Part shown: positions 1 through 64,000 of the stretch, in pieces
Layout: every line of letters starts with the position of its first letter
Position numbering within the stretch: position 1 is the stretch's first letter
Assembly (NCBI GenBank): GCA_022827185.1
Contig: JAJDTM010000030.1
Location: 179,769-243,768 of the forward strand
Source of the DNA: Candidatus Poribacteria bacterium
GTDB taxonomy: Bacteria > Poribacteria > WGA-4E > WGA-3G
Reading direction: 5' to 3'
Length of the DNA: 64,000 nt
The notes under the pieces: model-generated
What the model was told of the DNA's origin: nothing
Database searches by the model: none
The model's input: the letters and a program-made list of their open reading frames with translations, nothing else
Position numbers and translations under genes: made by a program

Positions 1-48
1 TGAGCAAGGTTGACGGCATTAGAAACTTGCCAGCAGCACTGGTCCCTT

Positions 49-1125
49 CTATAGCGTAATACCTAACCCCGCTCGGTCAGGCACTTCAATAACCCCATTG
101 ACAATTTTTTCTGGTGGTTCAGTAAGAGATGCCCGCCACTCTACTTCTCCCCATGCGTATTCAAGGATTGCGAAATTAGGCACGCTCGCCATGCATTGTA
201 CACTGGCAGCGGTTGCGACGGGACCGCTCGGATTGTGCGGTGTTACCATAACGTTTCGTGAAGCGGCGAGTGTCGCAATTTTTTTGAGTCCTGATATTCC
301 GCCGACATGTTTGACATCTGGTAGGATGTAATCGACGTGTGTTTCGGTTAGTAACCTATCAAAATCTGTGAGGGTCCGTAGGCGTTCGCCGGTAGCAATG
401 GGGATACCGATGGAACGGCTCATGTGTGCGAAGGCATCCAAATTGTCCAAGGATACCGCGTCCTCAATCCAGAAGAGGTGTAAATCCTCCAGTTCTTTTG
501 CGACTTGGATGATAATGCCGGGATTAAAACGGCTATGGCAATCCACCATCAGATCAATATCTCCGCCGATTGCAGCGCGAATTGTGCGGATGCGATCAAT
601 GCCTAAACAAATAGCGGGCGTTAAACTTCCACGCGAAATATTAGCGACTGAAACATCGTCAAAGGGTGCGCATTTTATGGCGGTAAAACCTTCGGCAACG
701 GCGCGTTCAGCATTGTCAGCGAACCCTGAAGGGCTGCGATCCACAGTTGCCCGATTTATATTTGCATAGAGACGAATATTTTTTCGACACTTACCACCTA
801 ATAATTGATAGCTCGGTGTGCCTAACGTCTTACCTATGAGATCCGACATTGCTTGTTCAATACCGCTGAGTGCGGTGTGATAGGTATGGCTTTCGGTATC
901 GCGATAGAACCGTTGCCGAAATGCTTCTAATTGAAACGGATTCCATCCGCTAAGTGCGGGTTTAAGGGAATTGATGACGTGTTGAACGCGATCATCTCTA
1001 CCGTGGGAAGCCTCGCCGATCCCGATTGTACCGTTGTCAGCATGTACTTTGACAAAGAGCCAATTGCCGCGGTGGTTTACTTGAACAAGTTCTGTCTCTA
1101 TATCTGTGATTTTCAGCGTGTACAT
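49..1125 (-). CDS. enolase-superfamily dehydratase (mandelate racemase / muconate lactonizing enzyme family, sugar-acid dehydratase-like)
   Basis: Complete 358-aa ORF with the typical MR/MLE family layout: N-terminal capping domain plus a barrel carrying metal-ligand Asp/Glu positions (DCHSRF, FWIEDA-like segments). Confidence 0.7.
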   Translation of the reverse strand: MYTLKITDIETELVQVNHRGNWLFVKVHADNGTIGIGEASHGRDDRVQHVINSLKPALSGWNPFQLEAFRQRFYRDTESHTYHTALSGIEQAMSDLIGKTLGTPSYQLLGGKCRKNIRLYANINRATVDRSPSGFADNAERAVAEGFTAIKCAPFDDVSVANISRGSLTPAICLGIDRIRTIRAAIGGDIDLMVDCHSRFNPGIIIQVAKELEDLHLFWIEDAVSLDNLDAFAHMSRSIGIPIATGERLRTLTDFDRLLTETHVDYILPDVKHVGGISGLKKIATLAASRNVMVTPHNPSGPVATAASVQCMASVPNFAILEYAWGEVEWRASLTEPPEKIVNGVIEVPDRAGLGITL

Positions 1126-1173
1126 TTGGACTTGGATTGGTGGCGAGGCATAAGTGCCTCGCCTGATAAAACC

Positions 1174-1821
1174 TTACGATGCTGCTGCCCACTTTACGCC
1201 TTGCGTAAGGAATTTCTGCATGCCTTCGCGCTCGAATGTCCCGGGCCCGTGTCCTAAAGTGGTGTAAAAGACGCGTCCTGAACCGTAGGGCTTTACCCAT
1301 GCCATAGGGTGTGCTTTGCCGAACCACTCAGCGGATGCCAAGACATGAATGTGTGGATCGTGTGCGGAGATATAGATTTCATCTTCTACATCGAAATCTT
1401 CAACGCCTTGGGTCGTTGGATGCGCGTCATCCTCAATATGGACGGTAAAGGTTGACCCCGGTGGATGCCAATTGGCAGCCCCCCCGATAAGGTCCATGGC
1501 GCGACCGCCGATCCACCACGCGGTGCCGTGAATCCCGACTAACCCTTTGCCTTCGCTGACAAATCGGAATAAACCGTCTTCTTCAGTTTGGGTTAAATCG
1601 GATACACGTGCGACAGATCCGTCCGCTTGGCGTTCCGTGCGCGTGAAGCCGGTGCCAAAAACACATGCATCATAGGCATTTAACTCAGATGATGCTAAGA
1701 TCCCTTTATCATCGGTTAGCGTTGCTGAGATGTCAGCATCTTCGGCAAGAAAATCGTGAATGACGCTGGCACTTGCATTAAAACGGTGGTTTTCACCTGA
1801 CAGTACAAGGATTTTCGACAT
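1174..1821 (-). CDS. ThuA-like (trehalose-utilisation family) glutamine-amidotransferase-like protein
   Basis: 223-aa ORF. Likely start is MSKILVLSG at about 1821. Matches the ThuA pattern (kvLv..gen.. / GLVGIHG / HP motif). Confidence 0.6.
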   Translation of the reverse strand: MSKILVLSGENHRFNASASVIHDFLAEDADISATLTDDKGILASSELNAYDACVFGTGFTRTERQADGSVARVSDLTQTEEDGLFRFVSEGKGLVGIHGTAWWIGGRAMDLIGGAANWHPPGSTFTVHIEDDAHPTTQGVEDFDVEDEIYISAHDPHIHVLASAEWFGKAHPMAWVKPYGSGRVFYTTLGHGPGTFEREGMQKFLTQGVKWAAAS

Positions 1822-1952
1822 GAGAATCTCCTTTAGGAACGGCACTAAAGCCGCCGCTCACGGTAAGAAATTGAACGTCCGAACTGCACTTTGTGGCAAC
1901 AGTTTAATGCAAAATCTAAATTGTGTCAAACCAATTCTGAAAAAAGATAATT

Positions 1953-1981
1953 TTGACAATAATGTTGCAACGTGATACAAT
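1953..1981 (+). promoter_or_regulatory. sigma70-like promoter TTGACA-17-TGnTACAAT (extended -10) upstream of the 2021 membrane-protein gene
   Basis: Read directly: ttgaca aataatgttgcaacgtg atacaat, located 40 bp upstream of the ATG. Confidence 0.45.
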
Positions 1982-2020
1982 AGAGTTAATATATTTAAGA
2001 GAGAAAGTCGGTCAGAAGGT

Positions 2021-2563
2021 ATGAAAAAAAATAGTATCACATTAACCCTTGAGCAAATTGCTGCAGGCGGTATCATCGGATTGGTAGGCGGTTGGGTCTG
2101 TCTGTTTATCTTTGAGAATTTTATTTGGCAGGTGCTGCTCGGGGATCGGGTCACTCACGGTTTCTGGGTAGGTTTATTTCTGCTCATTTCGTTGGGTGTC
2201 ACGTATGGTGTCGTGATTATGGGAGCAGGCATAGCGATACGCTTTGTGAGTCAGAAGTTCGGTATTGATATTCCGTTAAAATCGCTCTGTTCGGGTGCAT
2301 TTTTGGGGCCGCCGGCTGTCGTTGGCTTGCTTGCCCTGCTTAACGTGCCGTGGGAGATATTTGGTAAACCGAACCTGATTCTGGCGTTGCTAATCCCTGT
2401 GCTTAAGACGCTCGCGTATATTATTTCGTTACCGATGCGCGGCTGGGTGTCTCTCAGTTTGCCGGTTGAAATTTGGTATATCCTTTCTGTCCCGATCGGG
2501 GCGATATTGGGGTATAGGTTAAAGCTGTCCGTATCGGCGAACGATGTTGCCCTTATGGTTTAG
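2021..2563 (+). CDS. hypothetical multi-pass membrane protein
   Basis: 180-aa ORF with several hydrophobic helices. A strong promoter and an RBS-like gaaggt lie upstream. No family recognised. Confidence 0.5.
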   Translation: MKKNSITLTLEQIAAGGIIGLVGGWVCLFIFENFIWQVLLGDRVTHGFWVGLFLLISLGVTYGVVIMGAGIAIRFVSQKFGIDIPLKSLCSGAFLGPPAVVGLLALLNVPWEIFGKPNLILALLIPVLKTLAYIISLPMRGWVSLSLPVEIWYILSVPIGAILGYRLKLSVSANDVALMV

Positions 2564-2676
2564 CAGGTGTGGAAAAGACTGAAGCGAGCGCAGCGTAGGC
2601 GTAAATTTGCGAAAGGCTTCCTTCAATGAAGAATTGCGAAAATTTAAGAGCGCGTGCTGGGGGTTTAACCATCAAA

Positions 2677-4083
2677 ATGCAGTATGATGATAAACCGAAG
2701 GACGAATGTGGTGTGTTCGGTGTCTTCGGTCATCCAAGAGCAGTAGAATTAACCTATTTAGGGTTGCGTGCCCTTCAACATCGAGGGCAAGAGAGCAGCG
2801 GCATTGTCGCATCAGATGGCGAGAGATTTACGTATCACCACGGCATGGGTCTGGTTCACTCTGTGTTTAGTGCTGAGGTTTTAGCGAAATTGAATGGGCA
2901 TATTGCTATTGGGCATAACCGGTACTCAACGGCGGGTGCGAGCACGCTTGAGAATGCTCAGCCTCTGGTTCGGAATTATAAACAGGGTCCCCTCGCGCTC
3001 GGTCACAACGGCAACCTTGTCAATGCTGTGCAAATTCGGAATCATTTGGAAAATGCCGGTTCAATTTTCAGTACAAGTTTAGACACAGAAGTCATTTTCC
3101 ACTTGATAGCACATTCGCGGAAGCAGGCTTTAGAGCATAGGATCGTTGATGCGCTGCGGAGTGTTGCGGGTGCGTACTCATTTGTATGCATGGATAAAAC
3201 CACGCTGATGGGTGCCCGCGATGCACATGGGTTTCGCCCCTTGTGGATCGGTAAGTTAGGGGACGCGTATGTATTCGCCTCTGAGACGTGTGCATTCGAT
3301 GTCGTTGAAGCAGAGCCGATCCGTGAAGTGGAACCCGGGGAATTGGTATTTACGCGTTCTGCGCAGCGTGGTTTGGAGTCGTTGCGTTTTCATAAGAGAC
3401 AGTCAGAGTTATCACAGTGTATCTTTGAGTATATCTATCTGGCGCGGCCGGATAGCATGATGTTCGGACACAGTGTGAATAACACACGCCGAGAGTTCGG
3501 TAGACAACTGGCTCGCGAACACCCCGTTAAAGCGGATGTTGTTATCCCGGTGCCTGATTCCGCGACGATTGCTGCACTCGGATACGCTGAGGAATCTGGT
3601 ATCCCATTTGATTTAGGGCTGTCTCGGAACACTTTCGTCGGTCGCTCTTTCATGAACCCCACACAGGATATCCGAGAACTCATGGTGAAGGTGAAGTTGA
3701 ACCCGGTGCGCGATGTGTTACGCGGCAAACGGGTTGTGCTCGTAGATGATTCGATTATGCGTGGGACAAATAGCAGGAAACTTATCAAAATCGTTCGGCA
3801 GGGCGGCGCGACAGCTGTACATCTTCGGATTGCATCGCCTCCGAATAAGTTTCCTTGTTTCTATGGTGTAGACACACCGACACGTGGTGAATTGATTGCC
3901 AGTTCACATACAATTGATGAAATACGTAAGTATATCCGTGCTGACAGCCTCGGTTATCTAAGCATTGACGGGTTACTGAAATCAGTGGAGGCACCTCAAG
4001 ATTTTTGCACCACCTGTTTTGACGGTGAATATCCGATTCCGCTTGTGGAAGAATCTTCGGAACAGCTGCCTTTGATTGTGTAG
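2677..4083 (+). CDS. purF: amidophosphoribosyltransferase
   Basis: N-terminal DECGVFGVFGH (Ntn Cys after a short propeptide), a glutamine amidotransferase type 2 domain, and a PRTase motif VVLVDDSIMRGTNS. A C-terminal Cys-rich tail suggests an Fe-S type. The ORF frame opens at 2626. Confidence 0.9.
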   Translation: MQYDDKPKDECGVFGVFGHPRAVELTYLGLRALQHRGQESSGIVASDGERFTYHHGMGLVHSVFSAEVLAKLNGHIAIGHNRYSTAGASTLENAQPLVRNYKQGPLALGHNGNLVNAVQIRNHLENAGSIFSTSLDTEVIFHLIAHSRKQALEHRIVDALRSVAGAYSFVCMDKTTLMGARDAHGFRPLWIGKLGDAYVFASETCAFDVVEAEPIREVEPGELVFTRSAQRGLESLRFHKRQSELSQCIFEYIYLARPDSMMFGHSVNNTRREFGRQLAREHPVKADVVIPVPDSATIAALGYAEESGIPFDLGLSRNTFVGRSFMNPTQDIRELMVKVKLNPVRDVLRGKRVVLVDDSIMRGTNSRKLIKIVRQGGATAVHLRIASPPNKFPCFYGVDTPTRGELIASSHTIDEIRKYIRADSLGYLSIDGLLKSVEAPQDFCTTCFDGEYPIPLVEESSEQLPLIV

Positions 4084-4136
4084 ATTAACTGAATGTTTTA
4101 TAGTAAAGCCCACAATTATTTTTACACATGGTAGGG

Positions 4137-4168
4137 GTCGTAGGGGCTGGGTAACCCAGCCCCTACGA
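4137..4168. repeat. GC-rich 14-bp-stem hairpin (gtcgtaggggctgg gtaa ccagcccctacgac) between purF and the next gene
   Basis: Perfect inverted repeat read from the sequence. No U-tract on either strand, so it is not a classic terminator. Confidence 0.5.
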
Positions 4169-4185
4169 CTACAAGGAAAATTCCT

Positions 4186-4503
4186 ATGCTGATTTTTAGG
4201 CAGAATAAAAAAGGTGGTACCCAGAAACCGAATCCGATAGGCACCCCACAAGGGCGTAATACGCTTATCTCCCTGCTTATTTGTGCCATCATTGGCATGG
4301 TTTTGAGTCGGGTGCTTCCGGTCGTTATTGAGAAGTTACAGCCGAATATGAAACCGGAAGATGCGGAAGAGATCGGTGTGCTCCTTGCGTTGGGTATTAG
4401 TGGTGTTGTGTTGGTTGTCAGTCTCTTAAGACCGAGGAAGAGTGTTTCCCCTCTTCGTAAGCAGTTATTGAAGGAACAAGAAAAATCAGATGGAAACCGA
4501 TAA
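4186..4503 (+). CDS. small hypothetical membrane protein
   Basis: 105-aa ORF with two predicted transmembrane segments and an RBS aagga. Overlaps the purM start by 14 nt. Confidence 0.35.
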   Translation: MLIFRQNKKGGTQKPNPIGTPQGRNTLISLLICAIIGMVLSRVLPVVIEKLQPNMKPEDAEEIGVLLALGISGVVLVVSLLRPRKSVSPLRKQLLKEQEKSDGNR

Positions 4504-5533
4504 AAAGCAGTTGACGTACGCCGATGCGGGGGTCTCATTTGAAGCGGAGTCCGAAGCAATAACACGGCTTAAAAGACTTGTCCAAACCACCCACCGTCCT
4601 GAGGTACTCAGCGATATTGGAAGTTTCGGTGGACTTTTTGCTCTCAAAACGTATCAAGAACCGGTTCTGGTTTCGAGTACGGATAGTGTTGGTACAAAAC
4701 TAAAGGTCGCGTTTAAAGCGGGACGACACGACACCGTTGGCTACGATATTGTTGCCCATTGCGGTAACGATATTGTTGTGCAGGGTGCGGAACCGCTTTT
4801 CTTTTTAGATTACATCGGTATCAGCAAAGTAGAGCCAGCGGTGATTGAAGGTATCGTGTCAGGTCTCGCAGCAGGGTGCCGAGAGATCGGTTGTGCCTTA
4901 ATCGGCGGTGAAATTGCGGAGTTGTCAGATATTTATACGCTGGGTGAGTACGACTTGGTCGGGACTGTTGTCGGCGCGGTTGAGAAAACCAATGTGATTA
5001 CTGGAGAGCGCATAGCATCTGGAGATCAACTCATTGGATTAGGTGCGACAGGTTTGCATACCAACGGTTTTTCACTCGTCCGCCGCATTGTATTTGACAG
5101 ATGCGGCTATGATGTTGATACTTACTTGCCTGAACTCTCTGCGACAGTCGGGGATGCCCTGCTCGCAACTCACAAAAGTTACGTGAAATCCATTCTGGAA
5201 CTTCGCGAGGTATGTCAGATTAAAGGGATTGCCCATATCACCGGTGGCGGGTTGCCTGCGAATGTGCTGCGAATCTTACCAGATGGATGTGTCGCCGATA
5301 TTCGGAAAGGGACATGGGAGATTCCACCGATTTTCCCATTTTTACAAGAGAAGGGACATGTTGAAGAAGCGGAGATGTACAGGGTTTTTAATATGGGAAT
5401 CGGGATGGTAGTGATCCTCGCGCCTGATGCCGTTGATGCTGCCTTAGCGTCGCTCAACGCATCTGGAGAATCGACTTACTTGATCGGCGAAGTGGTCGCG
5501 GGCGAGAAAGGGGTGCAAGGTGTCGGTTTCTAA
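4490..5533 (+). CDS. purM: phosphoribosylformylglycinamidine cyclo-ligase (AIR synthetase)
   Basis: YADAGVSFEA N-terminus, plus AIRS N- and C-terminal domain motifs (GGLFAL, DSVGTKL, HITGGG). Confidence 0.9.
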   Translation: METDKKQLTYADAGVSFEAESEAITRLKRLVQTTHRPEVLSDIGSFGGLFALKTYQEPVLVSSTDSVGTKLKVAFKAGRHDTVGYDIVAHCGNDIVVQGAEPLFFLDYIGISKVEPAVIEGIVSGLAAGCREIGCALIGGEIAELSDIYTLGEYDLVGTVVGAVEKTNVITGERIASGDQLIGLGATGLHTNGFSLVRRIVFDRCGYDVDTYLPELSATVGDALLATHKSYVKSILELREVCQIKGIAHITGGGLPANVLRILPDGCVADIRKGTWEIPPIFPFLQEKGHVEEAEMYRVFNMGIGMVVILAPDAVDAALASLNASGESTYLIGEVVAGEKGVQGVGF

Positions 5534-6281
5534 TGCAGACGTACAGACTACGCCTCCATTTTTAGATGAGGCTGCGCTACAAGCGTTGACGGTTTTACTT
5601 GATGAGACACACCCACAAGTTGTTTTAGCAGCGTTCCAAGGTATAGATGATAGCGACGCTGCTCTATTTTTTGTCATGTGTGGGCAGTTGAAAGATGAAT
5701 CCGCTGGAAGCACGCTCGCCTCGCACACGGGAAAAATTTTTGCGATGCTGCCTTTTAACAAACAGATAAGCATTGCTGAGAAGGTGACGACAACAGAGAT
5801 CGTTGATGCCGAACGCGCAACACAAGTCTGGGACGAACTGGTCGCTAAGATTAAGGCGACGCTCCAAAAGACGACTTTCTTAGGTGCGGGTACAGCGAAC
5901 CTTGCCCGATTGTTATCCCACATGGATATAGCGGATCAGAACCAACTGTTGGAAGCGTTGGGTGAGAGACGACCAGAGGTGGCGGATAGCGTTTCTGAGA
6001 AGTTGTTTACCTTTGAAGACCTGCGTAATTTGGGAGATGAAGCGATCAAGACTATTCTGCAAGTATTAGACAAACCGACCTTAGCCCTTGCCTTGCACAA
6101 TGCGCCTTCTGCGGTTCATGATCGATTCTTTGAAAATATGTCGGCATCGCAGGCGGAGGCTATCGAATCGGAAATTGCGCAATTGACATTTGAACAGACG
6201 CAAATCGCCGATACGGCTCGGCAATCCGTTGTCAGTTTGGTGCGCAACTTCGCAGCTAAAGGTTTGCTGCAAATTGGGTGA
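5520..6281 (+). CDS. FliG C-terminal-domain-like protein (FliG / MgtE-N fold), standalone
   Basis: The C-terminal 100 aa (FTFEDLRNLGDEAIKTILQVLDKPTLALALHNAPSAVHDRFFENMSASQAEAIESEI) aligns well with the FliG C-terminal torque-helix domain consensus (EDL..L.D..IQ.LLREVD...LALALKGASEE.R.KI..NMS.RAAEML.ED). GTG start overlaps the purM stop. Confidence 0.55.
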   Translation: MSVSNADVQTTPPFLDEAALQALTVLLDETHPQVVLAAFQGIDDSDAALFFVMCGQLKDESAGSTLASHTGKIFAMLPFNKQISIAEKVTTTEIVDAERATQVWDELVAKIKATLQKTTFLGAGTANLARLLSHMDIADQNQLLEALGERRPEVADSVSEKLFTFEDLRNLGDEAIKTILQVLDKPTLALALHNAPSAVHDRFFENMSASQAEAIESEIAQLTFEQTQIADTARQSVVSLVRNFAAKGLLQIG

Positions 6282-6337
6282 ACTCTGGTATAGGGAACCG
6301 ATGCGGCAACATCTGTTGATGCTTGCAAGCAGTGTAC

Positions 6338-7285
6338 TTATTCATCTGCAAGTTTAAAGTCAATAGGTATTTCGATCAGAAGACTTATCGGCTTTCCTCC
6401 CTTCGTAGCAGGTCGAAAAGTGCTCTTCTTCAACAACTCGATCGCTGCCTCCTCAAGCCCAAACCCGAGGTTTGTCAATGGGACAATGTCTTTAGGAATC
6501 CCCTTTTCATCAATGGTTAGTTGCAAAATAACCTCGCCTTCCTTTCCGGCCTTTTTCGCTCTCTCTGGATACTTTTTTTCTGCGAGGATAATTTTCGGTG
6601 GGACGACTCCAGGTTCGGGAGTAAAGTTAATGTTATCCAATCCAAGGGCTGCATTGGCATCAGGGGTGTCGAGTTTATCTATCAGTGTTGGCGCGTCGCG
6701 TTCGAGTTCAAAACCTTGTGCTTTTGTTTCAGGTTCGATCGTTGTTGTAGGTTGTACAAAACTCGGGACAACATCTATGAGCGGGGGACCTTCATTGGTG
6801 TCTGGCGTTTCAAGGTCAAGTGCTGTTTCTGGCCCTTCAGGGATTGTGAACCCATCCTTTGAAGGCAATTGGGCGGTATCTGTCCTTACAGGTTGCTTGA
6901 AAACGGGTTTTTGCTGTTGCGTTTTCGAGTCAAACCGCGTTGTTTTCCTACGTATGAGTTGGCGTTTCGTTTTTGATTCTTCTACGACCATACTCACATC
7001 AAATCCTGCATCTTCCTGTTCAATCCGGTCAACGATAACGTAAGTCGTAATGAATATAGCGATGAGGACATGAAACAACATTGCGACTGTAAACGCGGTG
7101 GAACTTTGTTTAATGTGTTTTTGCGTGATGGGGTGTTTCGGCAGATTTGCTTGTGCCTCGGAAATGTGGCTCTGCTGACTGGGATCCAGCGAAACCTTCT
7201 TCAATGCGACAAAACGCTTCGGTTTTTTACGTTCTGCGCGACGTTCTTGCATTTGACTGAGCAAGCCGGAAGTTCTGCTATTCAT
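6338..7285 (-). CDS. tonB: TonB family energy transducer (paralog A)
   Basis: Cytoplasmic N-terminus, a single transmembrane helix (TAFTVAMLFHVLIAIFITTYVIV), a Pro/Thr-rich linker, and a C-terminal TonB domain (EGEVILQLTIDEKGIPKDIVPL...GKPI). Confidence 0.75.
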   Translation of the reverse strand: MNSRTSGLLSQMQERRAERKKPKRFVALKKVSLDPSQQSHISEAQANLPKHPITQKHIKQSSTAFTVAMLFHVLIAIFITTYVIVDRIEQEDAGFDVSMVVEESKTKRQLIRRKTTRFDSKTQQQKPVFKQPVRTDTAQLPSKDGFTIPEGPETALDLETPDTNEGPPLIDVVPSFVQPTTTIEPETKAQGFELERDAPTLIDKLDTPDANAALGLDNINFTPEPGVVPPKIILAEKKYPERAKKAGKEGEVILQLTIDEKGIPKDIVPLTNLGFGLEEAAIELLKKSTFRPATKGGKPISLLIEIPIDFKLADE

Positions 7286-7328
7286 TCGCTTTTTCTCCTA
7301 TAAGCACACAGGATAACAAGCGGTGTGT

Positions 7329-8282
7329 TTAGTCCTCTTCAATCTTAAACTCGTAGGGTATTTGAACCTTCTCAAGAGCGATAGGCTTACCCGCCTTCGT
7401 CGCTGGACGGAAAGTCGCTTTTTTCAGTGCCTCAATTGCTGCTGCCTCAAACCCAAATCCGAGGTTAGTTAACGCCACAATATCTTTTGGAACACCATTT
7501 TCGTCAATGGTTGCTTGCAAAAGAACAGTGCCTTCCTTCCCGGCTTTCTTAGCACTTTCTGGATACTTCGGCTTCACTTTAACTTTATACGTGGGCAGGA
7601 CAGTCCCTGATTCGGGGGTAATGTCAATGTCCCCCACCTTAAGTGCTGCATCGGGTGCAGACGTCTCGAGTTTATTCATCAGCGTTGGTGCGTCGCGCTC
7701 GAGTTCAAAGCCTGGTGCCTTTGTTTCAGGTTCGATTGTTGTCGTCGGTTGTACAAAATTCCGGTCAACATTTATGAGCGCAGGACCTTGACTGGTGTCT
7801 GGCGTTTCAAGGTCAAATGCTGTTCCTGGACCTTCAGGGATTGTGAACCCATCCTTTGAAGGTAATTGGGCAGTATCGGTCCTTACAGGTTGCTTGAAAA
7901 CGGGTTTTTGCTGTTGCGTTTTCGAGTCAAACTGCGTTGTTTTCCTACGTATGAGTTGGCGTTTCGTTTTTGACTCTTCTCGGACCATACTCACATCAAA
8001 GACTTCCTCCTCCTGTTCAATCCGGTCGACGATAACGTAAGTCGTAATGAATATAGCGATGAGGACATGAAACAACATTGCGACTGTAAACGCGGTGGAA
8101 CTCTTTTTAATATGTTTTTGCGTGATGGGGTGTTTCGGCAAATTTGCTTGTGCCTCGGAAATGTGGCTCTGCTGACTGGGATCCAGCGAAACCTTCTTCA
8201 ATGCGACAAAACGCTTCGGCTTTTTACGTTCTGCTCGGCGTTCTTGCATTTGACTAAGCAAGCCGGAAGTTCTGCTATTCAT
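7329..8282 (-). CDS. tonB: TonB family energy transducer (paralog B, tandem duplicate)
   Basis: Same architecture as paralog A. Nucleotide sequence 8037-8282 is nearly identical to 7040-7285. The C-terminal TonB domain has diverged. Confidence 0.75.
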   Translation of the reverse strand: MNSRTSGLLSQMQERRAERKKPKRFVALKKVSLDPSQQSHISEAQANLPKHPITQKHIKKSSTAFTVAMLFHVLIAIFITTYVIVDRIEQEEEVFDVSMVREESKTKRQLIRRKTTQFDSKTQQQKPVFKQPVRTDTAQLPSKDGFTIPEGPGTAFDLETPDTSQGPALINVDRNFVQPTTTIEPETKAPGFELERDAPTLMNKLETSAPDAALKVGDIDITPESGTVLPTYKVKVKPKYPESAKKAGKEGTVLLQATIDENGVPKDIVALTNLGFGFEAAAIEALKKATFRPATKAGKPIALEKVQIPYEFKIEED

Positions 8283-8561
8283 TCGCTTTTCCTCCTAAAC
8301 AAACAGAAGAGGGATCGTTCCGGTCTTAAGACCCTATTATTATGTGAGACCTAACCAAAACTGGCGTTGGAAAAAAAATGATTAACTGCTTGCGATTCGC
8401 GCGTACTTATTCTTAACGTCACGTACCACCGAAATGTTTAATATGACTCACAAAATGTAGCAAAATTTCACAATTTTAGCGCAAATGTATTCTAATTATA
8501 ACATATTTTCATTATTGTGTCAATTTTTTATCAGATATTTATTTTTTGGTTTTCTGACTGC

Positions 8562-8599
8562 ATTCTCGCGGATAGATACGTGCTGCTATCCGCGAGAAT
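8562..8599. promoter_or_regulatory. 13-bp-arm perfect inverted repeat (attctcgcggata N12 tatccgcgagaat) in the 5' region of the tonB pair
   Basis: Read from the sequence. No flanking U-tract, so it looks more like an operator or binding site than a terminator. Confidence 0.4.
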
Positions 8600-8714
8600 C
8601 GGGGTTACAAACCTCTCCGACAAGAGTGATTCGTGACAATTGAATGGCTCTGAATTTTTTACTGTGAGAGGATCAGGGACATTCAGTTTAATTAAAACGA
8701 CTCTGTTTTTGGCG

Positions 8715-11027
8715 TTAGGGGTTCCACCAATATGTCATCTTCGCGACGACGGTTGAATCTAACAGGCGAGATTTAGTGGTCCCATTTGTATCATACGTCT
8801 GATTAAAAACGAAATAGAAATCGCTGCCTGGGCGATAGATATAGTTGATGAGGAAATTGGTGGATACAACGTTCGTATCAGCGTTCCATTGTGCAAACAG
8901 TTTCGCAAAGAGCCCTGTAGTGAAAGAATAGTCGAATCTGCCTCTGAAAAGATTAACGTAAACAGGACGAGGTTGCCCGTCAGTAAAATACGCTTCTGGT
9001 AGATCTACCACCTGATTAAATTGGTACTGTGCGCTCACGCTTATATGTCCATTCGGCTTAAGCGTGGTTTGTATGTATCCTCTACGGACTTCACCTTTGT
9101 AGAAGTCCTCAACACCACCGCCGATCGTCGTACTAATTGGACGGCTATCACTACTGGAAAGACGGACGTGATATGAAGTGGATTGATAGTCCCCTACCGG
9201 AATCTCTATGCCATCCCTAAAATCGAAGATCTCGTCCAGACGCTCAAAGCTGCGTCTACCGTTGAGCAGGATATAATCTCCAGTGCTGAATTCAAACCAG
9301 TTGGTATAGGAAACATCCCATTCTTGTAATTCGTTGTCGTGGCTAAGGATATAGTTCATTTCTGGCCCGGTCCAGATTTGTCGAATCCCGAATTTTTGGG
9401 GCATGGGTACCCATCGCATTTCACCGCGGAATTGTCGGATGCCGGGCCGTCTGACATATCCGACGGCGGGGTTGAAATCCTCATCAATATCGGTATACGA
9501 ACCCTCTACGCGGAAATGCTTGCTCCGCCAGTTGGAACCGAGATACCACGCATTATTTTTCCCAGACGCATCCGGTTCAAATGTTCGTGACCACAGACCG
9601 CGTACATCCAGACTGTCATTGGGACGGTACTCAAAATCGAAACCGCCTGCGCGGTTGTAATCTCCAATTTCGTCCTTATTCACAGCAATCATACCGATGC
9701 GTGAACCTGCGGCGATGTCCTTCGTAATTCGCATCACGGAAAAATTGGTGTGCGGAATATCAATAGGATCATCTTCGGTATCATCATGGAATTTATCCGT
9801 TAGGACGTTGAGAAAGCCTACGCCGTAAGAACCGACCTTGCCACTCGTTTTTCCGCCGAAGATAATTGGAATCGCATTCCCTTCTGCGAGTCCGATCCGT
9901 CGGCTATAGAAAAGGAGCATCGGTGGCGGGCGACGGAAACTGGTTCGTGGTATCCCAAAATCGAAAAGTCCGGCACCCTCTAAAAAGAAGGGACGCTTTT
10001 CAGGGAAAAAGAGGCTAAATCGGGTAAGATTCACCTGTTCCTCATCGGCTTCAACCTGGGCGAAGTCGGTATTAACGGTGACATCTGCGGTGAGGTTTGA
10101 TGTAATACCGTATTTTGCATCAATGCCTATCTTGAATTTTCCATCGGTTTCGAGTCCTGTGTCATTTTCATTAATTTGGGTTACGCCGGGAAGAATATAT
10201 GGCAGCACCTCTAAGTTCCGAGAAGGGGTGATGCCTGAGAGGCCAACAACATTTCCCAAGGTAGCGGTTCGGTACTTCGCTCTGCCACCGTATGATGCCG
10301 AGACGGGGACCCATATCATCTCTTCTTTATTTCGCGCCAGCCCGCGACCGGTGTTCATGCCCCATGCCATTGAATCGCTCTTTTTGAAACGCAGCTGACT
10401 AAAGGGAATGCTTAGTTCGGCAGTCCAAGAAGTATCGTTGATTTTGGATTTGGATTCCACCACGGCATCCCAGTCCGAATTAAAGGTATCGCCGCTGTTA
10501 GTTACGGCTCTATCCTGTATCGCGCCGAGAGCATTCATCCGAAAGAAAAAGCCGCTGCGTCGATCATTATACGTATCGAGTAGCAAGAACACATTATCAT
10601 TTTCGTGTAGGTCGCGAGAATCGCGGCGCATCTCATTCGCGACAAGTTTCGATATATCTGAATCGTAACAGGTAAAGCCGAAGTAGATATTCTCGTTATC
10701 GTAGAGGATACGGACTTCCATGGATTCTGAACCGATTTCACCTTCATACGGTTCAATTTGTACAAACTGACTGATGGGTTCCGCGTGCTGCCAATCGGCT
10801 TCTGTTAAATCGCCGTCAATCTCGACGCTTTCATAGGTCCGATATGCTTTAATCTCGTGATTGGAGGATTCGGCATGTACACTGGCGACAACGGTGTATA
10901 ACAGCGTAATGACGATCAGGGAAATTGTGATCTTTTGGAATTTGGGTGAAGTAGATAGATACTCGTCCAAGAATGTTGCCTCCTTAGGGTGAGAGTTGGT
11001 TACTATAAAAGACGAAAAAGGAGGCAA
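8715..11027 (-). CDS. DUF5916-family protein (CBM9-like N-terminal domain plus a predicted beta-barrel; putative carbohydrate-binding / hydrolase-like outer-membrane protein)
   Basis: 770 aa with a signal-peptide-like N-terminus. The EIDGDLTEADWQHAEPISQFVQIEPYEG segment is typical of the CBM9/DUF5916 family. Confidence 0.5.
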   Translation of the reverse strand: MPPFSSFIVTNSHPKEATFLDEYLSTSPKFQKITISLIVITLLYTVVASVHAESSNHEIKAYRTYESVEIDGDLTEADWQHAEPISQFVQIEPYEGEIGSESMEVRILYDNENIYFGFTCYDSDISKLVANEMRRDSRDLHENDNVFLLLDTYNDRRSGFFFRMNALGAIQDRAVTNSGDTFNSDWDAVVESKSKINDTSWTAELSIPFSQLRFKKSDSMAWGMNTGRGLARNKEEMIWVPVSASYGGRAKYRTATLGNVVGLSGITPSRNLEVLPYILPGVTQINENDTGLETDGKFKIGIDAKYGITSNLTADVTVNTDFAQVEADEEQVNLTRFSLFFPEKRPFFLEGAGLFDFGIPRTSFRRPPPMLLFYSRRIGLAEGNAIPIIFGGKTSGKVGSYGVGFLNVLTDKFHDDTEDDPIDIPHTNFSVMRITKDIAAGSRIGMIAVNKDEIGDYNRAGGFDFEYRPNDSLDVRGLWSRTFEPDASGKNNAWYLGSNWRSKHFRVEGSYTDIDEDFNPAVGYVRRPGIRQFRGEMRWVPMPQKFGIRQIWTGPEMNYILSHDNELQEWDVSYTNWFEFSTGDYILLNGRRSFERLDEIFDFRDGIEIPVGDYQSTSYHVRLSSSDSRPISTTIGGGVEDFYKGEVRRGYIQTTLKPNGHISVSAQYQFNQVVDLPEAYFTDGQPRPVYVNLFRGRFDYSFTTGLFAKLFAQWNADTNVVSTNFLINYIYRPGSDFYFVFNQTYDTNGTTKSRLLDSTVVAKMTYWWNP

Positions 11028-11061
11028 ATTGGACTATATAAATTTGCGTTAAACTGGATTG

Positions 11062-13182
11062 TCAAAACTCCGCCGTCACTGCAATGAAGGGGATTAGCGG
11101 TAATTGGGCAATCCGTACCTCTTTTGTATAATTCTTGTCATAGCGGACTTGAAGGATATTCGTGCGGTTATAAACGTTCCATAGTTCTAAAGTAAATCCC
11201 CACTTCCAATTATCAAGATTAAAAACAGACTTGAATGACTTGTGCAGCCGTAAATCCAAACGGTGATATGCTGCTTCGCGCGCCATTTCACCGTAAATCG
11301 GTAGCCATGTTTCGTTTTTCGTAAAGGGATTGGTGTAGGGTTCCCTATCTACTAACGGCGAATATAGCACGCCGCTTTTGTATTGCCAATTTGCGCTGCA
11401 TTCCCAGGATGCTGCTTGGTAATTCATGCCGATCGTTACAACATGAGGTGTGTTATACATATAAAAACGCTCGTCATCTCTTGGGGAATCTTGGCGTTTA
11501 GAGAGCGTGTAAGCATAAGAGAGCCAACTGCGAAACGTGTTGCCTATTTCATGATCCAATGAGACTTCAATCCCTTTCACATGTCCTATCCGTTGGTTGC
11601 GATAGCGTCTTTCGGATGCATTGTAAGTAATCATGTCGCGAAGGTCTTTGTAGTAACCAGCGATTTCAATCGTTGTCCGTGTGGGTAAGGGTTTCTGGGT
11701 TGATTCTAAAACTTTTTCCAGTGCGACAACATAGTGCTTTGCAAGGCTCGGCGCGATTTCGGGATTCTCCTTCCCAAGCACGATTTGATAAAACTGAGGG
11801 TTTTGAACGTAACTACCGGACATGAGACGGAGGTCTATTGGAAAAAAAGAGAACTGATCGGTGTTAGCGTCACCTGGTCCAAGGGTCACACCGAGAAGCC
11901 CACGCGGTTGAAGAGAAAAGTTGTCTATGAGATTGAAGTAATTTGCGCGCACCCCGATGGTGGTATAAAAGTCGGCATAGCGAGGCGAGGGTAGGTCTTG
12001 TGTTGCTTGCAAGTACCCCTCCAACCGATGTAAGCTCTCGGATTTGTTGGTAAAGATTTTCGCACCATCTTGTTTAAGCCTGAAGTCATAATCTGGATCG
12101 CCTTCTTCAAACGGACGTGCGCCGACGCTGATAAGGGATGTGGGGAGACTCGAAAGTGCGAAACCAGATTCCAGCAGTGTTTTCGGGTGTCTAACCCAGT
12201 ACTCAAGATCACCTCGCAGCGCGTAGATACTTCGTGCGCTCCGATAAAAGTACCCGTCACCGAAATTAAGCACTGTGCGAGAAAACGAACGCGTGAGTGA
12301 TACAATTGATTTGAAGGTGTCCTGTTTCTCGGAATAGAGATGAATCCCTTGTGAATCGAACGGGTTATCCGAACTCAGGGGACCGCGCAGGTCGCTTTCA
12401 GAGACTTCATCTGCTGTGAAGTTCAATTCACCGGCATCGTCCGCTGCGATGGCATTGACAACCACCCTATGCGTAGGACTGAGTTGATAGACCGCTTTTC
12501 CCTGATAACTCCAGAAACTTGGCACCTCAGTCACTAAATCGCTCTCTATTGCGAACAGTCTTGGCAGCAATTCAAAAAGGGGTCCCATATTGCTTCGTCG
12601 CCAAAAAGCGTACCAGTATCCGCGTTCACCTAAATTCCCTTCAAGAAAGGTTTGCCAATACACGAAATTGAGGTTGACCGTTCCACCTAACCGAGTATCG
12701 GTCTTCGTGCGGGAGTGGATGTCAATCACAGCTTGTGCGTCAGCACCGAACTCTGCGCCGTATCCCCCCGGATACACATCGATATTTTCAATAACTTCGG
12801 GATTGACTGTTGAGATGATTCCGTGGAGCTGGTACGGGTATCCTAACGGCAGTCGATCGAAATAGTAGAGGTTATCTTCAGGGCCGCCGCCGCGTACAGA
12901 GAGGACTCCGACGAAATCGTTGAGGACACCGATACTTGGGAGGTGATTTAGAACTCGCAGTGGGTCTCCTGCGCTTCCCGTGGCACTTCTAATGAATGCG
13001 CCATCAAAAGTGTGTTTTGGTTTTCTTTCGATCCGCTCGCCTTCAACTGTTATTGGGTCTAACTTAACAACAGGACGTGATGCTTCATCCTTTTCTGGAT
13101 CTGATTGGTTGGTATCGTCGGTTTGTGCGAAGGCACTGAACGGGACTATGCAAATTAGAAGGATCAGTATCTTTTTCAACAC
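11062..13182 (-). CDS. TonB-dependent outer-membrane receptor
   Basis: Signal peptide, plug-domain motifs (VRGGGPEDNLYYFDRLPLGYPY), a long beta-barrel region, and a C-terminal aromatic residue (…VTAEF). TTG start. Confidence 0.75.
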   Translation of the reverse strand: MLKKILILLICIVPFSAFAQTDDTNQSDPEKDEASRPVVKLDPITVEGERIERKPKHTFDGAFIRSATGSAGDPLRVLNHLPSIGVLNDFVGVLSVRGGGPEDNLYYFDRLPLGYPYQLHGIISTVNPEVIENIDVYPGGYGAEFGADAQAVIDIHSRTKTDTRLGGTVNLNFVYWQTFLEGNLGERGYWYAFWRRSNMGPLFELLPRLFAIESDLVTEVPSFWSYQGKAVYQLSPTHRVVVNAIAADDAGELNFTADEVSESDLRGPLSSDNPFDSQGIHLYSEKQDTFKSIVSLTRSFSRTVLNFGDGYFYRSARSIYALRGDLEYWVRHPKTLLESGFALSSLPTSLISVGARPFEEGDPDYDFRLKQDGAKIFTNKSESLHRLEGYLQATQDLPSPRYADFYTTIGVRANYFNLIDNFSLQPRGLLGVTLGPGDANTDQFSFFPIDLRLMSGSYVQNPQFYQIVLGKENPEIAPSLAKHYVVALEKVLESTQKPLPTRTTIEIAGYYKDLRDMITYNASERRYRNQRIGHVKGIEVSLDHEIGNTFRSWLSYAYTLSKRQDSPRDDERFYMYNTPHVVTIGMNYQAASWECSANWQYKSGVLYSPLVDREPYTNPFTKNETWLPIYGEMAREAAYHRLDLRLHKSFKSVFNLDNWKWGFTLELWNVYNRTNILQVRYDKNYTKEVRIAQLPLIPFIAVTAEF

Positions 13183-13205
13183 TTCGTCTCCTGAGTATTT
13201 TGATC

Positions 13206-13310
13206 AGAACTTACGCAAATTGGGCAAATATCGGACATTGAGACGCAAAAAGTGATAATTTCCATATTTTCAACCCCCTAAATCCCCCCTATCAGGGGGA
13301 CTTTAAGAGA
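13206..13310. mobile_element. MITE-like repeat, copy 1 (left terminal inverted repeat plus one CCCCCT/AGGGGG hairpin module; right repeat missing)
   Basis: agaacttacgcaaattg … aaccccctaaatcccccctatcagggggactttaagag. Confidence 0.55.
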
Positions 13311-13322
13311 AAGGTAATCGGG

Positions 13323-15557
13323 TTAAAATTCGGCTGTAATTCCGAAATAAGGCAGGATAGGCAGCTGGTTGATATCGTCGCGTGTTTTGTAATCGTCACT
13401 ATACCTGTAATCAAGGAGATTTTTTCGGTTATAAGTATTTAGGAGTTCCAGAAATGCCCCGAGCTTCCATCCGTTGAATTGGAAGATTTTACTGACGCGC
13501 AGGTCCAATCTGTGGTAAGGCGGTAAACGGCCAGAATTCGTTTCAGCATAAATAGGGATATAGATAGGTTTTCCGTTCCTTGGATCGAACTGGATTTTAG
13601 CGTCATCAACAGGGGTATATGGATTCCCTGTGCGATATTGCCATTTCGCGCCAAATTCCAATGTAGGGGTAAGGTTGTAGCTGGCGGCGAGAGTTGCGAC
13701 GTGTGTTTGGTCAAAGGAGTAGAAACGATATGGTTCGCCGATGCGGTCGCGGCGTTTGGATAGGGCATACGCGTAAGAAATCCATCCAAAAAATCGATCG
13801 CCGCGCTGATGCCTGAGAAAAATTTCGGTGCCTTGTGCGTAGCCGACCCCTTGATTGAGGTAAGCGGCTTCTTCATCGCTTGTCGCGATGCCTTCAAGGT
13901 CTTTATAATAGGCTGCCATTTTGATTTCTGTATCTTGTGAAATCTGGCGTTCGAGTTCAAGGATATAATGACTTGCGCGACTTGACTTTAAGGACGGGTT
14001 ACCAATAGTAGGAGAAAGCAGTGCTGGTATTGGTGCCTGGTTGTAAATCCCGTAAGCAAATTGGATTTCAGATTGATTAGGGAGTTCCACGAGCAGACTG
14101 CCACGCGGTTGGATGGAGAGTTCATCGGTGCGATTGAAATAGTCGAAACGGAGTCCAAAGACGAGAGATAGAAATGGCAAGAATGTATACCTGTCTTGTA
14201 AGTAGCCTTCAATCCGTTGTCCACGTACATATTCGTCTAAGTCAATTTTTTCCTCAAATCGGATGTCATAATCAACTTCAGCTTCATCAGGTATGCGGAT
14301 GAAAGTGCCAGTGACCTGTCCCGGTTCAATTCCGAGGATTAATCCGGATTCTAAACGGTGTTTCGGGTTGAGTTCATAAATGATATCTTCGCGAAGGGTG
14401 TAGCTTGGTGCGTCAATATTGAGAGAAAGTTCTGGACCGAGGTTAATGTTGAATAGAAAATCAGAACGGGTTAGCGATAAAAAGGAGGTGAGGCGTTTTG
14501 TCAGGAAAGAACGGAGATGAATTCCTGCGCCCTCAAAACCGCTTTCAAAACTGGTGTTGCCTCTAAAATCTTGGTCTACATTATCACCATCCAATGTTAG
14601 AGCGAACCGATCTCCAGAGGCGAAAAGATTAAAAAAGAGTTGATGTTTTTCGCTAAGATCGTAGCCAGCTTTAAGTTGGTAATCCCAGAAGCGGGGAAAA
14701 GCAGTGATTTCCCCCGTGTCAAGCGGGAAAGAGCCGATGAAAAAGTCAATGTAACTTCTACGTCCGGCGGCGTACCAGAACCCTTTTTCGCCGATTTTTC
14801 CCTGAAGTAATCCCTCCGAGTAGAGGACGTTGATATTGAATTTTCCGCCCAAGTCTGTTGGACTGTTGTCCTTTGACGAGATGTCAATTACGGCTTGGGA
14901 ATCTACGCCGTACTCGGCACCGTAGCCGCCGGCGTAGACATCGATATCGTCAATAATTTCGGAGCTTAAAGACGAGACGATTCCTCCAAAGTGGTAGGGG
15001 TAACCAACAGGTACACGGTCAAAGTAGTAGAGGTTATCCTCATCGGAGCCGCCACGGATATAGAGTGCCCCGCTGAAATCGTTTGCGACACCGATGCCGG
15101 GAATGGCTGGTAGGGCGCGAAGCGCGTCGCCAGCGGTGCCGGGCAGGCGTGTAATTTCTTCCGCTTGGATACTTTTTTTGCTGACAGTCTTAGGGAGGCG
15201 TTTGCCGGTTACTTCCACACCTTCGAGGCGGTACTGTTCTGTTACAACATAGATTTCAGTCTCTTGTTTCTCTCCGGCAATAACAACCACCGAGGTTTGT
15301 TGGATTAGTTCGGTTTCAGGCATCGTAGTAACTAAAGTATAGGTGCCTTCGGGAACGGAACTGAACGCGAATTTTCCATTTTCATCGGTTTTTTGACGTT
15401 CATCGGTTTGAATGATCTTGACCTCTGCGTCTGCCAACGGTTCTTTCGTGTTGTCATTATAGACGGTGCCTTCGATTGTTCCTGTTTGCGAAAAGGCGAC
15501 TGCTGGGACTATAAGAAGCGTCAGCAGGCAAAACAAGCTTTTCATAAAAATCGGCAA
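13323..15557 (-). CDS. TonB-dependent receptor with N-terminal carboxypeptidase-regulatory-like domain (paralog of 11062..13182)
   Basis: Signal peptide and a CarbopepD_reg-like domain (GTIEGTVYNDNTKEPLADAEV). Plug motifs are shared with the neighbour (IRGGSDEDNLYYFDRVPVGYPY). Ends …ITAEF. Confidence 0.75.
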   Translation of the reverse strand: MPIFMKSLFCLLTLLIVPAVAFSQTGTIEGTVYNDNTKEPLADAEVKIIQTDERQKTDENGKFAFSSVPEGTYTLVTTMPETELIQQTSVVVIAGEKQETEIYVVTEQYRLEGVEVTGKRLPKTVSKKSIQAEEITRLPGTAGDALRALPAIPGIGVANDFSGALYIRGGSDEDNLYYFDRVPVGYPYHFGGIVSSLSSEIIDDIDVYAGGYGAEYGVDSQAVIDISSKDNSPTDLGGKFNINVLYSEGLLQGKIGEKGFWYAAGRRSYIDFFIGSFPLDTGEITAFPRFWDYQLKAGYDLSEKHQLFFNLFASGDRFALTLDGDNVDQDFRGNTSFESGFEGAGIHLRSFLTKRLTSFLSLTRSDFLFNINLGPELSLNIDAPSYTLREDIIYELNPKHRLESGLILGIEPGQVTGTFIRIPDEAEVDYDIRFEEKIDLDEYVRGQRIEGYLQDRYTFLPFLSLVFGLRFDYFNRTDELSIQPRGSLLVELPNQSEIQFAYGIYNQAPIPALLSPTIGNPSLKSSRASHYILELERQISQDTEIKMAAYYKDLEGIATSDEEAAYLNQGVGYAQGTEIFLRHQRGDRFFGWISYAYALSKRRDRIGEPYRFYSFDQTHVATLAASYNLTPTLEFGAKWQYRTGNPYTPVDDAKIQFDPRNGKPIYIPIYAETNSGRLPPYHRLDLRVSKIFQFNGWKLGAFLELLNTYNRKNLLDYRYSDDYKTRDDINQLPILPYFGITAEF

Positions 15558-15635
15558 CTCCTGTTCTGGGTATGTTCAAAAATTTATGTGATGTATTTTT
15601 CCTTAAAAAGTATACAATTTTCCTTCCCAGATTGC

Positions 15636-15682
15636 CAAAAAAAAAAAGCACCTCTCAGTTTTTTTCAGAGGTGCTTCTTTTT
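15636..15682. terminator. bidirectional rho-independent terminator (A11 - agcacctct…agaggtgct - T7)
   Basis: A 9-bp GC-containing stem is flanked by an A-run on one side and a T-run on the other. It lies directly downstream of the minus-strand phytanoyl-CoA dioxygenase gene. Confidence 0.6.
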
Positions 15683-15747
15683 ACTGACGGTATCGTTGGA
15701 TCCAGACGTAAGGACGGGCAGCGTTGCTCGTCCGTTATGTTTCTATG

Positions 15748-16596
15748 TTAGCGCGCAACCGCTTCGGAACCGAGGTTTTCCTGAAGCCACGTACGGAGTG
15801 GGACATCTTTTTCACCCGGGGAGGTATATCCCATACCGCCTGTGCTTTTACCCAAAATCTGCTGTCGAATCGGGTTGGACCGTTCCATGACGTGTTCTAC
15901 CGTCATGTTATCGCGTGGTTGGAGCCAACGGTAGCTATAGCCGTAGAAGAGTACCTTGCGTGTGGTGTCGGAGGTGTTCCGTCCCGCGGCGTGCCATAAT
16001 CTCCGATCAAAAAAGACAGCGGTTCCTGGCTTTGCGAACACAGGTGTCGCGTTTTCAGGGTCAGCAGTACTTTCTTCTGGCATTTCTACTTGGTTGAAGA
16101 GTTGGCTGCCCGGTAACACGGAGAAGTTACCACGTCCTGGCACCGAAGTATCGGTTAGGAAATAGGCGACCTTCAGTGATACACGTGGGCGCGGGTTGCC
16201 TTCCAATTCGATGTTAAGTCGTCCGCTATCTTGGTGCCATCCGAGACGTCTCGGTTTATCGCGTTCTTCGGGTGACAGCGGTGGTAGCACAATCAAATGT
16301 GAGTGGTAGAGTTTAATGTTCCACCCCAGGATCCCCCACACTTTCGGGAACGTTGTGTGCCAATCCAGTAACTCTATAAAGCTCTTATCTCTACCAACAA
16401 AGTCGAGGAGATTAAAGTTTGCATCGGGTGGGAGTTCATCTTTTCCCAAGTGTTCTGCCCCGACTCGGTCTACAGCGACAATTAATTTCTCGACCATCTC
16501 TTGTGGGATGGCATCTTCAACGACAAGGAAGCCGTTTTCTTCAAATTGCTGTTTTTCTGTTTCGGTCAAACAGTGTTTTAAACATAGCGGGTTCAT
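15748..16596 (-). CDS. phytanoyl-CoA dioxygenase (PhyH) family Fe(II)/2-oxoglutarate-dependent oxygenase
   Basis: PhyH-family length and motifs. Paralogous to 55377..56216. Confidence 0.7.
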   Translation of the reverse strand: MNPLCLKHCLTETEKQQFEENGFLVVEDAIPQEMVEKLIVAVDRVGAEHLGKDELPPDANFNLLDFVGRDKSFIELLDWHTTFPKVWGILGWNIKLYHSHLIVLPPLSPEERDKPRRLGWHQDSGRLNIELEGNPRPRVSLKVAYFLTDTSVPGRGNFSVLPGSQLFNQVEMPEESTADPENATPVFAKPGTAVFFDRRLWHAAGRNTSDTTRKVLFYGYSYRWLQPRDNMTVEHVMERSNPIRQQILGKSTGGMGYTSPGEKDVPLRTWLQENLGSEAVAR

Positions 16597-16687
16597 CGTT
16601 TTCCCCCATGAAAGATGCTTGAGTTTGCGAAAAGTTTATACTGAATTTGAGTTATCGTCAATGTGAAAAATGTGTTTGCTCTGAAGA

Positions 16688-17743
16688 TCAATGTTTTTCG
16701 GACTCGACCTGTTTTGCTCGTCTGATGGCACGCCATCTCCGCCAAAAATTCACCCCGGCACTAAAAAGAAAGCCGGCACCGATAATTCCGACGATCGCGC
16801 CGCCTAATATCAGTTCAGGGTTTACGATAACACTATAAACTGTTCCTCCGATGAGAACGACTGCAATCAGTGCATCTCTGAGACTGCTTTTTTCTGTGCG
16901 TTTTTGAAGGAGCCTTAGATTTGCGAGTTTCTTCTTTTTAATATAGTCGACGAGTGGTTCTACGGGAACATGGAGCGACTCGGCTTTCTCTGGTGGTGCT
17001 TCTCGGACACAACGAAATCCAATATTTCCGGCACTATAGTCTGGTGGTGCGTGTAAGCGGTTGGCGCATCGGAAATAGCGTTCTGCTGTGCCGTCGCGTA
17101 CTTCCAACCACGATCCACCACGCAAGGCTTTCTGTTTTTCATCAGTAGCCTGTTTAGATTTTAGACGTTTGGATTCGGGATATGGCTGATACCAATCCGC
17201 AGTCCACTCCCAAACATTTCCCGCAGCTTCACCGACTCCATAAGGACTTGCAGTGGCAGGACGGGTGCCGACGGGTGTGAGAGATGCTATCAGGATTTGT
17301 GAGGTCTCTGTGGATTCTGGTTCATCAGGGATAAAAATATTGCCCCAAGGATAGATGCGTCCGTCGGGCCCTCTACAGGCTTTCTCCCATTCTGCCTCCG
17401 TCGGTAGCCGCTTGCCAGCCCATTGTGCGTATGCGTTGCTATCGTGCCAACTGACATGGACGACGGGGAGATTCGCATCCTCGGGCGCGAAGTTCCCATT
17501 TTCCCAGTGTATTGGTGGCGGACGGTTCGTCGCTTGTACGAAGGCTGCATATTCGGCGTTTGTTACGGGATACTGTTCAATAAGATACGCCTCCAAAAAG
17601 CGGACGTGCATCGGTGCTTCGTCGAGTTTGGCATGCTCCGAATCGGCTAAGGCGGTTCCGTAGAAGGCTTCAATATCGGTGCCCATGATAAACGCGCCTT
17701 GCGGAATAAGAACAGCGTTAGTGGATGTTTGTTTTTGATTCAT
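16688..17743 (-). CDS. formylglycine-generating-enzyme (FGE/SUMF1) domain protein with C-terminal transmembrane helices
   Basis: FGE-sulfatase domain motifs (YPVTNAEYAAFV, HVSWHDSNAYAQWAGKRLPTEAEWEKA, RGGSW). The ORF frame extends to 17836, but its first 31 codons are encoded by a tandem 40-bp repeat. The start at MNQKQ (about 17743) is preferred. Confidence 0.7.
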   Translation of the reverse strand: MNQKQTSTNAVLIPQGAFIMGTDIEAFYGTALADSEHAKLDEAPMHVRFLEAYLIEQYPVTNAEYAAFVQATNRPPPIHWENGNFAPEDANLPVVHVSWHDSNAYAQWAGKRLPTEAEWEKACRGPDGRIYPWGNIFIPDEPESTETSQILIASLTPVGTRPATASPYGVGEAAGNVWEWTADWYQPYPESKRLKSKQATDEKQKALRGGSWLEVRDGTAERYFRCANRLHAPPDYSAGNIGFRCVREAPPEKAESLHVPVEPLVDYIKKKKLANLRLLQKRTEKSSLRDALIAVVLIGGTVYSVIVNPELILGGAIVGIIGAGFLFSAGVNFWRRWRAIRRAKQVESEKH

Positions 17744-17746
17744 CCG

Positions 17747-17826
17747 TCTTTTGTATAGCAAGTTTTCGGCTTGCAAGCTACGCCGATCTTTTGTATAGCA
17801 AGTTTTCGGCTTGCAAGCTACGCCGA
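17747..17826. repeat. perfect tandem duplication (2 x 40 bp, cttttgtatagcaagttttcggcttgcaagctacgccga); coordinates +/-1
   Basis: Read from the sequence. Each unit contains the hairpin gcaag-ttttcgg-cttgc. A related copy is at 59113-59154. Confidence 0.7.
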
Positions 17827-18603
17827 AAAGGTCCACGATGCAGTCGCATACTTGGTCTCAACCAAGGTTTCTGCGTGTGCGCGTTCTGCTGATGAGAGTG
17901 TACCTGAATGAAACGCAATTCCGAGGTTAAATGTTTCAGATATTGATTGGATAAGCATATTTCGTGTTATGGAACGTCCCTCTGTATTGATGGCGGTCGA
18001 TCTTTCTCGCAGTATCTTTTGGACCTCAGGGTCTTTTGAGACGCGTGTGAGAATAGTAGCAGGTGGCATATCCAAGGAGATGTAGCCTTGAAACAGGATC
18101 CCGTTTCGATTACGCCTCACAGAGACACCTGCCAGTTTCTTGTCGTCAGCCATCACATCGTGTTCAGCGGGATTCGTCAGACAGATGTTCTGGGCAGCTT
18201 CGGTGGCATCGGCGCACGCGGTGTAGCACTGCGCGGGGATGCCGAGTTTCTGAAATGCTTTGACGAGGGATTGTCCAATGCCATCGTAAGCGTCAGAGAT
18301 ACTTATTTCTCCGGCAGCGCGTGGCAGAATTAATGTATAGGTCAATTCCCATCCATGTACGACAGTCCCACCGCCGGTCATCCGTTTCACGAGTTCAATG
18401 CCGTCCGATCGGCACGCCTCTATGTCAACTTCCGAGTCAATATCTTGAAAATAGCCGAAACTGAAAGCTGGGGACGACCAGTCGTAAAAGCGGAGCGTCG
18501 GGTTTGGCTGTTTCTTCTGTGCAGTGAGAATTGCTTCATCAATTGCCATATTCATCGCCGCACTATTTTTTCCCATATTCAGAAGTCTACCGATGGTTTC
18601 CAT
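17818..18603 (-). CDS. lipoate-protein ligase / octanoyltransferase family (biotin/lipoate A/B protein ligase catalytic domain)
   Basis: BPL/LPL catalytic-domain pattern. The start at METIGRLL is coupled by overlap to the stop of the upstream gene. Confidence 0.6.
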   Translation of the reverse strand: METIGRLLNMGKNSAAMNMAIDEAILTAQKKQPNPTLRFYDWSSPAFSFGYFQDIDSEVDIEACRSDGIELVKRMTGGGTVVHGWELTYTLILPRAAGEISISDAYDGIGQSLVKAFQKLGIPAQCYTACADATEAAQNICLTNPAEHDVMADDKKLAGVSVRRNRNGILFQGYISLDMPPATILTRVSKDPEVQKILRERSTAINTEGRSITRNMLIQSISETFNLGIAFHSGTLSSAERAHAETLVETKYATASWTFSA

Positions 18604-19247
18604 TAGGATAACGGGACGCGGCACACTGCTGTGGTATGTGCGTCACAATACCAGAAATATCCGTCCCAATACGTCATGCCGTGTGGCTCCGGATGCGGTT
18701 CAGGTATCTCAATTTTGTTGAGATGGCTCCCGTCTTCTGGATCGAGATGAAAGATTGCGCGATGATTCGTCTCAACACACCAGAGGTCGTCGCCCACCCA
18801 TGCGATACCGTGGGGTCGATCACCGGGCGCGGGGAGTGTATGGATCACCTTGAAGTTGTCTTCAACATCTACCTGATAAACGGTGGCAGAGGGTGGTACT
18901 GCTATCCAGAGTTTATTGTCGCGCCATTCCAAGCCGTGTGCGCCGGTCTGCCCTGCGCCGGGTGTCTCGAAAGATGCGAGTGTTTCACCGCTTTCTGGGT
19001 CGGTTGATAGGATTTCGCAACTGTAGGTGGAGGCAAGCCAAAGCGTGTCGCCTGTGTCTGTAATACCGCTGCCTCTGTCGGAGCCAGTAGCGAGTGTTTT
19101 TTTCACAGTGCCGTCATAAGAAACGAGATGGACTTCGTTGGTCTGCTGGTCGAGAATCCAGAGTCCGTCTTCGGTGGCTTGCATTCCGTTGGGTTGTGGA
19201 CCTGGGGCATCAAAAACTGTTTCGATTGTGGACATAAGAACCTCCAC
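18603..19247 (-). CDS. five-bladed beta-propeller protein (glutaminyl-cyclase-like / SMP-30-like)
   Basis: Five repeated xxLWxxx blades in 214 aa (DGLWILD, DTLWLAS, NKLWIAV, DDLWCVE, GYFWYCD). The family assignment is tentative. Confidence 0.4.
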   Translation of the reverse strand: MEVLMSTIETVFDAPGPQPNGMQATEDGLWILDQQTNEVHLVSYDGTVKKTLATGSDRGSGITDTGDTLWLASTYSCEILSTDPESGETLASFETPGAGQTGAHGLEWRDNKLWIAVPPSATVYQVDVEDNFKVIHTLPAPGDRPHGIAWVGDDLWCVETNHRAIFHLDPEDGSHLNKIEIPEPHPEPHGMTYWDGYFWYCDAHTTAVCRVPLS

Positions 19248-19317
19248 ATAGGGTATATCTTACTTGGGGTTTTATTGTATGCAGTTTTGAGCGGAATGTC
19301 AAGGATTTTCTTTTCGA

Positions 19318-19346
19318 TTGTCTTAGGCGAGAAATTGTAGTATAAT
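19318..19346 (+). promoter_or_regulatory. sigma70-like promoter TTGTCT-17-TATAAT
   Basis: ttgtct taggcgagaaattgtag tataat, upstream of the 19411 lipoprotein gene. Confidence 0.4.
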
Positions 19347-19410
19347 TCTATAGTATCATAACGGAGAGACAAGTGGCGAGAACTTATCTTGTTCAAGGAG
19401 GGAATGACGG

Positions 19411-19851
19411 ATGAAATTTTTTACTTTACTGTTCATTGCTGTCTTTGCGGGTTGTGCGGCAACAATGCCTACTCATACCGATGAAGACATGCTACAACTT
19501 GAGGCGGCAAAAGCACTCTTCAAAAACCAGCTCGAAAATGATCTGCATCCGATAATTCAGGCGTATCTCGACGAAGTGCTACACGACCCGCATTCGTTTC
19601 GATTGCAACGTGTTGAATATACCGTCGCGAATTACGTTTCTACGGTGCCTTACGAAAAGCGAGCGCACTTGTTTAGCAAACGGAGCAACATATTTTATAA
19701 ACAAGTTCTCATCCCTACCTATCTCATAAATATGCGTTTTTATAGCAGCGTGCCTGATAGCGGTTTGCAACTCGTAGCGATGAAATTCTATCTTTTAAAA
19801 GACCATACATTAATTCTGCCGAGCGGTGTTGCTGTTCCGCTGTCTGAATAA
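19411..19851 (+). CDS. hypothetical lipoprotein
   Basis: Signal peptide ending in a lipobox-like FAGC. No family recognised. Confidence 0.45.
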   Translation: MKFFTLLFIAVFAGCAATMPTHTDEDMLQLEAAKALFKNQLENDLHPIIQAYLDEVLHDPHSFRLQRVEYTVANYVSTVPYEKRAHLFSKRSNIFYKQVLIPTYLINMRFYSSVPDSGLQLVAMKFYLLKDHTLILPSGVAVPLSE

Positions 19852-20310
19852 TTTTTTTGATGCTAACTTTCGTACCTTTGCTTGGCGACTAATTGTCGTC
19901 CTGCCGATTATCAGCACCAAGATTCACAGGATTTTAGGATTTTTCAGTTCTGTGGGGCATGCGGGAGTCTATTCATGGATATGGCTTGAAAAAGGAGTTG
20001 GCGAGCAGTAGAGAGGATGCGCTTCTGGATTTTTCCTCTCTCCGCTCTGCCAAGGTCTCCCGTTGAATTCTGTATAGCTGAAATTGTGATGATGTATAAA
20101 TATGAAGTATGAATGGATTTCAGCTTGAATTCTGTATGACTTAAATCATGATGGCTTGTGAATAATTGATTGATTTTAGTCATACTATATAAATTATACA
20201 TCAATTAATTCCGTTTTGCAAGAAAAAAATACAATTTTTGTGAAAAAACGCAATTTTTGTAAATTTTTGCGCAAAAAATGTGTTTTGAAAAGGAAAAAAG
20301 GAGATTTTAT

Positions 20311-23300
20311 CTATACCAAAGCATAAACACCGCGCCGAATTCTCACAATCTCACCCATTTCTACAAGACGGGTGAGTTCGTTTTTGATGGCACCTGAATT
20401 CCCTTGAATCGATTCAACAATTTCAGATGTTGTTTTCTCTCCATCCAAGAGCAGCTCGAAGATTTGCACATGAAATGGGGTCCGCTCAAGTTTACTGCCC
20501 CTCAATCTCATCAAGATACGATTTGCTTGCGACTTAGAAACACCGAGCAGATACTCAACGCGTTCTCGGCTCCACGACGCATCCATGTTCGCGTATTCTG
20601 CTTCATATTCCTCGCGTATCCGAATGGTCTCTGCAAGTTCATCCAGTCCACCAGCGAGTTCAAAGTCTTCCCAATCGAACAACTCCGTCTCTGGTGCATC
20701 GGTGACAGAAGGTATCCGCAAAGCCGTGTTGAGAACCAGCGTTTTGCCTGACGCCTCATTGAATCCAGCGATACGGACAATCTGTGTCAGTGCACCGATA
20801 GCGTTCTGTTCGTAGAGTCCTTGTATCCGTTCATCTTCAAATTGATAGGGGTTCATCGTCAAGTTGTAATTTAACGGTTTCGTTTGATTTCCAAACAGGA
20901 CTTTCGCCTGTTCCCAGACGAATTTCGGGTGCCAATAGGGCGTGCCGACGACCCAGACAACATCAGCGGGTTCAAAGGTGGCTTGTAGTCCCTTGATGCG
21001 GTCATAGTAAACTTCAGCGGTTTCAAAAGTGGTTCGCAACTCCTCAGCGTGTGCCGGGGTGTCTTTGATGAGATCGTGATAGTTGATAATATTATCAAGC
21101 ACATTTTTCAACATTATCCTCGCGCTTGTGCTTGAGATAATGACATGATTCCGATCCGGATGCCGCCTCACCTCCTGATGGATACCGCGGAAAAAGCGAC
21201 TCGCAATTTTAGAAAGGCTGAACATGTCCCAATTAACCTCGTAGTTTGCGATTGCATGGAAGGCGTGCGACGCGCTCCGTAACTGAAAAGACTTATTGCC
21301 TGAAAGTGGCGTCTCTTGCGATTCAACCACCCTTACTGAAATAGTCTCTTCAGGAAAGATCTCCGTGAAATAATTTTCCGAAAACGCTGGGGATATGAAC
21401 ACAAATTTTTGAATTTTTTGATGAATTCTTGGCGGTAACCAGAACCGCAAAATCCCGTTATCAACAAACATCGGAGCATCCATATCACGGGTGTAATGCG
21501 CAAAGAATGCCTTCAACTGATGCCATAACGTCCACTCTGGGTCGTGGTACACGTTCGGGAGTTTTTCTATGTCTTCTGAGGTCGATATATCCAAAATCTC
21601 AAGCTGGATTGCACTATCAATATCTATTGCGACCTTGTTGGCATCTTCACCTGTACAATTTACCTGACACATCTGCTGAACAATGGCATCTTCTAACCTT
21701 TCAAACGCCTGAAGAACAGTGCGAATCCGCTTCGCAATATCGCCGTGTTGACTGTCCGTAATCCGAATAGCGTTCAGCACTGTTTTCGCGAATTGACCCA
21801 ACGCTTCCTGCCCCCAATTAATGAGCCAGCCTTCAAGAATTTCGGTTGACAGATGATGCTGTGAAAAGAGCTGGGTGAGTTGGGATTCAGAATCATTTAC
21901 GATACAGACCCTATCGGGAACAAGCCACGCGTCAACAAACACTGCATACCGCCGATCCAGAAAGAGGTTCGGCATCTCTGATACGATGACCTGGTTCTCC
22001 TTGAGCGTCTCGAATTGGGAAAGATACCCGCGTGCTTGACACGCGTCATAAACGGGACAATTCGGGCAGATACTCCTATTCGGATCACCGCCTTTCTGCT
22101 CCAACGCATCACATCTCTCGGCATCTTCGCAGACGTTTCCCCGCGCGAAAGGGTTCTGTATCCGTTCAGCAATCGGCATCCATTTCACTTGTTTCCAGCG
22201 ATGGTTTCTCGGTTTCCAACGTCCTACTGAAATACCCTGCCCTTCATAATACTGCTCTGCGTCTTCAGCATCATGTGTGGTATTCACGTTGATCCATATA
22301 GGTGCAGTATTGAGAAACGTGGCTTCGATTTCACGTTTTTTTTCAGTGCTCATTGCCCCCGCGATAATCCCAAGAATGCGGACTTCGTCTCCAGAGAGAT
22401 CCCGCTCATCCAGTCCTGTAGTGCGTTCCACTTTTTCAAGGAGCGGTCTTGGTCGTTTAATTCCAATCGGAGAAAGCTCACCGCGTTGTACTGCGAGAAT
22501 ACTTTCATTCACAACAGGTTCCGTTTCTAATGATTCTATGACATCGAAATCGTCGAAATCCTGTGTATCCACGAGTGCTTCATTGGTCGCAGTTAATTCC
22601 GGTACCGGGGCGGGTTCATGGAGCGGCTCTCGTAAGACATCAAGAAACGCGAAGAGCACGTCTTTAGAAATGATGGGCGGATTTAATAGGCTACCCGTAA
22701 GAATCTCGTAGCGAGCATCCCAGCGCGTGTAGCCTTTATCCCCAACAATCTCAACATAGATATCTCGGTAGCGGTGGTCTATGTCGGGTAGATGTTTATG
22801 AACATACTGCTTTGCATCGGTTGTGTCCGGGTGAAGATAGTCTGGCACTCGACACGAAAAGCGCAAGCCGCCCCCCTTGAGTAAGGTGAGGAGCGGATTC
22901 ATAACAGCGTTGACGAGTGCCTCCACACATGCGACAACGGCATCAGGCGCGTCTCGGATCGCTTTGTAAGTGAACTCAATGTCGTGCCAGTTCGCCCCGT
23001 CGCGTGCAGATGGCGTTCCTGTATAAACCTGAATCCCCCACGACGAAAACCATCGCCTCGGTTCCCAGTTGAGTGTGCCTTGTCGTCTTAAGAGACGCGT
23101 GCCACCACGATACGCTGGCCCCCGATCGAAGGGTGCCTGTCCAATCGGCATAAACGAAATATCCGCCTGTTCAAGGTCACGCAAAAGCAGCGGATGCCGA
23201 CGTGCACAATAAACAATATAGTGGTAAGGGTACTCACCGTGCAATGTGGGTGAGACAATCGTCTCGCGCTGCTGTAGGTCCTTTTCGCGCCGTTCATGGC

Positions 23301-23331
23301 ACTGTTGGATGATATCCTTCACAGATTCCAT
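20311..23331 (-). CDS. large orphan protein (1006 aa): putative primase-polymerase-like N-terminal domain, a Cys4 cluster, a long uncharacterised middle region, and a C-terminal winged helix
   Basis: Residues about 60-230 follow a primase-polymerase-like order of motifs (…NWEPRRW…GIQVYTGTPS…WHDIEF…KGGGLRFSCR…YVEIVGDKGYTRWDARYE). CEDAERCDALEQKGGDPNRSICPNCPVYDAC looks like a zinc ribbon. The C-terminus (…ELTRLVEMGEIVRIRRGVYALV) resembles an AbiEi-like or MarR-like winged helix. Assignments rest on motif recognition only. Confidence 0.5.
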   Translation of the reverse strand: MESVKDIIQQCHERREKDLQQRETIVSPTLHGEYPYHYIVYCARRHPLLLRDLEQADISFMPIGQAPFDRGPAYRGGTRLLRRQGTLNWEPRRWFSSWGIQVYTGTPSARDGANWHDIEFTYKAIRDAPDAVVACVEALVNAVMNPLLTLLKGGGLRFSCRVPDYLHPDTTDAKQYVHKHLPDIDHRYRDIYVEIVGDKGYTRWDARYEILTGSLLNPPIISKDVLFAFLDVLREPLHEPAPVPELTATNEALVDTQDFDDFDVIESLETEPVVNESILAVQRGELSPIGIKRPRPLLEKVERTTGLDERDLSGDEVRILGIIAGAMSTEKKREIEATFLNTAPIWINVNTTHDAEDAEQYYEGQGISVGRWKPRNHRWKQVKWMPIAERIQNPFARGNVCEDAERCDALEQKGGDPNRSICPNCPVYDACQARGYLSQFETLKENQVIVSEMPNLFLDRRYAVFVDAWLVPDRVCIVNDSESQLTQLFSQHHLSTEILEGWLINWGQEALGQFAKTVLNAIRITDSQHGDIAKRIRTVLQAFERLEDAIVQQMCQVNCTGEDANKVAIDIDSAIQLEILDISTSEDIEKLPNVYHDPEWTLWHQLKAFFAHYTRDMDAPMFVDNGILRFWLPPRIHQKIQKFVFISPAFSENYFTEIFPEETISVRVVESQETPLSGNKSFQLRSASHAFHAIANYEVNWDMFSLSKIASRFFRGIHQEVRRHPDRNHVIISSTSARIMLKNVLDNIINYHDLIKDTPAHAEELRTTFETAEVYYDRIKGLQATFEPADVVWVVGTPYWHPKFVWEQAKVLFGNQTKPLNYNLTMNPYQFEDERIQGLYEQNAIGALTQIVRIAGFNEASGKTLVLNTALRIPSVTDAPETELFDWEDFELAGGLDELAETIRIREEYEAEYANMDASWSRERVEYLLGVSKSQANRILMRLRGSKLERTPFHVQIFELLLDGEKTTSEIVESIQGNSGAIKNELTRLVEMGEIVRIRRGVYALV

Positions 23332-23482
23332 GTGCGGAAATCTCCATAGAAAATGGACGTTATCGGGTTTTTACGTAGCTTAGAAACGACTTGGGAGCAT
23401 CGTATGAAAATTGCGAATCTAACGCCGTTTGTGAGAGGGCGGGGGAGAAAGGTCTCGCTACCTTCTACTTCTCAGAGTCGTT

Positions 23483-23511
23483 GCTCCGCACGGAGCAGGT
23501 GCAATTGCACC
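23483..23511. promoter_or_regulatory. two adjacent palindromes (gctccg-ca-cggagc and the perfect 14-mer ggtgcaattgcacc) 150-180 bp upstream of the large orphan gene
   Basis: Read directly from the sequence. Confidence 0.4.
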
Positions 23512-23797
23512 ATTGAAACTATTATATTCTAAACCAAATAAATTGTCAAATACATCTTTGCTGAACATCAGAGTGATTTAGTTTTAAGAAATTCGCGAGT
23601 TTCATGCTTTCTGTTACAGATCCGGTGCGGTTAGAATGCAGATCGCAAATGTAAAGCTAAGACAAATTTTGCCGCGTATGGGAAACCAAATTTGGGTGAG
23701 TACACCGCAAAACACGCACCTACCGGCCCTGGGGGTCCAAAATTTGGCGAAAAAACCGAGAACTAAATAGCTCTGTGCTGAACATCTCAATATTGGT

Positions 23798-23826
23798 TTG
23801 CAAGCAACACCAATAAGTGGTATAAT
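23798..23826 (+). promoter_or_regulatory. sigma70-like promoter TTGCAA-17-TATAAT for argG
   Basis: ttgcaa gcaacaccaataagtgg tataat, 40 bp upstream of the argG ATG. Confidence 0.45.
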
Positions 23827-23865
23827 TCCGTCATAACTTAATATACAATACCTTGGAGACTGCTT

Positions 23866-25104
23866 TTGAATATTGATACATTAAAAGGGAAAACGATAGG
23901 TGCTGCTGTTTCGGGTGGCTTGGATAGTTGCACTATTACCAAGTGGTTGGTTGATAACGGGGTCAGCGTTGTCTGCTTTACGGCGGATCTCGGTCAACCC
24001 GATGAAAGGGACGTTTCCGAGATCCGGGAGCGAATGTTGGCGTGCGGTGCCGAAGAAGCTATTATTATAGATGCGAAGGATGCACTCGCGGAAGACGGTA
24101 TCCGACTTATTCAGTGCCAAGCGATGTATGAAGGTGGCTACTGGAATACGACAGGTATTGCCCGACACGTCACGGTAAAGGCACTTTTGCCGGAGATGGA
24201 GAAACGCGGTATTTCCATCTTAACACACGGTGCGACGGGTAGGGGTAACGATCAGGTACGGTTCCAACTTGCTACGAATATGCTCAATCCACATTTTGAA
24301 GTCTATGCGCCGTGGCGGGATCCGGCGTTCCTGAAAAAGTTTGGCGGTAGAAAAGAGATGATAGACTTCTGCCAAGCGCACAACCTTCCGATTACAGCGA
24401 CACACGAGAAGCCCTACTCGACTGATGCCAACCTCCTTGGACTCACGCATGAAGCCGGACGACTCGAATCGCTGAAAACCGCTGCGGGATTTATTACGCC
24501 GGGTATGGGCGTCCATCCAAAAGACGCACCTGATGATGTTGAACACTTTACGGTTACTTTTGCGCGGGGAACACCTGTTGAAGTCAACGGCAGTCCCGTT
24601 ACATCCCTTCAGAGTCTGCTGGAAGCGAACCGTATCGGTGGCCGGAACGGCGTCGGTATCGGCATTCACACCGTTGAGAACCGATTTGTCGGGATTAAGA
24701 GTCGTGGCGTTTATGAATCTCCGGGGATGGAGTTGCTTGGAAGGTGCTATGAGTATTTGCTGCAACTGATTTTAGACAGGCGTGCGCGCCGTCACTTTGA
24801 TAGTGTGGCACCCGTAATCGCTGAACAGATTTATCAGGGTTACTGGTTCGATGCTGCGACGCAGGCGTTATTGTCTTCTATCCAACCGCTCACCGACTTG
24901 GCGAGTGGGACTCTTACGGTAGCACTCTATAAAGGGAATGTGGCATTCTACGCTGCTGGTGGCGCCCCGCACTCGCTCTATTCCGAGGAGACTGCCTCTA
25001 TGGAAGCGATCGGTGACTTTGATCATGCGGATTCAGAAGGGTTTTTAGCGGTACTCGGTGTTGGTGCACGTGCATCGGCTGTCGCTGGCCAGACGCAGGA
25101 GTAG
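23866..25104 (+). CDS. argG: argininosuccinate synthase
   Basis: N-terminal AVSGGLDSC PP-loop and a full-length match to the ArgG pattern. Confidence 0.9.
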   Translation: MNIDTLKGKTIGAAVSGGLDSCTITKWLVDNGVSVVCFTADLGQPDERDVSEIRERMLACGAEEAIIIDAKDALAEDGIRLIQCQAMYEGGYWNTTGIARHVTVKALLPEMEKRGISILTHGATGRGNDQVRFQLATNMLNPHFEVYAPWRDPAFLKKFGGRKEMIDFCQAHNLPITATHEKPYSTDANLLGLTHEAGRLESLKTAAGFITPGMGVHPKDAPDDVEHFTVTFARGTPVEVNGSPVTSLQSLLEANRIGGRNGVGIGIHTVENRFVGIKSRGVYESPGMELLGRCYEYLLQLILDRRARRHFDSVAPVIAEQIYQGYWFDAATQALLSSIQPLTDLASGTLTVALYKGNVAFYAAGGAPHSLYSEETASMEAIGDFDHADSEGFLAVLGVGARASAVAGQTQE

Positions 25105-25107
25105 CCT

Positions 25108-26103
25108 TTAAGGCACTTCAAGTTTTGCGAACACTTGTGCGATAATGCTTTCGACATCACGTCCATCCGCCTCCGCTTCGTAACTGATAATGACTCGGTG
25201 CCTTAGCACGTCCATACCGACAGCGTGAATATCTTCAGGGGTAACATAGCCGCGCTCGGACAGGAATGCTTTTGCCCTTGCAGCGAAAGCGAGGAAGATG
25301 GTTGCGCGTGGGGATGCGCCGTATTCAATGAGTGTGCTGAGTTCGTCTAACTGATACGCCTCCGGCGTGCGCGTTGCACACACTAAATCGACAATATAAT
25401 TCTCCAATTGTTCTGCCATATAGATGTTCCGGACGACCTCTCGGAATCGGATAATGTCTTTCGGGGAGATCACCGATTGGATCGTAGCGATTTCCTCGGT
25501 TGTCATTCGCCGAAGGATTTGCAATTCCTCTGCATGCGAAGGATAGTCGACCTTAATCTTTAGCATAAACCTATCTACTTGTGCCTCTGGGAGTGGATAG
25601 GTGCCTTCATGCTCAATCGGGTTTTGGGTTGCCAAGACGAGAAACGGGTCATCGAGCGGATATGTCGTGCCACCAATGGTTATCTGCCGTTCTTGCATTG
25701 CTTCGAGGAGCGCGCTTTGCACTTTGGCGGGGGCACGGTTTATCTCGTCTGCAAGGATAACGTTGGCGAAAATCGGTCCCTTCTTGGTGTAAAAGTCGCC
25801 TTTCTGTTGGTCGTAAATTAGCGTGCCGATAAGGTCTGCTGGGAGCAGGTCCGGGGTAAACTGAAGGCGATTGAAAGAGGCATCAATGGTCTGCGCAAGT
25901 GCGCTGACAGCGGTTGTCTTCGCGAGTCCGGGTACACCTTCAAGTAGAATGTGACCGTTGCAGAGCAACCCGATGATCAACCCTTCTAATAACGCCGTCT
26001 GCCCGACGATAACTTTCCCTGTCTCCGTGAGTATCTGCTGGACTAACCCGCTATCCGCTTGGATGCGAGCGTTCATGGTTTCTAAGTCGTAGTTTTTTTG
26101 CAT
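25108..26103 (-). CDS. MoxR-family AAA+ ATPase
   Basis: Walker A GVPGLAKT, Walker B ILADEINRA, and MoxR-typical length and C-terminal region. Confidence 0.85.
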   Translation of the reverse strand: MQKNYDLETMNARIQADSGLVQQILTETGKVIVGQTALLEGLIIGLLCNGHILLEGVPGLAKTTAVSALAQTIDASFNRLQFTPDLLPADLIGTLIYDQQKGDFYTKKGPIFANVILADEINRAPAKVQSALLEAMQERQITIGGTTYPLDDPFLVLATQNPIEHEGTYPLPEAQVDRFMLKIKVDYPSHAEELQILRRMTTEEIATIQSVISPKDIIRFREVVRNIYMAEQLENYIVDLVCATRTPEAYQLDELSTLIEYGASPRATIFLAFAARAKAFLSERGYVTPEDIHAVGMDVLRHRVIISYEAEADGRDVESIIAQVFAKLEVP

Positions 26104-26119
26104 CTGTCTGAATCAGGAT

Positions 26120-26190
26120 TTACAGGATTATAGGATTACCAAGATAGGAAGACTGGAAGATTGGAAGTTTGGGGAAGGGGCACCTATCCT
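26120..26190. repeat. 8-bp-periodic simple repeat ((c/a)aggatt x3 then nggaaga x3) upstream of moxR
   Basis: caggattt acaggatt ataggatt accaagat aggaagac tggaagat tggaagtt, read from the sequence. Confidence 0.5.
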
Positions 26191-26237
26191 TCCACCATGC
26201 CAACCCTCCATCTGGGTTTCTTCTATCTTGGTTAGAT

Positions 26238-27596
26238 TTACACAAAAAATGGTTGTGTTTCGCCTTCTTGGAAGGACTGCTCAAGCCATGGATCCTTGGT
26301 TTTCTGCCTGAATTCGATGACTTTTCGGCGCATTTCGTTGGCGATGTCTTGTAACTCTGGTGCATCAATGAGGTTCTGCGATTCCGCTGGGTCGTTCTGG
26401 ATATCAAACAGTGCCTCCCGGCTCTGTTGTAGAAACTCGGTGCGCTGGCGTTCACCGAGTTGCTGAACATTGTCGTCTCGGACCGCTGTCCATGAGATTG
26501 ATCGGAATAGGTCGCTTGGGAGCGGTGTCTCCAGTTGGTACGCCAGATTTCGGACGTATTTATACCGTCTGCCACGTAAGACGCGGTATGGGTAGTAGTT
26601 CGTCACCTCGTGGAAGCAGTGGGAGAAGTAGGTTTCTTCCCATTCACCGTTGCCCGGATGCGCGCTGTCATCTTCAAGGATGGAGAGGATTGACCTGCCC
26701 GGAAGTGCGTCATCTCCGTCGGGGTGTGTAACACCACACCAATCCAACATCGTTGGGCAGAAATCTACCCAATTGACGAGTGCCTGATTATGGAAGCCGC
26801 GTTTCTGTTGCGTAGGACTGGAAATCAGCAGTGGACAGTGGTGTCCGCTATCAAAGCTTGATGCCTTCGCGCCGGGGAACGGCATCGCGTGGTCAGTGGT
26901 GACAAAAACGAGGGTTTCGTCTGCGCGTCCAGAAGCGTCAAGCGCGTCTAAAACTGCGCCGACGACGGCATCCCAGCGTGAAACGCTTTCGTAGTAATCT
27001 GCGAGATCCTCGCGAACCGCGGGTACGTCCGGTAGGAAATTCGGTACAATGATTTCATCTGGTGCATAGGAGCCGGGTTCAATACCTGCGGGTGTCTGGT
27101 CGTTTCCGAACCCTTTACCTGCTCGGTGCGGGTGCGTACTGCCGATATGAAGATAAAAAGGTGTATCTGTACTCTCGTTGAGAAATTGTGTGACCTTTGT
27201 TGCCATATCTACAGGACTTCGGGCATTGACTCTCGGTTCAAAATCGAAAGGATAGACAGTATCTGGGGCAACGTGCTTCTTTCCTATACACGCCGTAGCG
27301 AATCCGTGTGCTTTCAGGATTTTTGGTACGGATTGCATATATTCATGTGTGCGAAACCCGTGTATGCCGTGGCAGTGTCCGTATTGCCCGTGTGTGTGGC
27401 TATGTTGTCCGGTAAGGATGCACGCGCGACTTACTGCACACGATGGACTTGTACAGAATGCGTGGTCAAAGACGACACCGCGTTCTGCAAAAGTGTCAAT
27501 ATGTGGTGTTCGGATGACATCGTTTCCGTAGCACTTTGCGATACGGCTCCAATCGTCAGCGATGACGAACATTACGTTTTTATATGAGTTGTTCAT
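26238..27596 (-). CDS. sulfatase (N-sulfoglucosamine sulfohydrolase-like) with a non-canonical C-A-V-S-R active-site signature
   Basis: MFVIADDWS and FCTSPSCAVSRACILTGQHSHTHGQYG align to the sulfatase C-x-P-x-R signature, with Val in place of Pro. Confidence 0.75.
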   Translation of the reverse strand: MNNSYKNVMFVIADDWSRIAKCYGNDVIRTPHIDTFAERGVVFDHAFCTSPSCAVSRACILTGQHSHTHGQYGHCHGIHGFRTHEYMQSVPKILKAHGFATACIGKKHVAPDTVYPFDFEPRVNARSPVDMATKVTQFLNESTDTPFYLHIGSTHPHRAGKGFGNDQTPAGIEPGSYAPDEIIVPNFLPDVPAVREDLADYYESVSRWDAVVGAVLDALDASGRADETLVFVTTDHAMPFPGAKASSFDSGHHCPLLISSPTQQKRGFHNQALVNWVDFCPTMLDWCGVTHPDGDDALPGRSILSILEDDSAHPGNGEWEETYFSHCFHEVTNYYPYRVLRGRRYKYVRNLAYQLETPLPSDLFRSISWTAVRDDNVQQLGERQRTEFLQQSREALFDIQNDPAESQNLIDAPELQDIANEMRRKVIEFRQKTKDPWLEQSFQEGETQPFFV

Positions 27597-27667
27597 GATT
27601 TTCCTACGAATAAAAGTTTCTTTGATTCTGGTTCAACACAACCTACACACGAATAGAAAAGACTTCA

Positions 27668-28234
27668 CTACTCAAAAAGTTGTGAGACCGGACAGGTAAA
27701 TCCCGGCACGACATCCTCGCCCGTGAGTGTGTCTTCATACGTAAGCAGTGCGATGTCTTTTTCGGAACGATAGATTGTCACCGTTTTGGAGCGGGGATTC
27801 AGAACCCAGACAAGGCGCGTTCCGGCGTTCAGATAGGCAAATGCTTTGTCTACAACACGCCACTGAACATCTGTCGGCGAAAGGACCTCAATTGCCAGAT
27901 CGGGCGGTATCAGGAAACCTGTGTTTTCGTCTCCATCCAACTGGGAAGTTGGCATAAACGCCACATCTGGCTTCAGCGCACGTTCACTGACCTGAAAAGT
28001 TGTCTCTACATGAACCTCCCCTAACTGATTCTCACGTACATACCAGTCCAAATGCCGGATAACGTTAACACTGACCTTGCTATGTATTCTTGTCGGTGGC
28101 GACATCGGCACTAATTCTCCTTTAACGTATTCATATCCGTCTACATCGTTCTCAAGAAATTCCGCCAATGTCATGGAGACTTGTTCCGGGGCGCGAGTGC
28201 CTTGTGCGACCTCATGGAGTTCTTGTTGTGTCAT
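27668..28234 (-). CDS. Uma2-family (DUF820) putative restriction-endonuclease-fold protein
   Basis: Family-typical segments (LAEFLENDVDGYEYVKGEL, PDVAFM, PDLAIEVLSPTD). Confidence 0.6.
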   Translation of the reverse strand: MTQQELHEVAQGTRAPEQVSMTLAEFLENDVDGYEYVKGELVPMSPPTRIHSKVSVNVIRHLDWYVRENQLGEVHVETTFQVSERALKPDVAFMPTSQLDGDENTGFLIPPDLAIEVLSPTDVQWRVVDKAFAYLNAGTRLVWVLNPRSKTVTIYRSEKDIALLTYEDTLTGEDVVPGFTCPVSQLFE

Positions 28235-28258
28235 GCTTTTGATTCCTCCTTTGATGTC

Positions 28259-30679
28259 TTATACCAAGCCGCCGCGTTTTCTTAGGAACCATTCAAATCC
28301 GAGGAGTGCGATGACGGCACCAAAGATGAGCGGTATATCCCAGATATCGACATCCGTAATTTTTGATGTTGCACTTTCGACGAGTGGGATCTGATTGACG
28401 AGTTGGGCTGCCTCTTCCATAGCATAGTACTTCCCACCGCTCCCTTCAGCGAGCGTTTTAAGAAGGGCGGCGTTAAGCTCAGCATTACTGAATTCGGCGT
28501 AAGATGCCTTCACTTCAAAAAGGGTCTGTTGTTCGCCGAGGTTTTCGCTACCCAGGGTGCCGGTTGCGGTGACAGTGTATTCGCCATATTGATTCGGGAT
28601 GAAACGCGCCGTGTAGAGTCCATCTTTACCGAGGACCTGTTCAAGTTTTAATTCTTTACGTTTTCCGGTTTCGTCAACGACGATGGCTCGGATTTTTGCG
28701 TTGTTCGTCAATTGGAATTGCTGGTCTGTAGCGGTAACTTCAATCACAACGGGTTCTTTCAATGCGTAAGCCGTCTTCGCTATATCGAGTTTAATATGTT
28801 CCTTGGGGGCGGTTGTTAGCCATCTGGCAACCTGTCGCCAAAACCGTTCGGGACTATCCGCTTGTTGCCAGGAGCGTTGATTCCCATTTTCATGGGAGGG
28901 TATCATCTGCCACCGCTGAGAAGTGTGTGGCGTAAATACCATGACGCGTCCTGCGTTGTAATTGTGTATTGCGATGAGGATCCGATTCCCGAATTCGTTT
29001 CGGTCAGTTGGATGTTCTGCCAAAACCAGTGCGCCTGCTTTCGCGCGTTTCACTTTGCTATAGCCTTTCAGTGTAGGCAAGATCTTCCAGCGTTCCATAT
29101 TTTCGGTGGGTGTGTCAGCCAACGCCATCAAGTTTTCAATTTTTCCGTCCGATGTCAGTTGCAATTTATAGTCTGTATTTTGGGTGGACCGTGAACCGAT
29201 AGCGGACCGAGTGCGCCGTCTCGGTGCTAACGGTGCGGGTGGGGATCCGAGTTCCAATTCTACGGGTAGGCACTGCGCAAGCGGCGTGTTGATATAAGCC
29301 CCAGTGAGTTCGTGGTTCCCCAAGGAGTTTGAACCGCCTAACATAAGTAATCCACCGCCGCGGGTGCGTACAAACTCAAGTGTATTTTCAAGTTGCGCGG
29401 ATGTAAATTGGGAGGCATCCACGTTGCCTAAGATGATAGCATCAAAATCAAAGAGCGTCTCTTTATCATCTGGATAAAAATCAAAATCGTGCGATGTTGT
29501 GGTGCGAGTGCCGAGATAATTTCTACTGCCATCATCTGAGAGTTTTGTCAAGATGCGGTCGGTTAATTGGATGTTCGGATCCTTTTTCAGCGTCCGTTTT
29601 ATGTACCCAAATTCAGCACGCGGTTTGCCATCAACGAACAGGATTTTCACACGTTTAGTAGGGGCGACCTTCAGCAAAAACGTTTTTGTGTTGTTTTGTG
29701 GTACTGCTTCCGGTTCTCCTAACTCGGCGTGTACCTCAAATTTTTGGGTGCCGGCTTGGCGAGGCGTGAATTTCAAGAGTACGCGTTTTGTTTTTACATC
29801 AAGGGCTGTGCCTGTTCCACCGATTTGGGGTATCCAAGAGGTTCCTTCATCCAAGTCAACAGCCTCACTTTTTAGGACCCGCACCTCGTTCCTTAATTGA
29901 AGGTTAACCTTTTTACCGTTAAATCCTTTCCGTTTGACAGTCGCCCATATTTCGACAGGGAAATCTTCTTCTGCTGTCCGGGGAACGTCCAATTTGACGA
30001 TTTCAAGGTCTGGATTGCCAGTTTCTGAGCCGACTCCGACAGTGTGAATAGGCAGTTTCTGTTCTCGAATTTGCATTGCGAATTTCGTAATGTCAGTGCC
30101 ACTTCTGTCCACCCCATCTGTCAAAACGACGGCACCGGAGAGAGGGATACCCTGCAAATCATCGAGTGCTTCATTTAACGCCTGTGGAATGTCCGTATTT
30201 TCGCCTTCTGCCCTCGTTAGTGCTTGGCTGGAGATGCGTTTTGCTGTAGTGTCAAACGCAAAGAGTCGTACTTTAAATTTGGCGTTCAATTTTTCAAGGA
30301 GACCTTCCTCTTCCGCAAAGAGCAGCTGATTGACGCGCTGTAACCGTGTCTCTGCATCGGGAGAATCTGTAATTTGCATGCTCTTGGACTGGTCAACCAT
30401 CACCAATAGATAGGAGTCATCTGGATTGGTTTGGTAAATCGTGAGAAACGGTTTAAGTAGGCAAAAGGCAAGCAGACAGAGCACGATTGTACGGAGGAAA
30501 ATGAGAAAACCGCGAAACCCGCGTTGAATACGTCCTTGTGTGCGCCGATATGCCCATATCGTAGCGGCAGCAAGTGCGACAAGCATGACGGCAATTAGAA
30601 GCCCTGGCAACGGCACCCCAAACGAGAAATCTCCTTCTCGAAAAACGTCAATGGGGTACCTCATTATTTTTTCAAACAT
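28259..30679 (-). CDS. large membrane protein with BatA-like N-terminal double transmembrane segment, vWA-like and glutamine-amidotransferase-like regions
   Basis: Two N-terminal transmembrane helices, an LLVMVDQSKSM vWA-like MIDAS start, and a VVLTDGVD segment. Appears MoxR-associated, but not adjacent. Confidence 0.4.
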   Translation of the reverse strand: MFEKIMRYPIDVFREGDFSFGVPLPGLLIAVMLVALAAATIWAYRRTQGRIQRGFRGFLIFLRTIVLCLLAFCLLKPFLTIYQTNPDDSYLLVMVDQSKSMQITDSPDAETRLQRVNQLLFAEEEGLLEKLNAKFKVRLFAFDTTAKRISSQALTRAEGENTDIPQALNEALDDLQGIPLSGAVVLTDGVDRSGTDITKFAMQIREQKLPIHTVGVGSETGNPDLEIVKLDVPRTAEEDFPVEIWATVKRKGFNGKKVNLQLRNEVRVLKSEAVDLDEGTSWIPQIGGTGTALDVKTKRVLLKFTPRQAGTQKFEVHAELGEPEAVPQNNTKTFLLKVAPTKRVKILFVDGKPRAEFGYIKRTLKKDPNIQLTDRILTKLSDDGSRNYLGTRTTTSHDFDFYPDDKETLFDFDAIILGNVDASQFTSAQLENTLEFVRTRGGGLLMLGGSNSLGNHELTGAYINTPLAQCLPVELELGSPPAPLAPRRRTRSAIGSRSTQNTDYKLQLTSDGKIENLMALADTPTENMERWKILPTLKGYSKVKRAKAGALVLAEHPTDRNEFGNRILIAIHNYNAGRVMVFTPHTSQRWQMIPSHENGNQRSWQQADSPERFWRQVARWLTTAPKEHIKLDIAKTAYALKEPVVIEVTATDQQFQLTNNAKIRAIVVDETGKRKELKLEQVLGKDGLYTARFIPNQYGEYTVTATGTLGSENLGEQQTLFEVKASYAEFSNAELNAALLKTLAEGSGGKYYAMEEAAQLVNQIPLVESATSKITDVDIWDIPLIFGAVIALLGFEWFLRKRGGLV

Positions 30680-30849
30680 TTTTTAATTTATCGACTCCTG
30701 GGCTGCGCTCCACTATGTTCCGCGCAGGTTTCCTGTTTTAATTCTTACTAAAGTTTGGACATCACTTGTCTCATAGGTGTTGTGTTTTCAAAGGAAGGTC
30801 TATTTTTCTATGAGTTTCACTTATAGGGAACCCTCTGAAAAATACAATA

Positions 30850-30929
30850 AGTTATCGGCACGCACAGGCTAACAGCCTATGCTACAGTAAGTTATCGGAA
30901 TGCACAGGCTAACAGCCTATGCTACTGCA
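30850..30929. repeat. tandem direct repeat (2 x 40 bp, taagttatcgg[c/a]a[c/t]gcacaggctaacagcctatgctac[a/t]g), each with an aggct-aac-agcct hairpin
   Basis: Read from the sequence. Located in the 5' region of the BatA-like gene. Confidence 0.65.
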
Positions 30930-31003
30930 AATTGTCCAAAGTATAGTATATTTAGTACAACAATTGAATGCCTTTACACAGTCGAAATTTTTTGGTTTCA
31001 GTA

Positions 31004-31771
31004 TCAATTAGGCATCGCGAGTTTTAACTGGGTACGAACGGCTTGACGCACCTCATCGCAGATATGCATAGCGTGCTGTGCATTGTCGGTTGTTGCTGAA
31101 TCGCCAGGATAACGCGGATCCACCGCATACGCAGTGATAATCTTAAAGGCAGGTTGCCAATCGGACCAAGCGGGTAATGTAGGCAGAATCAACATCAGCA
31201 ATTCTTCGAGGTTATGTGTTCTTGGAACAGGAATATTGGCTTCTTGCAGCCAGGCTTTGAGATACTTTTCAATACACTGTTGCGCGTGGAAGCAGATAGA
31301 GTCATACACGGGATCCGGGTCTTGCTGAAGCCACTGTGCTGTTCTATAATCGCCCTCAGCCTTTTGTATCCACTCTAAGGTCAAGGGGTTCATATTGTCT
31401 TTTTCTTCTTTGATGGATTTCGATGTGTTTTGCAAATTTTTGAGGTTGCTATAGGCTTTCGATCCGTGGAGCAACTCCCCTTTTTCAGTGATCTCACGGA
31501 GAAACCAGTCGTTATATGAAACACGATAGGCTATCACTTCCGGCGACCGGACTAACAGGTCCATACCGAAACGGTAAGGGATCCGTTGTCGTATCTCAAT
31601 CGCCTTACGCGTAAACTCTGATTTCGGAATATCCATCACGACGAGTAGATCTACATCCGATTCCTCCGTTGGGGTACCATACGCATAGGAGCCGAAGAGA
31701 ATAACTTGCAGCGGCGCGAACTCTCGCACGATATCGTCGCACGTAGCTTGGATCTCTTGTCGGGTAATCAT
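31004..31771 (-). CDS. fused minimal nucleotidyltransferase and HEPN domain protein (kanamycin-nucleotidyltransferase-like architecture)
   Basis: N-terminus LFGSYAYGTPTEESDVDLLVV (GS…D.D nucleotidyltransferase motif). C-terminus HAQQCIEKYLKAWL…PRTHNLEELL (HEPN-like helices with R…H). Confidence 0.6.
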   Translation of the reverse strand: MITRQEIQATCDDIVREFAPLQVILFGSYAYGTPTEESDVDLLVVMDIPKSEFTRKAIEIRQRIPYRFGMDLLVRSPEVIAYRVSYNDWFLREITEKGELLHGSKAYSNLKNLQNTSKSIKEEKDNMNPLTLEWIQKAEGDYRTAQWLQQDPDPVYDSICFHAQQCIEKYLKAWLQEANIPVPRTHNLEELLMLILPTLPAWSDWQPAFKIITAYAVDPRYPGDSATTDNAQHAMHICDEVRQAVRTQLKLAMPN

Positions 31772-31814
31772 ATACGTTTCCTTTACAATTCAAGTATAAC
31801 ATATTTCGTGAATG

Positions 31815-32798
31815 TTATGCAGAGAGTTTGAACCGTTGACCTGTGCTTGCGGATTCGTGTAACGCATCAATGGTTCGCATATTTCCGAGGGCATCCGCTA
31901 TCGGTAGACGGAGCGGGGTACCAGTTTCTACTGCTTGACAGAGATCCAAAATTTCAGCGGCGTAGGGATTCACGCCGGTAACGCTAAAGATTTCACCGTT
32001 TATAGTAAAGTGTGCCTCGCCTTCCGAGTTGCCCCACGCGCTCTGAACAAAGAGTGTGCCATCCGTGCCAGCGACTTCATAAGATTCGCGCCACGTCCAA
32101 CCGAAACTGCAGTCCAATTGCCCGGTAATGCCATCGCCAAAGTCTAAAGTTCCAATCAAGGTTTCCCAGACATTGTTAATCGGCTCAAATTTGCCTGTTG
32201 CCCAGACGGACTGTGGTTCTCGTCCAACGAGATAACGGATGATGTTGATGCAGTAGCAGCCTAAATCCATGACCGCGCCGCCACCGAGGTCGCCTCTCAA
32301 TCGCCAATTCTGACGATCTGTCAGTCCAGTCGAGAAAGAGGAACGTGCGTAGCGTACTTCCCCGATTGCGCCTTCCTCAATCTTCTGTTTCACGGCGAGT
32401 GTCAACGGGTGGTGACGATACATGAACGCTTCCATTAGTAAGACATCGGCGTTTTCTGTAACTTGAATCATCTGTTCCAACTGCGTGGTATTAACAGTGA
32501 TCGGCTTTTCAACAAGAATGCCTTTGACACCGCACCGCACCGCCTCCAGCACATTTTTGAGATGGCTTGAGGGCCACGTGGCGACTACCAAAATTTCTGG
32601 CACCTGTTTCTCCAACATCTGTCGGAGATCATTGTAAGTATTCTGAACGTTATATTCGGTAGCAAAACGCTTAAGCGATTCAAATTTCTCGTCGCACGCG
32701 CCCACAATCTCAATCTCTGGCAGGTTGCGCCACGCGTTGCCGTGTGCATTAGATATACCACCACATCCGACAATCGCTACTCGGTATTTTTTAGCCAT
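31815..32798 (-). CDS. Gfo/Idh/MocA family NAD(P)-dependent oxidoreductase
   Basis: N-terminal Rossmann IVGCGGISNAH and the EKP motif. Confidence 0.8.
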   Translation of the reverse strand: MAKKYRVAIVGCGGISNAHGNAWRNLPEIEIVGACDEKFESLKRFATEYNVQNTYNDLRQMLEKQVPEILVVATWPSSHLKNVLEAVRCGVKGILVEKPITVNTTQLEQMIQVTENADVLLMEAFMYRHHPLTLAVKQKIEEGAIGEVRYARSSFSTGLTDRQNWRLRGDLGGGAVMDLGCYCINIIRYLVGREPQSVWATGKFEPINNVWETLIGTLDFGDGITGQLDCSFGWTWRESYEVAGTDGTLFVQSAWGNSEGEAHFTINGEIFSVTGVNPYAAEILDLCQAVETGTPLRLPIADALGNMRTIDALHESASTGQRFKLSA

Positions 32799-32807
32799 GA
32801 TTTTTTG

Positions 32808-32903
32808 TTGGCTATCGGCTATTAGTTGTCGGCTTTCGGTCTTTCCTTCTGATTGCCGTTTGCTGATAGCTGACCGCCTTTCCTCCGAAAACTGATAACT
32901 ATT
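32808..32903. promoter_or_regulatory. cis-element family 2: TTGGCTATCGGCTATT box … AACTGATAACT, abutting the start codon of the 31815..32798 gene
   Basis: Shares its start box and end motif with 36456-36554. Confidence 0.45.
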
Positions 32904-32906
32904 ACA

Positions 32907-33878
32907 CTATAGGGAAGATATTTCTACCAATCGCTTCTCTTGCGCGGAGAGATTTGCCGCGAGTGATATTTCAAGTGTTTTGACGGCATCGCTGTAGGGA
33001 CTTAAAATCGGCGATGCGTCGCCGCTACGGACTGCCTTCACAAAGACTTCATCAATTGTCGGTCCCGGTTCTGTTTTATCTACCCATTCGCCATCTTCCT
33101 GTACCCTAACTCTTGATGGATTCCAATTCAAAAGTTCATCTTCATACAACAAATCCAGCACATTCGCGTTTGACCAGTCGCCCGCATAAGCCCAGGTAGC
33201 AGTCAACGAACCGACAGCACCGCTTGCAAATTGGAGCGAGACGCTATTGGCATCAGGGCAATCTGTCGCTTTAAGAAACCGGTTCGCTTGCATCGCATAA
33301 ACCGACTTCACTTCACCACCCATATAGCGCATCATGTCAACCGTATGTGTCGCTTGTTCGACAAGTTGACCGCCGGATTTGTTCATTTGGCGTAGCCATG
33401 CGTTTGGGTCGCCGTGTCCGGTGCTGCACCAGTACTTACCGACAATCATGTTAACTGTTCTTTCCTTCAAGATTTGCTGTGTGATCCGCGTCGAACCGAG
33501 ATAACGGAGTTGGTAACCGACACATGTTATCAGTCCTGCTTTTGTCACTGCTGCTTCAATTTCACGGGCGATATCAATGTTGATAGCGACAGGCTTCTCA
33601 ACGAGGAAGGGTAAACCGCGTGCAATAACATCGCGTTCTGGTTGCCCATGAACAAAAACGGGGAGGCTGAGATAGACAGCATCCAAGTCATCACGTTCAA
33701 GCATTTCTTGGTGTACCGTGTAAGGGTCCGCATTATGCTTCTCGGCTGCACTTTGGGCGCGTTCAGTTTGAACGTCACACACAGCAACAATTCTTGCTCC
33801 TTCAATGCCTGAGAGTTGGTTCATGTGTCCATTGGCATTACCACCACATCCGATAAATCCGATTTTAACTTCTTTCAT
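32907..33878 (-). CDS. Gfo/Idh/MocA family oxidoreductase
   Basis: IGFIGCGGNANGH Rossmann and the EKP motif. Confidence 0.8.
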   Translation of the reverse strand: MKEVKIGFIGCGGNANGHMNQLSGIEGARIVAVCDVQTERAQSAAEKHNADPYTVHQEMLERDDLDAVYLSLPVFVHGQPERDVIARGLPFLVEKPVAINIDIAREIEAAVTKAGLITCVGYQLRYLGSTRITQQILKERTVNMIVGKYWCSTGHGDPNAWLRQMNKSGGQLVEQATHTVDMMRYMGGEVKSVYAMQANRFLKATDCPDANSVSLQFASGAVGSLTATWAYAGDWSNANVLDLLYEDELLNWNPSRVRVQEDGEWVDKTEPGPTIDEVFVKAVRSGDASPILSPYSDAVKTLEISLAANLSAQEKRLVEISSL

Positions 33879-33907
33879 TTCTACCTCTTTGGTATTTTAT
33901 ACAGACA

Positions 33908-34049
33908 AGACTTACGCAAATTGAATCGGGAAATGGTATATTTTGCTGATTTAACCCCCTAAGTCCCGCTTATCAGGGGGACTTTAAGAGGATTTAACCC
34001 CCTAAATCCCCCTTATCAGGGGGACTTTAAGAGAAAATGCGTAAGTTCT
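33908..34049. mobile_element. MITE-like repeat, copy 2 (terminal inverted repeats agacttacgcaaattg / aatgcgtaagttct; two internal hairpin modules)
   Basis: Read from the sequence; about 142 bp. Confidence 0.6.
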
Positions 34050-34090
34050 AACAGATTTAGACAAAATTGTTGCCGCAAAGTCTGTCCAGT

Positions 34091-35305
34091 TTAACGCGCT
34101 TTGAAATTAACTTGTAGGGCTTTTTCGATGTCTTCGCGCGGGTGGACACCGAACTGTGCTTCAAAATCTCGGTCGAAAGCATCTTCTTCAGCAGGGTCGG
34201 GTTCAAGTGGAAGCTGGATGGGTTGTCGATTTGTGTGGATGGATCGGTGCGCAGCGATTACCATCTCCTGATCGGCTCTACCCATTTCTCCCGTCCAAAG
34301 TGGTTGTGTATCTTCTCGAACGGCGCGAGCGATGCCATCAAGCATCGTTGCCAACGAGATGCCTGTCTCTGAGATATTCGTGTATCGATAAGGATTTACC
34401 CATTCAACCGTCCCCCCTAACGATGCAGGCAATTCTACAAAAATACGGTGCAGTGTCTTGTCTTCGCTATATTCTCGCTGAAATTCGTAGGTTTGTGCTC
34501 TCCCAGCGTTTTCGGTGAGATCCGCGTCAGTGCAGACATTGACCGTTTCACCCCCCGTGGCACCTTGGTTTCCGTTGGTGATAATCGTGCCGCGCTCTCC
34601 ACACGTCTCGAAGCCGACGAGTTTATTTCGTCCGAGGCATCCATTCTTATTGCCTACCATGGCGATCCCGAGTCCGCCGCTATCGAAATCTATGGCGTAA
34701 AACTCAAGGTTTTCGCGATTAAAATCTCGCTTTGCCCGGTCAACGTAAGGGGTAACAGGCATCGTATGTCCGATACTGCTGACTGCTTTCGGGTTGGCAT
34801 CCATACGACACCGTATTGCAGCAAGTCCATGGTAGCCGGTTGTAGAGAAAAGTCGATGGCACTTATGAACGTTTCCGATGACACCTTCCTTGATGAGTTT
34901 ACAGACGAACTGTTCGACAGGAACAAACGGAAAGTTCTCCGATGTCTGGAGTTTCACACCATTTTCGGCAGCGTCGGCGATCATCATATCCATCAAACCG
35001 AGCGTTGGTGCGAGCCCGGTCTCGACGTTGTGCGAGATACCGCGCCGAGAAAGATAACAGGAAACAGTGTGATGCAGTGGTGCAGGCACGACGACATCAC
35101 AGACATCCGGTGAGATTTCGTCAACCATTTTCCTGACATCTGTATAGGCTTTAGTGCCGACTTTCGCTGCGCCCGCCTCTGCCGATTTCGGGTGTGCGTC
35201 ACATACAGCAACGATGTCAAAGGTATCCTTTAATGTCGCTGCTGTTGACAGATGCGCGGCACCGCGTCTGCCGTGACCGATTAACGCATATTTTAGACGT
35301 GACAT
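34091..35305 (-). CDS. Gfo/Idh/MocA family oxidoreductase (long form)
   Basis: YALIGHGRRG Rossmann N-terminus, 404 aa. Confidence 0.7.
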   Translation of the reverse strand: MSRLKYALIGHGRRGAAHLSTAATLKDTFDIVAVCDAHPKSAEAGAAKVGTKAYTDVRKMVDEISPDVCDVVVPAPLHHTVSCYLSRRGISHNVETGLAPTLGLMDMMIADAAENGVKLQTSENFPFVPVEQFVCKLIKEGVIGNVHKCHRLFSTTGYHGLAAIRCRMDANPKAVSSIGHTMPVTPYVDRAKRDFNRENLEFYAIDFDSGGLGIAMVGNKNGCLGRNKLVGFETCGERGTIITNGNQGATGGETVNVCTDADLTENAGRAQTYEFQREYSEDKTLHRIFVELPASLGGTVEWVNPYRYTNISETGISLATMLDGIARAVREDTQPLWTGEMGRADQEMVIAAHRSIHTNRQPIQLPLEPDPAEEDAFDRDFEAQFGVHPREDIEKALQVNFKAR

Positions 35306-35326
35306 TTCGTCCCTCCAACTCTATCA

Positions 35327-35499
35327 AGACTTACGTAAATTGAAGAAAGAAGGCGTATATTTTGAAAAAGGTTGTTATACCTTTAACCCCCTAAATCCCC
35401 CTTATCAGGGGGACTTTGATAACCCCCTAAATCCCCCTTATCAGTAACCCCCTAAATCCCCCTTATCAGGGGGACTTTAAGAAAAAATGCGTAAGTCCT
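35327..35499. mobile_element. MITE-like repeat, copy 3 (terminal inverted repeats agacttacgtaaattg / aatgcgtaagtccta; three internal modules, the middle one truncated)
   Basis: Read from the sequence; about 173 bp. The right repeat abuts the stop codon of the 35502 gene. Confidence 0.6.
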
Positions 35500-35501
35500 A
35501 T

Positions 35502-36449
35502 TTAGTGAACGCACTGATAACCGGTGGCTTCGAGTCTTTCTCGAATTTTGTCTACTTCGGCTGTTGACAGTTGACGGAGTGGTCGGCGCATGGTCATTGA
35601 CGGGAATCTTCCCATCAGCCAGCGTGCGCATTTCATCCGCTGATGGGCATCACTGCTCGGTTCACCGAAGTTGTAGACGATCCGTGCCAATGAATCCACT
35701 TGACTGCGCGCCTTACGTGCGCCAATAAGATCATCGTTGAGGGCGGCATGGACGACATCTACCATCAACTCTGGGACAAAGCCAGCAAATCCGATGAGTG
35801 CGCCATCGCTGCCTTCAAGGAGTGAAGCGAGTAGATACTCGTCATGGCAAGTTAAGATAGGGACATCCGGTGCTGCCGCTCTGAGTTGTTCGTAATCCCA
35901 TCGCCAGCGCGCCATGTCGCGGGTCCCCATTTTGATGCAGATAACTTGCGGGATCTTGACCATTTCCAACATCTCTTCAAGGCTATATCCTGCCTTCGTC
36001 CATGCGGGATATTGATGAACAATAATCGGTATGTCCGCGCCTTCGGCGACATCTTGGAAGTAACCGACTGCGGTTTCGGGTGTTCTGCCGAATCGCAACC
36101 AGTGATGTGCGGGCATTAATAGGATGGCATCCGCGCCGGCTTCCTTTGCGGCGAGTGCGTCGTCAATTGCCGGTAGGCTCCCTTCCGCGCTAACGCCTGA
36201 AACGACTTTAACGCGGTCGCCGACAGCTTCGGCGGTAATCCGCGTAACTTGCTGTCTTTCATGGAGACGAAGGGACATAATTTCGCCGGTGTGTCCATTA
36301 CAGACAACCCCTTTTATTCCAGGGACACCCGCGAGTTCTTGCATGTACTGACGCAATCCGGCTTCGTCAATTGATTCATCTTCGTGAAAGGGGCAGAGCG
36401 TCGCCGGGAATACACCCGCCCATGGATGATGCTGCCAATTCAGTTTCAT
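35502..36449 (-). CDS. dihydrodipicolinate synthase / N-acetylneuraminate lyase family aldolase
   Basis: GVFPATLCPF, VVCNGHTGE, KVVSGV and AGADAILLMP motifs. Confidence 0.75.
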   Translation of the reverse strand: MKLNWQHHPWAGVFPATLCPFHEDESIDEAGLRQYMQELAGVPGIKGVVCNGHTGEIMSLRLHERQQVTRITAEAVGDRVKVVSGVSAEGSLPAIDDALAAKEAGADAILLMPAHHWLRFGRTPETAVGYFQDVAEGADIPIIVHQYPAWTKAGYSLEEMLEMVKIPQVICIKMGTRDMARWRWDYEQLRAAAPDVPILTCHDEYLLASLLEGSDGALIGFAGFVPELMVDVVHAALNDDLIGARKARSQVDSLARIVYNFGEPSSDAHQRMKCARWLMGRFPSMTMRRPLRQLSTAEVDKIRERLEATGYQCVH

Positions 36450-36455
36450 ATTTTA

Positions 36456-36554
36456 TTGGCTATCGGCTATTGGCTATCAGCCGTCAGTAAAGAGAGGTTT
36501 AATTTAATCAATAATTTCTTACCGACAACTGATAACTGATAACTGACAACTATT
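36456..36554. promoter_or_regulatory. cis-element family 2 copy: TTGGCTATCGGCTATTGGCTATCAG … CAACTGATAACTGATAACTGACAACTATT (AGTTATC heptad array)
   Basis: The 21-mer aactgataactgataactgac is identical, in reverse complement, to 48786-48806. Confidence 0.5.
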
Positions 36555-36610
36555 CTCCTGACTGCTTTTACTCAAATTCCGCACGATTTTTTAATTTAAT
36601 TCTATTTTAA

Positions 36611-36640
36611 CTTGATTTTGCATGTAAAATCAAGTATTAT
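36611..36640 (+). promoter_or_regulatory. promoter TTGATT-17-TATTAT overlapped by a 24-bp near-perfect palindrome cttgattttgca|tgtaaaatcaag, upstream of ccmE
   Basis: Read directly. One mismatch in the 12-bp arms. Confidence 0.4.
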
Positions 36641-36741
36641 TTTAAGTAGAAGAATTCATCTTGTCGGTATGGATCGGCTTTATAATAGCAAGATTTGGCT
36701 TTCAAGTTGCGCCAAATAGTGCCTACGGGTTCGTATTAATG

Positions 36742-37200
36742 GAGGATGTGCCGGTGAAAAAACGGAGCAGACTAAAGATTGTGGCTGCGAGTGCCATTTT
36801 GCTGGGCGGTATGGCGTTTTTAGTGGTAGACATGACGAGAAGCACGAGTATGCGACATTTTACGCCAACTTTGCTTGCGGCAGCCGGAGATGAGGCACAC
36901 GATCAACGGGTCCAAGTTGATGGTCTCATCGCAGCGGGGAGTTCGCAATGGGATGCTGTTAATTTTAAACTCACCTTTGCTATCCGGGATCGCGAGACCG
37001 AGGCAACAGTTAATGTGATTTACGAAGATCGGCTTAAACCGGATAACTTTAAGGATGGCGGCAGTGTTTTCGTGGAAGGCAAATACGATGCGACACAGAA
37101 CCTTGTTGTTGCCACTAAACTCATGACGAAATGTGCCTCAAAATACGAAGGTGCAGACAGTGCCGTGCCTACAGATGAAACTTCATACACTTCGGAATAA
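36742..37200 (+). CDS. ccmE: cytochrome c maturation heme chaperone CcmE, Cys-xxx-Tyr variant
   Basis: Transmembrane anchor plus an OB domain aligning to E. coli CcmE. The heme-binding region LMTKCASKY replaces the canonical LAKHDENY (His to Cys). The ORF frame opens at 36661. Confidence 0.7.
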   Translation, partial: EDVPVKKRSRLKIVAASAILLGGMAFLVVDMTRSTSMRHFTPTLLAAAGDEAHDQRVQVDGLIAAGSSQWDAVNFKLTFAIRDRETEATVNVIYEDRLKPDNFKDGGSVFVEGKYDATQNLVVATKLMTKCASKYEGADSAVPTDETSYTSE

Positions 37201-38660
37201 GGAATACATAACGTAAGTTTGATAAAAGCATATTGTCGCGCGAATTTTCGAGTTTGCGCTCATAGCACACAAACTGGAAAGTTTGTGCTACGAGGGCCGC
37301 AAGGTGGTCCTTTGGAGAAAATACTCTTATTGAACGCACATAATTTATTATTAAACTGGCGTTATATAATACTTTAGCACTCCCCCGTCAAACCCCGATG
37401 CTTTAGCTTGGGGATGTAGACAGCTAAGAGCGATCAATGAGAAAAGCACGTAAATTCAAACTTCAGGATCAATCTAATACGATCCAACTCGGCAATATGC
37501 TTGACGATATGTGGGGTATCCACGTGTATATTATGTTGCTTGCCCGCAGGTATTATCGCATGTTTGGTAAAAATCTATCAGCATATCGTTTGAAAGCACA
37601 CGTTAGAAAACTCAAAAAGCGGACGAAAGCGCATTGGGCGGATTTGCCGAGTCAAGTTGTGCAAGACGTTGTATTGCGTTATGGCAAATCGCAAGGTGCT
37701 TTTCTTGATAATATCAAAGACCGTAAAACCGGTAAAACGACGCGCAAAGTGGGTAGACCGAAAATTCAACCGCGTCATAAATATAACTCCATGACGTTCA
37801 CACAAGCGGGGTATGAACTTGAAGACAATCGTATTAAAATCAACTGTATAGATACATGGTTCTCTTTCCATAAACACCGAGAAATCAAAGGAACTATTAA
37901 GACGATCACCATCAAGCGTGATAAATGCGGCGACTATTGGCTATGCTTTTCGTGCGAGGATGTTGACGATTCCGAACCCAAACCCAAGACGGGTAAGAGC
38001 GCAGGATTTGATTACGGAAACAAAACATTCCTCACCAGTAGCGAAAGCGATAAGATAGAATCACCGCAGTTTTTCAAACAATCACTAAAAACGTTGCGAA
38101 CCTTAAGCAAGGCATTAAGTCGGAAAGTCAAAGGTTCAGGTAATTGGTATCGTGCGTGTCGTGCTTTAGCAAGGCTACACAGAAAAGTCGCCCGACAAAG
38201 AGCAGATTGGCAATGGAAACTTGCCACCGAACTTTGCACGGAATACGACACCCTAATTTTTGAGACGCTGAACATTGACGGCATGAAAAGGCTTTGGGGT
38301 CGTAAAGTTTCTGACCATGCCTTCTACCAGTTTCTACAGATTTTAGAGCAGAAGTGTGCGAAGCACGGTAAGGCACTTGAAAAGATTGATCGCTGGACAC
38401 CTACAACGAAACCTTGCAGTGATTGTGGATACCATAATAAAGAACTTTCTCTTTCAGATAGAGAGTGGACGTGTCCCGAATGTGGTTCACACCACGACAG
38501 AGACATCAACGCTGCTATCAATATCAAACAGGCAGGCTTGGCTGCCTAAAGTGGAGTAGACGTAAGACGGTGGACTCTTTGAGAAAACCGCTGACTACGA
38601 GGAAGCACAAGCCCCAACCTTTAGGTTGTGGGTACCTATGACCAGTATGTTCAACGATAC
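37201..38660 (+). mobile_element. IS200/IS605-family element carrying only tnpB (IS1341-like); ends approximate
   Basis: Left-end subterminal hairpin cacaaact/agtttgtg at about 37265-37288. Right-end hairpin caacct-tt-aggttg at about 38618-38636. No tnpA. Confidence 0.6.
37437..38549 (+). CDS. tnpB: TnpB (OrfB) RNA-guided endonuclease-like transposon protein
   Basis: Split RuvC-like motifs and a C-terminal zinc finger CSDCGYHNKE…CPECGSHHDRDINAAINI. Confidence 0.85.
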   Translation: MRKARKFKLQDQSNTIQLGNMLDDMWGIHVYIMLLARRYYRMFGKNLSAYRLKAHVRKLKKRTKAHWADLPSQVVQDVVLRYGKSQGAFLDNIKDRKTGKTTRKVGRPKIQPRHKYNSMTFTQAGYELEDNRIKINCIDTWFSFHKHREIKGTIKTITIKRDKCGDYWLCFSCEDVDDSEPKPKTGKSAGFDYGNKTFLTSSESDKIESPQFFKQSLKTLRTLSKALSRKVKGSGNWYRACRALARLHRKVARQRADWQWKLATELCTEYDTLIFETLNIDGMKRLWGRKVSDHAFYQFLQILEQKCAKHGKALEKIDRWTPTTKPCSDCGYHNKELSLSDREWTCPECGSHHDRDINAAINIKQAGLAA

Positions 38661-38690
38661 CTTTTTAATTTTAGGGAGGCACAGCAGCGC

Positions 38691-40709
38691 ATGACTGCGG
38701 AAATCGGACAAGCCGCTATATACCTCTCTGTGCTTTCATGTTTATGGGCAATCGGTTTCCTCAGTTTCGGGCTATGGATACGAAATGCCCGTGCTATCCA
38801 GAGCGGCAGAAACGCCGTTGTTGCCACCTTCATCCTTATCAGTATTGCGACTGGGGCATTAATCTACGGTTTTGTGACCGATGATTTCTCAATGAAATAC
38901 GTAGTTGAGGTCTCAAGCGCAGCACAACCCCTACTTTATAAAATCACTGCAATCTGGGGTGCCATGTCTGGTTCGCTCTTGTTCTGGCTCTGGCTGCTTA
39001 CTGTTGGTGGTGCTATTGTTGTCTGGCAGAACTATCAACGTAACAAACAGACGCAAGATACCTTAGCAGACTACTCCCTGATTCCGATCGCTATTGTTCA
39101 GCTATTCTTCACCATCCTTGTCACAGGTTTAATAGACGGCATTTACAATCCACTCGCCCGGTTTCCGGACGGACAGGTCTTTGCCGACGGTCAAGGCATG
39201 AACACGCTTCTCCAGACCCCACTCATGGCGATCCATCCACCGACATTATATATCGGTTGGATTAGCTTGACGATACCGTTTGCGTTCGCAGTTGGCGCGC
39301 TGGCATCGGGTAGAATCGGCAGCGGCTGGATCCTCCGCTCACGCAGATGGATGCTCTTTTCATGGATTATACTGACCATCGGTATCACGCTCGGTGGCAA
39401 TTGGGCATATCAGGAACTCGGTTGGGGCGGTTATTGGGCATGGGATCCTGTTGAAAATGCCTCTTTTATGCCGTGGCTCCTCGGCACCGCGTATCTACAC
39501 TCTGTGATGATCCAAGAGAAGCGGAATATGCTCAAACTTTGGAATATTCTCCTGATTACCCTTGCCTTCCAATTTACACTCTTGGGGACTTTCATTACGC
39601 GTAGCGGAATTATCACATCGGTGCATGCTTTCGGCGGATCGGGTATTGGTGGGTATTTCCTTACTTTTATTTTAGCGTCAACAGCCGGGGTCATCGGACT
39701 CATCATCTATCGTTGGAACCGGCTTAAGAGTGCGAATCGTTTAGAGTCCCTTCTCTCCCGTGAAAGTGCCTTTCTTCTGAATAACTGGCTCCTTGTCGGG
39801 TTAACCCTAATTATCCTCTGGGGTACGTTGTGGCCGATTATCTCTGAGGCGATCAACGGTGAAAAATCTTCTGTTCCTGAAGCCTTTTTCAATAAAGTTG
39901 TGATTATTCCGGGGTTGCTGCTTCTATTCCTGACAGGTGCCGGTCCGATCATTTCATGGAAAAAAATTACTGCTAACAATTTTCGACGCATGTTTTTCTT
40001 GCCGCTTGTTATCGGTTTAATTGGCGGTGCTTTGACCTGGGGATTCCTTGCATTAATAGGATATACTTTTCCGCTGTATTCAGTGCTCTGTAGTTTTGCT
40101 GCTGTTTTTGTGCTCGCCGCAATCTTTGCTGAGTTTTATCGGGGTGCAAAACTCCGCGCGAAACGACAGGAGACCTCCTTCGTCAACGGCTTGAATCTCC
40201 TTATTCAGCGTAACAAGAGACGGTATGGCGGTTACATCATCCATATCGGCATTGTTATCCTCTATATAGGCATTATGGGATCGAAGGGCTATTTTCTGCT
40301 TGAATCTCAAAGTATGACACTCGGGGGATCCATGGAAGTAGGCAAGTATAAACTGACAATGATAGACTCATTTGAGAAAGAATACTCGAACTATCTCCGA
40401 AGCGGTGTTGTTTTCGATGTTGAAAAGAACGGGAAACATATAGGGACAATGGAGCCCGCGCTTCACGCCTACTACAAAGCCAAACCCGATGAACAACCTA
40501 CAAAGGAATCAGCCATCCAGCACTTGGGGGTGAACGACCTCTATATCGCCCTTGCCAGCATTCCACGAAATATCAAGACAGGCGGTATTGTGAACGTTCA
40601 GGTGTATTACAACCCTCTGATTGGCGTTGTCTGGATTGGTGTTGCTGTGATGGTGTTAGGTGGAATCGTTGCGATAGCCGAGAAATCTGAACGCAGTGGA
40701 GATTCATGA
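38691..40709 (+). CDS. ccmF: cytochrome c-type biogenesis protein CcmF (heme lyase)
   Basis: MTAEIGQAAIYLSVL start like CcmF. WGGYWAWDPVEN is the WWD-domain motif. More than 12 transmembrane helices. RBS gggagg at 38672. Confidence 0.85.
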   Translation: MTAEIGQAAIYLSVLSCLWAIGFLSFGLWIRNARAIQSGRNAVVATFILISIATGALIYGFVTDDFSMKYVVEVSSAAQPLLYKITAIWGAMSGSLLFWLWLLTVGGAIVVWQNYQRNKQTQDTLADYSLIPIAIVQLFFTILVTGLIDGIYNPLARFPDGQVFADGQGMNTLLQTPLMAIHPPTLYIGWISLTIPFAFAVGALASGRIGSGWILRSRRWMLFSWIILTIGITLGGNWAYQELGWGGYWAWDPVENASFMPWLLGTAYLHSVMIQEKRNMLKLWNILLITLAFQFTLLGTFITRSGIITSVHAFGGSGIGGYFLTFILASTAGVIGLIIYRWNRLKSANRLESLLSRESAFLLNNWLLVGLTLIILWGTLWPIISEAINGEKSSVPEAFFNKVVIIPGLLLLFLTGAGPIISWKKITANNFRRMFFLPLVIGLIGGALTWGFLALIGYTFPLYSVLCSFAAVFVLAAIFAEFYRGAKLRAKRQETSFVNGLNLLIQRNKRRYGGYIIHIGIVILYIGIMGSKGYFLLESQSMTLGGSMEVGKYKLTMIDSFEKEYSNYLRSGVVFDVEKNGKHIGTMEPALHAYYKAKPDEQPTKESAIQHLGVNDLYIALASIPRNIKTGGIVNVQVYYNPLIGVVWIGVAVMVLGGIVAIAEKSERSGDS

Positions 40710-40727
40710 TAAGCGAGGCGTAAGACG

Positions 40728-41306
40728 ATGAAAACAGGAAGATTTGAGCGCATAACAACGTCCAATGGATTTTTAATACTTAATTCTGTTTTGATTGTTA
40801 TCTTTTTGATCGCATGTAGTTTTGTTGTCACGGGATGCGTGCAGACCGGAGCGTCTCAGGTCGCAGAACCGAAGGACGTGAAAGATGCCACAGTTAAGTC
40901 CGATTTGGACGAGCTGCTCACTACGGTCTACTGTTACTGCGGGTGTACGCGAGAGACAATTGAAGTGTGTACGTGCGACACGGCAATGAATATTGAGAAC
41001 GATTTTCGCGATCGACTGCTCGCTGGCGAAACGGTTGAACAAATTCGCACGGATTATCTTGACACATACGGGCCACAATATTATGCAGTTATGCCTGTCG
41101 AAGGCATTAACTTACTTGCCTACGCGATGCCGATTATCATACTTATCCTTATTGGAGGAGTTGTCTTTGTTGTGCTCCGAAGGTCAACCAGATCAATGCA
41201 GAAAACAGCGGCAGCGGGCGCGCATGAAGTGCCGGACTCACAGGTTTCTAATGAAGCCGTAAACAAGATTGAAGCGGAACTGGAGAGGTATAAGCGGGAA
41301 AGTTAA
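40728..41306 (+). CDS. ccmH: CcmH/NrfF-like cytochrome c biogenesis protein (atypical Cys cluster)
   Basis: Signal/transmembrane N-terminus, a Cys-rich segment YCYCGCTRETIEVCTCD in place of LRCxxC, and a C-terminal transmembrane helix. The position after ccmF supports the call. Confidence 0.5.
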   Translation: MKTGRFERITTSNGFLILNSVLIVIFLIACSFVVTGCVQTGASQVAEPKDVKDATVKSDLDELLTTVYCYCGCTRETIEVCTCDTAMNIENDFRDRLLAGETVEQIRTDYLDTYGPQYYAVMPVEGINLLAYAMPIIILILIGGVVFVVLRRSTRSMQKTAAAGAHEVPDSQVSNEAVNKIEAELERYKRES

Positions 41307-41364
41307 ACTCGGCAATTTTTTCGTACGCAATAGAATTCACGCGTGGTTTTCGGAGAGGTTCTTT

Positions 41365-41712
41365 ATGTCTTTTCTTGTACTTTTATGGATGGTAATCTTT
41401 GGCATCCTGCTACTCGTTTATCTGGGATTTCCGATTTTCTCAAAAACGGGTGGACAACATGTTGTAACGTCCGAAGAGGTTATTGAAGAACGGCGACGGA
41501 CCCTCTTTCAGGAACGTGAAAACAGCTACGCAGCGTTGGCGGATCTCGATGAGGACTACGAGACTGGGAAACTCTCAGAAGCCGATTATCAAGAACTACG
41601 CGCGGAGCTTTTACAAGAGACTGCGCGCGTCATCATGCAACTCGAAAATGAGTCTTTGTCGGATGTGGAAGCAGAGATTGAGCGATTTAAACAGCAACAG
41701 CGCGGAACATAA
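41365..41712 (+). CDS. small membrane protein with C-terminal SHOCT-like motif (possibly CcmI-like)
   Basis: One transmembrane helix, then DLDEDYETGKLSEADYQELRAELL. Confidence 0.35.
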   Translation: MSFLVLLWMVIFGILLLVYLGFPIFSKTGGQHVVTSEEVIEERRRTLFQERENSYAALADLDEDYETGKLSEADYQELRAELLQETARVIMQLENESLSDVEAEIERFKQQQRGT

Positions 41713-41713
41713 T

Positions 41714-43048
41714 ATGTACCCGAACGCATTTCATACGCGGTTGAAAACCGCATCTACCAAAATAGGCAACTCGCAATTTGGCTCTATCGCCGTCTGGTGT
41801 ATGCGCAGCTTGTTAGCGATTGCCCTAATTTTTTTCGCCTCGGTTTCTGCAACACAGGCACAAACGGCAGAATTTGGCGACATCCGAGGCGCGGTTATTG
41901 ACAAAAAACTCGAAAAACCGCTTGTTTCGCATCCTGTCACTCTCACGGTTCATAAGACGGATACCGTTGAGACACAAGAGACGACCACAGATGAAAAAGG
42001 AAATTACCGTTTCGCAGATTTGCTGCTTGATCCAAGTGTTCACTATACGGTGTCAACCGTCCATGACGATACCGACTATACTGAAAAGGATCTGGTGCTG
42101 TCAACTTGGGTTCCGAATATTGAGATTAACTTTGATGTTGGGGCATTTACGGATGACACTGCGCAAATCCTTGTTAAGTCGTATACTTTCATCATTGGAC
42201 CTCCACCTCCAGACCATCCACCGGATGGGGCTGTCACGGTCGCTGAAGCAATTGGGCTTGAAAACCTGAGCCCTCTCGCGTTTAGAACAGAACACGGTTC
42301 AGAAAGAGTTGGGGTGCATTTAACACTTCCAAACGGTGTTGAGGGGTTTCAACCGCATTTGTCAGCGGCACTCACGATGAACGCTAACACCAATCAAGCC
42401 GTCCTTAGAACGCCATTACCGTCCGGAGAATCGCAGTTAGGTTACAATTACATTTTTCATGTTGAGAGAGACAAATTGGATTTATCCCGTCGTTTGAATT
42501 TTAACACGATGAGATTCTATTTCTTTGTTCCAGAAGGTATCGGTTTTGTGCCGCGTGCCAAGTTTTTCGGTGCACCGAAACGCGAACAAATCCACGGCAC
42601 CGTATATCTAATATATGAAAGCAGTGAGCACAAGACGTTCGCGGCAGGTGAAACAGTTGACTTAGCCCTTAATGTAAATATGCGTGCTGCTGGTGGTGCC
42701 TTACCGGGGCAGACATCTGATCTCGGGCAGTTGATTCTTATCGCTGTCGCTGCGGCATTAACGGGTGGTTTTTTCGTGGCAGCACTCTTCAAACTCCGCG
42801 CAGCCAGCAATACTACAGAATCTGATACTGAGGATACTTCAACACCGCCAGACGCGGGTTGGCTCCGTAAACTGAATTCCGATGACCGTGAGCATGTCCG
42901 CGTTGCCAGGCTTGAATTTATTACACATCTTGATGATAAGTACGAGAAGCAAGAGATCTCGGAGCGCGTCTACAAACGCTTGCGCCGAGAGCAAACAGAG
43001 CGTCTCACCACACTCTTAGAAGACCAAAAAAGGGGGAACAATGCATAG
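41714..43048 (+). CDS. exported protein with carboxypeptidase-regulatory-like domain, C-terminal transmembrane anchor and SHOCT-like tail
   Basis: Signal peptide, GAVIDKKLEKP…EKGNYRF, a transmembrane LILIAVAAALTGGFFVAALF, and a tail …ISERVYKRLRREQ. Stop/start TAAtATG coupling with the upstream gene. Confidence 0.45.
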   Translation: MYPNAFHTRLKTASTKIGNSQFGSIAVWCMRSLLAIALIFFASVSATQAQTAEFGDIRGAVIDKKLEKPLVSHPVTLTVHKTDTVETQETTTDEKGNYRFADLLLDPSVHYTVSTVHDDTDYTEKDLVLSTWVPNIEINFDVGAFTDDTAQILVKSYTFIIGPPPPDHPPDGAVTVAEAIGLENLSPLAFRTEHGSERVGVHLTLPNGVEGFQPHLSAALTMNANTNQAVLRTPLPSGESQLGYNYIFHVERDKLDLSRRLNFNTMRFYFFVPEGIGFVPRAKFFGAPKREQIHGTVYLIYESSEHKTFAAGETVDLALNVNMRAAGGALPGQTSDLGQLILIAVAAALTGGFFVAALFKLRAASNTTESDTEDTSTPPDAGWLRKLNSDDREHVRVARLEFITHLDDKYEKQEISERVYKRLRREQTERLTTLLEDQKRGNNA

Positions 43049-43436
43049 CAAACACCACATTGCTGATTTGATAGTCATGTTGGGGCATATAGACGAAAAC
43101 GTGCGGGACACCGCGAAGGCAGAATTAATTGCCATAGGTAAACCGGCTATTCCGCAGCTCATTGATGTCCTTACCCAAGAGTGCTGGCATATATCTGGGT
43201 ATGGTGCCGAGTTTTACACCCACATCGAAGGGTCTGCTCTCCCGGTTTACATGGAACAGATGGCGAATAACGCTTCGGAGGTCTTGGCACGCATCGGAGA
43301 GTCCACTGTCCCGAAGCTGACGGCGGAGCTCACCAGAGCCGAACGCGAGTTTTCGGAATGGTTTTATAAATACTTGCGACCTGAACAGACGGACCGTCTT
43401 ATCACTATGTTGGCGTATGTTAAGAAAGGCGAGTAG
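43041..43436 (+). CDS. HEAT-repeat (PBS-lyase-like) protein
   Basis: Repeated IGKPAIPQLIDVL-type HEAT units. Confidence 0.5.
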   Translation: MHSKHHIADLIVMLGHIDENVRDTAKAELIAIGKPAIPQLIDVLTQECWHISGYGAEFYTHIEGSALPVYMEQMANNASEVLARIGESTVPKLTAELTRAEREFSEWFYKYLRPEQTDRLITMLAYVKKGE

Positions 43437-44054
43437 ATGGAAACGGAACACATTGTAGCCGATTTAATCTATGATTTGTCAGAGTTGGATGACGATATCC
43501 GTGAGGCTGCGAGAGAAGAGTTGGTTGCTATAGGTGAACCTGCGATTCCGCAACTCGTTGAGGCACTCGCTGATAACCTTGGGGATGTGGTTGAACAAGC
43601 CACTGATGTCTTGGCTGCCATCGGTGAACCGGCAATCCCTGCACTTATAGATGAGATGGCGATCGCTGAGCGGTACCATGCACTCGCTATCGGTGATGTG
43701 CTGAGCCGCATAGGTGAGCCAGCCGTCCCGGTTTTGGTTGAAGCGTTGTCTGACAAACTCAATGAAGAGTTCCGCGAATATGCAGCGCGCGCGCTTAATC
43801 TGATGGGGGGCGCGGCAATTCGTGCGATCCCTGCGCTTATTGAGGCTTTGAGCGATCCGTCGGATGATGTTCGGTCTTATGTTGCCTACACGTTTTCCAA
43901 AATGGAGGGTGCAGCAGTGGATGCGGTGCCTGCGCTTATTGAGGCACTTGCTGATGAATCCGAAGAGGTCCGAAATCATGTGGCTTTTGCGTTAGAAAAA
44001 ATTGGAACCCCGGAAGCGAAACAGGCACTTGAAACGTTAAATGCAAACCCCTGA
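43437..44054 (+). CDS. HEAT-repeat (PBS-lyase-like) protein
   Basis: Five repeats of the IGEPAIPxLIEAL…DxVR pattern. Confidence 0.6.
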   Translation: METEHIVADLIYDLSELDDDIREAAREELVAIGEPAIPQLVEALADNLGDVVEQATDVLAAIGEPAIPALIDEMAIAERYHALAIGDVLSRIGEPAVPVLVEALSDKLNEEFREYAARALNLMGGAAIRAIPALIEALSDPSDDVRSYVAYTFSKMEGAAVDAVPALIEALADESEEVRNHVAFALEKIGTPEAKQALETLNANP

Positions 44055-44160
44055 AAAGGTCGGTCCGAAGATCGTTATGGACCTGTACCCTGATGTGTGT
44101 CATAGGAGGTGCAGGTTTATAAAATCTGCTATATAGCGCGTTCGTTGAGACTTAAAAAAC

Positions 44161-44189
44161 TTGAAAAAATGAGCAAAATGTAGTATAAT
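44161..44189 (+). promoter_or_regulatory. sigma70 promoter TTGAAA-17-TATAAT upstream of korA
   Basis: ttgaaa aaatgagcaaaatgtag tataat. Confidence 0.5.
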
Positions 44190-44383
44190 TAAAAAAAGTA
44201 GAATGTTATTATGTGTTATGAATATTAAATAAGGTGCAAATATCGCAATGTAACTAACAAACGAATCAATTTGCTTATTTGTCCATCCATCTGATGTCGT
44301 TGGGTTTATTAAACTGTAGTGTATCTTCGGTGAATTGTGCGGTATCAGCATGGAATACGAAAAATTATTAGAAGGGAGCCAAG

Positions 44384-46168
44384 ATGGCAAAATACGACTT
44401 TGTAATCGCTGTAGGAGGGGCACCCGGGCAGGGAATAGACTCTGTTGGACAGGTTTTGACTCGGATCTGCGCCCGGCACGGTTTGTCCGTCTTTACCTAT
44501 AGCGCTTATCAATCCCTCATCCGCGGTGGTCATACCTTCCTCACTGCCAGAATCAGTTCTGAACCGGTTGCTAACCACGGCGACAAGCTTGATCTGGTTA
44601 TTGCCTTAGACCGGAACAGCTTGGAGACACACCTTCCACACGTTGCTCCCGGTGGCACGCTCATCTATAATAGCGATGATGTCAAAGCAGCCCCAGAGCG
44701 CGATGACATACAACTGGCACCTCTGTCCTATAAAGAGCTGTCTAACGACACCGACAGAAAGAAGATAATGCTAAATGTCTGTATGCTCGGTGCAGCGATG
44801 AAAATGGTGGGTGGAGATTTAAAAGTGTTTGAGGACATGCTCACTGTTCAATTCCTCAAACGGAAAGGCCAAGCAGTAGTAGACGAGAACATCGGTGTCG
44901 CGCGTGCCGGTTATAATCATGCAGCTGAAAATTTCACCCCATTTGATACTCAATTCCAGAAACAGGAGCCAGCCCTTGCTGTTGTTGATGGGAATTCGGC
45001 GATGGCGATGGGTGGTGCAGCGGCTGGTGTCAAATTTTATGCTGCCTATCCGATGAGTCCGTCAACGGGTGTTCTTCACTGGATGGCAGCGAATGCGCGG
45101 GATCTCGGTATTCTGGTGCGCCAATGTGAGGATGAAATTAGTGTTGTCAATATGGTTATTGGTGCAGCGCATGTGGGGAGTCGCGCGATGTGTGCAACAT
45201 CAGGTGGTGGTTTCGCTCTGATGTCAGAAGCCATTGGTAGTGCTGGGATGATGGAAATTCCGATCGTTGTTATTAACGTCCAGCGTGGGGGGCCTTCGAC
45301 AGGTTTACCTACAAAAACGGAGCAGGGAGATTTATGGCAGTTGCTGGGTGCAAGCCAAGGCGATTTCCCGAAAATCATCGTTTCTCCGACGAGCATCATG
45401 GACGGGTTTGATACCATCCCTGAACTCTTCAATCTCGTAGACAAGTTTCAATGTCCCGGTATGGTGCTTTCTGATCTTACACTCTCTATGGGTTTCACGA
45501 CGTTTGATCCGGATACTATCAATTGGCAGCCTGAAATAGATCGCGGCGAGCTCATCAACGGTCCTGTAGAGCTGGACGGTGAATACCTCCGTTATGCGAT
45601 TACAGATAGTGGAGTCTCCCCCCGCGCGATTCCGGGGACGCCTGGGCACATGCACGTTGTTGCTACCGATGATCACGATGAAGATGGCGGTCTAATTAGT
45701 GACGAGTTCACGAATCCGCACAAACGGCGTGATATTATGGAGAAGCGGCAACGCAAGATGGAAGGTATTGTTGAACTTCTCCCGCCTCCGACTTTTGAGG
45801 GTCCCGAAGATGCGGAAGTTACGTTGATTGGCTGGGGCTCGACGCATAGTGTGATTAGTGAAGCGGCACAAATGTTGACGGAGACAGGCCTTGCCACCAA
45901 TCATATCCACTTCAAGTGGCTCTATCCGATGGACGAGGACGCGATCAACGAAGTGCTTGCGAAATCTGCGTATTCGATTATCGTTGAGTGCAACTACACG
46001 GGTCAATTCGCCCGTTTCTTACGGAGTGAGACCGGCTTTAAGGCAGACAGTCACATCCGTAAATACGACGGTGAACCGTTTATGCCGCACCACGTGGTTG
46101 ATGGGGCGCGTGAACTTTTGAACAGTAAAACGGATCTTTATGTCCCGTATCAAGAGATTGTTGTCTAA
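44384..46168 (+). CDS. korA: 2-oxoacid:ferredoxin oxidoreductase, fused gamma-alpha subunit
   Basis: N-terminal POR gamma-like domain, then the alpha-subunit transketolase-like domain. Confidence 0.85.
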   Translation: MAKYDFVIAVGGAPGQGIDSVGQVLTRICARHGLSVFTYSAYQSLIRGGHTFLTARISSEPVANHGDKLDLVIALDRNSLETHLPHVAPGGTLIYNSDDVKAAPERDDIQLAPLSYKELSNDTDRKKIMLNVCMLGAAMKMVGGDLKVFEDMLTVQFLKRKGQAVVDENIGVARAGYNHAAENFTPFDTQFQKQEPALAVVDGNSAMAMGGAAAGVKFYAAYPMSPSTGVLHWMAANARDLGILVRQCEDEISVVNMVIGAAHVGSRAMCATSGGGFALMSEAIGSAGMMEIPIVVINVQRGGPSTGLPTKTEQGDLWQLLGASQGDFPKIIVSPTSIMDGFDTIPELFNLVDKFQCPGMVLSDLTLSMGFTTFDPDTINWQPEIDRGELINGPVELDGEYLRYAITDSGVSPRAIPGTPGHMHVVATDDHDEDGGLISDEFTNPHKRRDIMEKRQRKMEGIVELLPPPTFEGPEDAEVTLIGWGSTHSVISEAAQMLTETGLATNHIHFKWLYPMDEDAINEVLAKSAYSIIVECNYTGQFARFLRSETGFKADSHIRKYDGEPFMPHHVVDGARELLNSKTDLYVPYQEIVV

Positions 46169-46177
46169 CAAAGGAGG

Positions 46178-47092
46178 ATGGATCAGATGGCGAGAAGAGC
46201 GAGAAAAGAAAGACCTGTTCAAGGCGCGCCGACAGCGCGAGATTTTAAAGGTGATGTTAACCCAGATTGGTGTGCCGGTTGTGGTGATTTCGGTGTGTTG
46301 AACGCGCTACAAGGTGCTTATGCAAAACTCGGTCGTGGCAATCATGATCACCTGACAGTAAGTGGGATTGGGTGTTCCTCTAACCTTCCTGGTTATGTCA
46401 AAACGTATGGGATGCATACGCTACACGGTCGTGCGTTGGCGGTTGCAACGGGTGCTAAATTTGCCAATCACGCGTTGAATGTTGTCGTCACTGGTGGTGA
46501 TGGTGATGGTTACGGCATCGGTGGAAATCATTTTATTCATACGATGCGAAAAAATATTGATCTCCTCTACATTGTCATGAATAACGAGACGTACGGGTTG
46601 ACAGTCGGACAAGCCTCACCAACGACTATAGTAGGAGAACAGACGAAAAGCACGCCGTTCGGTAATTTAGAGACCCCTCTGAATCCGGTTGCGATGGCAA
46701 TTGTCGCGGGTGCGACTTATGTCGCAAGAGCATATAGTTCTGACGGCCCAAAACTCGCGGAATTGATGTATAACGGGATGCAACACAAAGGATTTGCATT
46801 CATTGATGTTATCAGTCCTTGTGTGACTTGGAAGGGAGGGGCGCGAGTAATTTTCGATTACTGGAAGGAGCGGGTCCAATACCTTGAAGATCATGACACA
46901 AGTGACAGAGCCGCTGCACTTGAACAAGCCGTCAAGACGGGTCATGAGACGCAGCTTGGGTTATTCTACCACGATACGAGCCGGCAATCACTGGATCAAA
47001 TGGAACCTGTTTTAGAAAATGGGCCCATAGCACATCAACCGCTCGGCATCAGCAAAGAACAAGGCGATGCGATTATCCAGAAAATGATGTAA
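46178..47092 (+). CDS. korB: 2-oxoacid:ferredoxin oxidoreductase beta subunit (thiamine-pyrophosphate binding)
   Basis: CAGCGDF, and the thiamine-pyrophosphate motif GGDGDGYGIGGNH. Confidence 0.85.
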   Translation: MDQMARRARKERPVQGAPTARDFKGDVNPDWCAGCGDFGVLNALQGAYAKLGRGNHDHLTVSGIGCSSNLPGYVKTYGMHTLHGRALAVATGAKFANHALNVVVTGGDGDGYGIGGNHFIHTMRKNIDLLYIVMNNETYGLTVGQASPTTIVGEQTKSTPFGNLETPLNPVAMAIVAGATYVARAYSSDGPKLAELMYNGMQHKGFAFIDVISPCVTWKGGARVIFDYWKERVQYLEDHDTSDRAAALEQAVKTGHETQLGLFYHDTSRQSLDQMEPVLENGPIAHQPLGISKEQGDAIIQKMM

Positions 47093-47149
47093 ATATGAAC
47101 GGAGAGACGGGTCATTGGGCTTGTCTATCCGTTTGATTTATGATATTGG

Positions 47150-47200
47150 CTGTTGGGGCGGGTTGTATCCCGCCCACTGCCTTTTTTTATTGCCTACTAC
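47150..47200 (+). terminator. rho-independent terminator candidate after korB (imperfect GC stem, then T7)
   Basis: ggctgttggggcggg ttgtat cccgcccactgcc ttttttt. Confidence 0.45.
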
Positions 47201-47215
47201 AGGGGCGTTCACACC

Positions 47216-47917
47216 ATGCGTCTTCGTGCTTCCCAACTCACTAAAGATTTCGGAAATCGATCAATTGTCAAAAATGCCACGCTTTCGGTTAATCCTGGAG
47301 AGGTGGTTGCGATTTTCGGTCCTAACGGTGCCGGTAAGACGACGCTCATCAAAATTCTTGCAACCCTCCTGAAACCGACATCTGGCGAGCTTGAGATTGA
47401 AGGCACGGATGCAATTGCGGATTACTCAGATGTGCGGAGCATGCTGGGTGTGGTTATCCATGAAATGCTCGCTTATCCAGCCTTCAGTCCGTATGAAAAT
47501 CTCAGGTTTTTTGGACAGATGTACGGCGTTGAGCAGTTAGAACGCCGCGTAACAACGCTCCTTGCTGAAGTCGGCTTGCAGCGCTTTGCTCACGAACCGC
47601 TGCACATCTTCTCACGTGGCATGACGCAGCGCGTTATGATTGCCAGAGCCCTTCTTCATTACCCGTCAGTGCTATTGTTTGACGAACCCTTCTCTGGATT
47701 AGATGCTGCTGCGAGGCAGTTTGTCATAACGCGTATCGGACAAGAGCAACGGGATGGTAAAGGCATCGTCGTTACTACACATAATACAGAGTTAGGGTAT
47801 CTCGTGGGTACACGGTTTTTCTTTATGATAAATGGAGAATTGGAAGAGGTTGCGCGGAAAGACGAGATTGCAGCAGAGACGTTATTGCAGATGTACGAGG
47901 AGCGGTCGGTTTTTTAA
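47216..47917 (+). CDS. ccmA: ABC transporter ATP-binding protein, heme exporter CcmA-like
   Basis: Walker A GPNGAGKTT, the ABC signature FSRGMTQRV, and Walker B LLFDEP. Lies next to ccmB. Confidence 0.7.
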   Translation: MRLRASQLTKDFGNRSIVKNATLSVNPGEVVAIFGPNGAGKTTLIKILATLLKPTSGELEIEGTDAIADYSDVRSMLGVVIHEMLAYPAFSPYENLRFFGQMYGVEQLERRVTTLLAEVGLQRFAHEPLHIFSRGMTQRVMIARALLHYPSVLLFDEPFSGLDAAARQFVITRIGQEQRDGKGIVVTTHNTELGYLVGTRFFFMINGELEEVARKDEIAAETLLQMYEERSVF

Positions 47918-47956
47918 CGATTGGGTTCACTCCGTACGGGTGCTGTAAAAGCATCA

Positions 47957-48048
47957 AGACTTATGCAAATTTAGCATGTGGATCAAGGTTTTTGATTTTT
48001 AACCCCCTAAATCCCCCTTATCAGGGGGACTTTAACTGCGTAAGTCCT
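47957..48048. mobile_element. MITE-like repeat, copy 4 (terminal inverted repeats agacttatgcaaatt / ctgcgtaagtcct; one internal module), between ccmA and ccmB
   Basis: Read from the sequence; about 92 bp. Confidence 0.6.
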
Positions 48049-48089
48049 AAGAATGAGCAACAAGCATTCCGGTAAGAATTGAGACACAC

Positions 48090-48782
48090 ATGAAGGCACT
48101 CCGTCAGATTGGTGCGTTGATTCGCAAGGATCTTGGACTTCAATTCCGTTCAAAAGAGACGCTGGTATTGATTTTCGTTTTCAGCGTGTTAGTCGTCCTG
48201 ATTTTTGCTTTTGCGTTTGGTCCGGTTTTCCCAGAAAAGGAGGCGCGCGGCAAATTAGCCGCCAGTGTGCTCTGGACAGCGTTCGTTTTTGCAGGAATTA
48301 TTACCTTGAATCGTTCATTTGCAGTGGAACGCTCCCACGGTGCTTTGCACGGTATTCGGCTTACGGGTATTGATGTGAGCAATCTCTATCTTTCCAAAGT
48401 TGTCAGCAACGTCATTTTTCTATTTTTATTGGAAATTGTCATTACGCCTATCACGCTTCAATTCTTAGATTTGCTTGATGTGGTGACGATGGGCATATTA
48501 CTGAAGCTGCTCGGCGTGCTGAGTATCGGTACACTTGGGTTTTGTGCCGTTGGTGTACTGTTAGCGGGCATGTCTACAAATACAAGCGGTGGCGAAAGCC
48601 TACTTTCCGTCATTCTACTTCCGCTTGTCATTCCAATCATTATGGGCGGTGCGAAATGCACCGTTGCGCTTCTGGTGACGGGTGGATTGGGCGACGGATT
48701 TTGGTTGAATCTGCTTGTTGGATATAGTTTAGTCTTTTTAGCAGCCGCGTATCTACTCGCGGATTTTGTCATTGAGGAATAG
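48090..48782 (+). CDS. ccmB: heme exporter permease CcmB
   Basis: CcmB-typical N-terminus (LIRKDLGLQFRSKETLVLIFVFSV), six transmembrane helices. Confidence 0.75.
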   Translation: MKALRQIGALIRKDLGLQFRSKETLVLIFVFSVLVVLIFAFAFGPVFPEKEARGKLAASVLWTAFVFAGIITLNRSFAVERSHGALHGIRLTGIDVSNLYLSKVVSNVIFLFLLEIVITPITLQFLDLLDVVTMGILLKLLGVLSIGTLGFCAVGVLLAGMSTNTSGGESLLSVILLPLVIPIIMGGAKCTVALLVTGGLGDGFWLNLLVGYSLVFLAAAYLLADFVIEE

Positions 48783-48785
48783 CGA

Positions 48786-48806
48786 GTCAGTTATCAGTTA
48801 TCAGTT
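48786..48806 (+). promoter_or_regulatory. AGTTATC heptad array gtcagttatcagttatcagtt, 95 bp upstream of eno
   Basis: Identical 21-mer to the array at 36526-36554 (opposite strand, same orientation relative to the downstream gene). Confidence 0.5.
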
Positions 48807-48861
48807 TGCCTCGCAGTGAGAGTTAAGAGCAGCTTGATTGTGTTAGGCGCAGTGAAATTGA

Positions 48862-50202
<1,341 letters not shown>

Positions 50203-50268
50203 GTACTTGCATCCATATAGGAACGATTTTTGTGCTGTTCCAGAATGTTCTTTTTAGAGGTACACCTT

Positions 50269-50556
50269 ATGCGTATTTTTCGTCCGATTCTATTTCTGAT
50301 TGCCCTTGCTTTACTTGTGGTCAGCGTCAGGCAATTCATGAACGGTTATGATGACTGGCAACGGGCGCAGTTTGCTGAGGAAGCCTATCGTGGCGAGATC
50401 CGGGCGTTGGAATCCGAGCGTGCCCGACTTAAGAAACGCGTCGAAATGCTGAAAAACGATAAATTAACAAAGGAACGACTCGCCAGAAAACGGCTCGGTT
50501 ATATTCGGTCTGGTGAACTCAAGTTTAAAGTGGTTAAGCCTGATGCTGTTAAGTGA
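50269..50556 (+). CDS. ftsB: septum formation initiator FtsB/DivIC-like
   Basis: N-terminal transmembrane helix and a coiled coil (ESERARLKKRVEMLKND). Conserved position downstream of eno. Confidence 0.55.
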   Translation: MRIFRPILFLIALALLVVSVRQFMNGYDDWQRAQFAEEAYRGEIRALESERARLKKRVEMLKNDKLTKERLARKRLGYIRSGELKFKVVKPDAVK

Positions 50557-50701
50557 TTTGTAACAGTGCTTAAATTTTTCTTGCTTTTTTTCTGCGCGCT
50601 GCTATAATAGGTCAGAATTTCGCATAACAGGCAACAACACCTGTTATATCCAATGATACCGACCTATTACTTAACGTTTAAAGTAAGGGAGGAAAAATAG
50701 A

Positions 50702-51148
50702 ATGTTCGGAAGGAAGAAAACACCTATGATTCCAACAATTAGTTCAGGGGTTGCGGGGCCGCTCGGCGTGTTGCATCTTCCACGATTCTGGTCGAAAGTG
50801 CTAATGGATGCCAAAGGTGTCCTCCATGAAGATTACCCGGCATGCGGGGCAGGCTTCGATCAGATGGTGTTAGATGGACTCGGACTGGATAAGGATGCTA
50901 CGTTGGCGTATATCAGCGATAATTCGCCGACCTATCCACAGTTTGAAGCGTGGGTTTCGGAAAACGGGAGTTTTGACCAAGCGGCAGTTGATGAACTGAA
51001 TGCTGCAATTACAGGCTACAATCACGACGATGATACCCGCGGCGGCATTCTCGGTGCGAGCGGTGTTGAAGACGACGGCTCTATTTTAGATGCTGTGAAT
51101 CTCAACAACCTTGATGACTGGTATGAATTTCACGCCAATTTAGGTTAA
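50702..51148 (+). CDS. hypothetical protein (possible DUF5069-like)
   Basis: Strong RBS agggagg. The HLPRFWSK segment. A promoter TTGCTT-16-TATAAT at 50571-50598, with a structured roughly 100-nt leader. Confidence 0.45.
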   Translation: MFGRKKTPMIPTISSGVAGPLGVLHLPRFWSKVLMDAKGVLHEDYPACGAGFDQMVLDGLGLDKDATLAYISDNSPTYPQFEAWVSENGSFDQAAVDELNAAITGYNHDDDTRGGILGASGVEDDGSILDAVNLNNLDDWYEFHANLG

Positions 51149-51160
51149 ACCTTTAGATAT

Positions 51161-51212
51161 TTCATGTAGGCGGGTTTCTTTAACCGCGCCTACATGAAAC
51201 ACACCTCTTTTC
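51161..51212 (+). terminator. hairpin (12-bp stem ttcatgtaggcg / cgcctacatgaa) followed by a T-rich tract
   Basis: Read from the sequence, downstream of the 50702 gene. Confidence 0.45.
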
Positions 51213-51345
51213 CTTCCGACCTAACCCAGTTTGCTATTATTATCCAAAAATTTCTTAATTCGGTTTATAGAAACAGAAGAAATTAACGCGAGTGCAACTT
51301 AAACATGTAATGCATCAAGCAGCATCCTAATGAGAGGGTACCTTC

Positions 51346-52392
51346 ATGAAGTTACAACTCACTGTTATCTGTGTCTTGTGCCTTTTGCTTCTGTCATCTT
51401 CCGATGCAACCGTTCCTTCCCAATACGCGAAGCAATCCACCGAATGGTTCCAGAGCGAGGAGGGTCGCCGCATTGCTGACAACGTCCTCACATGGCAGAC
51501 ACCGCACGGCAGTTGGCCCAAGAATCGAGACACAGCATCCGAACCGTTTGATGGCAACGTTGACGATCTGCACGGAACGTTTGACAACAGTGCCACCATT
51601 GGCGAACTACGGTTTCTTGCGCGTGCGTTTCGTGCGACAAACGTGCCACGCTACCGAGATGCATTTCTCAAAGGTCTGTCTCATATTCTTGAGGCGCAAT
51701 ACCCGAATGGTGGGTGGCCTCAGTATTACCCGCTAAGCAAAGGCTACCATCGCCACATCACGTTCAATGACAACGCCATGGTGCGAATTCTCGAACTTCT
51801 CCGAGATGTTTCTGAATCTTCAGACTATGGGTTCTTGGAAACGGCGTACCGCACTCAGGCTAAAGCTGCTGTAACCAAGGGCATCGACTGCATCCTGCGC
51901 ACGCAGATCAAACAGGATGGTAAACTTACTGCCTGGTGTGCGCAGCATGACGAAAAAACGCTCGCGCCTGCGTGGGCGCGTTCATACGAGCCGCCATCGA
52001 TCTCAGGTGCTGAAAGCGTCGGTGTCGTGCGTTTCCTAATGTCAGTCGAAGAACCCACGCCGGAGATCATCGCCGCTGTTGAGGGGGCCGCCGAGTGGTT
52101 CAGGAGCGTCGCAATCCACGGCATCCGTTTAGAGAAGTTCACTGATGCAGACGGACAGACGGATAAACGGGTCGTGACAGATCCTGACGCGGGACCGATC
52201 TGGGGGCGTTTCTACGAGATCGGCAGCAACCGCCCAATCTTTCTCGACCGCGATTCAGTGGTCCGCTACGCGTTTTCCGAGCTCGGGCAGGAACGCCGCA
52301 ACGGCTACGCCTACTACGGTAGCTGGGCGAATAGGTTACTCGCAGATGCGTACCCACAGTGGCGAGAAAAACACAAGCTCCCGAAGGAATAA
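51346..52392 (+). CDS. pectate lyase, PL10-like (PelA family), secreted
   Basis: Signal peptide. TFDNSATIGELRFLA and NGGWPQYYP segments are typical of PL10. Confidence 0.6.
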   Translation: MKLQLTVICVLCLLLLSSSDATVPSQYAKQSTEWFQSEEGRRIADNVLTWQTPHGSWPKNRDTASEPFDGNVDDLHGTFDNSATIGELRFLARAFRATNVPRYRDAFLKGLSHILEAQYPNGGWPQYYPLSKGYHRHITFNDNAMVRILELLRDVSESSDYGFLETAYRTQAKAAVTKGIDCILRTQIKQDGKLTAWCAQHDEKTLAPAWARSYEPPSISGAESVGVVRFLMSVEEPTPEIIAAVEGAAEWFRSVAIHGIRLEKFTDADGQTDKRVVTDPDAGPIWGRFYEIGSNRPIFLDRDSVVRYAFSELGQERRNGYAYYGSWANRLLADAYPQWREKHKLPKE

Positions 52393-52406
52393 CCGACTCA
52401 CGTGAA

Positions 52407-53465
52407 CTACTTGTCCGCTTCTGTGGTGAGTTCGATTGCGCTACCTGTTGCAGAAGACTCAAGTCCTGCAAGCAAAATCTCAGTGACATGCCGCGCTGTG
52501 TAGACATTTGAGAGTGGCGGTTGTGTGCCTTCACGGATGTGTTCGGCGAAATGCGCGTGCATTCCGCTCGGTGCAGCGTCTGAACAGTCAATCGCTTTCA
52601 CATCAACGGGCGCGTGTTCGCGCGTGTAGGAGGTGGGTGTCAATTGACTGAGTGCTGCGCCATCTTTACCGGGCATTGTGAATTTGCCCGCTGTGCCGTG
52701 TACACTCCCTTCACCCGTGCGCGCGGGATCACACCAACTCGTCTCCGCGGTGACAATTCCACCGGATTTCATCTCAAGTACAAGCGTTGCGACATCCTCT
52801 AATTCGGTCGGTTTATCGAAAGTAGAAACAAAGCCGGTCACGCGTTTGAAGGTGCCGAGCATTGCGACGAGACTCGAAACGGCGTAAACCCCCATATCGA
52901 ACAGGGCACCGACGCTTGCCTGTTTCGCATCGAAGAACCACAAATCGTCGCCTGTTTCACCGAAGATATCGCGGATCTCTGCGTAATAGATTTCTGGTCC
53001 GCCGTGGCTGCTCCGCATTCGCGCCCCAGAAACACGTCCGATTGCCTCTTCAGCAATTAATTGGCGAATTTTGTAGACAGCGGCGCCGAAATGTGGGAGA
53101 CACATCACCGTCTTACCGCTGGCTTCAGCGGCTTCGACGAATTGATTCGCTTCATCCATCTCGCCGCAGAGCGGTTTCTGCATGAGCACATGCTTACCGG
53201 CTTCCAACGCTTTGACCCCCCACGAGACGTGCAAGGGGTGTGGCGTACCGACAAGGATCGCATCAAGCGTCTCATCAGCGATAATTGCGTCATAGTCTTG
53301 TGTCCAACGAGGTATATCGAACTCTTGACATTGATGTTTGAGACGGTGTTCGCGTCTACCGCCGATAACACTGACTTCAAAATCGGAGCCCTGTGCGAGG
53401 TCAGGGAGATGCATCCGGCAGACGATACCGCCTGCACCGATAACACCAAGCTTTAGTTTTTGCAT
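52407..53465 (-). CDS. Gfo/Idh/MocA family oxidoreductase (possible glycoside 3-dehydrogenase-type)
   Basis: LGVIGAGGIVCRMH Rossmann and the QKP motif. Paired with the DUF1080 gene. Confidence 0.75.
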   Translation of the reverse strand: MQKLKLGVIGAGGIVCRMHLPDLAQGSDFEVSVIGGRREHRLKHQCQEFDIPRWTQDYDAIIADETLDAILVGTPHPLHVSWGVKALEAGKHVLMQKPLCGEMDEANQFVEAAEASGKTVMCLPHFGAAVYKIRQLIAEEAIGRVSGARMRSSHGGPEIYYAEIRDIFGETGDDLWFFDAKQASVGALFDMGVYAVSSLVAMLGTFKRVTGFVSTFDKPTELEDVATLVLEMKSGGIVTAETSWCDPARTGEGSVHGTAGKFTMPGKDGAALSQLTPTSYTREHAPVDVKAIDCSDAAPSGMHAHFAEHIREGTQPPLSNVYTARHVTEILLAGLESSATGSAIELTTEADK

Positions 53466-53485
53466 AACATTTCCTTACTACAGTT

Positions 53486-53573
53486 AGGACTTACGCGGCC
53501 TCCTTTGCAAGCGGGATTTCAAACTCCGCCTGCAGCAATACGTAGATTATCATAGAAAAATGCATAAGTCCTG
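53486..53573. mobile_element. MITE-like repeat, copy 5 (terminal inverted repeats taggacttacgcg / tgcataagtcctg; different internal core, no CCCCCT hairpin)
   Basis: Shares the 12-13 bp terminal inverted repeats with copies 1-4. Confidence 0.5.
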
Positions 53574-53598
53574 TCCAGTATTTTTGTCGTTAAATCGT

Positions 53599-54327
53599 CT
53601 AAATTGGTTTCAGCACAACATTGCGATAGGCAACGGGTCCGTGGTCGCCTTGCAGCAGGAGTGGACCCGTAGCGGCTTCTTCTTCCACCATCGCGCCACG
53701 TGTGCAACCTACGACCTCAACATCTTCATGAACGATCTGTCCATTCCATACGACCTTGACAAAAGTGGCATTGGCAATCTTGTTACTATTGGCATCAAAT
53801 TTTGGTGCGCGGAAGGTGATATCGTACGTTTGCCATTCCCCGGGGGGTTTACTTGCATTCACACGGGGTGGCACACCGTCTACGGGTTGATTATCAATCC
53901 AACGACAATATACACCGCCACAGGAGCCGTAGCTGAGTTCTGTCTCACCCCAACTGTCCAATATTTGGATTTCGTATCTACCCATGAGGTAAACGCCGGA
54001 GTTGGAGCCTTGTGGTACCATAAACTCCACATGGAGTTCACAATCGCCGTATTCTGCTTCGGTGTAGATGTCGGCGGTTCGTCCTATGGCACCGTTGTAA
54101 AAAATTCCTTCGCCGGTTGTCGTTACGAGGCTTTTTGCGTCGTCAGCGTTGAGTGCAACGCTGCCAGCGGCATCCCATTCATGCTCGGGTGCCCCGCCGC
54201 GTGCGAGCCAACCGTCCATGTTTTTACCATTGAAAAGATTTATTGCGTTATCGGATTGAGACATAAAATCCCTCCCATTTTTCCGATGCGTTTGGCGAAG
54301 CGTTGAACGCACAAAAAGTTTTGACAT
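53599..54327 (-). CDS. DUF1080 (3-keto-disaccharide hydrolase / LamG-like) protein
   Basis: The WNGQIVHE…LLQGDHGPVAYRNV C-terminus is characteristic. The start may be the internal Met at 54264. Confidence 0.7.
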   Translation of the reverse strand: MSKLFVRSTLRQTHRKNGRDFMSQSDNAINLFNGKNMDGWLARGGAPEHEWDAAGSVALNADDAKSLVTTTGEGIFYNGAIGRTADIYTEAEYGDCELHVEFMVPQGSNSGVYLMGRYEIQILDSWGETELSYGSCGGVYCRWIDNQPVDGVPPRVNASKPPGEWQTYDITFRAPKFDANSNKIANATFVKVVWNGQIVHEDVEVVGCTRGAMVEEEAATGPLLLQGDHGPVAYRNVVLKPI

Positions 54328-54434
54328 ATTTCGCCAAATCAGGTATTATATTTATTTAACCATCAAAGACTATTCAGTAAACAACATAGTCAAGAGAGTT
54401 AAAAAAAGAAATTGTAGAAGGACACTGAAAATTC

Positions 54435-55340
54435 ATGAAACAGGTTTTCTTATTTTTAGGGTTAGCCCTACTGATGGGAACGGTTGCTCTTTTCGCGCTC
54501 TGCGGCTACGATAAAAGCGGGATGCTCTACGCAGCACCTGTAGAGAGTGATGCATCTAACCCAACAACGCCGTTTGCTGAAGGTTGCGATAAGTGCCACG
54601 GGACCGAACCCGCCTATCAAGAGTGGCAACACGCGGGACACTCACACGCGCTTGTGAACCTGATTGAGGGTCCGTATGAGGTGAAGACCTCTTGCCTGAG
54701 CTGCCATTCCGCTGGTTATGAAGTCTTTAGCGAGCGGGTCTATCCGGGACACCCGTATAACATAGAGACGGCGGTGAATGCTGTTTCTTGTTCTATGTGC
54801 CATTCCCACACGAGCAAATCGGAACATTTACTGGTGCAACCTGCGAAAAAATTATGTGTCACCTGCCATAAAATGGACTGTGGTTGTGCGGGTGCTGGTA
54901 TCGTTCACCAGTCTCAATCGGAGATGTTCCTTGGACGCGAGGGTGCTGGCGTAAAACGGATGCCATCACCGCATGTACGCGCAATGAAGAAGCGGTGTGT
55001 CCACTGCCACATGGCGAAAGAGGACCCTGAGGCAATTGCGAAACACGGCGGACATACATTTATCGCTGACTTTTCGTTATGCAGTACTGCGGGTTGTCAC
55101 GATAGTGCGGATAATAGCATGGCGACGAAGTTACCACAGTATCGTGCTGAGATAGAGGCGAAGATGCAAGCCGTCAAAGCGATGCTTGACGCTGCGCCTG
55201 ACAAAACTTCACAGGACTATCTGGACGCAAAACTGAACTACGATATGGTTAAAGGCGATAGCGGGTATGGGCTTCACAATATACCATACGCGAATGCCCT
55301 TCTTGATTATAGCCTTTCGCTCAAGAGCAAACTTGAATAG
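54435..55340 (+). CDS. multiheme c-type cytochrome lipoprotein (five CxxCH motifs plus one CX4CH-like motif)
   Basis: CDKCH, CLSCH, CSMCH, CVTCH, CVHCH and CSTAGCH. Lipobox FALCG. Confidence 0.75.
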   Translation: MKQVFLFLGLALLMGTVALFALCGYDKSGMLYAAPVESDASNPTTPFAEGCDKCHGTEPAYQEWQHAGHSHALVNLIEGPYEVKTSCLSCHSAGYEVFSERVYPGHPYNIETAVNAVSCSMCHSHTSKSEHLLVQPAKKLCVTCHKMDCGCAGAGIVHQSQSEMFLGREGAGVKRMPSPHVRAMKKRCVHCHMAKEDPEAIAKHGGHTFIADFSLCSTAGCHDSADNSMATKLPQYRAEIEAKMQAVKAMLDAAPDKTSQDYLDAKLNYDMVKGDSGYGLHNIPYANALLDYSLSLKSKLE

Positions 55341-55376
55341 TGAGCGGTGCCCGTCCTCGCTTTACGCGTTTGTAGG

Positions 55377-56216
55377 TTATCGCGCCTCCGGATTGAGTGC
55401 GGCGCGCAGCGGTACATCTTGATCCTTCGGCAGATAGTAACTGAGCGGATCACTGACAACTCCGATTAATTGTTTCTGGATCGGGTTGCATTTGGCAACG
55501 AGTTCGTCAGGCATTGTGATATAATCCATCGGTTTGACCCAGCGATAGGCGTATCCCATGAAGATGGTTTTGCGCGGCATGCCGGACCAGTTGTGCCCGA
55601 TACCGTGCCATGTGCGTTGTTCAAAGAGGAACGCATCTCCCGCGTTGACATTCATAGAGATAGCACCGCGTGCCCACCCCGTATCTGGATCGGTTGCGGG
55701 TTTGCCTGTCAATCGGTTACTTCCGGGTACCAGCACAGTCGCGCCAGAGGCGGGATCGGATTGGTCGCTGATAGCGTAAGCAATTTTAAGCATGATCCGA
55801 GGATGGGGTTCCTGCATTTCGGCATGTGATGTGCCACCGTCGCGGTGCAAGCCGATACGGTTCTTTACTTCGGGCGGTGGTTCCTCTTTTGAAGGGAGTA
55901 CAATGAGGTGGGATGTAATCATCTGGACATTCCAATTGAGTACACCGTAGGCGAGTGGCACGGTTTTCTGCCAATCAAGGAGTTGGAGAAACGCTTCGTG
56001 GTGCGTGATGCAGTTACGGAGGTTCAACTTACCGCCTGCTTCAAGGTTCCCCGCGGCTTCTTCTTTGGCATACACTTCATCAACAGCGGCATCAATTTCC
56101 GAGACGACATCGCGGGGTAAGGCGTTCCTAATCAACAGATACCCGTTGTTTTCGACAAACGCTTTGTGCTCTGGTGTAAACATGGCTGCTTCCGCAGCAT
56201 CAGTCGTAGTATCCAT
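55377..56216 (-). CDS. phytanoyl-CoA dioxygenase (PhyH) family oxygenase, second paralog
   Basis: Similar to 15748..16596 (for example FTPEHKAFVENNGYLLIRNALP). Confidence 0.7.
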   Translation of the reverse strand: MDTTTDAAEAAMFTPEHKAFVENNGYLLIRNALPRDVVSEIDAAVDEVYAKEEAAGNLEAGGKLNLRNCITHHEAFLQLLDWQKTVPLAYGVLNWNVQMITSHLIVLPSKEEPPPEVKNRIGLHRDGGTSHAEMQEPHPRIMLKIAYAISDQSDPASGATVLVPGSNRLTGKPATDPDTGWARGAISMNVNAGDAFLFEQRTWHGIGHNWSGMPRKTIFMGYAYRWVKPMDYITMPDELVAKCNPIQKQLIGVVSDPLSYYLPKDQDVPLRAALNPEAR

Positions 56217-56431
56217 AGGGTTTATCCTTATAATTATGCTGAAAATAGACTCGATCTACAAACCGAGATTCTAATCATGCTATGCATTATATAAGATGTG
56301 CCGGAAAAAATCAAAGCAATTTTGTTTCCATAGCATGTGGCGTTTGACTTTTAGGGTGTACATGCGGTTACGCTTCAGTAAATGCCTCCAAAAGCAAACG
56401 AACGTATGACAAAGAGGAAACACCACGCAAT

Positions 56432-58378
56432 TTGAAAAGTGAATTAACTTCAGAACCTTATAATTTCAGAAAACCCCCCGAACAAAATAGTCGAAACCTT
56501 AAGTTTGGCGCGTCATGGCGAGCAATCCTACTCGGCACTGTTCTTATCATCCCGAACATGTACTGGATTCTGGATTCCGCCGGGCAAGGGTATCCGACGA
56601 CTATTTCTCTCTATTTTAACGTCATTTTTTGCGTTTTTGCCATCACAGGTGTTAACCTCATCTTGGTCCGGGTAGCCCCTGGGATTGCTATGCAACAGGG
56701 TGAGTTGTTGACGGTTTACGTCATGCTGGCGATTGCGTCCTCATTGGCGGGTCATGATGTACTACGCGTCTTGATTCCGATGATTCCGTATGCGTTCTGG
56801 TACGCAACGCCAGAAAATGACTGGGCAGACCTGTTCCATCGGTATATCCCGGATTGGATGGCTGTCAAGGAGCGGCTTTTTTTAACGGAGTATTATCGCG
56901 GTGAGACAACCCTTTACCAATGGGAAACTGTCCAAGGCTGGTTCACGACAACGGTCGCTTGGGGTGGTTTCCTATGCGTGATGGTGTTCCTGATGGTGTG
57001 TATCAACAGTCTCGTCCGGAAACAGTGGACGGAGCATGAGAAGCTGAGTTATCCCATTATTCAGTTGCCGCTTGAATTAACGAGCGGTGGTCGCGCGAAC
57101 TTGTTGACAAATAAAATGATGTGGCTTGGGTTCGGGATTGCTGGTGCAATTGACATTCTCAATGGGCTTCACTATCTCTATCCGAGTGTGCCGAGTTTGG
57201 GTGGGAGGCTCTACGATTTACGTCCATTCTTTACACAGAAACCGTGGAGTGCAGTGGGTTGGACACCTATCGCTGTTTTTCCATTTGCAGTGGGTATCGC
57301 TTTCTTTATCCCGCTTGACTTGTCGTTTTCATGCTGGTTTTTCTATCTTTTTTGGAAGGTGGAGCGTGTCTTTGGAGATGCTCTGGGGGTGCGGGGCATG
57401 CCGAACTTCCCTTTCACGGATGAGCAGTCTTTCGGGGCATATCTCGGCTTATTTGTTATCGCGATTGTGGCGACACGAAAGCATCTCGCACAAGTTGGAC
57501 GTAAGTTGTTTAGAAACGACCCGCGTGTTGACGATTCGGACGAACCGATGTCCTATCGGGTGACGGTGTTAGGACTTATCGCAAGTCTTATCTTTATCGT
57601 CGGGTTCTGTAAAACAGCGGGCATGTCTATCTGGGTGATCCTCGTATTTTTTGGGATCTATTATGCCATCTCTACTGCGGTAACTCGAATGCGTGCGGAA
57701 CTCGGTTCGCCGGTGCACGACCTGCACTTTATTGGACCCGATGAGATGATGCCCCGTATCTTTGGAACGCGGCTGCTCGGTCCACACAACTTAACGATAA
57801 TGGCGTATCTCTTCTTTTTCAATCGTGCCTATCGCGGGCACCCGATGCCACATATCTTGGAGGGATTTAAATTAGCGGAACGGACGGGAATTTCCAATCG
57901 GCGGTTATTAATTGCGATGTGTATTGCGATTGTTATCGGTACGTTCGCTTCGTTCTGGGCATTCTATCATATCTCTTACATTGAAGGGGCGCGTGATTGG
58001 TTCGCGGGACGACCTTTCAATCGACTCCAGAGTTGGTTGACTTCGCCGAGAGCACCGGATGTGCCAGCGATTGTTGCGATGTGTATCGGGTTCCTGATTA
58101 CCGGGTTCCTGATGATAATGCGGATGCGACTTTTTTGGTGGCCCTTTCATCCTGCTGGGTTTGCCATCTCCAGCAGTTGGTCGATGAATGTGTTCTGGTT
58201 TTCGATCTTGGTGAGTTCGGTCATCAAATGGATTATTCTTCGGCACGGTGGTGTGAGTGCACACCGAAAACTGATTCCGTTCTTTCTCGGTCTAATCTTA
58301 GGCGAATTTATCGTCGGCAGCGTGTGGAGTATCATAGGGATTACGACGAACCAACCGATGTATCGATTCTTATTTTAA
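56432..58378 (+). CDS. large polytopic membrane protein (DUF6785-like)
   Basis: 648 aa with more than 12 predicted transmembrane helices. No catalytic motif recognised. Confidence 0.45.
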   Translation: MKSELTSEPYNFRKPPEQNSRNLKFGASWRAILLGTVLIIPNMYWILDSAGQGYPTTISLYFNVIFCVFAITGVNLILVRVAPGIAMQQGELLTVYVMLAIASSLAGHDVLRVLIPMIPYAFWYATPENDWADLFHRYIPDWMAVKERLFLTEYYRGETTLYQWETVQGWFTTTVAWGGFLCVMVFLMVCINSLVRKQWTEHEKLSYPIIQLPLELTSGGRANLLTNKMMWLGFGIAGAIDILNGLHYLYPSVPSLGGRLYDLRPFFTQKPWSAVGWTPIAVFPFAVGIAFFIPLDLSFSCWFFYLFWKVERVFGDALGVRGMPNFPFTDEQSFGAYLGLFVIAIVATRKHLAQVGRKLFRNDPRVDDSDEPMSYRVTVLGLIASLIFIVGFCKTAGMSIWVILVFFGIYYAISTAVTRMRAELGSPVHDLHFIGPDEMMPRIFGTRLLGPHNLTIMAYLFFFNRAYRGHPMPHILEGFKLAERTGISNRRLLIAMCIAIVIGTFASFWAFYHISYIEGARDWFAGRPFNRLQSWLTSPRAPDVPAIVAMCIGFLITGFLMIMRMRLFWWPFHPAGFAISSSWSMNVFWFSILVSSVIKWIILRHGGVSAHRKLIPFFLGLILGEFIVGSVWSIIGITTNQPMYRFLF

Positions 58379-58448
58379 AGTTTGAACGGACGGAGAGAAA
58401 ATGCCACAAGCAACCCGTGCTACTCTTTCTTGAGTATTGTGCGATTTA

Positions 58449-58928
58449 TTATGTCTTCGGTTTCGATAGCGGTTGGATGTAATGAATCTGCCTTGCGATT
58501 TCTGTAAAACCCATGGTCGGATAAAAACTTGCCCCTACCGGATTCTGCTCCAAAGTTTCAATACGGGCATAAAGCATCCCTTCCGACTGTAGATACGCTA
58601 ACGCTTTTTCGATCAGTTGTCTGCCGATACCGCGGCGTTGGAACTGCGGTAGCACAGCGAGGTTCGGAATACCACCAATCCGAGTCGCGTGATTAATTCG
58701 GGTTGTGATGTAACCAGCGATCTCGCCATCCACTTCTGCCACAAAAATCCCATCCGGGTTTGCTTCTGTATCGTCATCAATATGAGACATTTTGCGTTCC
58801 TTCCAGTCCATATCCCCAATACGTCCAAATCGGTCTTCAATATTTTTGTCTATAGACACTTTCTCGAAACAGATAGCGGTGATCTGTCGAAGGGTTTGCA
58901 GGTCGCTCGGTTTATAGTTCCGGATCAT
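58449..58928 (-). CDS. GNAT family N-acetyltransferase
   Basis: Acetyl-CoA motif QRRGIGRQL. Confidence 0.7.
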   Translation of the reverse strand: MIRNYKPSDLQTLRQITAICFEKVSIDKNIEDRFGRIGDMDWKERKMSHIDDDTEANPDGIFVAEVDGEIAGYITTRINHATRIGGIPNLAVLPQFQRRGIGRQLIEKALAYLQSEGMLYARIETLEQNPVGASFYPTMGFTEIARQIHYIQPLSKPKT

Positions 58929-59053
58929 CTTTTTCTCTCTTTTTATGGCGTTGTGCTACAAGGGAACGGCCTTTTTATCTGAGACGTACCTTGATATGTT
59001 ATACCATCTGAACATAAATTGCAAGTTTCTTCTGGGCCGCTCTGGATACAACC

Positions 59054-59083
59054 TTGACAATAGCATTGCATGTCAACTATAAT
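59054..59083 (+). promoter_or_regulatory. sigma70 promoter TTGACA-18-TATAAT upstream of the ribokinase gene
   Basis: ttgaca atagcattgcatgtcaac tataat. Confidence 0.45.
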
Positions 59084-59112
59084 TGTCAAAAATCGTTCTT
59101 TATAATACCAGT

Positions 59113-59154
59113 AAGTTTTGGCTTGTAAACTACGCCGATGCAGGTCGCATCTGG
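59113..59154 (+). repeat. conserved approximately 45-bp element (aagttttggcttgtaaactacgccgatgcaggtcgcatctgg) related to the 17799-17855 element
   Basis: Shares agttttYggcttgYaaRctacgccga … tgcag(g)tcgcat with 17799-17855. Confidence 0.55.
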
Positions 59155-59189
59155 GCGTTTACGCCGCAAAAAGGCAAGGATCAGTCGTG

Positions 59190-60128
59190 ATGAACCGTCC
59201 AACACCGAAAGTTACTGTCGTTGGCAGCCTGAATATTGATCTGGTATGCCACGCAACTCGGAGACCCGATAAAGGCGAAACGCTCATCGGTGATGCTTTT
59301 GATATTTTTACAGGCGGGAAAGGATTTAATCAGGCAACCGCCGCAGCACGGTTAGGTGCCGAAGTCACACTCGTCGGAAATGTCGGTACGGACCCATTTG
59401 CCGAGATACTACTCACCGCAGTAGAAAATGAACATATTAACAGCAGGTTTGTCACAAAACGTACAGACATCGGGACAGGCATAGCGACGATTGTCATTGA
59501 ACCGGATGGTGATAATAGCATCATCGTCGTACCGCGCGCAAATATGGCACTCACGACTGCTGATATAGATGCTGCCGTCGATTGCATCGCAGATGCAGAT
59601 GTACTCCTCTTACAATTGGAGACTCCGATTGCGGTATCCGAACACGCCGCAGCCATTGCGAAGCAACACGGTACAACAGTGGTGTTAAATCCGGCACCTG
59701 CGCAACCGTTGCCGGATAGTCTTTTGGGATTTGTCGATATTCTTACGCCGAACCAATCCGAAACGGAATTGCTGTCGGGAATGAAGATTAGCAGCCACGA
59801 AGCGGCACGCCGCGCAGCGAAGGCGTTGCGTGCGCGTATGGTGGATACTGCAAACACTGCTGTCGTGCTAACCCTCGGCGCGCAAGGGGCATTAATGCTA
59901 ACAGCGACAACATCCGAACATGTCTCCGCTCTGCCTGTCGAACCCGTAGATACCACAGGTGCTGGTGACGCATTTTGTGGCGCGCTCGCGACCGCCTTGG
60001 CAAGTGGTGAAACCCTACATCCAGCAGTTGCGTTTGCAAATGCCGCGGGTGCAGCGGCAGTCACTGTTATCGGTGCGACACCTTCCATGCCGACACGCGC
60101 AAAAATTGAACGTCTGTTAGAATCTTGA
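59190..60128 (+). CDS. rbsK: ribokinase (PfkB family sugar kinase)
   Basis: VVGSLNIDL and GGKGFNQA motifs, and the C-terminal GAGDAFCGALA. Confidence 0.8.
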   Translation: MNRPTPKVTVVGSLNIDLVCHATRRPDKGETLIGDAFDIFTGGKGFNQATAAARLGAEVTLVGNVGTDPFAEILLTAVENEHINSRFVTKRTDIGTGIATIVIEPDGDNSIIVVPRANMALTTADIDAAVDCIADADVLLLQLETPIAVSEHAAAIAKQHGTTVVLNPAPAQPLPDSLLGFVDILTPNQSETELLSGMKISSHEAARRAAKALRARMVDTANTAVVLTLGAQGALMLTATTSEHVSALPVEPVDTTGAGDAFCGALATALASGETLHPAVAFANAAGAAAVTVIGATPSMPTRAKIERLLES

Positions 60129-60184
60129 CAATAAAATTTTAGGATAGAAAAACCACATTGGACAGTCCACCAAAGGAAAACACA

Positions 60185-63142
60185 ATGAAAAAAATAGCCC
60201 TAAACCCCATATTTATAGTGGTAATTATAAGTTTAATATTCAACGCGTCTTTCTCACAAGTTACTATAGCAGAGGAAAAATGGGAAAAGAACATAAGAAA
60301 AGATTTTACAAAGGTCATACGAGAGAAAAAAAAGCCAGCCGAGAAACACCGCGAATTCATCCTCAAATGGCAGAAACAGGGACGCATTTCCACACTCCTG
60401 ACCCTTTATGACACAGAAAAAGAGAACCCTCAAGGACAGCAGCCTTCATCCCCTGCGATGGAGGCGGCGTTTTACTACGGTTTAGGCTACGTACACGCCC
60501 TTGAGGCTACGAAAGTCGGTGAGCCGTTTGATACAGCCGTTACCTATCTACAACATGCCCTCGAAATTCAACCCGACCTGTTTTGGGCACATTTCAACCT
60601 CGGTGGGATCCATCAACAACAAGGCGAAGACGCATCGGCACTTGCGGCATTTGAGGCTTGCGTCCGTTTGAACCCTAACTACTATCCGGTTTACTATCGC
60701 ATGGGTGAAATCCATCTGAAACAGCAGAATTACACAGCGGCACTTCAAGCCTTCGACACTGCGCGAAATTTAAATCGAAAATGGGAATACCCGCAATACG
60801 GTATCGGGTTAGTCTACTTCGCACAAGGTGAGATGGATCGCGCTCGCGAAATGTTTGAAAATATTACGCATCAAAAGAAAAAGTTCGCACCCGCTTATTT
60901 CAAACTTGGACAGGTCCTTGCTACACAAGGATTTTTCGACGATGCGTTGGAAGAGTACGCTAAAGGATCCAAGTATCAAGACTACTCAGGGCAGGTGCTT
61001 CACGAGTTGGCGGTTATCTTCAATGAAAAAGGTAATACAGATGGCGCGATTCAACTCTATCAACGCACAATTGCGGCTGAGCCTACCCATGCACAATCGC
61101 ATTTCGCACTCGGAGAAATCTTCTATACCAATGGAGACACCGAGACAGCACTACACCATTACCAACAAGCACTGTCCGTCATGCCAAGCTTCAAGGACGC
61201 CTTCTATGAACCTTTGGAACCTTACTTCGCAGGGTTGATAACACCCCAGCAAGCGATGCCACTTTTAGAGAAAGCGATGTTCGTCCTTCCTGACGATCCG
61301 CGCTCTTACTTTTATGCAGGTGCGGTTGAAGCCGATGCAGGTAACACCGAAAAAGCCATCCAACATTATGAGAAAACGCTTGAAATTATCGAAACGGACA
61401 CAAGTTATCTGCAACTTGAACTTCACTTGGGAAATTTCAACGATGTTTACTTCAACCTCGGTGAACTTCATCACCAACAGGGGGATGTGGACACAGCGGT
61501 AGGCTACTTTAAACGGGCATTGGCGTTGCATCCGGAGTTGGCAGATAGATTCATGGTGCAAGGACAACGCGCTTTCGACGCAGAAAACTATCAAGATGCT
61601 ATCGAACCGCTGAATATACATCTTCTACTATTTCCTGAAGATGTTAGTGCTACCTATCTCCTTGGACAAAGCTACGAGGCAAGCGGCAATACAGACAGCG
61701 CGATTACCTTTTATGAACGTACGCTGACATTAGACCCACAACGACCAGATGTGCTTTTCAAAATGGTCCACATTTATCGGGGACGCGAAGCGCATCAGCA
61801 AGTGGTTGATACGCTAAAGAGACTTATTGAGGTTGCACCTGAAACCACTGAAGCACACTATCTATTGGCACTGTCTTATCTTTCGCTACAGCAGCCCAAT
61901 GATGCTTTACCGGCACTTCTCGAAACTATTCGGTTAAGTCCTGACGATGTTGCAGCGCATTATCACACAGCGATCCTGTTTGAACAGAAGGGTGAGATAG
62001 ATAACGCAATCGTGCATTACGAGAAAACAATCACCCTTGATACGACACTGCTTGAAAACGATATCGGGCGTAGTTTGCAAACCCCGATACCAGGGGTTGA
62101 AGCAACAGAAGTGGAGCCCTTTTTCCGTCTCGGTGCAATCTATCGCCAACGCAACGATGAAGATAATATTATCCGCGTCTATCAACCCGCATTGGAGATT
62201 GAACCTGAACATCCTGAACTCCATCACCTCCTCGCCGTTATCTTTGAGAAACGGGACGAACGCGAGAACGCGATTCGCTACTACGGGTTGGCGAATCATT
62301 ACAATCCGGATAACTTCGATTGGCACTACAGTTACGCGCGGCTGCTCGATCAACATGCCGAAACGCTCGGTGACGACTATCATAAACATGCGGAAATGGC
62401 TGTTGAGGAATACACCGCAACTATTGCTCTGAATCCAACCTACGTGGATGCCTACTTCTATCGCGGAATGCTCACGCTTCGCTATAGGCAGATTGGCGAA
62501 ACACTTTATCGGTACAGCCAAATTTTAGAGGATTTCAAACAGGTGGCTGAACTCCAACCCAAAAACCGCGAGGCAAACTACCAAGTTGGTGTGATTTATC
62601 TCGAAATCGACCGGCATCAACTTGCGAAAGAGGTCTTTAAAAGTATGCTCTCTTATGCCCCTAAATATAGAGGCATCCATCTACATCTCGGCAAAATCGC
62701 AGAATGGGAACAGGTATGGAAGGAAGCAATCAAACACTACGAAGCGGAAGTCGCGCTTATTCAACAACCTGTTGAAAAAGGCGACGATATTGCCGCGAAG
62801 ACCTATCAACGTCTTGGAGACCTTTACTACGCGCATGCTTTGGATTACAACGCCGCGAAAGAGACCTTAGAGAAGGCGATTGCCTTAGATGACACCCACG
62901 TTCCAACGCTGCTGAGTTACGCGAATCATCTCTTCAGTATGGATCTACTCGGCGCAGCTGCGGAGCAGTTTGAACGCGTGATACAATTGGAGCCGGGCAA
63001 TTTGACGGCGAACTATAACCTCGCTTTGATGTATGAATACACTGAAAAACGCGAGCAGGCGAAAGCACAATGGAAACGCTTCCTTGAACTCAATCCACCG
63101 GAACAGTGGAAAATTGAGGCAGAAGAACATCTACGCCAGTAG
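60185..63142 (+). CDS. large TPR-repeat protein with signal peptide / transmembrane anchor
   Basis: More than 20 TPR-like units (AxxYYxLGxxxxxxGxxxxAIxxYxxALxLxP repeats). Confidence 0.7.
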   Translation: MKKIALNPIFIVVIISLIFNASFSQVTIAEEKWEKNIRKDFTKVIREKKKPAEKHREFILKWQKQGRISTLLTLYDTEKENPQGQQPSSPAMEAAFYYGLGYVHALEATKVGEPFDTAVTYLQHALEIQPDLFWAHFNLGGIHQQQGEDASALAAFEACVRLNPNYYPVYYRMGEIHLKQQNYTAALQAFDTARNLNRKWEYPQYGIGLVYFAQGEMDRAREMFENITHQKKKFAPAYFKLGQVLATQGFFDDALEEYAKGSKYQDYSGQVLHELAVIFNEKGNTDGAIQLYQRTIAAEPTHAQSHFALGEIFYTNGDTETALHHYQQALSVMPSFKDAFYEPLEPYFAGLITPQQAMPLLEKAMFVLPDDPRSYFYAGAVEADAGNTEKAIQHYEKTLEIIETDTSYLQLELHLGNFNDVYFNLGELHHQQGDVDTAVGYFKRALALHPELADRFMVQGQRAFDAENYQDAIEPLNIHLLLFPEDVSATYLLGQSYEASGNTDSAITFYERTLTLDPQRPDVLFKMVHIYRGREAHQQVVDTLKRLIEVAPETTEAHYLLALSYLSLQQPNDALPALLETIRLSPDDVAAHYHTAILFEQKGEIDNAIVHYEKTITLDTTLLENDIGRSLQTPIPGVEATEVEPFFRLGAIYRQRNDEDNIIRVYQPALEIEPEHPELHHLLAVIFEKRDERENAIRYYGLANHYNPDNFDWHYSYARLLDQHAETLGDDYHKHAEMAVEEYTATIALNPTYVDAYFYRGMLTLRYRQIGETLYRYSQILEDFKQVAELQPKNREANYQVGVIYLEIDRHQLAKEVFKSMLSYAPKYRGIHLHLGKIAEWEQVWKEAIKHYEAEVALIQQPVEKGDDIAAKTYQRLGDLYYAHALDYNAAKETLEKAIALDDTHVPTLLSYANHLFSMDLLGAAAEQFERVIQLEPGNLTANYNLALMYEYTEKREQAKAQWKRFLELNPPEQWKIEAEEHLRQ

Positions 63143-63147
63143 GACTT

Positions 63148-63816
63148 ATGGATATTAAGGACTTTGGCACAACGCTTCAGACTGCTCTTATCGGATGTAA
63201 GATTGAGCATTACCCGCAAGTCGCCTCCACCAATGATATTGCGATCGCGCGTGGAAAAACAGGCGCGGCAGAGGGAACGCTTATAATGGCGGAACACCAA
63301 ACTGCAGGTCGTGGAAGATACGGCAGAAAGTGGGAAGCACCGCCGGGCAAGTGCCTGCTCGTGTCAGTCGTGCTTAGACATCGACTGCTAAGCGATCAAG
63401 TTCCGCTCCCTAATTTCATCGGTGCAATTGCGATCGCACGTGCAATTCAAAAGACGCACGGACTTGACGCGCGGATTAAGCCACCGAACGATGTCCGCAT
63501 CAAAAAAAGGAAAGTGGCAGGGGTTCTAACAGAATTCGCATACGATGCCCAACAGCACCCGTTTTTTGTCTTAGGCTTCGGTGTGAATGTCAATATCGTA
63601 TCAGAGGATTTTCCACCTGAATTGCGTGAGACAGCGACCTCTGTTTGTATTGCGCGTGGGTATTCTGAAAATCAGAACACCGAGGTCTGCCGTGCTTCAT
63701 TACTGCGCGCGATCCTCTGCGAGTTAGAAGACACCTACCTGCAGCTGAAAGCAGGTGAGACGGACTTAATCATGAATCAGTTCAAAGAATTGCGAGAAGA
63801 TGAAGGTAGTTATTAG
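63148..63816 (+). CDS. birA: biotin--[acetyl-CoA-carboxylase] ligase (catalytic domain only; no N-terminal helix-turn-helix)
   Basis: GRGRYGRKW motif, and KIKPPNDV. Confidence 0.8.
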   Translation: MDIKDFGTTLQTALIGCKIEHYPQVASTNDIAIARGKTGAAEGTLIMAEHQTAGRGRYGRKWEAPPGKCLLVSVVLRHRLLSDQVPLPNFIGAIAIARAIQKTHGLDARIKPPNDVRIKKRKVAGVLTEFAYDAQQHPFFVLGFGVNVNIVSEDFPPELRETATSVCIARGYSENQNTEVCRASLLRAILCELEDTYLQLKAGETDLIMNQFKELREDEGSY

Positions 63817-64000
63817 TGCCTGTCTCCTCGGTGTCCGCTGCCGATACGACGGTGGCGACAGCCGAAATGAAACAGCCATAAAACAATTAGAAACAGTCAA
63901 ACTGATCCCTGTCTGCCCAGAAGAGGCAGGTGGGTTATCAACGCCGCGCCCACCCGCAGAAATCGTCGGTGGCGATGGGGAGGATGTGCTTGATGGTAAG
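63800..64000 (+). CDS. DUF523-family protein (partial, continues beyond the window)
   Basis: MKVVISACLLGVRCRYDGG…PVCPEEAGGLSTPRPPAE is characteristic of DUF523. Overlaps the birA stop. Confidence 0.55.
   Translation, partial: MKVVISACLLGVRCRYDGGDSRNETAIKQLETVKLIPVCPEEAGGLSTPRPPAEIVGGDGEDVLDGK

Follow-up and report, generated by a model that had tools for sequence, protein, structure and literature searches.

BOX elements of Streptococcus pneumoniae have the organization boxA-boxB(n)-boxC, with an internal module of about 40 nt. Correia elements (NEMIS) and RUP elements have 26-nt repeats and produce a TA duplication, and promoter and RNase III effects are documented for Correia elements. Small dispersed repeats (SDRs) of Nostoc and its relatives are reportedly a few tens of nucleotides long (21-27 nt); some are said to be hairpins, and they are said to sit inside MITEs (non-autonomous transposons) and in other sequence that is otherwise conserved. 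HUH enzymes (IS200/IS605) are not known to make a target duplication. Poribacteria are uncultivated sponge symbionts, and no paper describing MITEs in them was found in our literature search. Among insertion sequences, ISPlag1 of Planktothrix agardhii belongs to the IS701 group and has the inverted repeat CAGGACTTACGCAAGCACGCTATATATAG (Christiansen et al., 2008; PMC2464740). Target duplications in the IS701 family are reported to be 4 bp as a rule (PMC2266710).

The window analyzed here is a 64,000-nt stretch of a Candidatus Poribacteria contig. The initial annotation described a family of five MITE-like elements in its intergenic gaps, and all five were found where it had placed them, between genes that Pfam identified as it had named them (Table 1). 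It had given every copy paired terminal repeats; copies 2 to 5 keep both ends, but copy 1 keeps the left end only, the right having decayed to AAGAGAAAGGTAATCGGG. Its module counts of 1, 2, 3 and 1 stand for copies 1, 2 and 4, but copy 3 has two full modules and one truncated module. Copy 5 does have a different core, as proposed, and this core is a second recurring hairpin with consensus CTGCAGGCGGGGTTTGAAACCCCGCCTGCAG. The hairpin predicted for the module (11 pairs, one bulge and a 4-nt loop) is also its minimum-energy fold.

Table 1. Features of the element family in the window, with flanking 5-mers and neighboring genes (Pfam).
Feature	Position	Strand	Description	Flanking 5-mers	Neighboring genes
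Copy 1	13205..13319 (right limit approximate)	+	Family-A element, 122-nt subtype; left end C-AGAACTTACGCA		TonB-dependent receptor genes on both sides
Copy 1 module	13272-13303	+	One 32-nt unit (module pattern match)
Copy 2	33906..34050	+	Complete; C-AAGACTTACGCA ... TGCGTAAGTTCT-A	Perfect 5-bp duplication ACAGA at 33901-33905 and 34051-34055	Gfo/Idh/MocA gene on each side
Copy 2 modules	33953-33984; 33996-34027	+	Two units (module pattern match)
Copy 3	35325..35500	+	Complete	TCTAT / TTTAG (3/5 positions match)	DHDPS-family aldolase; Gfo/Idh/MocA
Copy 3 modules	35385-35416; 35446-35477	+	Full modules
Copy 3 truncated module	35421-35444	+	24 nt
Copy 4	47955..48049	+	Complete	AGCAT / AGAAT (4/5 positions match)	ABC ATPase gene (ccmA); ccmB
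Copy 4 module	48001-48032	+	One module
Copy 5	53485..53573	+	T-AGGACTTACGCG ... TGCATAAGTCCT-G	1/5 positions match; no recognizable duplication	3-keto-disaccharide hydrolase (DUF1080); Gfo/Idh/MocA
Copy 5 core	53505-53535	+	Second-type hairpin
34-nt module match starts	13274; 33955; 33998; 35387; 35448; 48003	+
Empty target site AAAGT	58377..58381	.	Family-A element in close relative L137, AAAGT on both sides

The element ends are 13-nt terminal inverted repeats, YAGGACTTACGCA / TGCGTAAGTCCTR. With up to two mismatches, TGCGTAAGTCCTA has nine matches in the window against 1.16 expected, a number that no shuffle reached, and seven of the nine are element ends. The 34-nt module, with up to three mismatches, occurs six times in the window and in none of 100 shuffles. 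Copy 1 is 84-91% identical over ~105 nt to elements in loci L003, L021, L023, L100 and others. Elements measure 87-176 nt in the window; in the loci they span 87-424 nt, which leaves no room for a transposase gene. Around copies 1 and 5, look-ups yielded nothing but short contigs from the window's own sample, and exact-protein look-ups with the 404-aa Gfo gene and DUF1080 returned no record.

Target-site duplications mark these elements as insertions. Across 69 elements (end pairs) from the window and about 35 Poribacteria genomes, a perfect 5-bp duplication flanks 42, while shuffled pairings averaged 1.06 and never exceeded 5; nine further pairs match at four of five positions. The perfect duplication is confined to one fixed offset (offset 1, length 5), with values of ~0 at other offsets and lengths, and the duplicated 5-mers are 80% A+T. 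Within the window it is perfect at copy 2 only, and copy 1 is without one of its ends. Filled and empty sites were seen both between species and between strains. Locus L085 is empty (GGGTATAATTGGACA) and L057 is filled (GTATAATT[element]TAATTGAACA), with the 5-mer TAATT once in the empty site and twice in the filled one; in a second species-level pair L016 is empty and L089 is filled, with duplication TAGAA. The strain-level filled/empty differences involve strains 96-99% identical to the window, among them L137, which is filled at 58377-58381 where the window has a single AAAGT. The MITE reading of the initial annotation is therefore borne out by the ends, the 5-bp duplications and the filled and empty sites.

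The same family is widespread. Among the matches listed, more than 111 eight-kb blocks carry the exact 31-mer; they come from 35 Poribacteria species-level assemblies, and one chromosome supplies 16 of them. We consider the five copies, with a probability of about 85%, to be members of a MITE family spread across Candidatus Poribacteria, moved in trans by a probable IS701-group transposase and built around a shared core cassette. The family is new, its kind is already known, and it is still jumping in sponge-associated Poribacteria. On this reading an element measures 87 to about 220 nt and is non-coding, and movement is by DNA transposition, of a cut-or-copy type, with a 5-bp staggered cut at A+T-rich targets.

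A candidate parent with matching ends is ISPlag1. The outer 14 nt of both its ends are the same as in the Poribacteria elements, CAGGACTTACGCAA ... TGCGTAAGTCCTG (14/14). The gene in a full copy bears the annotation ISPlag1-family transposase; the copy at 37213-38516 of AP017993.1 is flanked by the duplication ACAGT, placed as in the Poribacteria elements, and the 5-bp match rests on this one copy, two others having no duplication. The family-A duplication is 5 bp, versus the 4-bp norm of the IS701 family, and the fit of the ends to the family consensus ---YACT-Y--YR (PMC2266710) is partial, with GACT for YACT. The autonomous partner that the initial annotation called for was sought in 1.1 Mb (the window, ~1 Mb of Poribacteria loci, and loci from cyanobacteria, viruses and other phyla). 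No transposase with matching ends was found there: tblastn with the ISPlag1 transposase gave no IS701-type match, and no autonomous element was found between paired ends 688-3618 nt apart or at orphan ends. Long repeats common to several loci likewise revealed no such partner, and among the best 120 of 7258 ISPlag1 protein relatives none lay on a megabase-size contig. Judged by the likeness of the ends, the most likely trans-acting enzyme is an IS701-group DDE transposase related to Planktothrix ISPlag1.

Short intergenic hairpins could instead be selected cis-regulatory or RNA devices (promoter, terminator, RNA-stability hairpin or protein-binding site) at carbohydrate and transport operons, with no insertion involved. 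A start codon follows 19-40 nt after the end of each of the five copies, whole elements fold much better than shuffled sequence (z-scores -2.3 to -5.2), and the module clusters, about 140 in number, are all intergenic, outside any ORF of at least 110 aa. The closeness to start codons, however, follows from insertion into ~45-nt spacers, as in L112. Where flanking genes are 75-85% identical, the orthologous spacers are empty or hold unrelated repeats: the copy 2 site is empty in L112, L115, L116 and L125, and the copy 3 sites of L112 and L114 hold other repeats. Six syntenic orthologous loci lack copies 2 and 3, and because orthologous intergenic regions do not keep them, the elements are not conserved regulatory sequence. 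The suggestion that the copies supply promoters or terminators was not supported either, since neither copy 2 nor copy 3 contains a site that a promoter and terminator scan called sigma-70-like or intrinsic-terminator-like, and module clusters between co-directional genes have no strand bias (31 sense versus 41 antisense; a further 24 clusters lie between convergent and 8 between divergent genes). Neither ACTTTAAG, which follows the hairpin on one strand, nor ATTTAGGGGG, which follows it on the opposite strand, has the T-run of an intrinsic terminator. Rfam gave no match in the window at the gathering score, and only noise in 33800-35600 at E up to 10. Between strains copy 2 differs by 2-3 substitutions, all of which are in module stems and break pairs. 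A regulatory origin is already contradicted by these observations, and we regard it as highly improbable. Even less credible is the reading that the elements are REP/REPIN palindromes, moved as single-stranded hairpins by RAYT, an IS200/IS605-type tyrosine HUH transposase. The attractions of this reading are that the units are extragenic, palindromic and often tandem, that an IS605-family TnpB element lies in the window (37209-38642), and that other repeats of these genomes have GTAG-headed hairpins. The 32-nt unit has no GTAG head, however, the ends match the DDE element ISPlag1, and a fixed 5-bp duplication with 13-nt terminal inverted repeats is a DDE mark, so that the REP/REPIN reading is already contradicted for family A. 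As products of transposition, the elements would most likely have no effect or an incidental one on the host. They persist at tolerated sites, immediately before ribosome-binding sites in short spacers whose flanking genes are co-directional or convergent, and would presumably be transcribed through within operon RNA.

The hairpin core has a wider distribution than the family. The 32-nt unit AACCCCCTAAATCCCCCTTATCAGGGGGACTT has sharp limits over 45 different flanking contexts; information, 2.0 bits within the block, falls to 0.34 at position -3, and the conserved AA lay outside the search pattern. The initial annotation implied that the module is private to the family, which proved incorrect, as the unit is also present in other families and other phyla. 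It is the core of at least three inverted-repeat-bounded families whose ends and duplications differ: family A has a 5-bp duplication, family B is TA-flanked, and family C has 6-7 bp (by eye, two copies only). Only these three were counted as bounded, because candidate family D has no detectable inverted repeat and candidate family E has one in a single copy. The ends of family C may resemble the inner end of the Tn3 repeat, a likeness that was set aside. The unit also occurs solo, outside bounded elements, and it is present in three non-Poribacteria MAGs (inside local repeats of their own) and in one viral contig; a phage collection search gave no match. Many cyanobacterial plasmids carry near-identical arms joined by different loops. 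The identity of the unit in about 35 species, and in further phyla, is left unexplained by plain MITE decay; some of this identity reflects the choice of loci by exact 31-mer, so that apparent conservation is inflated. In a covariation check of the hairpin on an exact-match-biased sample, 71 of 154 copies are identical over 36 nt, and the variants are single pair-breaking substitutions. On the main reading the 32-nt C5/G5 hairpin is a cassette common to several element families rather than a part of one.

Unit number changes between close relatives. The copy 3 insertion site has one module in L128, two in L129, and two plus one truncated in the window (L128 and L129 are about 98-99% identical over the aligned region), while copy 2 keeps two modules in L128, L129 and L130. 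One orthologous insertion has one module in L059 and two in L108, and elsewhere there are tandem units 41, 43, 49 and 97 nt long. In L131 and L132 a nested hairpin insert of 70 nt interrupts the copy 4 module (CCCCCTAAA^...^CCCCTTATC), and a 72-nt insert in a hairpin loop at 23637-23708 is present or absent between strains; such small hairpin units are gained and lost between strains 97-99% identical. Within an inserted element the unit thus gains and loses copies in place through duplication or deletion of units with differing boundaries, probably by replication slippage or unequal recombination between repeats, and it takes in further small hairpin units by landing or conversion. Another reading of the same data is that the 32-nt unit is itself mobile or self-propagating, a very small dispersed repeat entering MITEs, intergenic DNA and hairpins across phyla, with the family-A ends as one amplifying vehicle. 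Its sharp limits, its place in families with different ends and duplications, its solo, extra-phylum and viral occurrences, the cyanobacterial arms, and the 70-nt and 72-nt inserts all speak for this. No filled/empty pair was found for the module alone, however, all candidates being tandem-copy artefacts, and the changes in number are tandem gains and losses with variable boundaries that slippage can explain. Solo units may be decay relics (the L059 solo unit is orthologous to an L108 copy that retains its left end), the same distribution would arise if recombination or template switching at the hairpin had made chimeras of different MITE families, and the 31-mer selection flatters the conservation. 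We hold independent mobility of the unit to be unlikely, with perhaps one chance in several of being correct. Somewhat more doubtful is the extension in which the unit and its companions (the GGTATGAATGCCTTATGGGCATTC hairpin and the 72-nt loop insert) would be self-propagating DNA units below 40-70 nt, moved or copied between hairpins, MITE families, genomes and phyla (Poribacteria, Cyanobacteria, Desulfomonilales and a phage) by an undescribed mechanism, with hairpin loops as landing sites. If this were true, MITEs would be built from, and would spread, a common pool of such cassettes.

Repeat elements contribute to strain variation in these genomes. In the 36 kb compared, all indels of at least 20 nt between strains but one are repeat elements; the elements are numerous and active, and are the main source of strain length differences there. 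They therefore matter for assembly and binning, for strain typing and for the reading of operon structure, as where a 95-nt element parts ccmA from ccmB. Ends in common with a Planktothrix insertion sequence and a hairpin in common with cyanobacteria point to an exchange of mobile DNA between cyanobacteria and Poribacteria. The hairpin cassette is a tractable case for the old question of how very short repeats spread.

Among described systems, ISPlag1 resembles the family in the outer ends and in leaving short remnants, with deletion derivatives of 197-812 bp in Planktothrix (PMC2464740). It differs in having 29-nt inverted repeats whose inner 15 nt are unrelated (the Poribacteria ends continue …AATTGAG past 14 nt), in having no C5/G5 hairpin, and in its cyanobacterial hosts. 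Correia elements (NEMIS) of Neisseria and RUP of pneumococcus are likewise abundant intergenic MITEs that lie in operons and form long hairpins when transcribed, but family A has a 5-bp duplication and 13-nt ends, and promoter or RNase III effects are shown for Correia elements and not for family A. Like SDRs, the unit is a short hairpin inside MITEs, and its arms are widespread in cyanobacteria; however, it is 32 nt rather than 21-27 nt, and no precise single-unit insertion was seen. Sharp bounds across contexts are present for the unit, and clean filled/empty pairs are found instead for other nested hairpins. BOX elements, too, are short intergenic repeats; their ends are conserved, and they vary in how many copies of a foldable internal module they hold. 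They have no sequence relation to family A and another host, whereas family A has clear inverted-repeat ends, a 5-bp duplication and a module in common with other element families.

Family A, the group of miniature inverted-repeat elements to which the five intergenic copies in the window belong (see table), is a real and active MITE family with ends of the ISPlag1 type. Pairing of 12-nt end cores lying no more than 450 nt apart gave 69 elements of 87 to 424 nt. Each end core extends by one base, which is C or T at the left end and A or G at the right. A 5-bp direct duplication just outside this base is perfect in 42 of the 69 elements, and nine others agree in four of the five positions. At other offsets and lengths there were approximately none, and shuffled pairings yielded on average 1.06 and at most 5. 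The A+T content of the duplicated 5-mers is 80%. Between the ends, family-A interiors are diverse and include several left-arm subtypes, zero to three copies of the C5/G5 hairpin module, a second hairpin type, a GTAGCATAGGCTGTTAGCCTGTG-type core, and nested insertions of other elements.

Sequence checks of the window placed all five copies where the initial annotation had put them, and Pfam agreed with the neighboring genes it named. The 34-nt module has six matches with up to three mismatches in the window (compared to none in 100 shuffles), and a seventh copy is truncated. The end motif TGCGTAAGTCCTA has nine matches with up to two mismatches compared to 1.16 expected; seven of these matches mark the end of an element. 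Folding prediction reproduced the proposed module hairpin. Copy 1 lacks a right end, and copy 3, thought to carry three modules, has two full modules and one truncated. The core of copy 5 does differ from the module, as proposed, and is itself a recurring hairpin (consensus CTGCAGGCGGGGTTTGAAACCCCGCCTGCAG). Copy 2 is flanked by ACAGA on both sides, a perfect 5-bp duplication; flank agreement is four of five bases in copy 4, three in copy 3, and one in copy 5.

Coordinates of features in the window
Feature	Position	Strand	Context
Copy 1	13205-~13319		
Copy 2	33906-34050		
Copy 3	35325-35500		
Truncated module	35421-35444		
Copy 4	47955-48049		
Junction of nested insert of L131 and L132	48012-48013		
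Copy 5	53485-53573		
Site of family-A element of L137	58377-58381		single AAAGT in window
TnpB-only IS200/IS605-type element	37209-38642; ORF 37437..38549	+	between ccmE and ccmF
72-nt insert	23637-23708		within region 23622-23720
234-nt bounded element	30748-30981		40-nt tandem units at 30843-30922
Site of TA-flanked element of L136	~36503		
Non-repeat replacement	47093-47210		spacer upstream of ccmA
TCTTTTGTATAGCAAGTTTTCGGCTTGCAAGCTACGCCGA units	17747-17826; 59099-59138		
Heptamer-type repeats	32800-32840; 36448-36551; 48786-48806		
Paralogous genes	6338..7285; 7329..8282	minus	similar stretches 6380-6908 and 7374-7905

Filled and empty sites bear on whether such copies are transposable insertions, as first proposed, or conserved syntenic regulatory sequence. 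Between species, the empty site GGGTATAATTGGACA in locus L085 corresponds to GTATAATT-element-TAATTGAACA in L057, and the 5-mer TAATT occurs once in the former and twice in the latter. The same single and double pattern was found for TAGAA in L016 (empty) and L089 (filled). Strains were compared over window positions 22.6-58.6 kb at 96-99% identity, and all but one of the indels of at least 20 nt were repeat elements. These include a family-A element in L137 where the window has a single 5-mer, and the 72-nt insert, the 234-nt element, the TnpB element, and a 100-nt TA-flanked element in L136 also vary in presence among strains. The transposable reading is thus borne out by the 5-bp duplications and by filled and empty sites between both species and strains. 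Conservation as regulatory sequence is contradicted by orthologous loci without the module: none was found in six syntenic metagenome loci orthologous to the DHDPS–Gfo–Gfo cluster of the window, whose genes are 75-85% identical to those of the window. Where the window has copy 2, the spacer is 45 nt long in L112 and short and unrelated in L115, L116, and L125; in L114, a family-A element containing the second hairpin core occupies nearly the same position. Where the window has copy 3, L112 contains a different repeat family, as three 40-nt units in tandem. The one indel of this size that is not a repeat element lies upstream of ccmA, where L137 has unrelated sequence of similar length between flanks that are 97-99% identical.

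Insertion also accounts for the closeness of the elements to start codons, which follows from spacers of approximately 45 nt. None of approximately 140 module clusters lies inside an ORF of at least 110 aa. Between co-directional genes, 31 clusters are sense and 41 antisense; 24 lie in convergent spacers and eight in divergent ones. The suggestion that the copies could supply promoters or terminators was not supported, as copies 2 and 3 contain no promoter-like or terminator-like site, and no RNA family match was found for the elements. The few substitutions in copy 2 between strains are all in module stems. The elements are best read as tolerated, largely neutral insertions, which may have an incidental effect on operon RNA.

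The more interesting point is the sharing of a 32-nt hairpin cassette among several element families and distant phyla. Comparison of the module in 45 distinct flanking contexts yields the conserved block AACCCCCTAAATCCCCCTTATCAGGGGGACTT, with a sharp left limit and a right limit that fades over TAAG. This block forms the core of family A, of a second, TA-flanked family with 28-nt ends TATGGTAGATTTTAGAATTACTTAGACA (one filled/empty pair, L092 and L025), and of a third family, family C, with 16-17-nt ends ACGYGAGTTTGAWAAA; it also occurs solo or in tandem arrays. Module number at copy 3 varies among strains (1, 2, or 2+1), and the boundaries of tandem units differ (41-97 nt), a pattern predicted by slippage or unequal exchange rather than by the insertion of a constant unit. 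A search of the loci for filled/empty pairs of a single module unit found none. The solo unit of L059 is orthologous to an L108 copy that kept its left end, indicating that solo units can be relics. Module copies are too uniform for covariation analysis, partly because of how they were selected.

The module of copy 4, intact in the window, is interrupted in L131 (2854-2925) and L132 by a nested insert of 70 nt, in which the hairpin GGTATGAATGCCTTATGGGCATTCNCCG follows one to three GAATCA copies. This unit also occurs in L103, L071, L073, and L108, always at one module junction (CCCCCTAAA^...^CCCCTTATC), and is present or absent between strains with 97-99% identical flanking DNA. The pattern stems either from site-specific insertion or from gene conversion among copies of the module.

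Among the matches listed from a species-representative genome collection, the exact module 31-mer was present in over 111 eight-kb blocks, of which 16 lie on a single 6.67-Mb chromosome. Candidatus Poribacteria account for 35 of the assemblies, and three are labeled Ignavibacteria, Desulfomonilales, and Deltaproteobacteria. The window itself therefore most probably belongs to a Poribacteria genome. These three MAGs and an IMG/VR viral contig (L052, L053, L054, and L127) all carry the exact 31-mer. The MAGs have a G+C content of 51.6-53.7%, with the module within their own local repeats; in the viral contig it lies between large ORFs. Transfer, misbinning, or independent spread may explain these occurrences. 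Database records include strains near-identical to the window: ERZ25068633, with a contig of 6.25 Mb; ERZ21862620; and SRR16351679.

Other repeats occur nearby. The TnpB gene has Pfam domains OrfB_IS605 and Cas12f1-like_TNB (called on the identical gene in L135), and the element is missing in L136. The left end of the element, TAACGTAAGTTTGATAAAAGC, is similar to the two family-C ends (ACGTGAGTTTGATAAATA) as well as to the beginning of a 2.6-kb insert in L125. The 72-nt insert lies exactly in a hairpin loop (CCGGTGCGGTTAGAA^ACACGCACCTACCGG) and is missing in close strains L135 and L136; its region is 90% identical to L111 1451-1545, and L047 has a similar insert in the same loop type. The 234-nt element (bounds CTAAAGTTTGGACA / TGTCCAAAGTATAG) is in L135 and not L136, and its two 40-nt tandem units carry a GCACAGGCTAACAGCCTATGCTAC hairpin that is also the core of some family-A elements. 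The TA-flanked element of L136, TATAGTGGATT...GGATTTTACTATA (~13575-13674 on the reverse complement of the locus, window-oriented), is in one strain only, and the same family is nested in a family-A element of L077. Two identical 40-nt tandem units TCTTTTGTATAGCAAGTTTTCGGCTTGCAAGCTACGCCGA are accompanied by one 65% copy, and the reverse strand has a GTAG-headed, REP-like hairpin; the three units at the copy-3 site in L112 are related. Heptamer-type repeats (GGCTATC/GGCTATT/TGTCGGC and AACTGAT x3, which recurs inverted at a distance of 12 kb) have similar runs flanking elements in L003 and L033. Two adjacent paralogous genes with stretches 75-85% identical look like an ordinary tandem gene duplication.

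The heptamer repeats recall cyanobacterial short tandem heptamer repeats, and many cyanobacterial plasmids, including those of Kovacikia, Leptolyngbya, Oscillatoria, Nostoc, Allocoleopsis, Synechocystis, and Pseudanabaena, carry CCCCCTAAATCCCCCTTA-loop-AGGGGGACTTT, with arms as in the module and different loops. Full-text search with the end core returned one relevant paper, describing ISPlag1 of Planktothrix agardhii, an IS701-group element of 1306 bp with one 337-aa ORF and inverted repeats CAGGACTTACGCAAGCACGCTATATATAG (PMC2464740). Duplications are reported to be 4 bp as a rule for IS701 members and 4-6 bp for two related families, ISH3 and IS1634 (PMC2266710). Because tblastn found no ISPlag1 transposase relative in 1.1 Mb of loci (approximately 1 Mb of it Poribacteria DNA), we only infer an ISPlag1-type transposase as the probable partner of family A; the 120 best database relatives of this transposase included no megabase-size contig. 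Planktothrix plasmids carry a full copy annotated as an ISPlag1-family transposase gene. Two other ISPlag1 copies examined had no duplication, and the copy at AP017993.1 37213-38516 has ACAGT flanks in the geometry found for the Poribacteria elements. ISPlag1 begins with the 14 nt that form the most frequent left end of family A (CAGGACTTACGCAA), and its right end likewise matches.

Follow-up and report, generated by a model that had tools for sequence, protein, structure and literature searches.

Heptamer arrays in Poribacteria spacers are arms of an imperfectly palindromic intergenic element, probably a REP/MITE-like repeat family

The AGTTATC heptad arrays and the TTGGCTATCGGCTATT box in the window (the whole 64-kb stretch of Candidatus Poribacteria DNA analysed here) are the two arms of a single family of imperfectly palindromic intergenic elements of about 100 bp. 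These elements are probably a selfish or neutral repeat family of the REP/MITE type, rather than conserved operators or leaders serving a regulon of sugar or central-carbon genes. An earlier note on this DNA had named the heptad arrays and the box together as a second family of cis-elements; the box is not separate from the heptads but is built of them, and its sequence complements the AGTTATC array as the opposite arm. All three sites in the window lie between called or Pfam-supported genes (Table 1).

Table 1. Heptad elements of the window and the genes and promoter-like region beside them
Feature	Position	Strand	Evidence and context
Composite heptad palindrome	32808..32912	-	Fills the spacer of 108 nt that separates two GFO/IDH/MocA genes
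GFO/IDH/MocA oxidoreductase gene	31815..32798	-	Pfam; SD-bearing spacer replaced by the element (spacer comparison)
Complete heptad palindrome	36450..36556	-	Sequence, TRF, fold, nhmmer; between promoter-like region and dapA-like ATG
DapA/DHDPS-family aldolase gene	35502..36449	-	Pfam PF00701, E 8e-35; without SD
Divergent promoter-like hexamers on 24-bp palindrome CTTGATTTTGCATGTAAAATCAAG	36599..36640		Consensus scan
Lone arm	48783..48835	+	Sequence, arm alignment, nhmmer E 3.7e-7; after ccmB, upstream of eno
Enolase gene (eno)	48901..50202	+	Pfam; TTG start, AAGGAGAA SD

AGTTATC is the TAACTGA heptamer read on the opposite strand, and (AACTGAT)n is equivalent to (TAACTGA)n. GGCTATC, which is carried by the start-proximal arms of both full copies, is AGTTATC with two transitions. 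Twelve arms from six Poribacteria loci formed one alignment with the consensus AATAG-(TTRTCAG)x4-TTAAGAGG, in which a terminal (T)TTWAATAG is followed by about four TTRTCAG heptamers and then by an inner TTAAGAGG-like motif (RGTTAAGAG across the 12 arms). An nhmmer search with the arm profile located five arms at three sites in the window. It also recovered four further arms in the related loci L122 and L038, outside the training set (E 1.4e-6 to 3e-3), and a truncated arm of the dapA element at the start of L129, and found nothing further in the approximately 300 kb of Poribacteria DNA searched (the 64-kb window and about 240 kb of related loci). A near-perfect copy of the element lies at 15211-15346 of L275, which comes from a sister genome sharing 97% identity with the window. 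The imperfect palindrome with inverted arms is common to multiple dispersed copies, with fold z-scores down to -5.8. Rfam gave zero matches at gathering score over the whole window.

The repeats form a non-random family, as the earlier note had supposed. The degenerate double heptad RGYYRTCRGYYRTC, with at most one mismatch, matched 19 times against 2.8 expected, and 12 of the 19 matches fell at the three sites. Tandem Repeats Finder (TRF) reported period-7 arrays at 36527-36551 (x3.6), 48787-48806 (x2.9) and 36454-36478 (TATCGGC x3.6). The 21-mer GTCAGTTATCAGTTATCAGTT, said to be identical at two sites, has exactly two copies and zero matches in shuffles; these lie at 36527-36547 on the minus strand (36526-36554, as first given, was slightly loose) and at 48786-48806 on the plus strand. 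Similarly, the 16-mer TTGGCTATCGGCTATT is exact at both 32808 and 36456, and the one-heptad version described at 32890-32903 is present there as AACTGATAACTATT. Of the overlaps proposed with other repeats, TTATCAG does occur in the CCCCCTTATCAGGGGG hairpin copies and TAAGTTATCGG in a 40-bp repeat, but these are single heptads and perhaps coincidental, the chance of the MITE-TTATCAG match being roughly estimated at about 3%.

The dapA-like copy is the most complete. Read on the minus strand, its 5' arm (36515-36556) is AATAG TTGTCAG TTATCAG TTATCAG TTGTCGG TAAGA and its 3' arm (about 36456-36490) is CTTTACTGAC GGCTGAT AGCCAAT AGCCGAT AGCC, after which a AAUAAAAU tail joins the element to the ATG at 36449. 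The nhmmer matches to these arms, at 36451-36500(+) and 36556-36515(-), had E values of about 1e-10. The RNA fold reached -36.6 kcal/mol (z -5.1) on the minus strand and -23.1 kcal/mol (z -1.6) on the plus strand. Since the arms pair as a hairpin of this strength and share a common consensus, they are taken as one element rather than two motifs. The promoter-like hexamers in Table 1 come from a consensus scan that returned four sites against 1.3 expected, and the block is kept in L001, L122, L123 and L129 and partly in L124. Transcription from these hexamers would give a 5' UTR of about 145 nt that contains the dapA-like element. The dapA-like gene comes first in a cluster that also has, on the same strand, three GFO/IDH/MocA oxidoreductase genes, and orthologues of its protein are from 'Candidatus Poribacteria bacterium'.

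The element within that cluster begins 3 nt past the upstream TAG stop codon and has AATAGTTATCAGTTTTCGG and CCGAAAGCCGACAACTAAT as outer arms (nhmmer matches at 32808-32840(+) and 32912-32872(-)), with an extra AGCCGATAGCCAAC-AAAAAATC tail running up to the ATG at 32798. It folds better on the plus strand (-38.4 kcal/mol, z -4.5). The arm upstream of eno begins 4 nt past the ccmB stop codon, contains three AGTTATC heptads, an 11-nt insert and the inner motif AGTTAAGAGC, and its RNA fold gave no significant structure (z 0.0). Most elements start only a few bases past the stop codon of the gene upstream. Elements are also repeatedly flush between stop and start codons, which could reflect function.

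Comparison with syntenic relatives bears most directly on the regulon proposed in the earlier note, in which the heptads and box would be sites of one DNA- or RNA-binding regulator of the dapA-like aldolase, the GFO oxidoreductases and eno. The GFO copy is shared with L001 and is absent from L122 and L123 (about 82% DNA identity), where the orthologous spacer is 34 nt long, and from L124. The dapA-like copy is present in L001, L122, L123 and L129 and absent from L124 (87% protein identity). The arm upstream of eno is absent from three of four relatives (L129, L130 and L132); the fourth, L131, has two heptads, against three in the window, together with AGTTAAGAGC. In other lineages a different, GGAAGG-based palindrome fills the orthologous spacers. 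Among these relatives, therefore, orthologous genes occur without the element, and an element that is gained and lost between close relatives does not resemble a conserved sugar-gene switch. The dapA-like copy is retained in relatives with DNA identity as low as about 82%, and has thus been at least long tolerated.

The regulon draws on the identical 21-mers 5' of dapA-like and eno, which are mutually inverted on the chromosome and similarly oriented relative to both genes, and on the identical 16-mers ahead of two genes of one sugar-type cluster. In addition, promoter-near heptamer repeats at Nostoc recO are reported to affect NtcA and LexA action (bioRxiv 10.1101/2022.06.06.494920). However, the dapA-like and GFO genes are probably one operon and so are not independent cases, and the copy near eno is a half element placed right after the ccmB stop codon. 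It ends well 5' of the SD and TTG of eno, with 94 nt between the end of the array and the start; the AAGGAGAA SD and TTG start are kept in all five lineages, arm or no arm, while the spacer varies freely. As judged from these sequences, eno shows no dependence on the heptad arm. In other Poribacteria loci the same element type adjoins a sulfatase, a GT9 heptosyltransferase and a MoxR ATPase, and one further element sits between a SpoU methylase and an alcohol dehydrogenase; these neighbours are functionally unrelated. The conserved promoter palindrome at 36611-36634 is a better operator candidate than the heptads. With its sites not conserved at orthologous genes, the regulon is largely refuted by the orthologue comparison and is very improbable.

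The changes of copy number in 7-nt steps between relatives could also arise if simple sequence repeats grew at each site by independent slippage from chance seeds, the likeness between sites reflecting a mutational preference and not copying. Among the long simple repeats of bacteria, those with heptamer units are the most frequent, and slippage is the proposed cause, according to Mrazek (2007) as cited in PMC4679880. In L130 and L132, TGTCGATTTGCC stands in place of the window's TATCAGTTTGCC and may be such a seed. Against this origin, the arms have common non-repeat flanks (the AATAG terminus and inner TTAAGAGG) and a nearly constant length of four heptads, the same arms recur as inverted pairs, and an identical heptad is found across many phyla. 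The GFO and dapA-like copies share the 21-nt terminus TTTTRTTGGCTATCGGCTATT with one mismatch, and the GFO copy, the younger of the two, has both the derived variant GGCTATC-GGCTATT and the A-rich flank found at the dapA-like copy. Copying is favoured over independent slippage because the GFO copy is absent in relatives, yet its terminus matches the older dapA-like copy. Independent slippage is accordingly considered improbable.

The position of the elements relative to start codons bears on a further possibility. As the earlier note had observed, both start-proximal boxes (32808 and 36456) immediately precede an ATG, ending 8–11 nt upstream, and a GGAG-type SD is absent. An in-frame stop codon or the start of the Pfam domain fixes the true start codons at these two ATGs. 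At both genes the element does occupy the ribosome-binding-site position. For the GFO gene, relatives that lack the element carry a canonical SD (AAAGGAG in L122 and L123, AAAGGAA in L124) where the window has GATAGCCAACAAAAAATC. An SD core was found in 76 of 117 called genes of the relatives. The complementary-arm variant (TAGCCGA)n runs forward and ends 8–11 nt from the SD-less ATGs; the exact TAACTGA arrays are reversed relative to dapA-like and eno and lie 70–95 nt from the starts.

Start-adjacent heptad arrays might thus replace the SD and co-regulate the translation of dispersed genes, which would make them a module of post-transcriptional control as MacGregor (2015) conceived it. Either an RNA-binding protein (S1, a cold-shock protein or a CsrA-like protein) would read the arrays, or they would act as a hairpin that gates ribosome access. 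Such a module would not conflict with an origin of the elements as mobile DNA, through exaptation. It agrees with the two window genes and, in L122 and L038, with those for MoxR and GT9, in all of which heptads end 0–13 nt from an SD-less ATG, and with a like arrangement in BOGUAY, in which 115 of the 170 sets of repeats lie between genes, are directed toward a start codon and lack an RBS (PMC4679880). It also agrees with the strong sense-strand hairpin of the dapA-like copy, which has seven G-U pairs and zero A-C mismatches and shows, across three lineages, one compensatory series from G-C to G-U to A-U. This pairing could reflect selection at the RNA level. However, strand preference is inconsistent, as the antisense strand gives the better fold for the GFO copy and for the MoxR copy of L122. 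Of the seven substitutions in the dapA-like stem of L122, four break pairs and three preserve them, and its energy drops to -26.1 kcal/mol. A normal SD is kept downstream of the element at 660-683 in L038, at the L275 alcohol dehydrogenase and at eno in the window; orthologues lack the elements; and no heptad-binding protein is known in any organism. A control module is thus unlikely, though less so than slippage or the regulon.

Hairpin-bridged ('split') ribosome-binding sites are found in phage T4 genes 38 and 25. In the modelled fold, the dapA-like copy would resemble them, with AGGAG at the 5' foot of the hairpin and the AUG 8 nt past the 3' foot, so that folding could place AGGAG near the AUG. 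This likeness is purely inferred and is seen at one copy only; the other copies are SD-less at the 5' foot.

The closest known system is the TAACTGA direct repeats of marine Beggiatoaceae, cyanobacteria and some Bacteroidetes, which are abundant, intergenic and strain-specific, often lie near SD-less genes and show no functional pattern (MacGregor, 2015, Front Microbiol 6:1397, PMC4679880). The Poribacteria repeats have the identical unit (AACTGAT and TCAGTTA are a rotation or complement of TAACTGA), come in two to four copies per set, with sets 'split' by related heptads, and are likewise intergenic. Their arrays or variants abut SD-less start codons, and they share the strain-specific positions, 7-nt indels and lack of functional pattern among neighbours. 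In contrast, Poribacteria are not among the reported hosts, the exact arrays here face away from the downstream starts at a distance of 70–95 nt, and the arrays next to the starts consist of TAGCCGA, a drifted variant. Inverted pairs with common non-repeat termini also distinguish them, BOGUAY having one indirect repeat among 170 sets; its forward-to-start pattern is not universal and fails in Microcystis (PMC4679880).

The elements also resemble two older classes of repeat. Like REP/BIME/REPIN sequences and MITEs, they are short imperfect palindromes limited to spacers, often right after stop codons, are probably transcribed as hairpins, vary in presence between strains and belong to families that compete for spacers. 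Unlike these, they have arms of tandem heptamers, and the interiors of copies are unrelated to each other, as is rarely the case in a classical MITE. Inspection of the borders of the dapA-like, GFO and L275 copies found no consistent target-site duplication, and no RAYT or transposase was linked at the loci examined; the only candidate nearby, TnpB, has ccmE between it and the element, and its gene is missing from relatives carrying the element. Mazel and colleagues reportedly described, in 1990, short tandemly repeated repetitive (STRR) heptanucleotide sequences in heterocystous cyanobacteria. The units of STRR1-3 are CCCCAGT, TTGGTCA and CAACAGT. The present elements share with these tandem 7-nt units, dispersed intergenic location, many copies and strain variability, and differ in unit sequence, in their non-cyanobacterial host and in palindromic architecture. 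STRR fingerprinting is in use (PMC5088731).

As a REP/MITE-like family, the elements would be copied into spacers or expand within them, vary in heptad number, probably by replication slippage, decay by transitions and, within short evolutionary distances, appear, vanish or give way to repeats of other families. Within a transcript, an element would form a long hairpin. Where the SD is displaced, the A-rich terminus (AAYAAAAAU) may serve as an unstructured, SD-independent start region, and at intercistronic copies ribosomes ending the upstream gene may open the hairpin, which would amount to translational coupling.

The motif is not confined to the window: it recurs at other Poribacteria loci, and GTDB has the 19-mer array at no fewer than 120 loci, from cyanobacteria, Beggiatoaceae, Bacteroidota, Planctomycetota, Acidobacteriota and others. 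Of 136 arrays sampled from GTDB, 131 lay outside long ORFs and eight had an inverted partner. The heptamer repeats of Poribacteria thus extend a known class of repeats to a new phylum of hosts and to a palindromic form.

Three sites in the window carry arrays of AGTTATC-family heptads: an element before the gene of the dapA-like aldolase, an element before a GFO/IDH/MocA oxidoreductase (GFO) gene, and an arm between ccmB and the enolase gene, eno (see table). A degenerate double heptad, RGYYRTCRGYYRTC, gave 19 matches against 2.8 expected, 12 of them within these sites. The 21-mer GTCAGTTATCAGTTATCAGTT occurs exactly twice and had no match in 100 shuffles, the 16-mer box TTGGCTATCGGCTATT is repeated exactly, and Tandem Repeats Finder (TRF) reported three period-7 arrays. 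Thus, the heptads and boxes remarked on in the earlier note are non-random. Both 16-mer boxes end 8–11 nt 5' of an ATG that has no GGAG-type sequence. The eno gene starts at TTG and is preceded by a AAGGAGAA of its own; both are kept in all five lineages.

Coordinates of heptad sites, genes and neighbouring features in the window
Feature	Position	Strand	Basis or remark
GFO element	32808-32912	-	
dapA-like element	36450-36556	-	
eno arm	48783-48835	+	
21-mer GTCAGTTATCAGTTATCAGTT	36527-36547	-	exact
21-mer GTCAGTTATCAGTTATCAGTT	48786-48806	+	exact
16-mer box TTGGCTATCGGCTATT	32808; 36456		exact
Period-7 arrays	36454-36478; 36527-36551; 48787-48806		TRF
DHDPS-family aldolase (dapA-like)	35502-36449	-	Pfam
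Three GFO/IDH/MocA oxidoreductases	downstream of aldolase	-	Pfam
CcmE, CcmF, CcmA, CcmB		+	Pfam
Enolase (eno)	48901-50202		Pfam
TnpB	37437-38549		IS605-type (OrfB_IS605 and Cas12f1-like TNB domain)
Perfect palindrome CTTGATTTTGCATGTAAAATCAAG, 24 bp	36611-36634		within block 36599-36640
MITE-like family, six copies	13284; 33948-34033; 35390-35475; 48000-48035		
HEPN plus nucleotidyltransferase gene, 40-bp tandem repeat (2.1 copies)	30843-30925 and 31004-31771		
Second 40-bp tandem repeat	17747-17826		unrelated to the first
GGAAGG/CCTTCC palindrome, period ~8	26100-26240		TRF rows 26114-26172

The box had been taken for a motif distinct from the AGTTATC heptads, a distinction that did not survive closer comparison. 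The box, too, consists of tandem heptads (GGCTATC GGCTATT GGCTATC), with a unit two transitions away from AGTTATC. On the coding strand of the dapA-like element, an AGTTRTC array is followed by a 45-nt spacer, a complementary GATAGCC array, AAUAAAAU and the AUG, and the whole stretch is predicted to form a single long hairpin (-36.6 kcal/mol, z -5.1). The GFO copy is a nested version with outer arms AATAGTTATCAGTTTTCGG and CCGAAAGCCGACAACTAAT. The lone arm after ccmB consists of three heptads, an 11-nt insert and AGTTAAGAGC, and displayed no significant structure (fold z 0.0). Twelve arms (left and reverse-complemented right) from the window, the near-identical syntenic locus L001, the sister genome L275, the relatives L122 and L131, and two other Poribacteria loci (L038 and L010) were aligned and gave a single consensus, in which (T)TTWAATAG is followed by some four TTRTCAG heptads and by TTAAGAGG. 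When a profile built from this alignment was searched against 300 kb of Poribacteria DNA, it recovered the training arms, four arms of L122 and L038 outside the training set (E 1.4e-6 to 3e-3) and the truncated arm of the dapA-like element at the start of the L129 locus, with no additional match in the window. Since the box pairs with the AGTTRTC array and the arms align to one consensus, the heptad array and the box are one thing and not two motifs. In L038 (580-600, 3755-3775 and 3800-3825), heptads also alternate with a short hairpin-forming unit, GGTTTTCNNNGAAAACC / GATTTTTCGCAGAAAAATC, of which there are three copies in 8 kb.

The box was also considered, and rejected, as the mark of a conserved leader. 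A metagenome scan with the box and its A-rich tail, AATAGCCGATAGCCAAYAAAA, returned 12 matches, several of which belong to further heptad palindromes (AATAGCC/GATAGCC) of unknown organisms. None of the 12 was at an obvious orthologue of a window gene and few preceded convincing ORFs; thus, the box does not mark such a leader. Five JGI and other metagenome contigs of unidentified organisms (L134, L138, L141, L142 and L143) carry (AATAGCC/GATAGCC)n with an inverted (GGCTATC)n partner adjoining a gene start, so the drifted box heptad is also a palindromic repeat of its own elsewhere.

Syntenic loci of relatives were retrieved via the aldolase and CcmB proteins and compared with the window, to which all DNA identities refer. 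The dapA-like element is kept in L001 (99%) and in L122 and L123 (~82%), and L129 (~94%) begins inside it; in L124 (87% protein identity) it is missing, with a clean gap of ~97 nt. The GFO element was found in the window and L001 only, among the loci compared; the orthologous spacer is 34 nt with AAAGGAG in L122 and L123, and has AAAGGAA in L124. The eno arm has three heptads in the window, two in L131 (89%) and none in L129, L130 and L132, the first of which has instead a 216-nt spacer of GGAAGG repeats (L129 10694-10909). Conversely, the spacer between the sulfatase and MoxR genes is taken up by a heptad palindrome in L122 and by a GGAAGG/CCTTCC palindrome of period 8 in the window. The GGAAGG/CCTTCC element represents another class of short-period palindrome found in spacers; thus, a given spacer can hold one repeat family in one lineage and a different family in another. 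The earlier note proposed a regulon or common binding factor for sugar and central-carbon genes and named absence of the motif from orthologous genes of relatives as evidence that would refute it; such absence was observed, and the proposal is not supported. The window is 99.1–99.7% identical to ctg160222 of ENA ERZ25068633, the source sample of which holds two closely related large Poribacteria genomes (L274 and L275). Identity to the window is ~99.3% for the first, ctg160222 (6.25 Mb), and ~97.2% for the second, the circular ctg160228 (6.71 Mb); the two lend themselves to dating element gains and losses.

Several other features lie nearby. Between dapA-like and ccmE, two promoter-like sites point in opposite directions, and the arms of the palindrome CTTGATTTTGCATGTAAAATCAAG supply their -35-like TTGATT hexamers. 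L001, L122, L123 and L129 share this promoter-like block, which lies 5' of the dapA-like element, and L124 shares part of it. The heptads are not conserved in this way, and the block is a better candidate than they are for a real operator or bidirectional promoter. The MITE-like family consists of a hairpin, CCCCCTTATCAGGGGG, adjoining TAACCCCCTAAAT, and its hairpin loop has the 7-mer TTATCAG in common with the heptads. At the copy 3' of dapA-like, the window and L001, though 99% identical, differ by a block of 62 nt; hence, copy number in this family is changing now. The HEPN plus nucleotidyltransferase gene and its 40-bp repeat sit between the last GFO gene and a GATase1-like/VWA gene; these two are adjacent in L122, and the stretch thus looks like an insertion too.

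A 21-nt terminus, TTTTRTTGGCTATCGGCTATT, is common, with one mismatch, to the young GFO copy and the older dapA-like copy; the derived variant GGCTATC-GGCTATT and the A-rich flank both fall within it. In addition, non-repeat termini are shared among arms, and arm length is roughly constant at four heptads. These shared features argue for copying between sites, and the differences in heptad number fit slippage on top of copying. No target-site duplication or linked transposase was found at the elements. The inverted 21-mers were rejected as borders of a mobile ccm block (36.5-48.8 kb), because similarity stops at the array edges and relatives without one or both arrays show the same dapA-ccmE...ccmB-eno synteny. 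TnpB, inserted between ccmE and ccmF, was rejected as a mobiliser, being missing from L122, L123 and L129, which carry the element. Its presence in L001 and absence from those three loci indicate that it entered the cytochrome c maturation cluster recently.

The repeat (AACTGAT)n had already been described, as the TAACTGA direct repeat, by MacGregor (2015; PMC4679880). Orange Guaymas 'Maribeggiatoa' has 169 TAACTGA sets, mostly intergenic and mostly directly 5' of start codons without a ribosome-binding site, with no pattern in downstream gene function (PMC4679880). The repeat was also reported from other Beggiatoaceae, 15 cyanobacteria and five Bacteroidetes, with strain-specific positions and 7-nt indels, and a translational role was proposed without demonstration (PMC4679880). 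The aldolase and CcmB homologues carry the name Candidatus Poribacteria, and a literature search returned no paper naming Poribacteria together with the heptamers. A scan of one genome per GTDB species found the (TAACTGA)n 19-mer in at least 120 loci. The matches listed are mostly from cyanobacteria, and include Parabeggiatoa, Thiomargarita, Bacteroidota, two Poribacteria, Planctomycetota, Acidobacteriota, one Verrucomicrobia genome and others. Among these listed matches, 131 of 136 arrays lie outside long ORFs and only eight of 136 have an inverted partner within 160 nt; the palindromic form is thus a minority overall, but the usual one in the Poribacteria loci read. The 19-mer also occurs in at least 120 IMG/VR predicted viral contigs (L145-L264), several arrays being present in some. 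The one contig examined (L160) gave DNA methyltransferase and ParB-like matches only, and no structural phage genes were found in it. In all, the feature probably belongs to the known TAACTGA/STRR heptamer class as a palindromic, REP/MITE-like variant, in a phylum without an earlier report.

The elements fill whole spacers, often beginning 0–10 nt 3' of a stop codon and ending 0–13 nt 5' of a start codon. In front of the GFO gene, the element has taken the place of a spacer with a Shine-Dalgarno (SD) sequence, as seen in relatives. The lack of a ribosome-binding site at box-bearing starts, pointed out earlier, was confirmed, and its explanation is evolutionary: displacement by the element. An SD core was present in 76 of 117 called genes of relatives, so that SD-less starts are a minority, yet not rare. 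A secondary role of the element in translation, which would overlap the repeat-element reading, is unlikely. The conserved promoter-like palindrome (TTGATT-N18-TAAAAT) would make the dapA-like element part of a ~145-nt 5' UTR, where its A-rich end could act as an unstructured, SD-free start region; for copies between cistrons, the hairpin could be opened by ribosomes that terminate at its 5' foot. AGGAG is found at the 5' foot of the predicted dapA-like hairpin, and inspection revealed no small upstream ORF ending there. However, a selected RNA structure is at odds with the strand preference of the fold, which is sense at dapA-like (seven G-U pairs, no A-C mismatch) and antisense at the GFO and L122 MoxR copies, so that a selected sense-strand hairpin was rejected as a general property. 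Substitutions in the dapA-like stem, among three distinct sequences only, were pair-preserving in three cases and pair-breaking in four, and some copies leave a normal SD intact. No Rfam family reached the gathering score in the window. A scan for intrinsic terminators in three regions gave terminator-like predictions only outside the three elements.

A bolder and quite improbable reading is that the heptad palindromes of Poribacteria, and patchily of other phyla, are a horizontally spreading expression cassette, set flush between a stop and the next start, which removes the SD and makes downstream translation dependent on hairpin opening. The hairpin would be opened by the upstream ribosome or by a heptad-reading RNA-binding protein or helicase. 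A phage or mobile-element vector would fit the same arrays in many IMG/VR contigs. If true, translation would be coupled and controlled by a further layer that needs no SD and can be transferred between genomes.

Under the preferred repeat-element reading, a repeat family accounts for the apparent operator or leader common to enolase and the sugar genes, which guards against a false regulon call. Current understanding is unchanged by these results unless a function or copying mechanism is found. The repeated displacement of canonical SD sequences by the A-rich element end offers a natural experiment on SD-independent initiation. Poribacteria are added to the published TAACTGA range of Beggiatoaceae, cyanobacteria and a few Bacteroidetes, and the scans also match Planctomycetota, Acidobacteriota, Verrucomicrobiota and many predicted viral contigs, a puzzling distribution. 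A palindromic form with defined termini has been documented, which argues for site-to-site copying over slippage alone. Thus, there is a somewhat better handle on two questions from 2015: how the heptads are copied, and why phyla far apart, as well as many predicted viral contigs, have the same heptad.

Follow-up and report, generated by a model that had tools for sequence, protein, structure and literature searches.

A tnpA-less IS200/IS605-family element with a predicted omega-RNA between ccmE and ccmF in Candidatus Poribacteria

Within the window, by which we mean the whole 64,000-nucleotide stretch of Candidatus Poribacteria DNA that was analysed, the cytochrome c maturation genes ccmE, ccmF and ccmH lie around a TnpB-encoding element, all on one strand. 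The original prediction of a tnpB gene without tnpA, oriented with the operon and inserted between ccmE and ccmF, agrees with the open reading frame, the flanking genes and the tnpA search, and the predicted gap of about 1.5 kb measures 1490 nt from the ccmE stop (37200) to the ccmF ATG (38691). The mechanical reading frame of ccmE starts from a TTG at 36661; the CcmE proteins of relatives are called at 148 aa, and 672 aa is the length of most CcmF homologues. The ribosome-binding site and start codon of ccmF are intact, as had been claimed, since the GGGAGG and ATG of the window match AGGAGG...ATG in relatives. The features of the interval are collected in Table 1.

Table 1. Features in and around the ccmE-ccmF interval, in window coordinates.
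Feature	Position	Strand	Remarks
ccmE	36754..37200	+	Pfam CcmE 3e-19; 148 aa from GTG 36754, start as in relatives
MITE-like insert, 159 bp	37208..37366		separate from the element; terminal inverted repeats ATAACGTAAGTTTGATAA and TTATTAAACTGGCGTTAT
Central hairpin of MITE-like insert	37264..37291		DNA fold -12.4 kcal/mol, z = -4.3
Target/transposon-adjacent motif TTTAG	37373..37377	+	core TTAG 37374-37377; native flank, outside element
IS200/IS605-family element, 1265 bp	37378..38642	+	left end, tnpA remnant, tnpB, predicted omega-RNA, right end
Left-end imperfect hairpin CCCCGATGCTTTAGCTTGGGG	37393..37413	+	conserved in 74 loci; resembles right-end hairpin
tnpA remnant	37429..37440	+	last three codons and stop, AGC GAT CAA TGA; TGA overlaps tnpB ATG
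tnpB	37437..38549	+	370 aa, intact; RuvC D192, E277, D356; zinc finger C327/C330/C346/C349
Minimal omega-RNA scaffold (predicted)	38530..38642	+	covariation; 5' limit may lie further inside tnpB
Predicted omega-RNA helix A	38530-38547	+	overlaps tnpB stop
Predicted omega-RNA helix B	38556-38560 with 38594-38598	+	covariation
Predicted omega-RNA helix C	38569-38571/38575-38577 with 38581-38583/38587-38589	+	covariation
Predicted omega-RNA helix D (right-end hairpin)	38612-38632	+	covariation
Right-end hairpin CCCCAACC TTTA GGTTGTGGG	38612..38632	+	compensatory variants among copies
Right terminal motif TGAC	38639..38642	+	last bases of element; invariant in 73 copies, following base varies freely
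Predicted guide CAGTATGTTCAACGAT	38643..38658	+	first 16 nt of right flank, in ccmF 5' leader
ccmF ribosome-binding site GGGAGG	38674..38679	+	aligns with AGGAGG in relatives
ccmF	38691..40709	+	672 aa from ATG 38691; Pfam CcmF_C 5e-55, Cytochrom_C_asm 9e-34

The limits of the element are defined by comparison with its other copies and with vacant sites. Among about 80 copies from Candidatus Poribacteria genomes, homology starts at approximately 37373-37378 and stops at 38642, with sharp edges at 37378 and 38642 and unrelated flanks in every copy. The whole interval 37201-38690, at first taken to be the element, is thus replaced by a shorter one, and the comparison with other tnpB copies that had been proposed for finding the ends and the motif yields both, the motif being TTAG (family TTAR). 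Six close relatives (CcmF 91-95% identical), sharing the synteny GFO_IDH_MocA-DHDPS-ccmE-ccmF-ccmH, have an empty ccmE-ccmF gap of 61-100 nt. In four of them (L081-L084) the junction reads TTTAG followed by CAGTATGTTCAACGA(T/C); TTTAG is joined directly to CAGTATG or TAATATG in these four and in L086, and L085 reads CCTTAG instead. Given these six empty gaps, the insertion was precise, 3' of TTAG, without target duplication and specific to this lineage, and the possibility that related genomes would carry the gene as a non-mobile syntenic fixture is answered by their vacant ccm operons. The empty sites fix the junction to within a 2-nt CA microhomology that leaves three possible cuts, of which the one at 38642 was chosen because the base after ...GAC varies in other copies. 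Across the family the motif counts are 31 for TTAA and 9 for TTAG, and position -5 is a T in 65%; judged from these flanks, the target motif of the family is TTAR.

Both ends are of the IS200/IS605 type, carrying subterminal imperfect hairpins that are alike, rather than terminal inverted repeats. A left-end hairpin had been placed at 37265-37288; a strong hairpin does exist there, but it lies outside the element, and the true left-end hairpin is the one at 37393-37413, for which single-sequence folding was uninformative (z = +0.15). At the other end, the hairpin earlier placed at about 38618-38636 is real, conserved and covarying, its stem occurring as AACC/GGTT, TACC/GGTA and ACGC/GCGT across copies, and such compensatory changes remove the concern that a conserved right-end structure might be missing. 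In 68 of 71 copies the last base of the target motif is complementary to the foot base of the left-end hairpin at 37393 (A:T in 36, G:C in 32, three exceptions). This is the family's mark of a left-end DNA guide that specifies the target motif, and suggests such a guide here, the covariation itself not saying which bases actually pair.

Searching with tblastn gave 229 confirmed stretches, from which 80 loci were retrieved, and more than 20 copies occur in one genome. An exact-sequence look-up of the window TnpB returned no record, and no identical or near-identical copy was found. A 139-aa Y1 TnpA (Y1_Tnp, 7e-40), overlapping tnpB and lying between tnpB and the same left end, is encoded in 14 of the 80 loci, and L087 also carries a 139-aa Y1_Tnp in this place. 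The closest relative of the window copy (92% TnpB identity) still bears tnpA; DNA identity to the closest copy is 89% over tnpB and the right end. No tnpA was found by tblastn in the element or the 64-kb window, nor did blastn (word size 7) and tblastn detect a second copy or fragment of the element or of the neighbouring MITE-like repeat in the window. The tnpA remnant was recognized by alignment to the tnpA-bearing L002, L079 and L087, which places the deletion junction at approximately 37427/37428, the window copy being without the 491 nt of L087 (2502-2992) that hold the promoter and tnpA. These alignments show the window copy to have arisen by deletion from a tnpA+tnpB element of the IS605/IS608 type. 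Like members of the IS1341 group it has tnpB alone between its ends and so is non-autonomous, and the earlier name "IS1341-like" fits it structurally; unlike them, it derives from a tnpA+tnpB element and retains the ATGA overlap along with the last three codons of tnpA. The name therefore describes its present structure and not its lineage, since the ancestor carried tnpA and the closest relative still does. On the + strand of 37201-38690 no sigma-70-like promoter was found, and the promoter and terminator scan of this interval showed one weak terminator-like site (37507-37527). A strict internal-promoter pattern matched only 25 of 74 copies, so that promoter loss may be common and not special to the window copy.

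The 370-aa reading frame has the modal TnpB length of the family and matches Pfam OrfB_IS605 (1e-23), the Cas12f1-like TNB domain (7e-24) and, over 340 residues, the ISDra2 TnpB structures 8BF8/8EXA (E = 7e-45). The split RuvC motifs and C-terminal zinc finger described from the first inspection are present, as GFD192YG, IFE277TL and HD356RD for the D-E-D triad and C327xxC and C346xxC for the zinc ligands, and the suspicion that catalytic residues might be missing is thereby removed. In the alignment the GxDxG, E and DRDxNAAxNI motifs are identical to those of ISDra2 TnpB, and, going by the literature, D192, E277 and D356 presumably correspond to its D191, E278 and D361. Comparison of the window TnpB with ten other copies gives dN/dS of 0.07-0.11 at pairwise dS of 0.66-1.0; by this measure tnpB is under purifying selection.

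An omega-RNA scaffold had been expected at the 3' end of tnpB and the right end, at about 38450-38660, and five covarying helices now delimit a predicted scaffold inside that span. In these helices 96.6% of cells pair, against 30-43% in slid controls, with compensatory changes in 11 pairs and double changes in 114 cells (12 or fewer in controls), and none of 500 shuffles reaches the observed score. Third-codon-position entropy drops as low as 0.26 in the last 10 codons of tnpB. The single-sequence fold of the region is unexceptional (z = -1.3), so that the case for an omega-RNA rests on covariation; a search of 36000-40000 gave no Rfam match at E up to 10. Because covariation in the right-end hairpin could reflect DNA recognition by TnpA and not RNA, helices A-C constitute the RNA-specific evidence. 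The structure of the 3' end is consistent with an omega-RNA. Its predicted guide agrees with the expectation that the first bases downstream, in the ccmF leader, would serve: the position is set by the right-end boundary, and the length of 16 nt is assumed from ISDra2. The 16-mer is unique in the window, and following TTTAG in the empty sites it is matched at 16 of 16 positions in L084 and at 15 of 16 in L081-L083.

Very probably, the stretch 37378-38642 is non-autonomous and belongs to the IS200/IS605 family, which is multi-copy in Candidatus Poribacteria genomes, with an origin, insertion and omega-RNA as follows, where omega-RNA processing, nuclease activity, expression and present-day mobility are steps that we infer. 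The ancestor carried co-directional tnpA and tnpB overlapping by ATGA, and a 491-bp internal deletion took the promoter of the element and all but the end of tnpA, leaving the left-end hairpin abutting the start of tnpB. On the top strand the element immediately adjoins the 3' side of a native TTAG, within a 61-nt spacer between ccmE and ccmF, and the target is not duplicated. By analogy with known systems, a Y1 TnpA acting in trans would bind both end hairpins, cut behind TTAG and behind the terminal TGAC, and carry the element over in single-stranded form. TnpB, with an omega-RNA made of the tnpB 3' end and the right end, would likewise take its guide, approximately 16 nt long, from the leader of ccmF (CAGTATGTTCAACGAT) and would cleave TTTAG+CAGTATGTTCAACGAT where the site is vacant, after which a sister chromosome with the element would restore it by recombination (homing or retention). 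Transcription of the element is most likely by read-through from ccmE, because no internal promoter is present, and ccmF would need transcription through the element.

Alternatively, the element could be a stranded relic, an immobile and functionally dead transposon that persists because excision never happens, with TnpB and the omega-RNA unused. We consider this unlikely. The loss of tnpA and the internal promoter, the lack of tnpA within 64 kb, and the want of a near-identical sister copy on record (dS being 0.66-1.0 to the ten copies tested) are all compatible with a relic, but the reading frame is full-length with all catalytic and zinc ligands, and the hairpins of the two ends, the closing TGAC and the predicted omega-RNA helices are intact. 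The pairwise dN/dS values also argue against it, as they include the window copy's own branch, and the insertion is missing from relatives with 95% identical CcmF and is therefore not ancient.

More doubtful is an extension of the read-through proposal to the function of the operon. Since the promoter is lost and the element points the same way as the ccm operon around it, TnpB and the omega-RNA may be made only from the ccmE-ccmF polycistronic transcript. Processing of the omega-RNA 3' end would then fall in the ccmF leader, approximately 15 nt upstream of the ribosome-binding site, and would sever or destabilise the ccmF message, coupling the machinery that maintains the element to cytochrome c maturation. 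If true, this would amount to a polar or regulatory effect on cytochrome c maturation.

It is very improbable that the host has domesticated this TnpB and fixed it as an RNA-guided regulator acting on ccmF or on the ccm operon, comparable to TnpB-like repressors that are nuclease-dead. A co-oriented, promoterless gene inside an operon, with a guide equal to the ccmF leader, might be read in this way, but the RuvC motifs and transposon ends are intact, the gene is missing from the ccm operons of all six closest relatives, and the closest TnpB relatives lie at unrelated loci. In addition, the guide match in the occupied locus is preceded by the right end (TGAC) and not by the target motif, so that binding of the complex at its own locus is not expected.

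The 61-nt spacer has also received the separate MITE-like insert, which lies 7-11 nt upstream of the same TTAG as the element and is absent from all six empty sites; going by these sites, the spacer is occupied by two independent insertions. The terminal repeats of the insert are complementary at 15 of 18 positions (counted by hand), and its ends are approximate. L064 has a homologous copy immediately upstream of its IS, bordered on both sides by the 8-bp direct repeat TAAGTATA; around the window copy several registers for a target duplication were considered by eye, none of them convincing. The terminal-repeat motif is found in L009 (as an inverted pair), L015, L016, L018 and L038, in all of which except L016 the repeat occurs without the IS, and the central hairpin is kept in L064, L026 and L007. 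Proximity of the repeat to ends of this IS family (the window, L064, L016 and L026), perhaps more frequent than expected, may faintly point to a target preference common to both or to an interaction. This MITE-like repeat is the ATAACGTGAGTTTGATAA-ended repeat, of which only a handful of copies were seen. An outward promoter in its TATAAT-containing right end was rejected, there being no acceptable -35 or TGn.

The 7-mer acgtaag, which the original prediction saw at both junctions as a possible target or cleavage motif, occurs at 37211 and, instead of 38568, at 38560. The first copy belongs to the left terminal repeat of the MITE-like insert; the second falls in a predicted omega-RNA helix, 83 nt inward from the right end. 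The second copy being inside the element, the pairing is put down to chance; the real motif is TTAG. As a target or cleavage motif acgtaag is rejected, and ACGTAAGTT at 57499 is plain coding sequence. A single composite element of 37201-38690, with the 37265-37288 hairpin as its left end and acgtaag at its junctions, would make use of that strong hairpin and of the repeat directly upstream of the IS in L064, but is refuted, as more than 70 other copies begin at about 37373-37378 with unrelated upstream flanks, the segment 37208-37366 bears terminal inverted repeats of its own and is found apart from the IS in L009, L015, L018 and L038, and acgtaag is common (12 in the window versus 6.5 expected) with neither copy at an IS junction.

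The non-autonomous IS200/IS605 element can be compared with several known systems. With ISDra2 of Deinococcus radiodurans and IS608 of Helicobacter pylori it has in common an imperfect subterminal hairpin near each end, insertion on the 3' side of a short T-rich motif that is not duplicated, a guide RNA (here predicted) encoded by the end of tnpB and the right end, and full-length members that encode a Y1 TnpA. It differs from them in its end and scaffold sequences, in the lack of tnpA and promoter in the window copy, and in its target, TTAR (TTAG in the window), the motif being TTGAT for ISDra2 and TTAC for IS608. The ISGst elements of Geobacillus stearothermophilus are alike in having many tnpA-less copies and few autonomous ones with shared ends, a motif common to TnpA and TnpB, and empty sites in related strains that equal donor-joint targets, and differ in host phylum and sequences. 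The preprint of Meers et al. (PMC10055086) on the ISGst elements reports donor joints that are scarless, insertion on the 3' side of the target motif with nothing duplicated, a target motif shared by TnpA and TnpB, and a lack of tnpA in most tnpB elements.

A literature search for Poribacteria together with TnpB found no papers. Knowledge of the IS200/IS605 family itself is unchanged by the window copy. For annotation, the limits of the element are corrected and two insertions in one 61-nt spacer are told apart. The locus offers a clean natural case of occupied and empty sites, in which the predicted TnpB guide matches its own vacant site, and across approximately 70 independent insertions the target base tracks the foot base of the left-end hairpin. 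For an uncharacterised Poribacteria TnpB lineage, the analysis supplies a target motif and a predicted scaffold and guide, and thus a candidate compact RNA-guided nuclease.

Scanning one genome per species confirmed 229 relatives of the window TnpB, of which 80 loci (L001-L080) were kept. They show 81-90% protein identity to it, and one chromosome alone has more than 20 copies; 79 bear Candidatus or uncultured Poribacteria in their titles, and the remaining one is an “uncultured bacterium” MAG. Similarity to every copy ceases at window 38642, immediately after ...GGGTACCTATGAC, where unrelated flanks begin; on the left it starts at 37373-37378. The contigs carrying the nearest CcmF homologues (91-95% identity) come from six relatives (L081-L086), all of which keep the order GFO_IDH_MocA-DHDPS-ccmE-ccmF-ccmH with a ccmE-ccmF gap of 61-100 nt. 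Their empty-site spacer reads ...GGAATAC...TTTAG^CAGTATGTTCAACGA(T/C)ACC...AGGAGG...ATG (^, insertion point), placing the insertion at 37378-38642: 1265 bp directly 3' of TTTAG, without target duplication, out of the 1490 nt separating ccmE and ccmF. Owing to a 2-nt CA microhomology three cut positions are formally possible; the end is set at 38642 because the base following ...GAC differs freely from copy to copy. These sharp edges and empty sites supersede the extent of 37201-38690 in the original prediction, which had correctly placed the element between ccmE and ccmF in the operon's orientation. Downstream of TTAG and ahead of the ccmF ribosome-binding site, two of the spacers (L085 2415-2500 and L086 2404-2500) carry an extra palindromic segment of ~25-35 nt (...GACGCAGCTTGCAAGTCAAAACTTGC...); small insertions have therefore entered this spacer on at least three separate occasions in the clade. 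For ccmE, the mechanical ORF begins at TTG 36661 (179 aa, 36661-36753 being an extra N-terminal part); CcmE of relatives is usually called at 148 aa, equivalent to GTG 36754, which GGAGGA precedes, and this shorter start seems the more likely.

Coordinates of the element's features, its neighbours and the MITE-like repeat (window positions unless a locus is named)
Feature	Location	Strand	Remarks
ccmE	stop 37200	+	upstream neighbour of element
tnpB ORF	37437-38549	+	370 aa; Pfam OrfB_IS605 and Cas12f1-like TNB domain
Helix A	38530-38547		overlaps tnpB stop codon
Helix B	38556-38560 with 38594-38598		long-range
Helix C (two parts)	38569-38589		inner hairpin
Helix D	38612-38632		right-end hairpin
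ccmF	ATG 38691	+	672 aa, length shared with most homologues; downstream neighbour
ccmH	downstream of ccmF	+	neighbour gene
MITE-like repeat	37208-37366		window copy
MITE-like repeat	L064 3598-3765
MITE-like repeat	L009 40-204
MITE-like repeat	L015 1546-1588
MITE-like repeat	L016 5232-5249
MITE-like repeat	L018 2920-2937
MITE-like repeat	L038 6256-6273
MITE-like repeat	L026 3801-3860

Neither tnpA nor a second copy of the element was found within the window. Fourteen of the 80 loci, as well as L087, the locus of the closest TnpB (92% identity), encode a 139-aa Y1 IS200-like transposase (Pfam Y1_Tnp, 7e-40) between left end and tnpB, on the strand of tnpB and overlapping it by ATGA. Full-length copies have the left-end hairpin, then a near-consensus promoter (TTGACA, 17 nt, TGgTATAAT), then tnpA. 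The window copy aligns to L087 with 93% identity over 37369-37427 and 89.4% over 37429-38644; the 491 nt between these blocks in L087 are absent from it, and a tnpA remnant of three final codons plus stop is left at 37429-37440. Sequence comparison thus makes the window copy a deletion derivative of an IS605/IS608-type element: the earlier description as IS1341-like without tnpA holds for its tnpB-only structure, but not for its lineage, which had both genes before the 491-nt deletion. In the L013 copy, a 346-aa DDE (IS4-like) transposase gene (2857-3897) is nested between left end and tnpB as an IS-in-IS insertion.

The MITE-like repeat adjoining the element upstream (155-160 nt) is likewise missing from the empty sites and is a second, independent insertion. 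Two inverted repeats of 18 nt at its termini, ATAACGTAAGTTTGATAA and TTATTAAACTGGCGTTAT (15/18 complementary), enclose a central hairpin (37264-37291) that is strong (z = -4.3); the hairpin at 37265-37288, previously mistaken for the element's left end, belongs here. The motif acgtaag, which the original prediction placed at both junctions, lies at 37211 (not 37210) in the left terminal repeat of this insert; its other occurrence, at 38560, is within the element, 83 nt short of the right end. Against an expectation of 6.5, the window contains 12 examples of this 7-mer, and the pairing is attributed to chance. In L064, a related repeat that shares these termini and the hairpin adjoins the IS on its upstream side and is flanked by an 8-bp direct repeat. 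The terminal motif is also present in L009, where two inverted copies are separated by 165 nt, and in L015, L016, L018 and L038. The family's ends are ATAACGTGAGTTTGATAA, some copies carry the central hairpin CACAAACTGGRAAGTTTGTG, and promoter-like -10 boxes are often present a few bases upstream of the end motif. Four occurrences (window, L064, L016 and L026) are within ~200 nt of an IS-family end or inside a copy, a proximity that looks beyond chance given that such sequence is ~5% of the loci.

The element's own ends carry similar imperfect hairpins (37393-37413 and helix D), as the IS200/IS605 family predicts. All parsed copies have TTAA or TTAG 5' of the left end, and two sub-lineages appear to target these motifs respectively. 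In L001-L080, the last target base and the foot base of the left-end hairpin (window 37377 and 37393) are A:T in 36 copies and G:C in 32, with 3 exceptions (68/71 complementary). Because every insertion takes its motif from new flanking DNA, the correlation is evidence that the left end specifies the target, a mechanism known from the literature for IS608-type TnpA (Meers et al., PMC10055086, among others). The sequence (A/G)TACTTTAG is found just 5' of the target motif in the window (37369-37377), the L084 empty site and the unrelated L087 site (2443-2451); target preference may extend past TTAR, or this sharing may be chance.

TnpB residues 30-369 match the ISDra2 TnpB structures 8BF8/8EXA (E = 7e-45). 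Alignment to ISDra2 TnpB gives three RuvC motifs of the same kind (aGfDyG, ifEtLn and hDRDinAAiNI), positioning D192, E277 and D356, which we take to be the catalytic D-E-D corresponding to D191/E278/D361 of ISDra2. With CxxC pairs at 327-330 and 346-349, the expected RuvC motifs and C-terminal zinc finger are both in place. The gene is full length, and dN/dS of 0.07-0.11 (pairwise against ten copies) indicates strong purifying selection. A domesticated TnpB is very unlikely, the catalytic residues and ends being intact and the gene absent from the ccm operons of the six relatives.

The omega-RNA expected at the 3' end of tnpB and the right end is supported by five covarying helices spanning 38530-38632, and the scaffold may begin further inside tnpB. 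The helices were obtained with RNAalifold and completion by hand from an alignment of 73 distinct copies (final 260 nt); Rfam gave no match in 36000-40000. Pairing holds in 96.6% of cells, versus 30-43% with partners slid by 1-3 columns, both sides change in 11 pairs (114 cells, slid controls at most 12), and none of 500 shuffles reached the observed covariation score. Helix D, which verifies the predicted right-end hairpin, could have a role in DNA recognition by TnpA; helices A-C lack such a role and point to an RNA. Over the last ten tnpB codons, diversity at third codon positions drops to 0.26 from ~0.7 bits, which would fit a second constraint acting on this stretch. Stretches resembling the omega-RNA and right-end region, with 78-83% identity to window 38551-38634, also occur 1.5-3 kb from the main copy in L038 (6761-6831) and L044 (8059-8140, minus strand); they are candidates for orphan right ends or for derivatives lacking the gene.

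By the family rule that the guide is the sequence just past the right end, the predicted guide is CAGTATGTTCAACGAT (38643-38658), ending 15 nt before the ccmF ribosome-binding site. That the guide would comprise the first bases of the ccmF leader, as anticipated, follows from the right end at 38642. The 16-mer occurs once in the window, and it is the sequence after TTTAG at vacant sites (16/16 in L084, 15/16 in L081-L083). The TnpB-omega-RNA complex would thus recognise precisely the donor joint left by excision, as in the homing and retention known for TnpB (PMC10055086).

No plus-strand sigma-70-like promoter is predicted in 37201-38690, and the one terminator-like site there is weak; tnpB would depend on read-through from ccmE, and ccmF on transcription that continues through the element. 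Movement of this copy would need TnpA in trans. No near-identical copy that would point to recent activity of the lineage is on record. Judged from its sequence, the element shows those defining features of the IS200/IS605 family and of TnpB/omega-RNA systems that were tested, so that the central reading of the original prediction is correct and its boundaries, left-end hairpin and junction motif are wrong. Host (Poribacteria), target motif (TTAR) and sequence set it apart from characterised members, and the window copy, lodged in an operon, is a promoterless deletion form of unusual compactness; all of these are variations within a well-understood kind.
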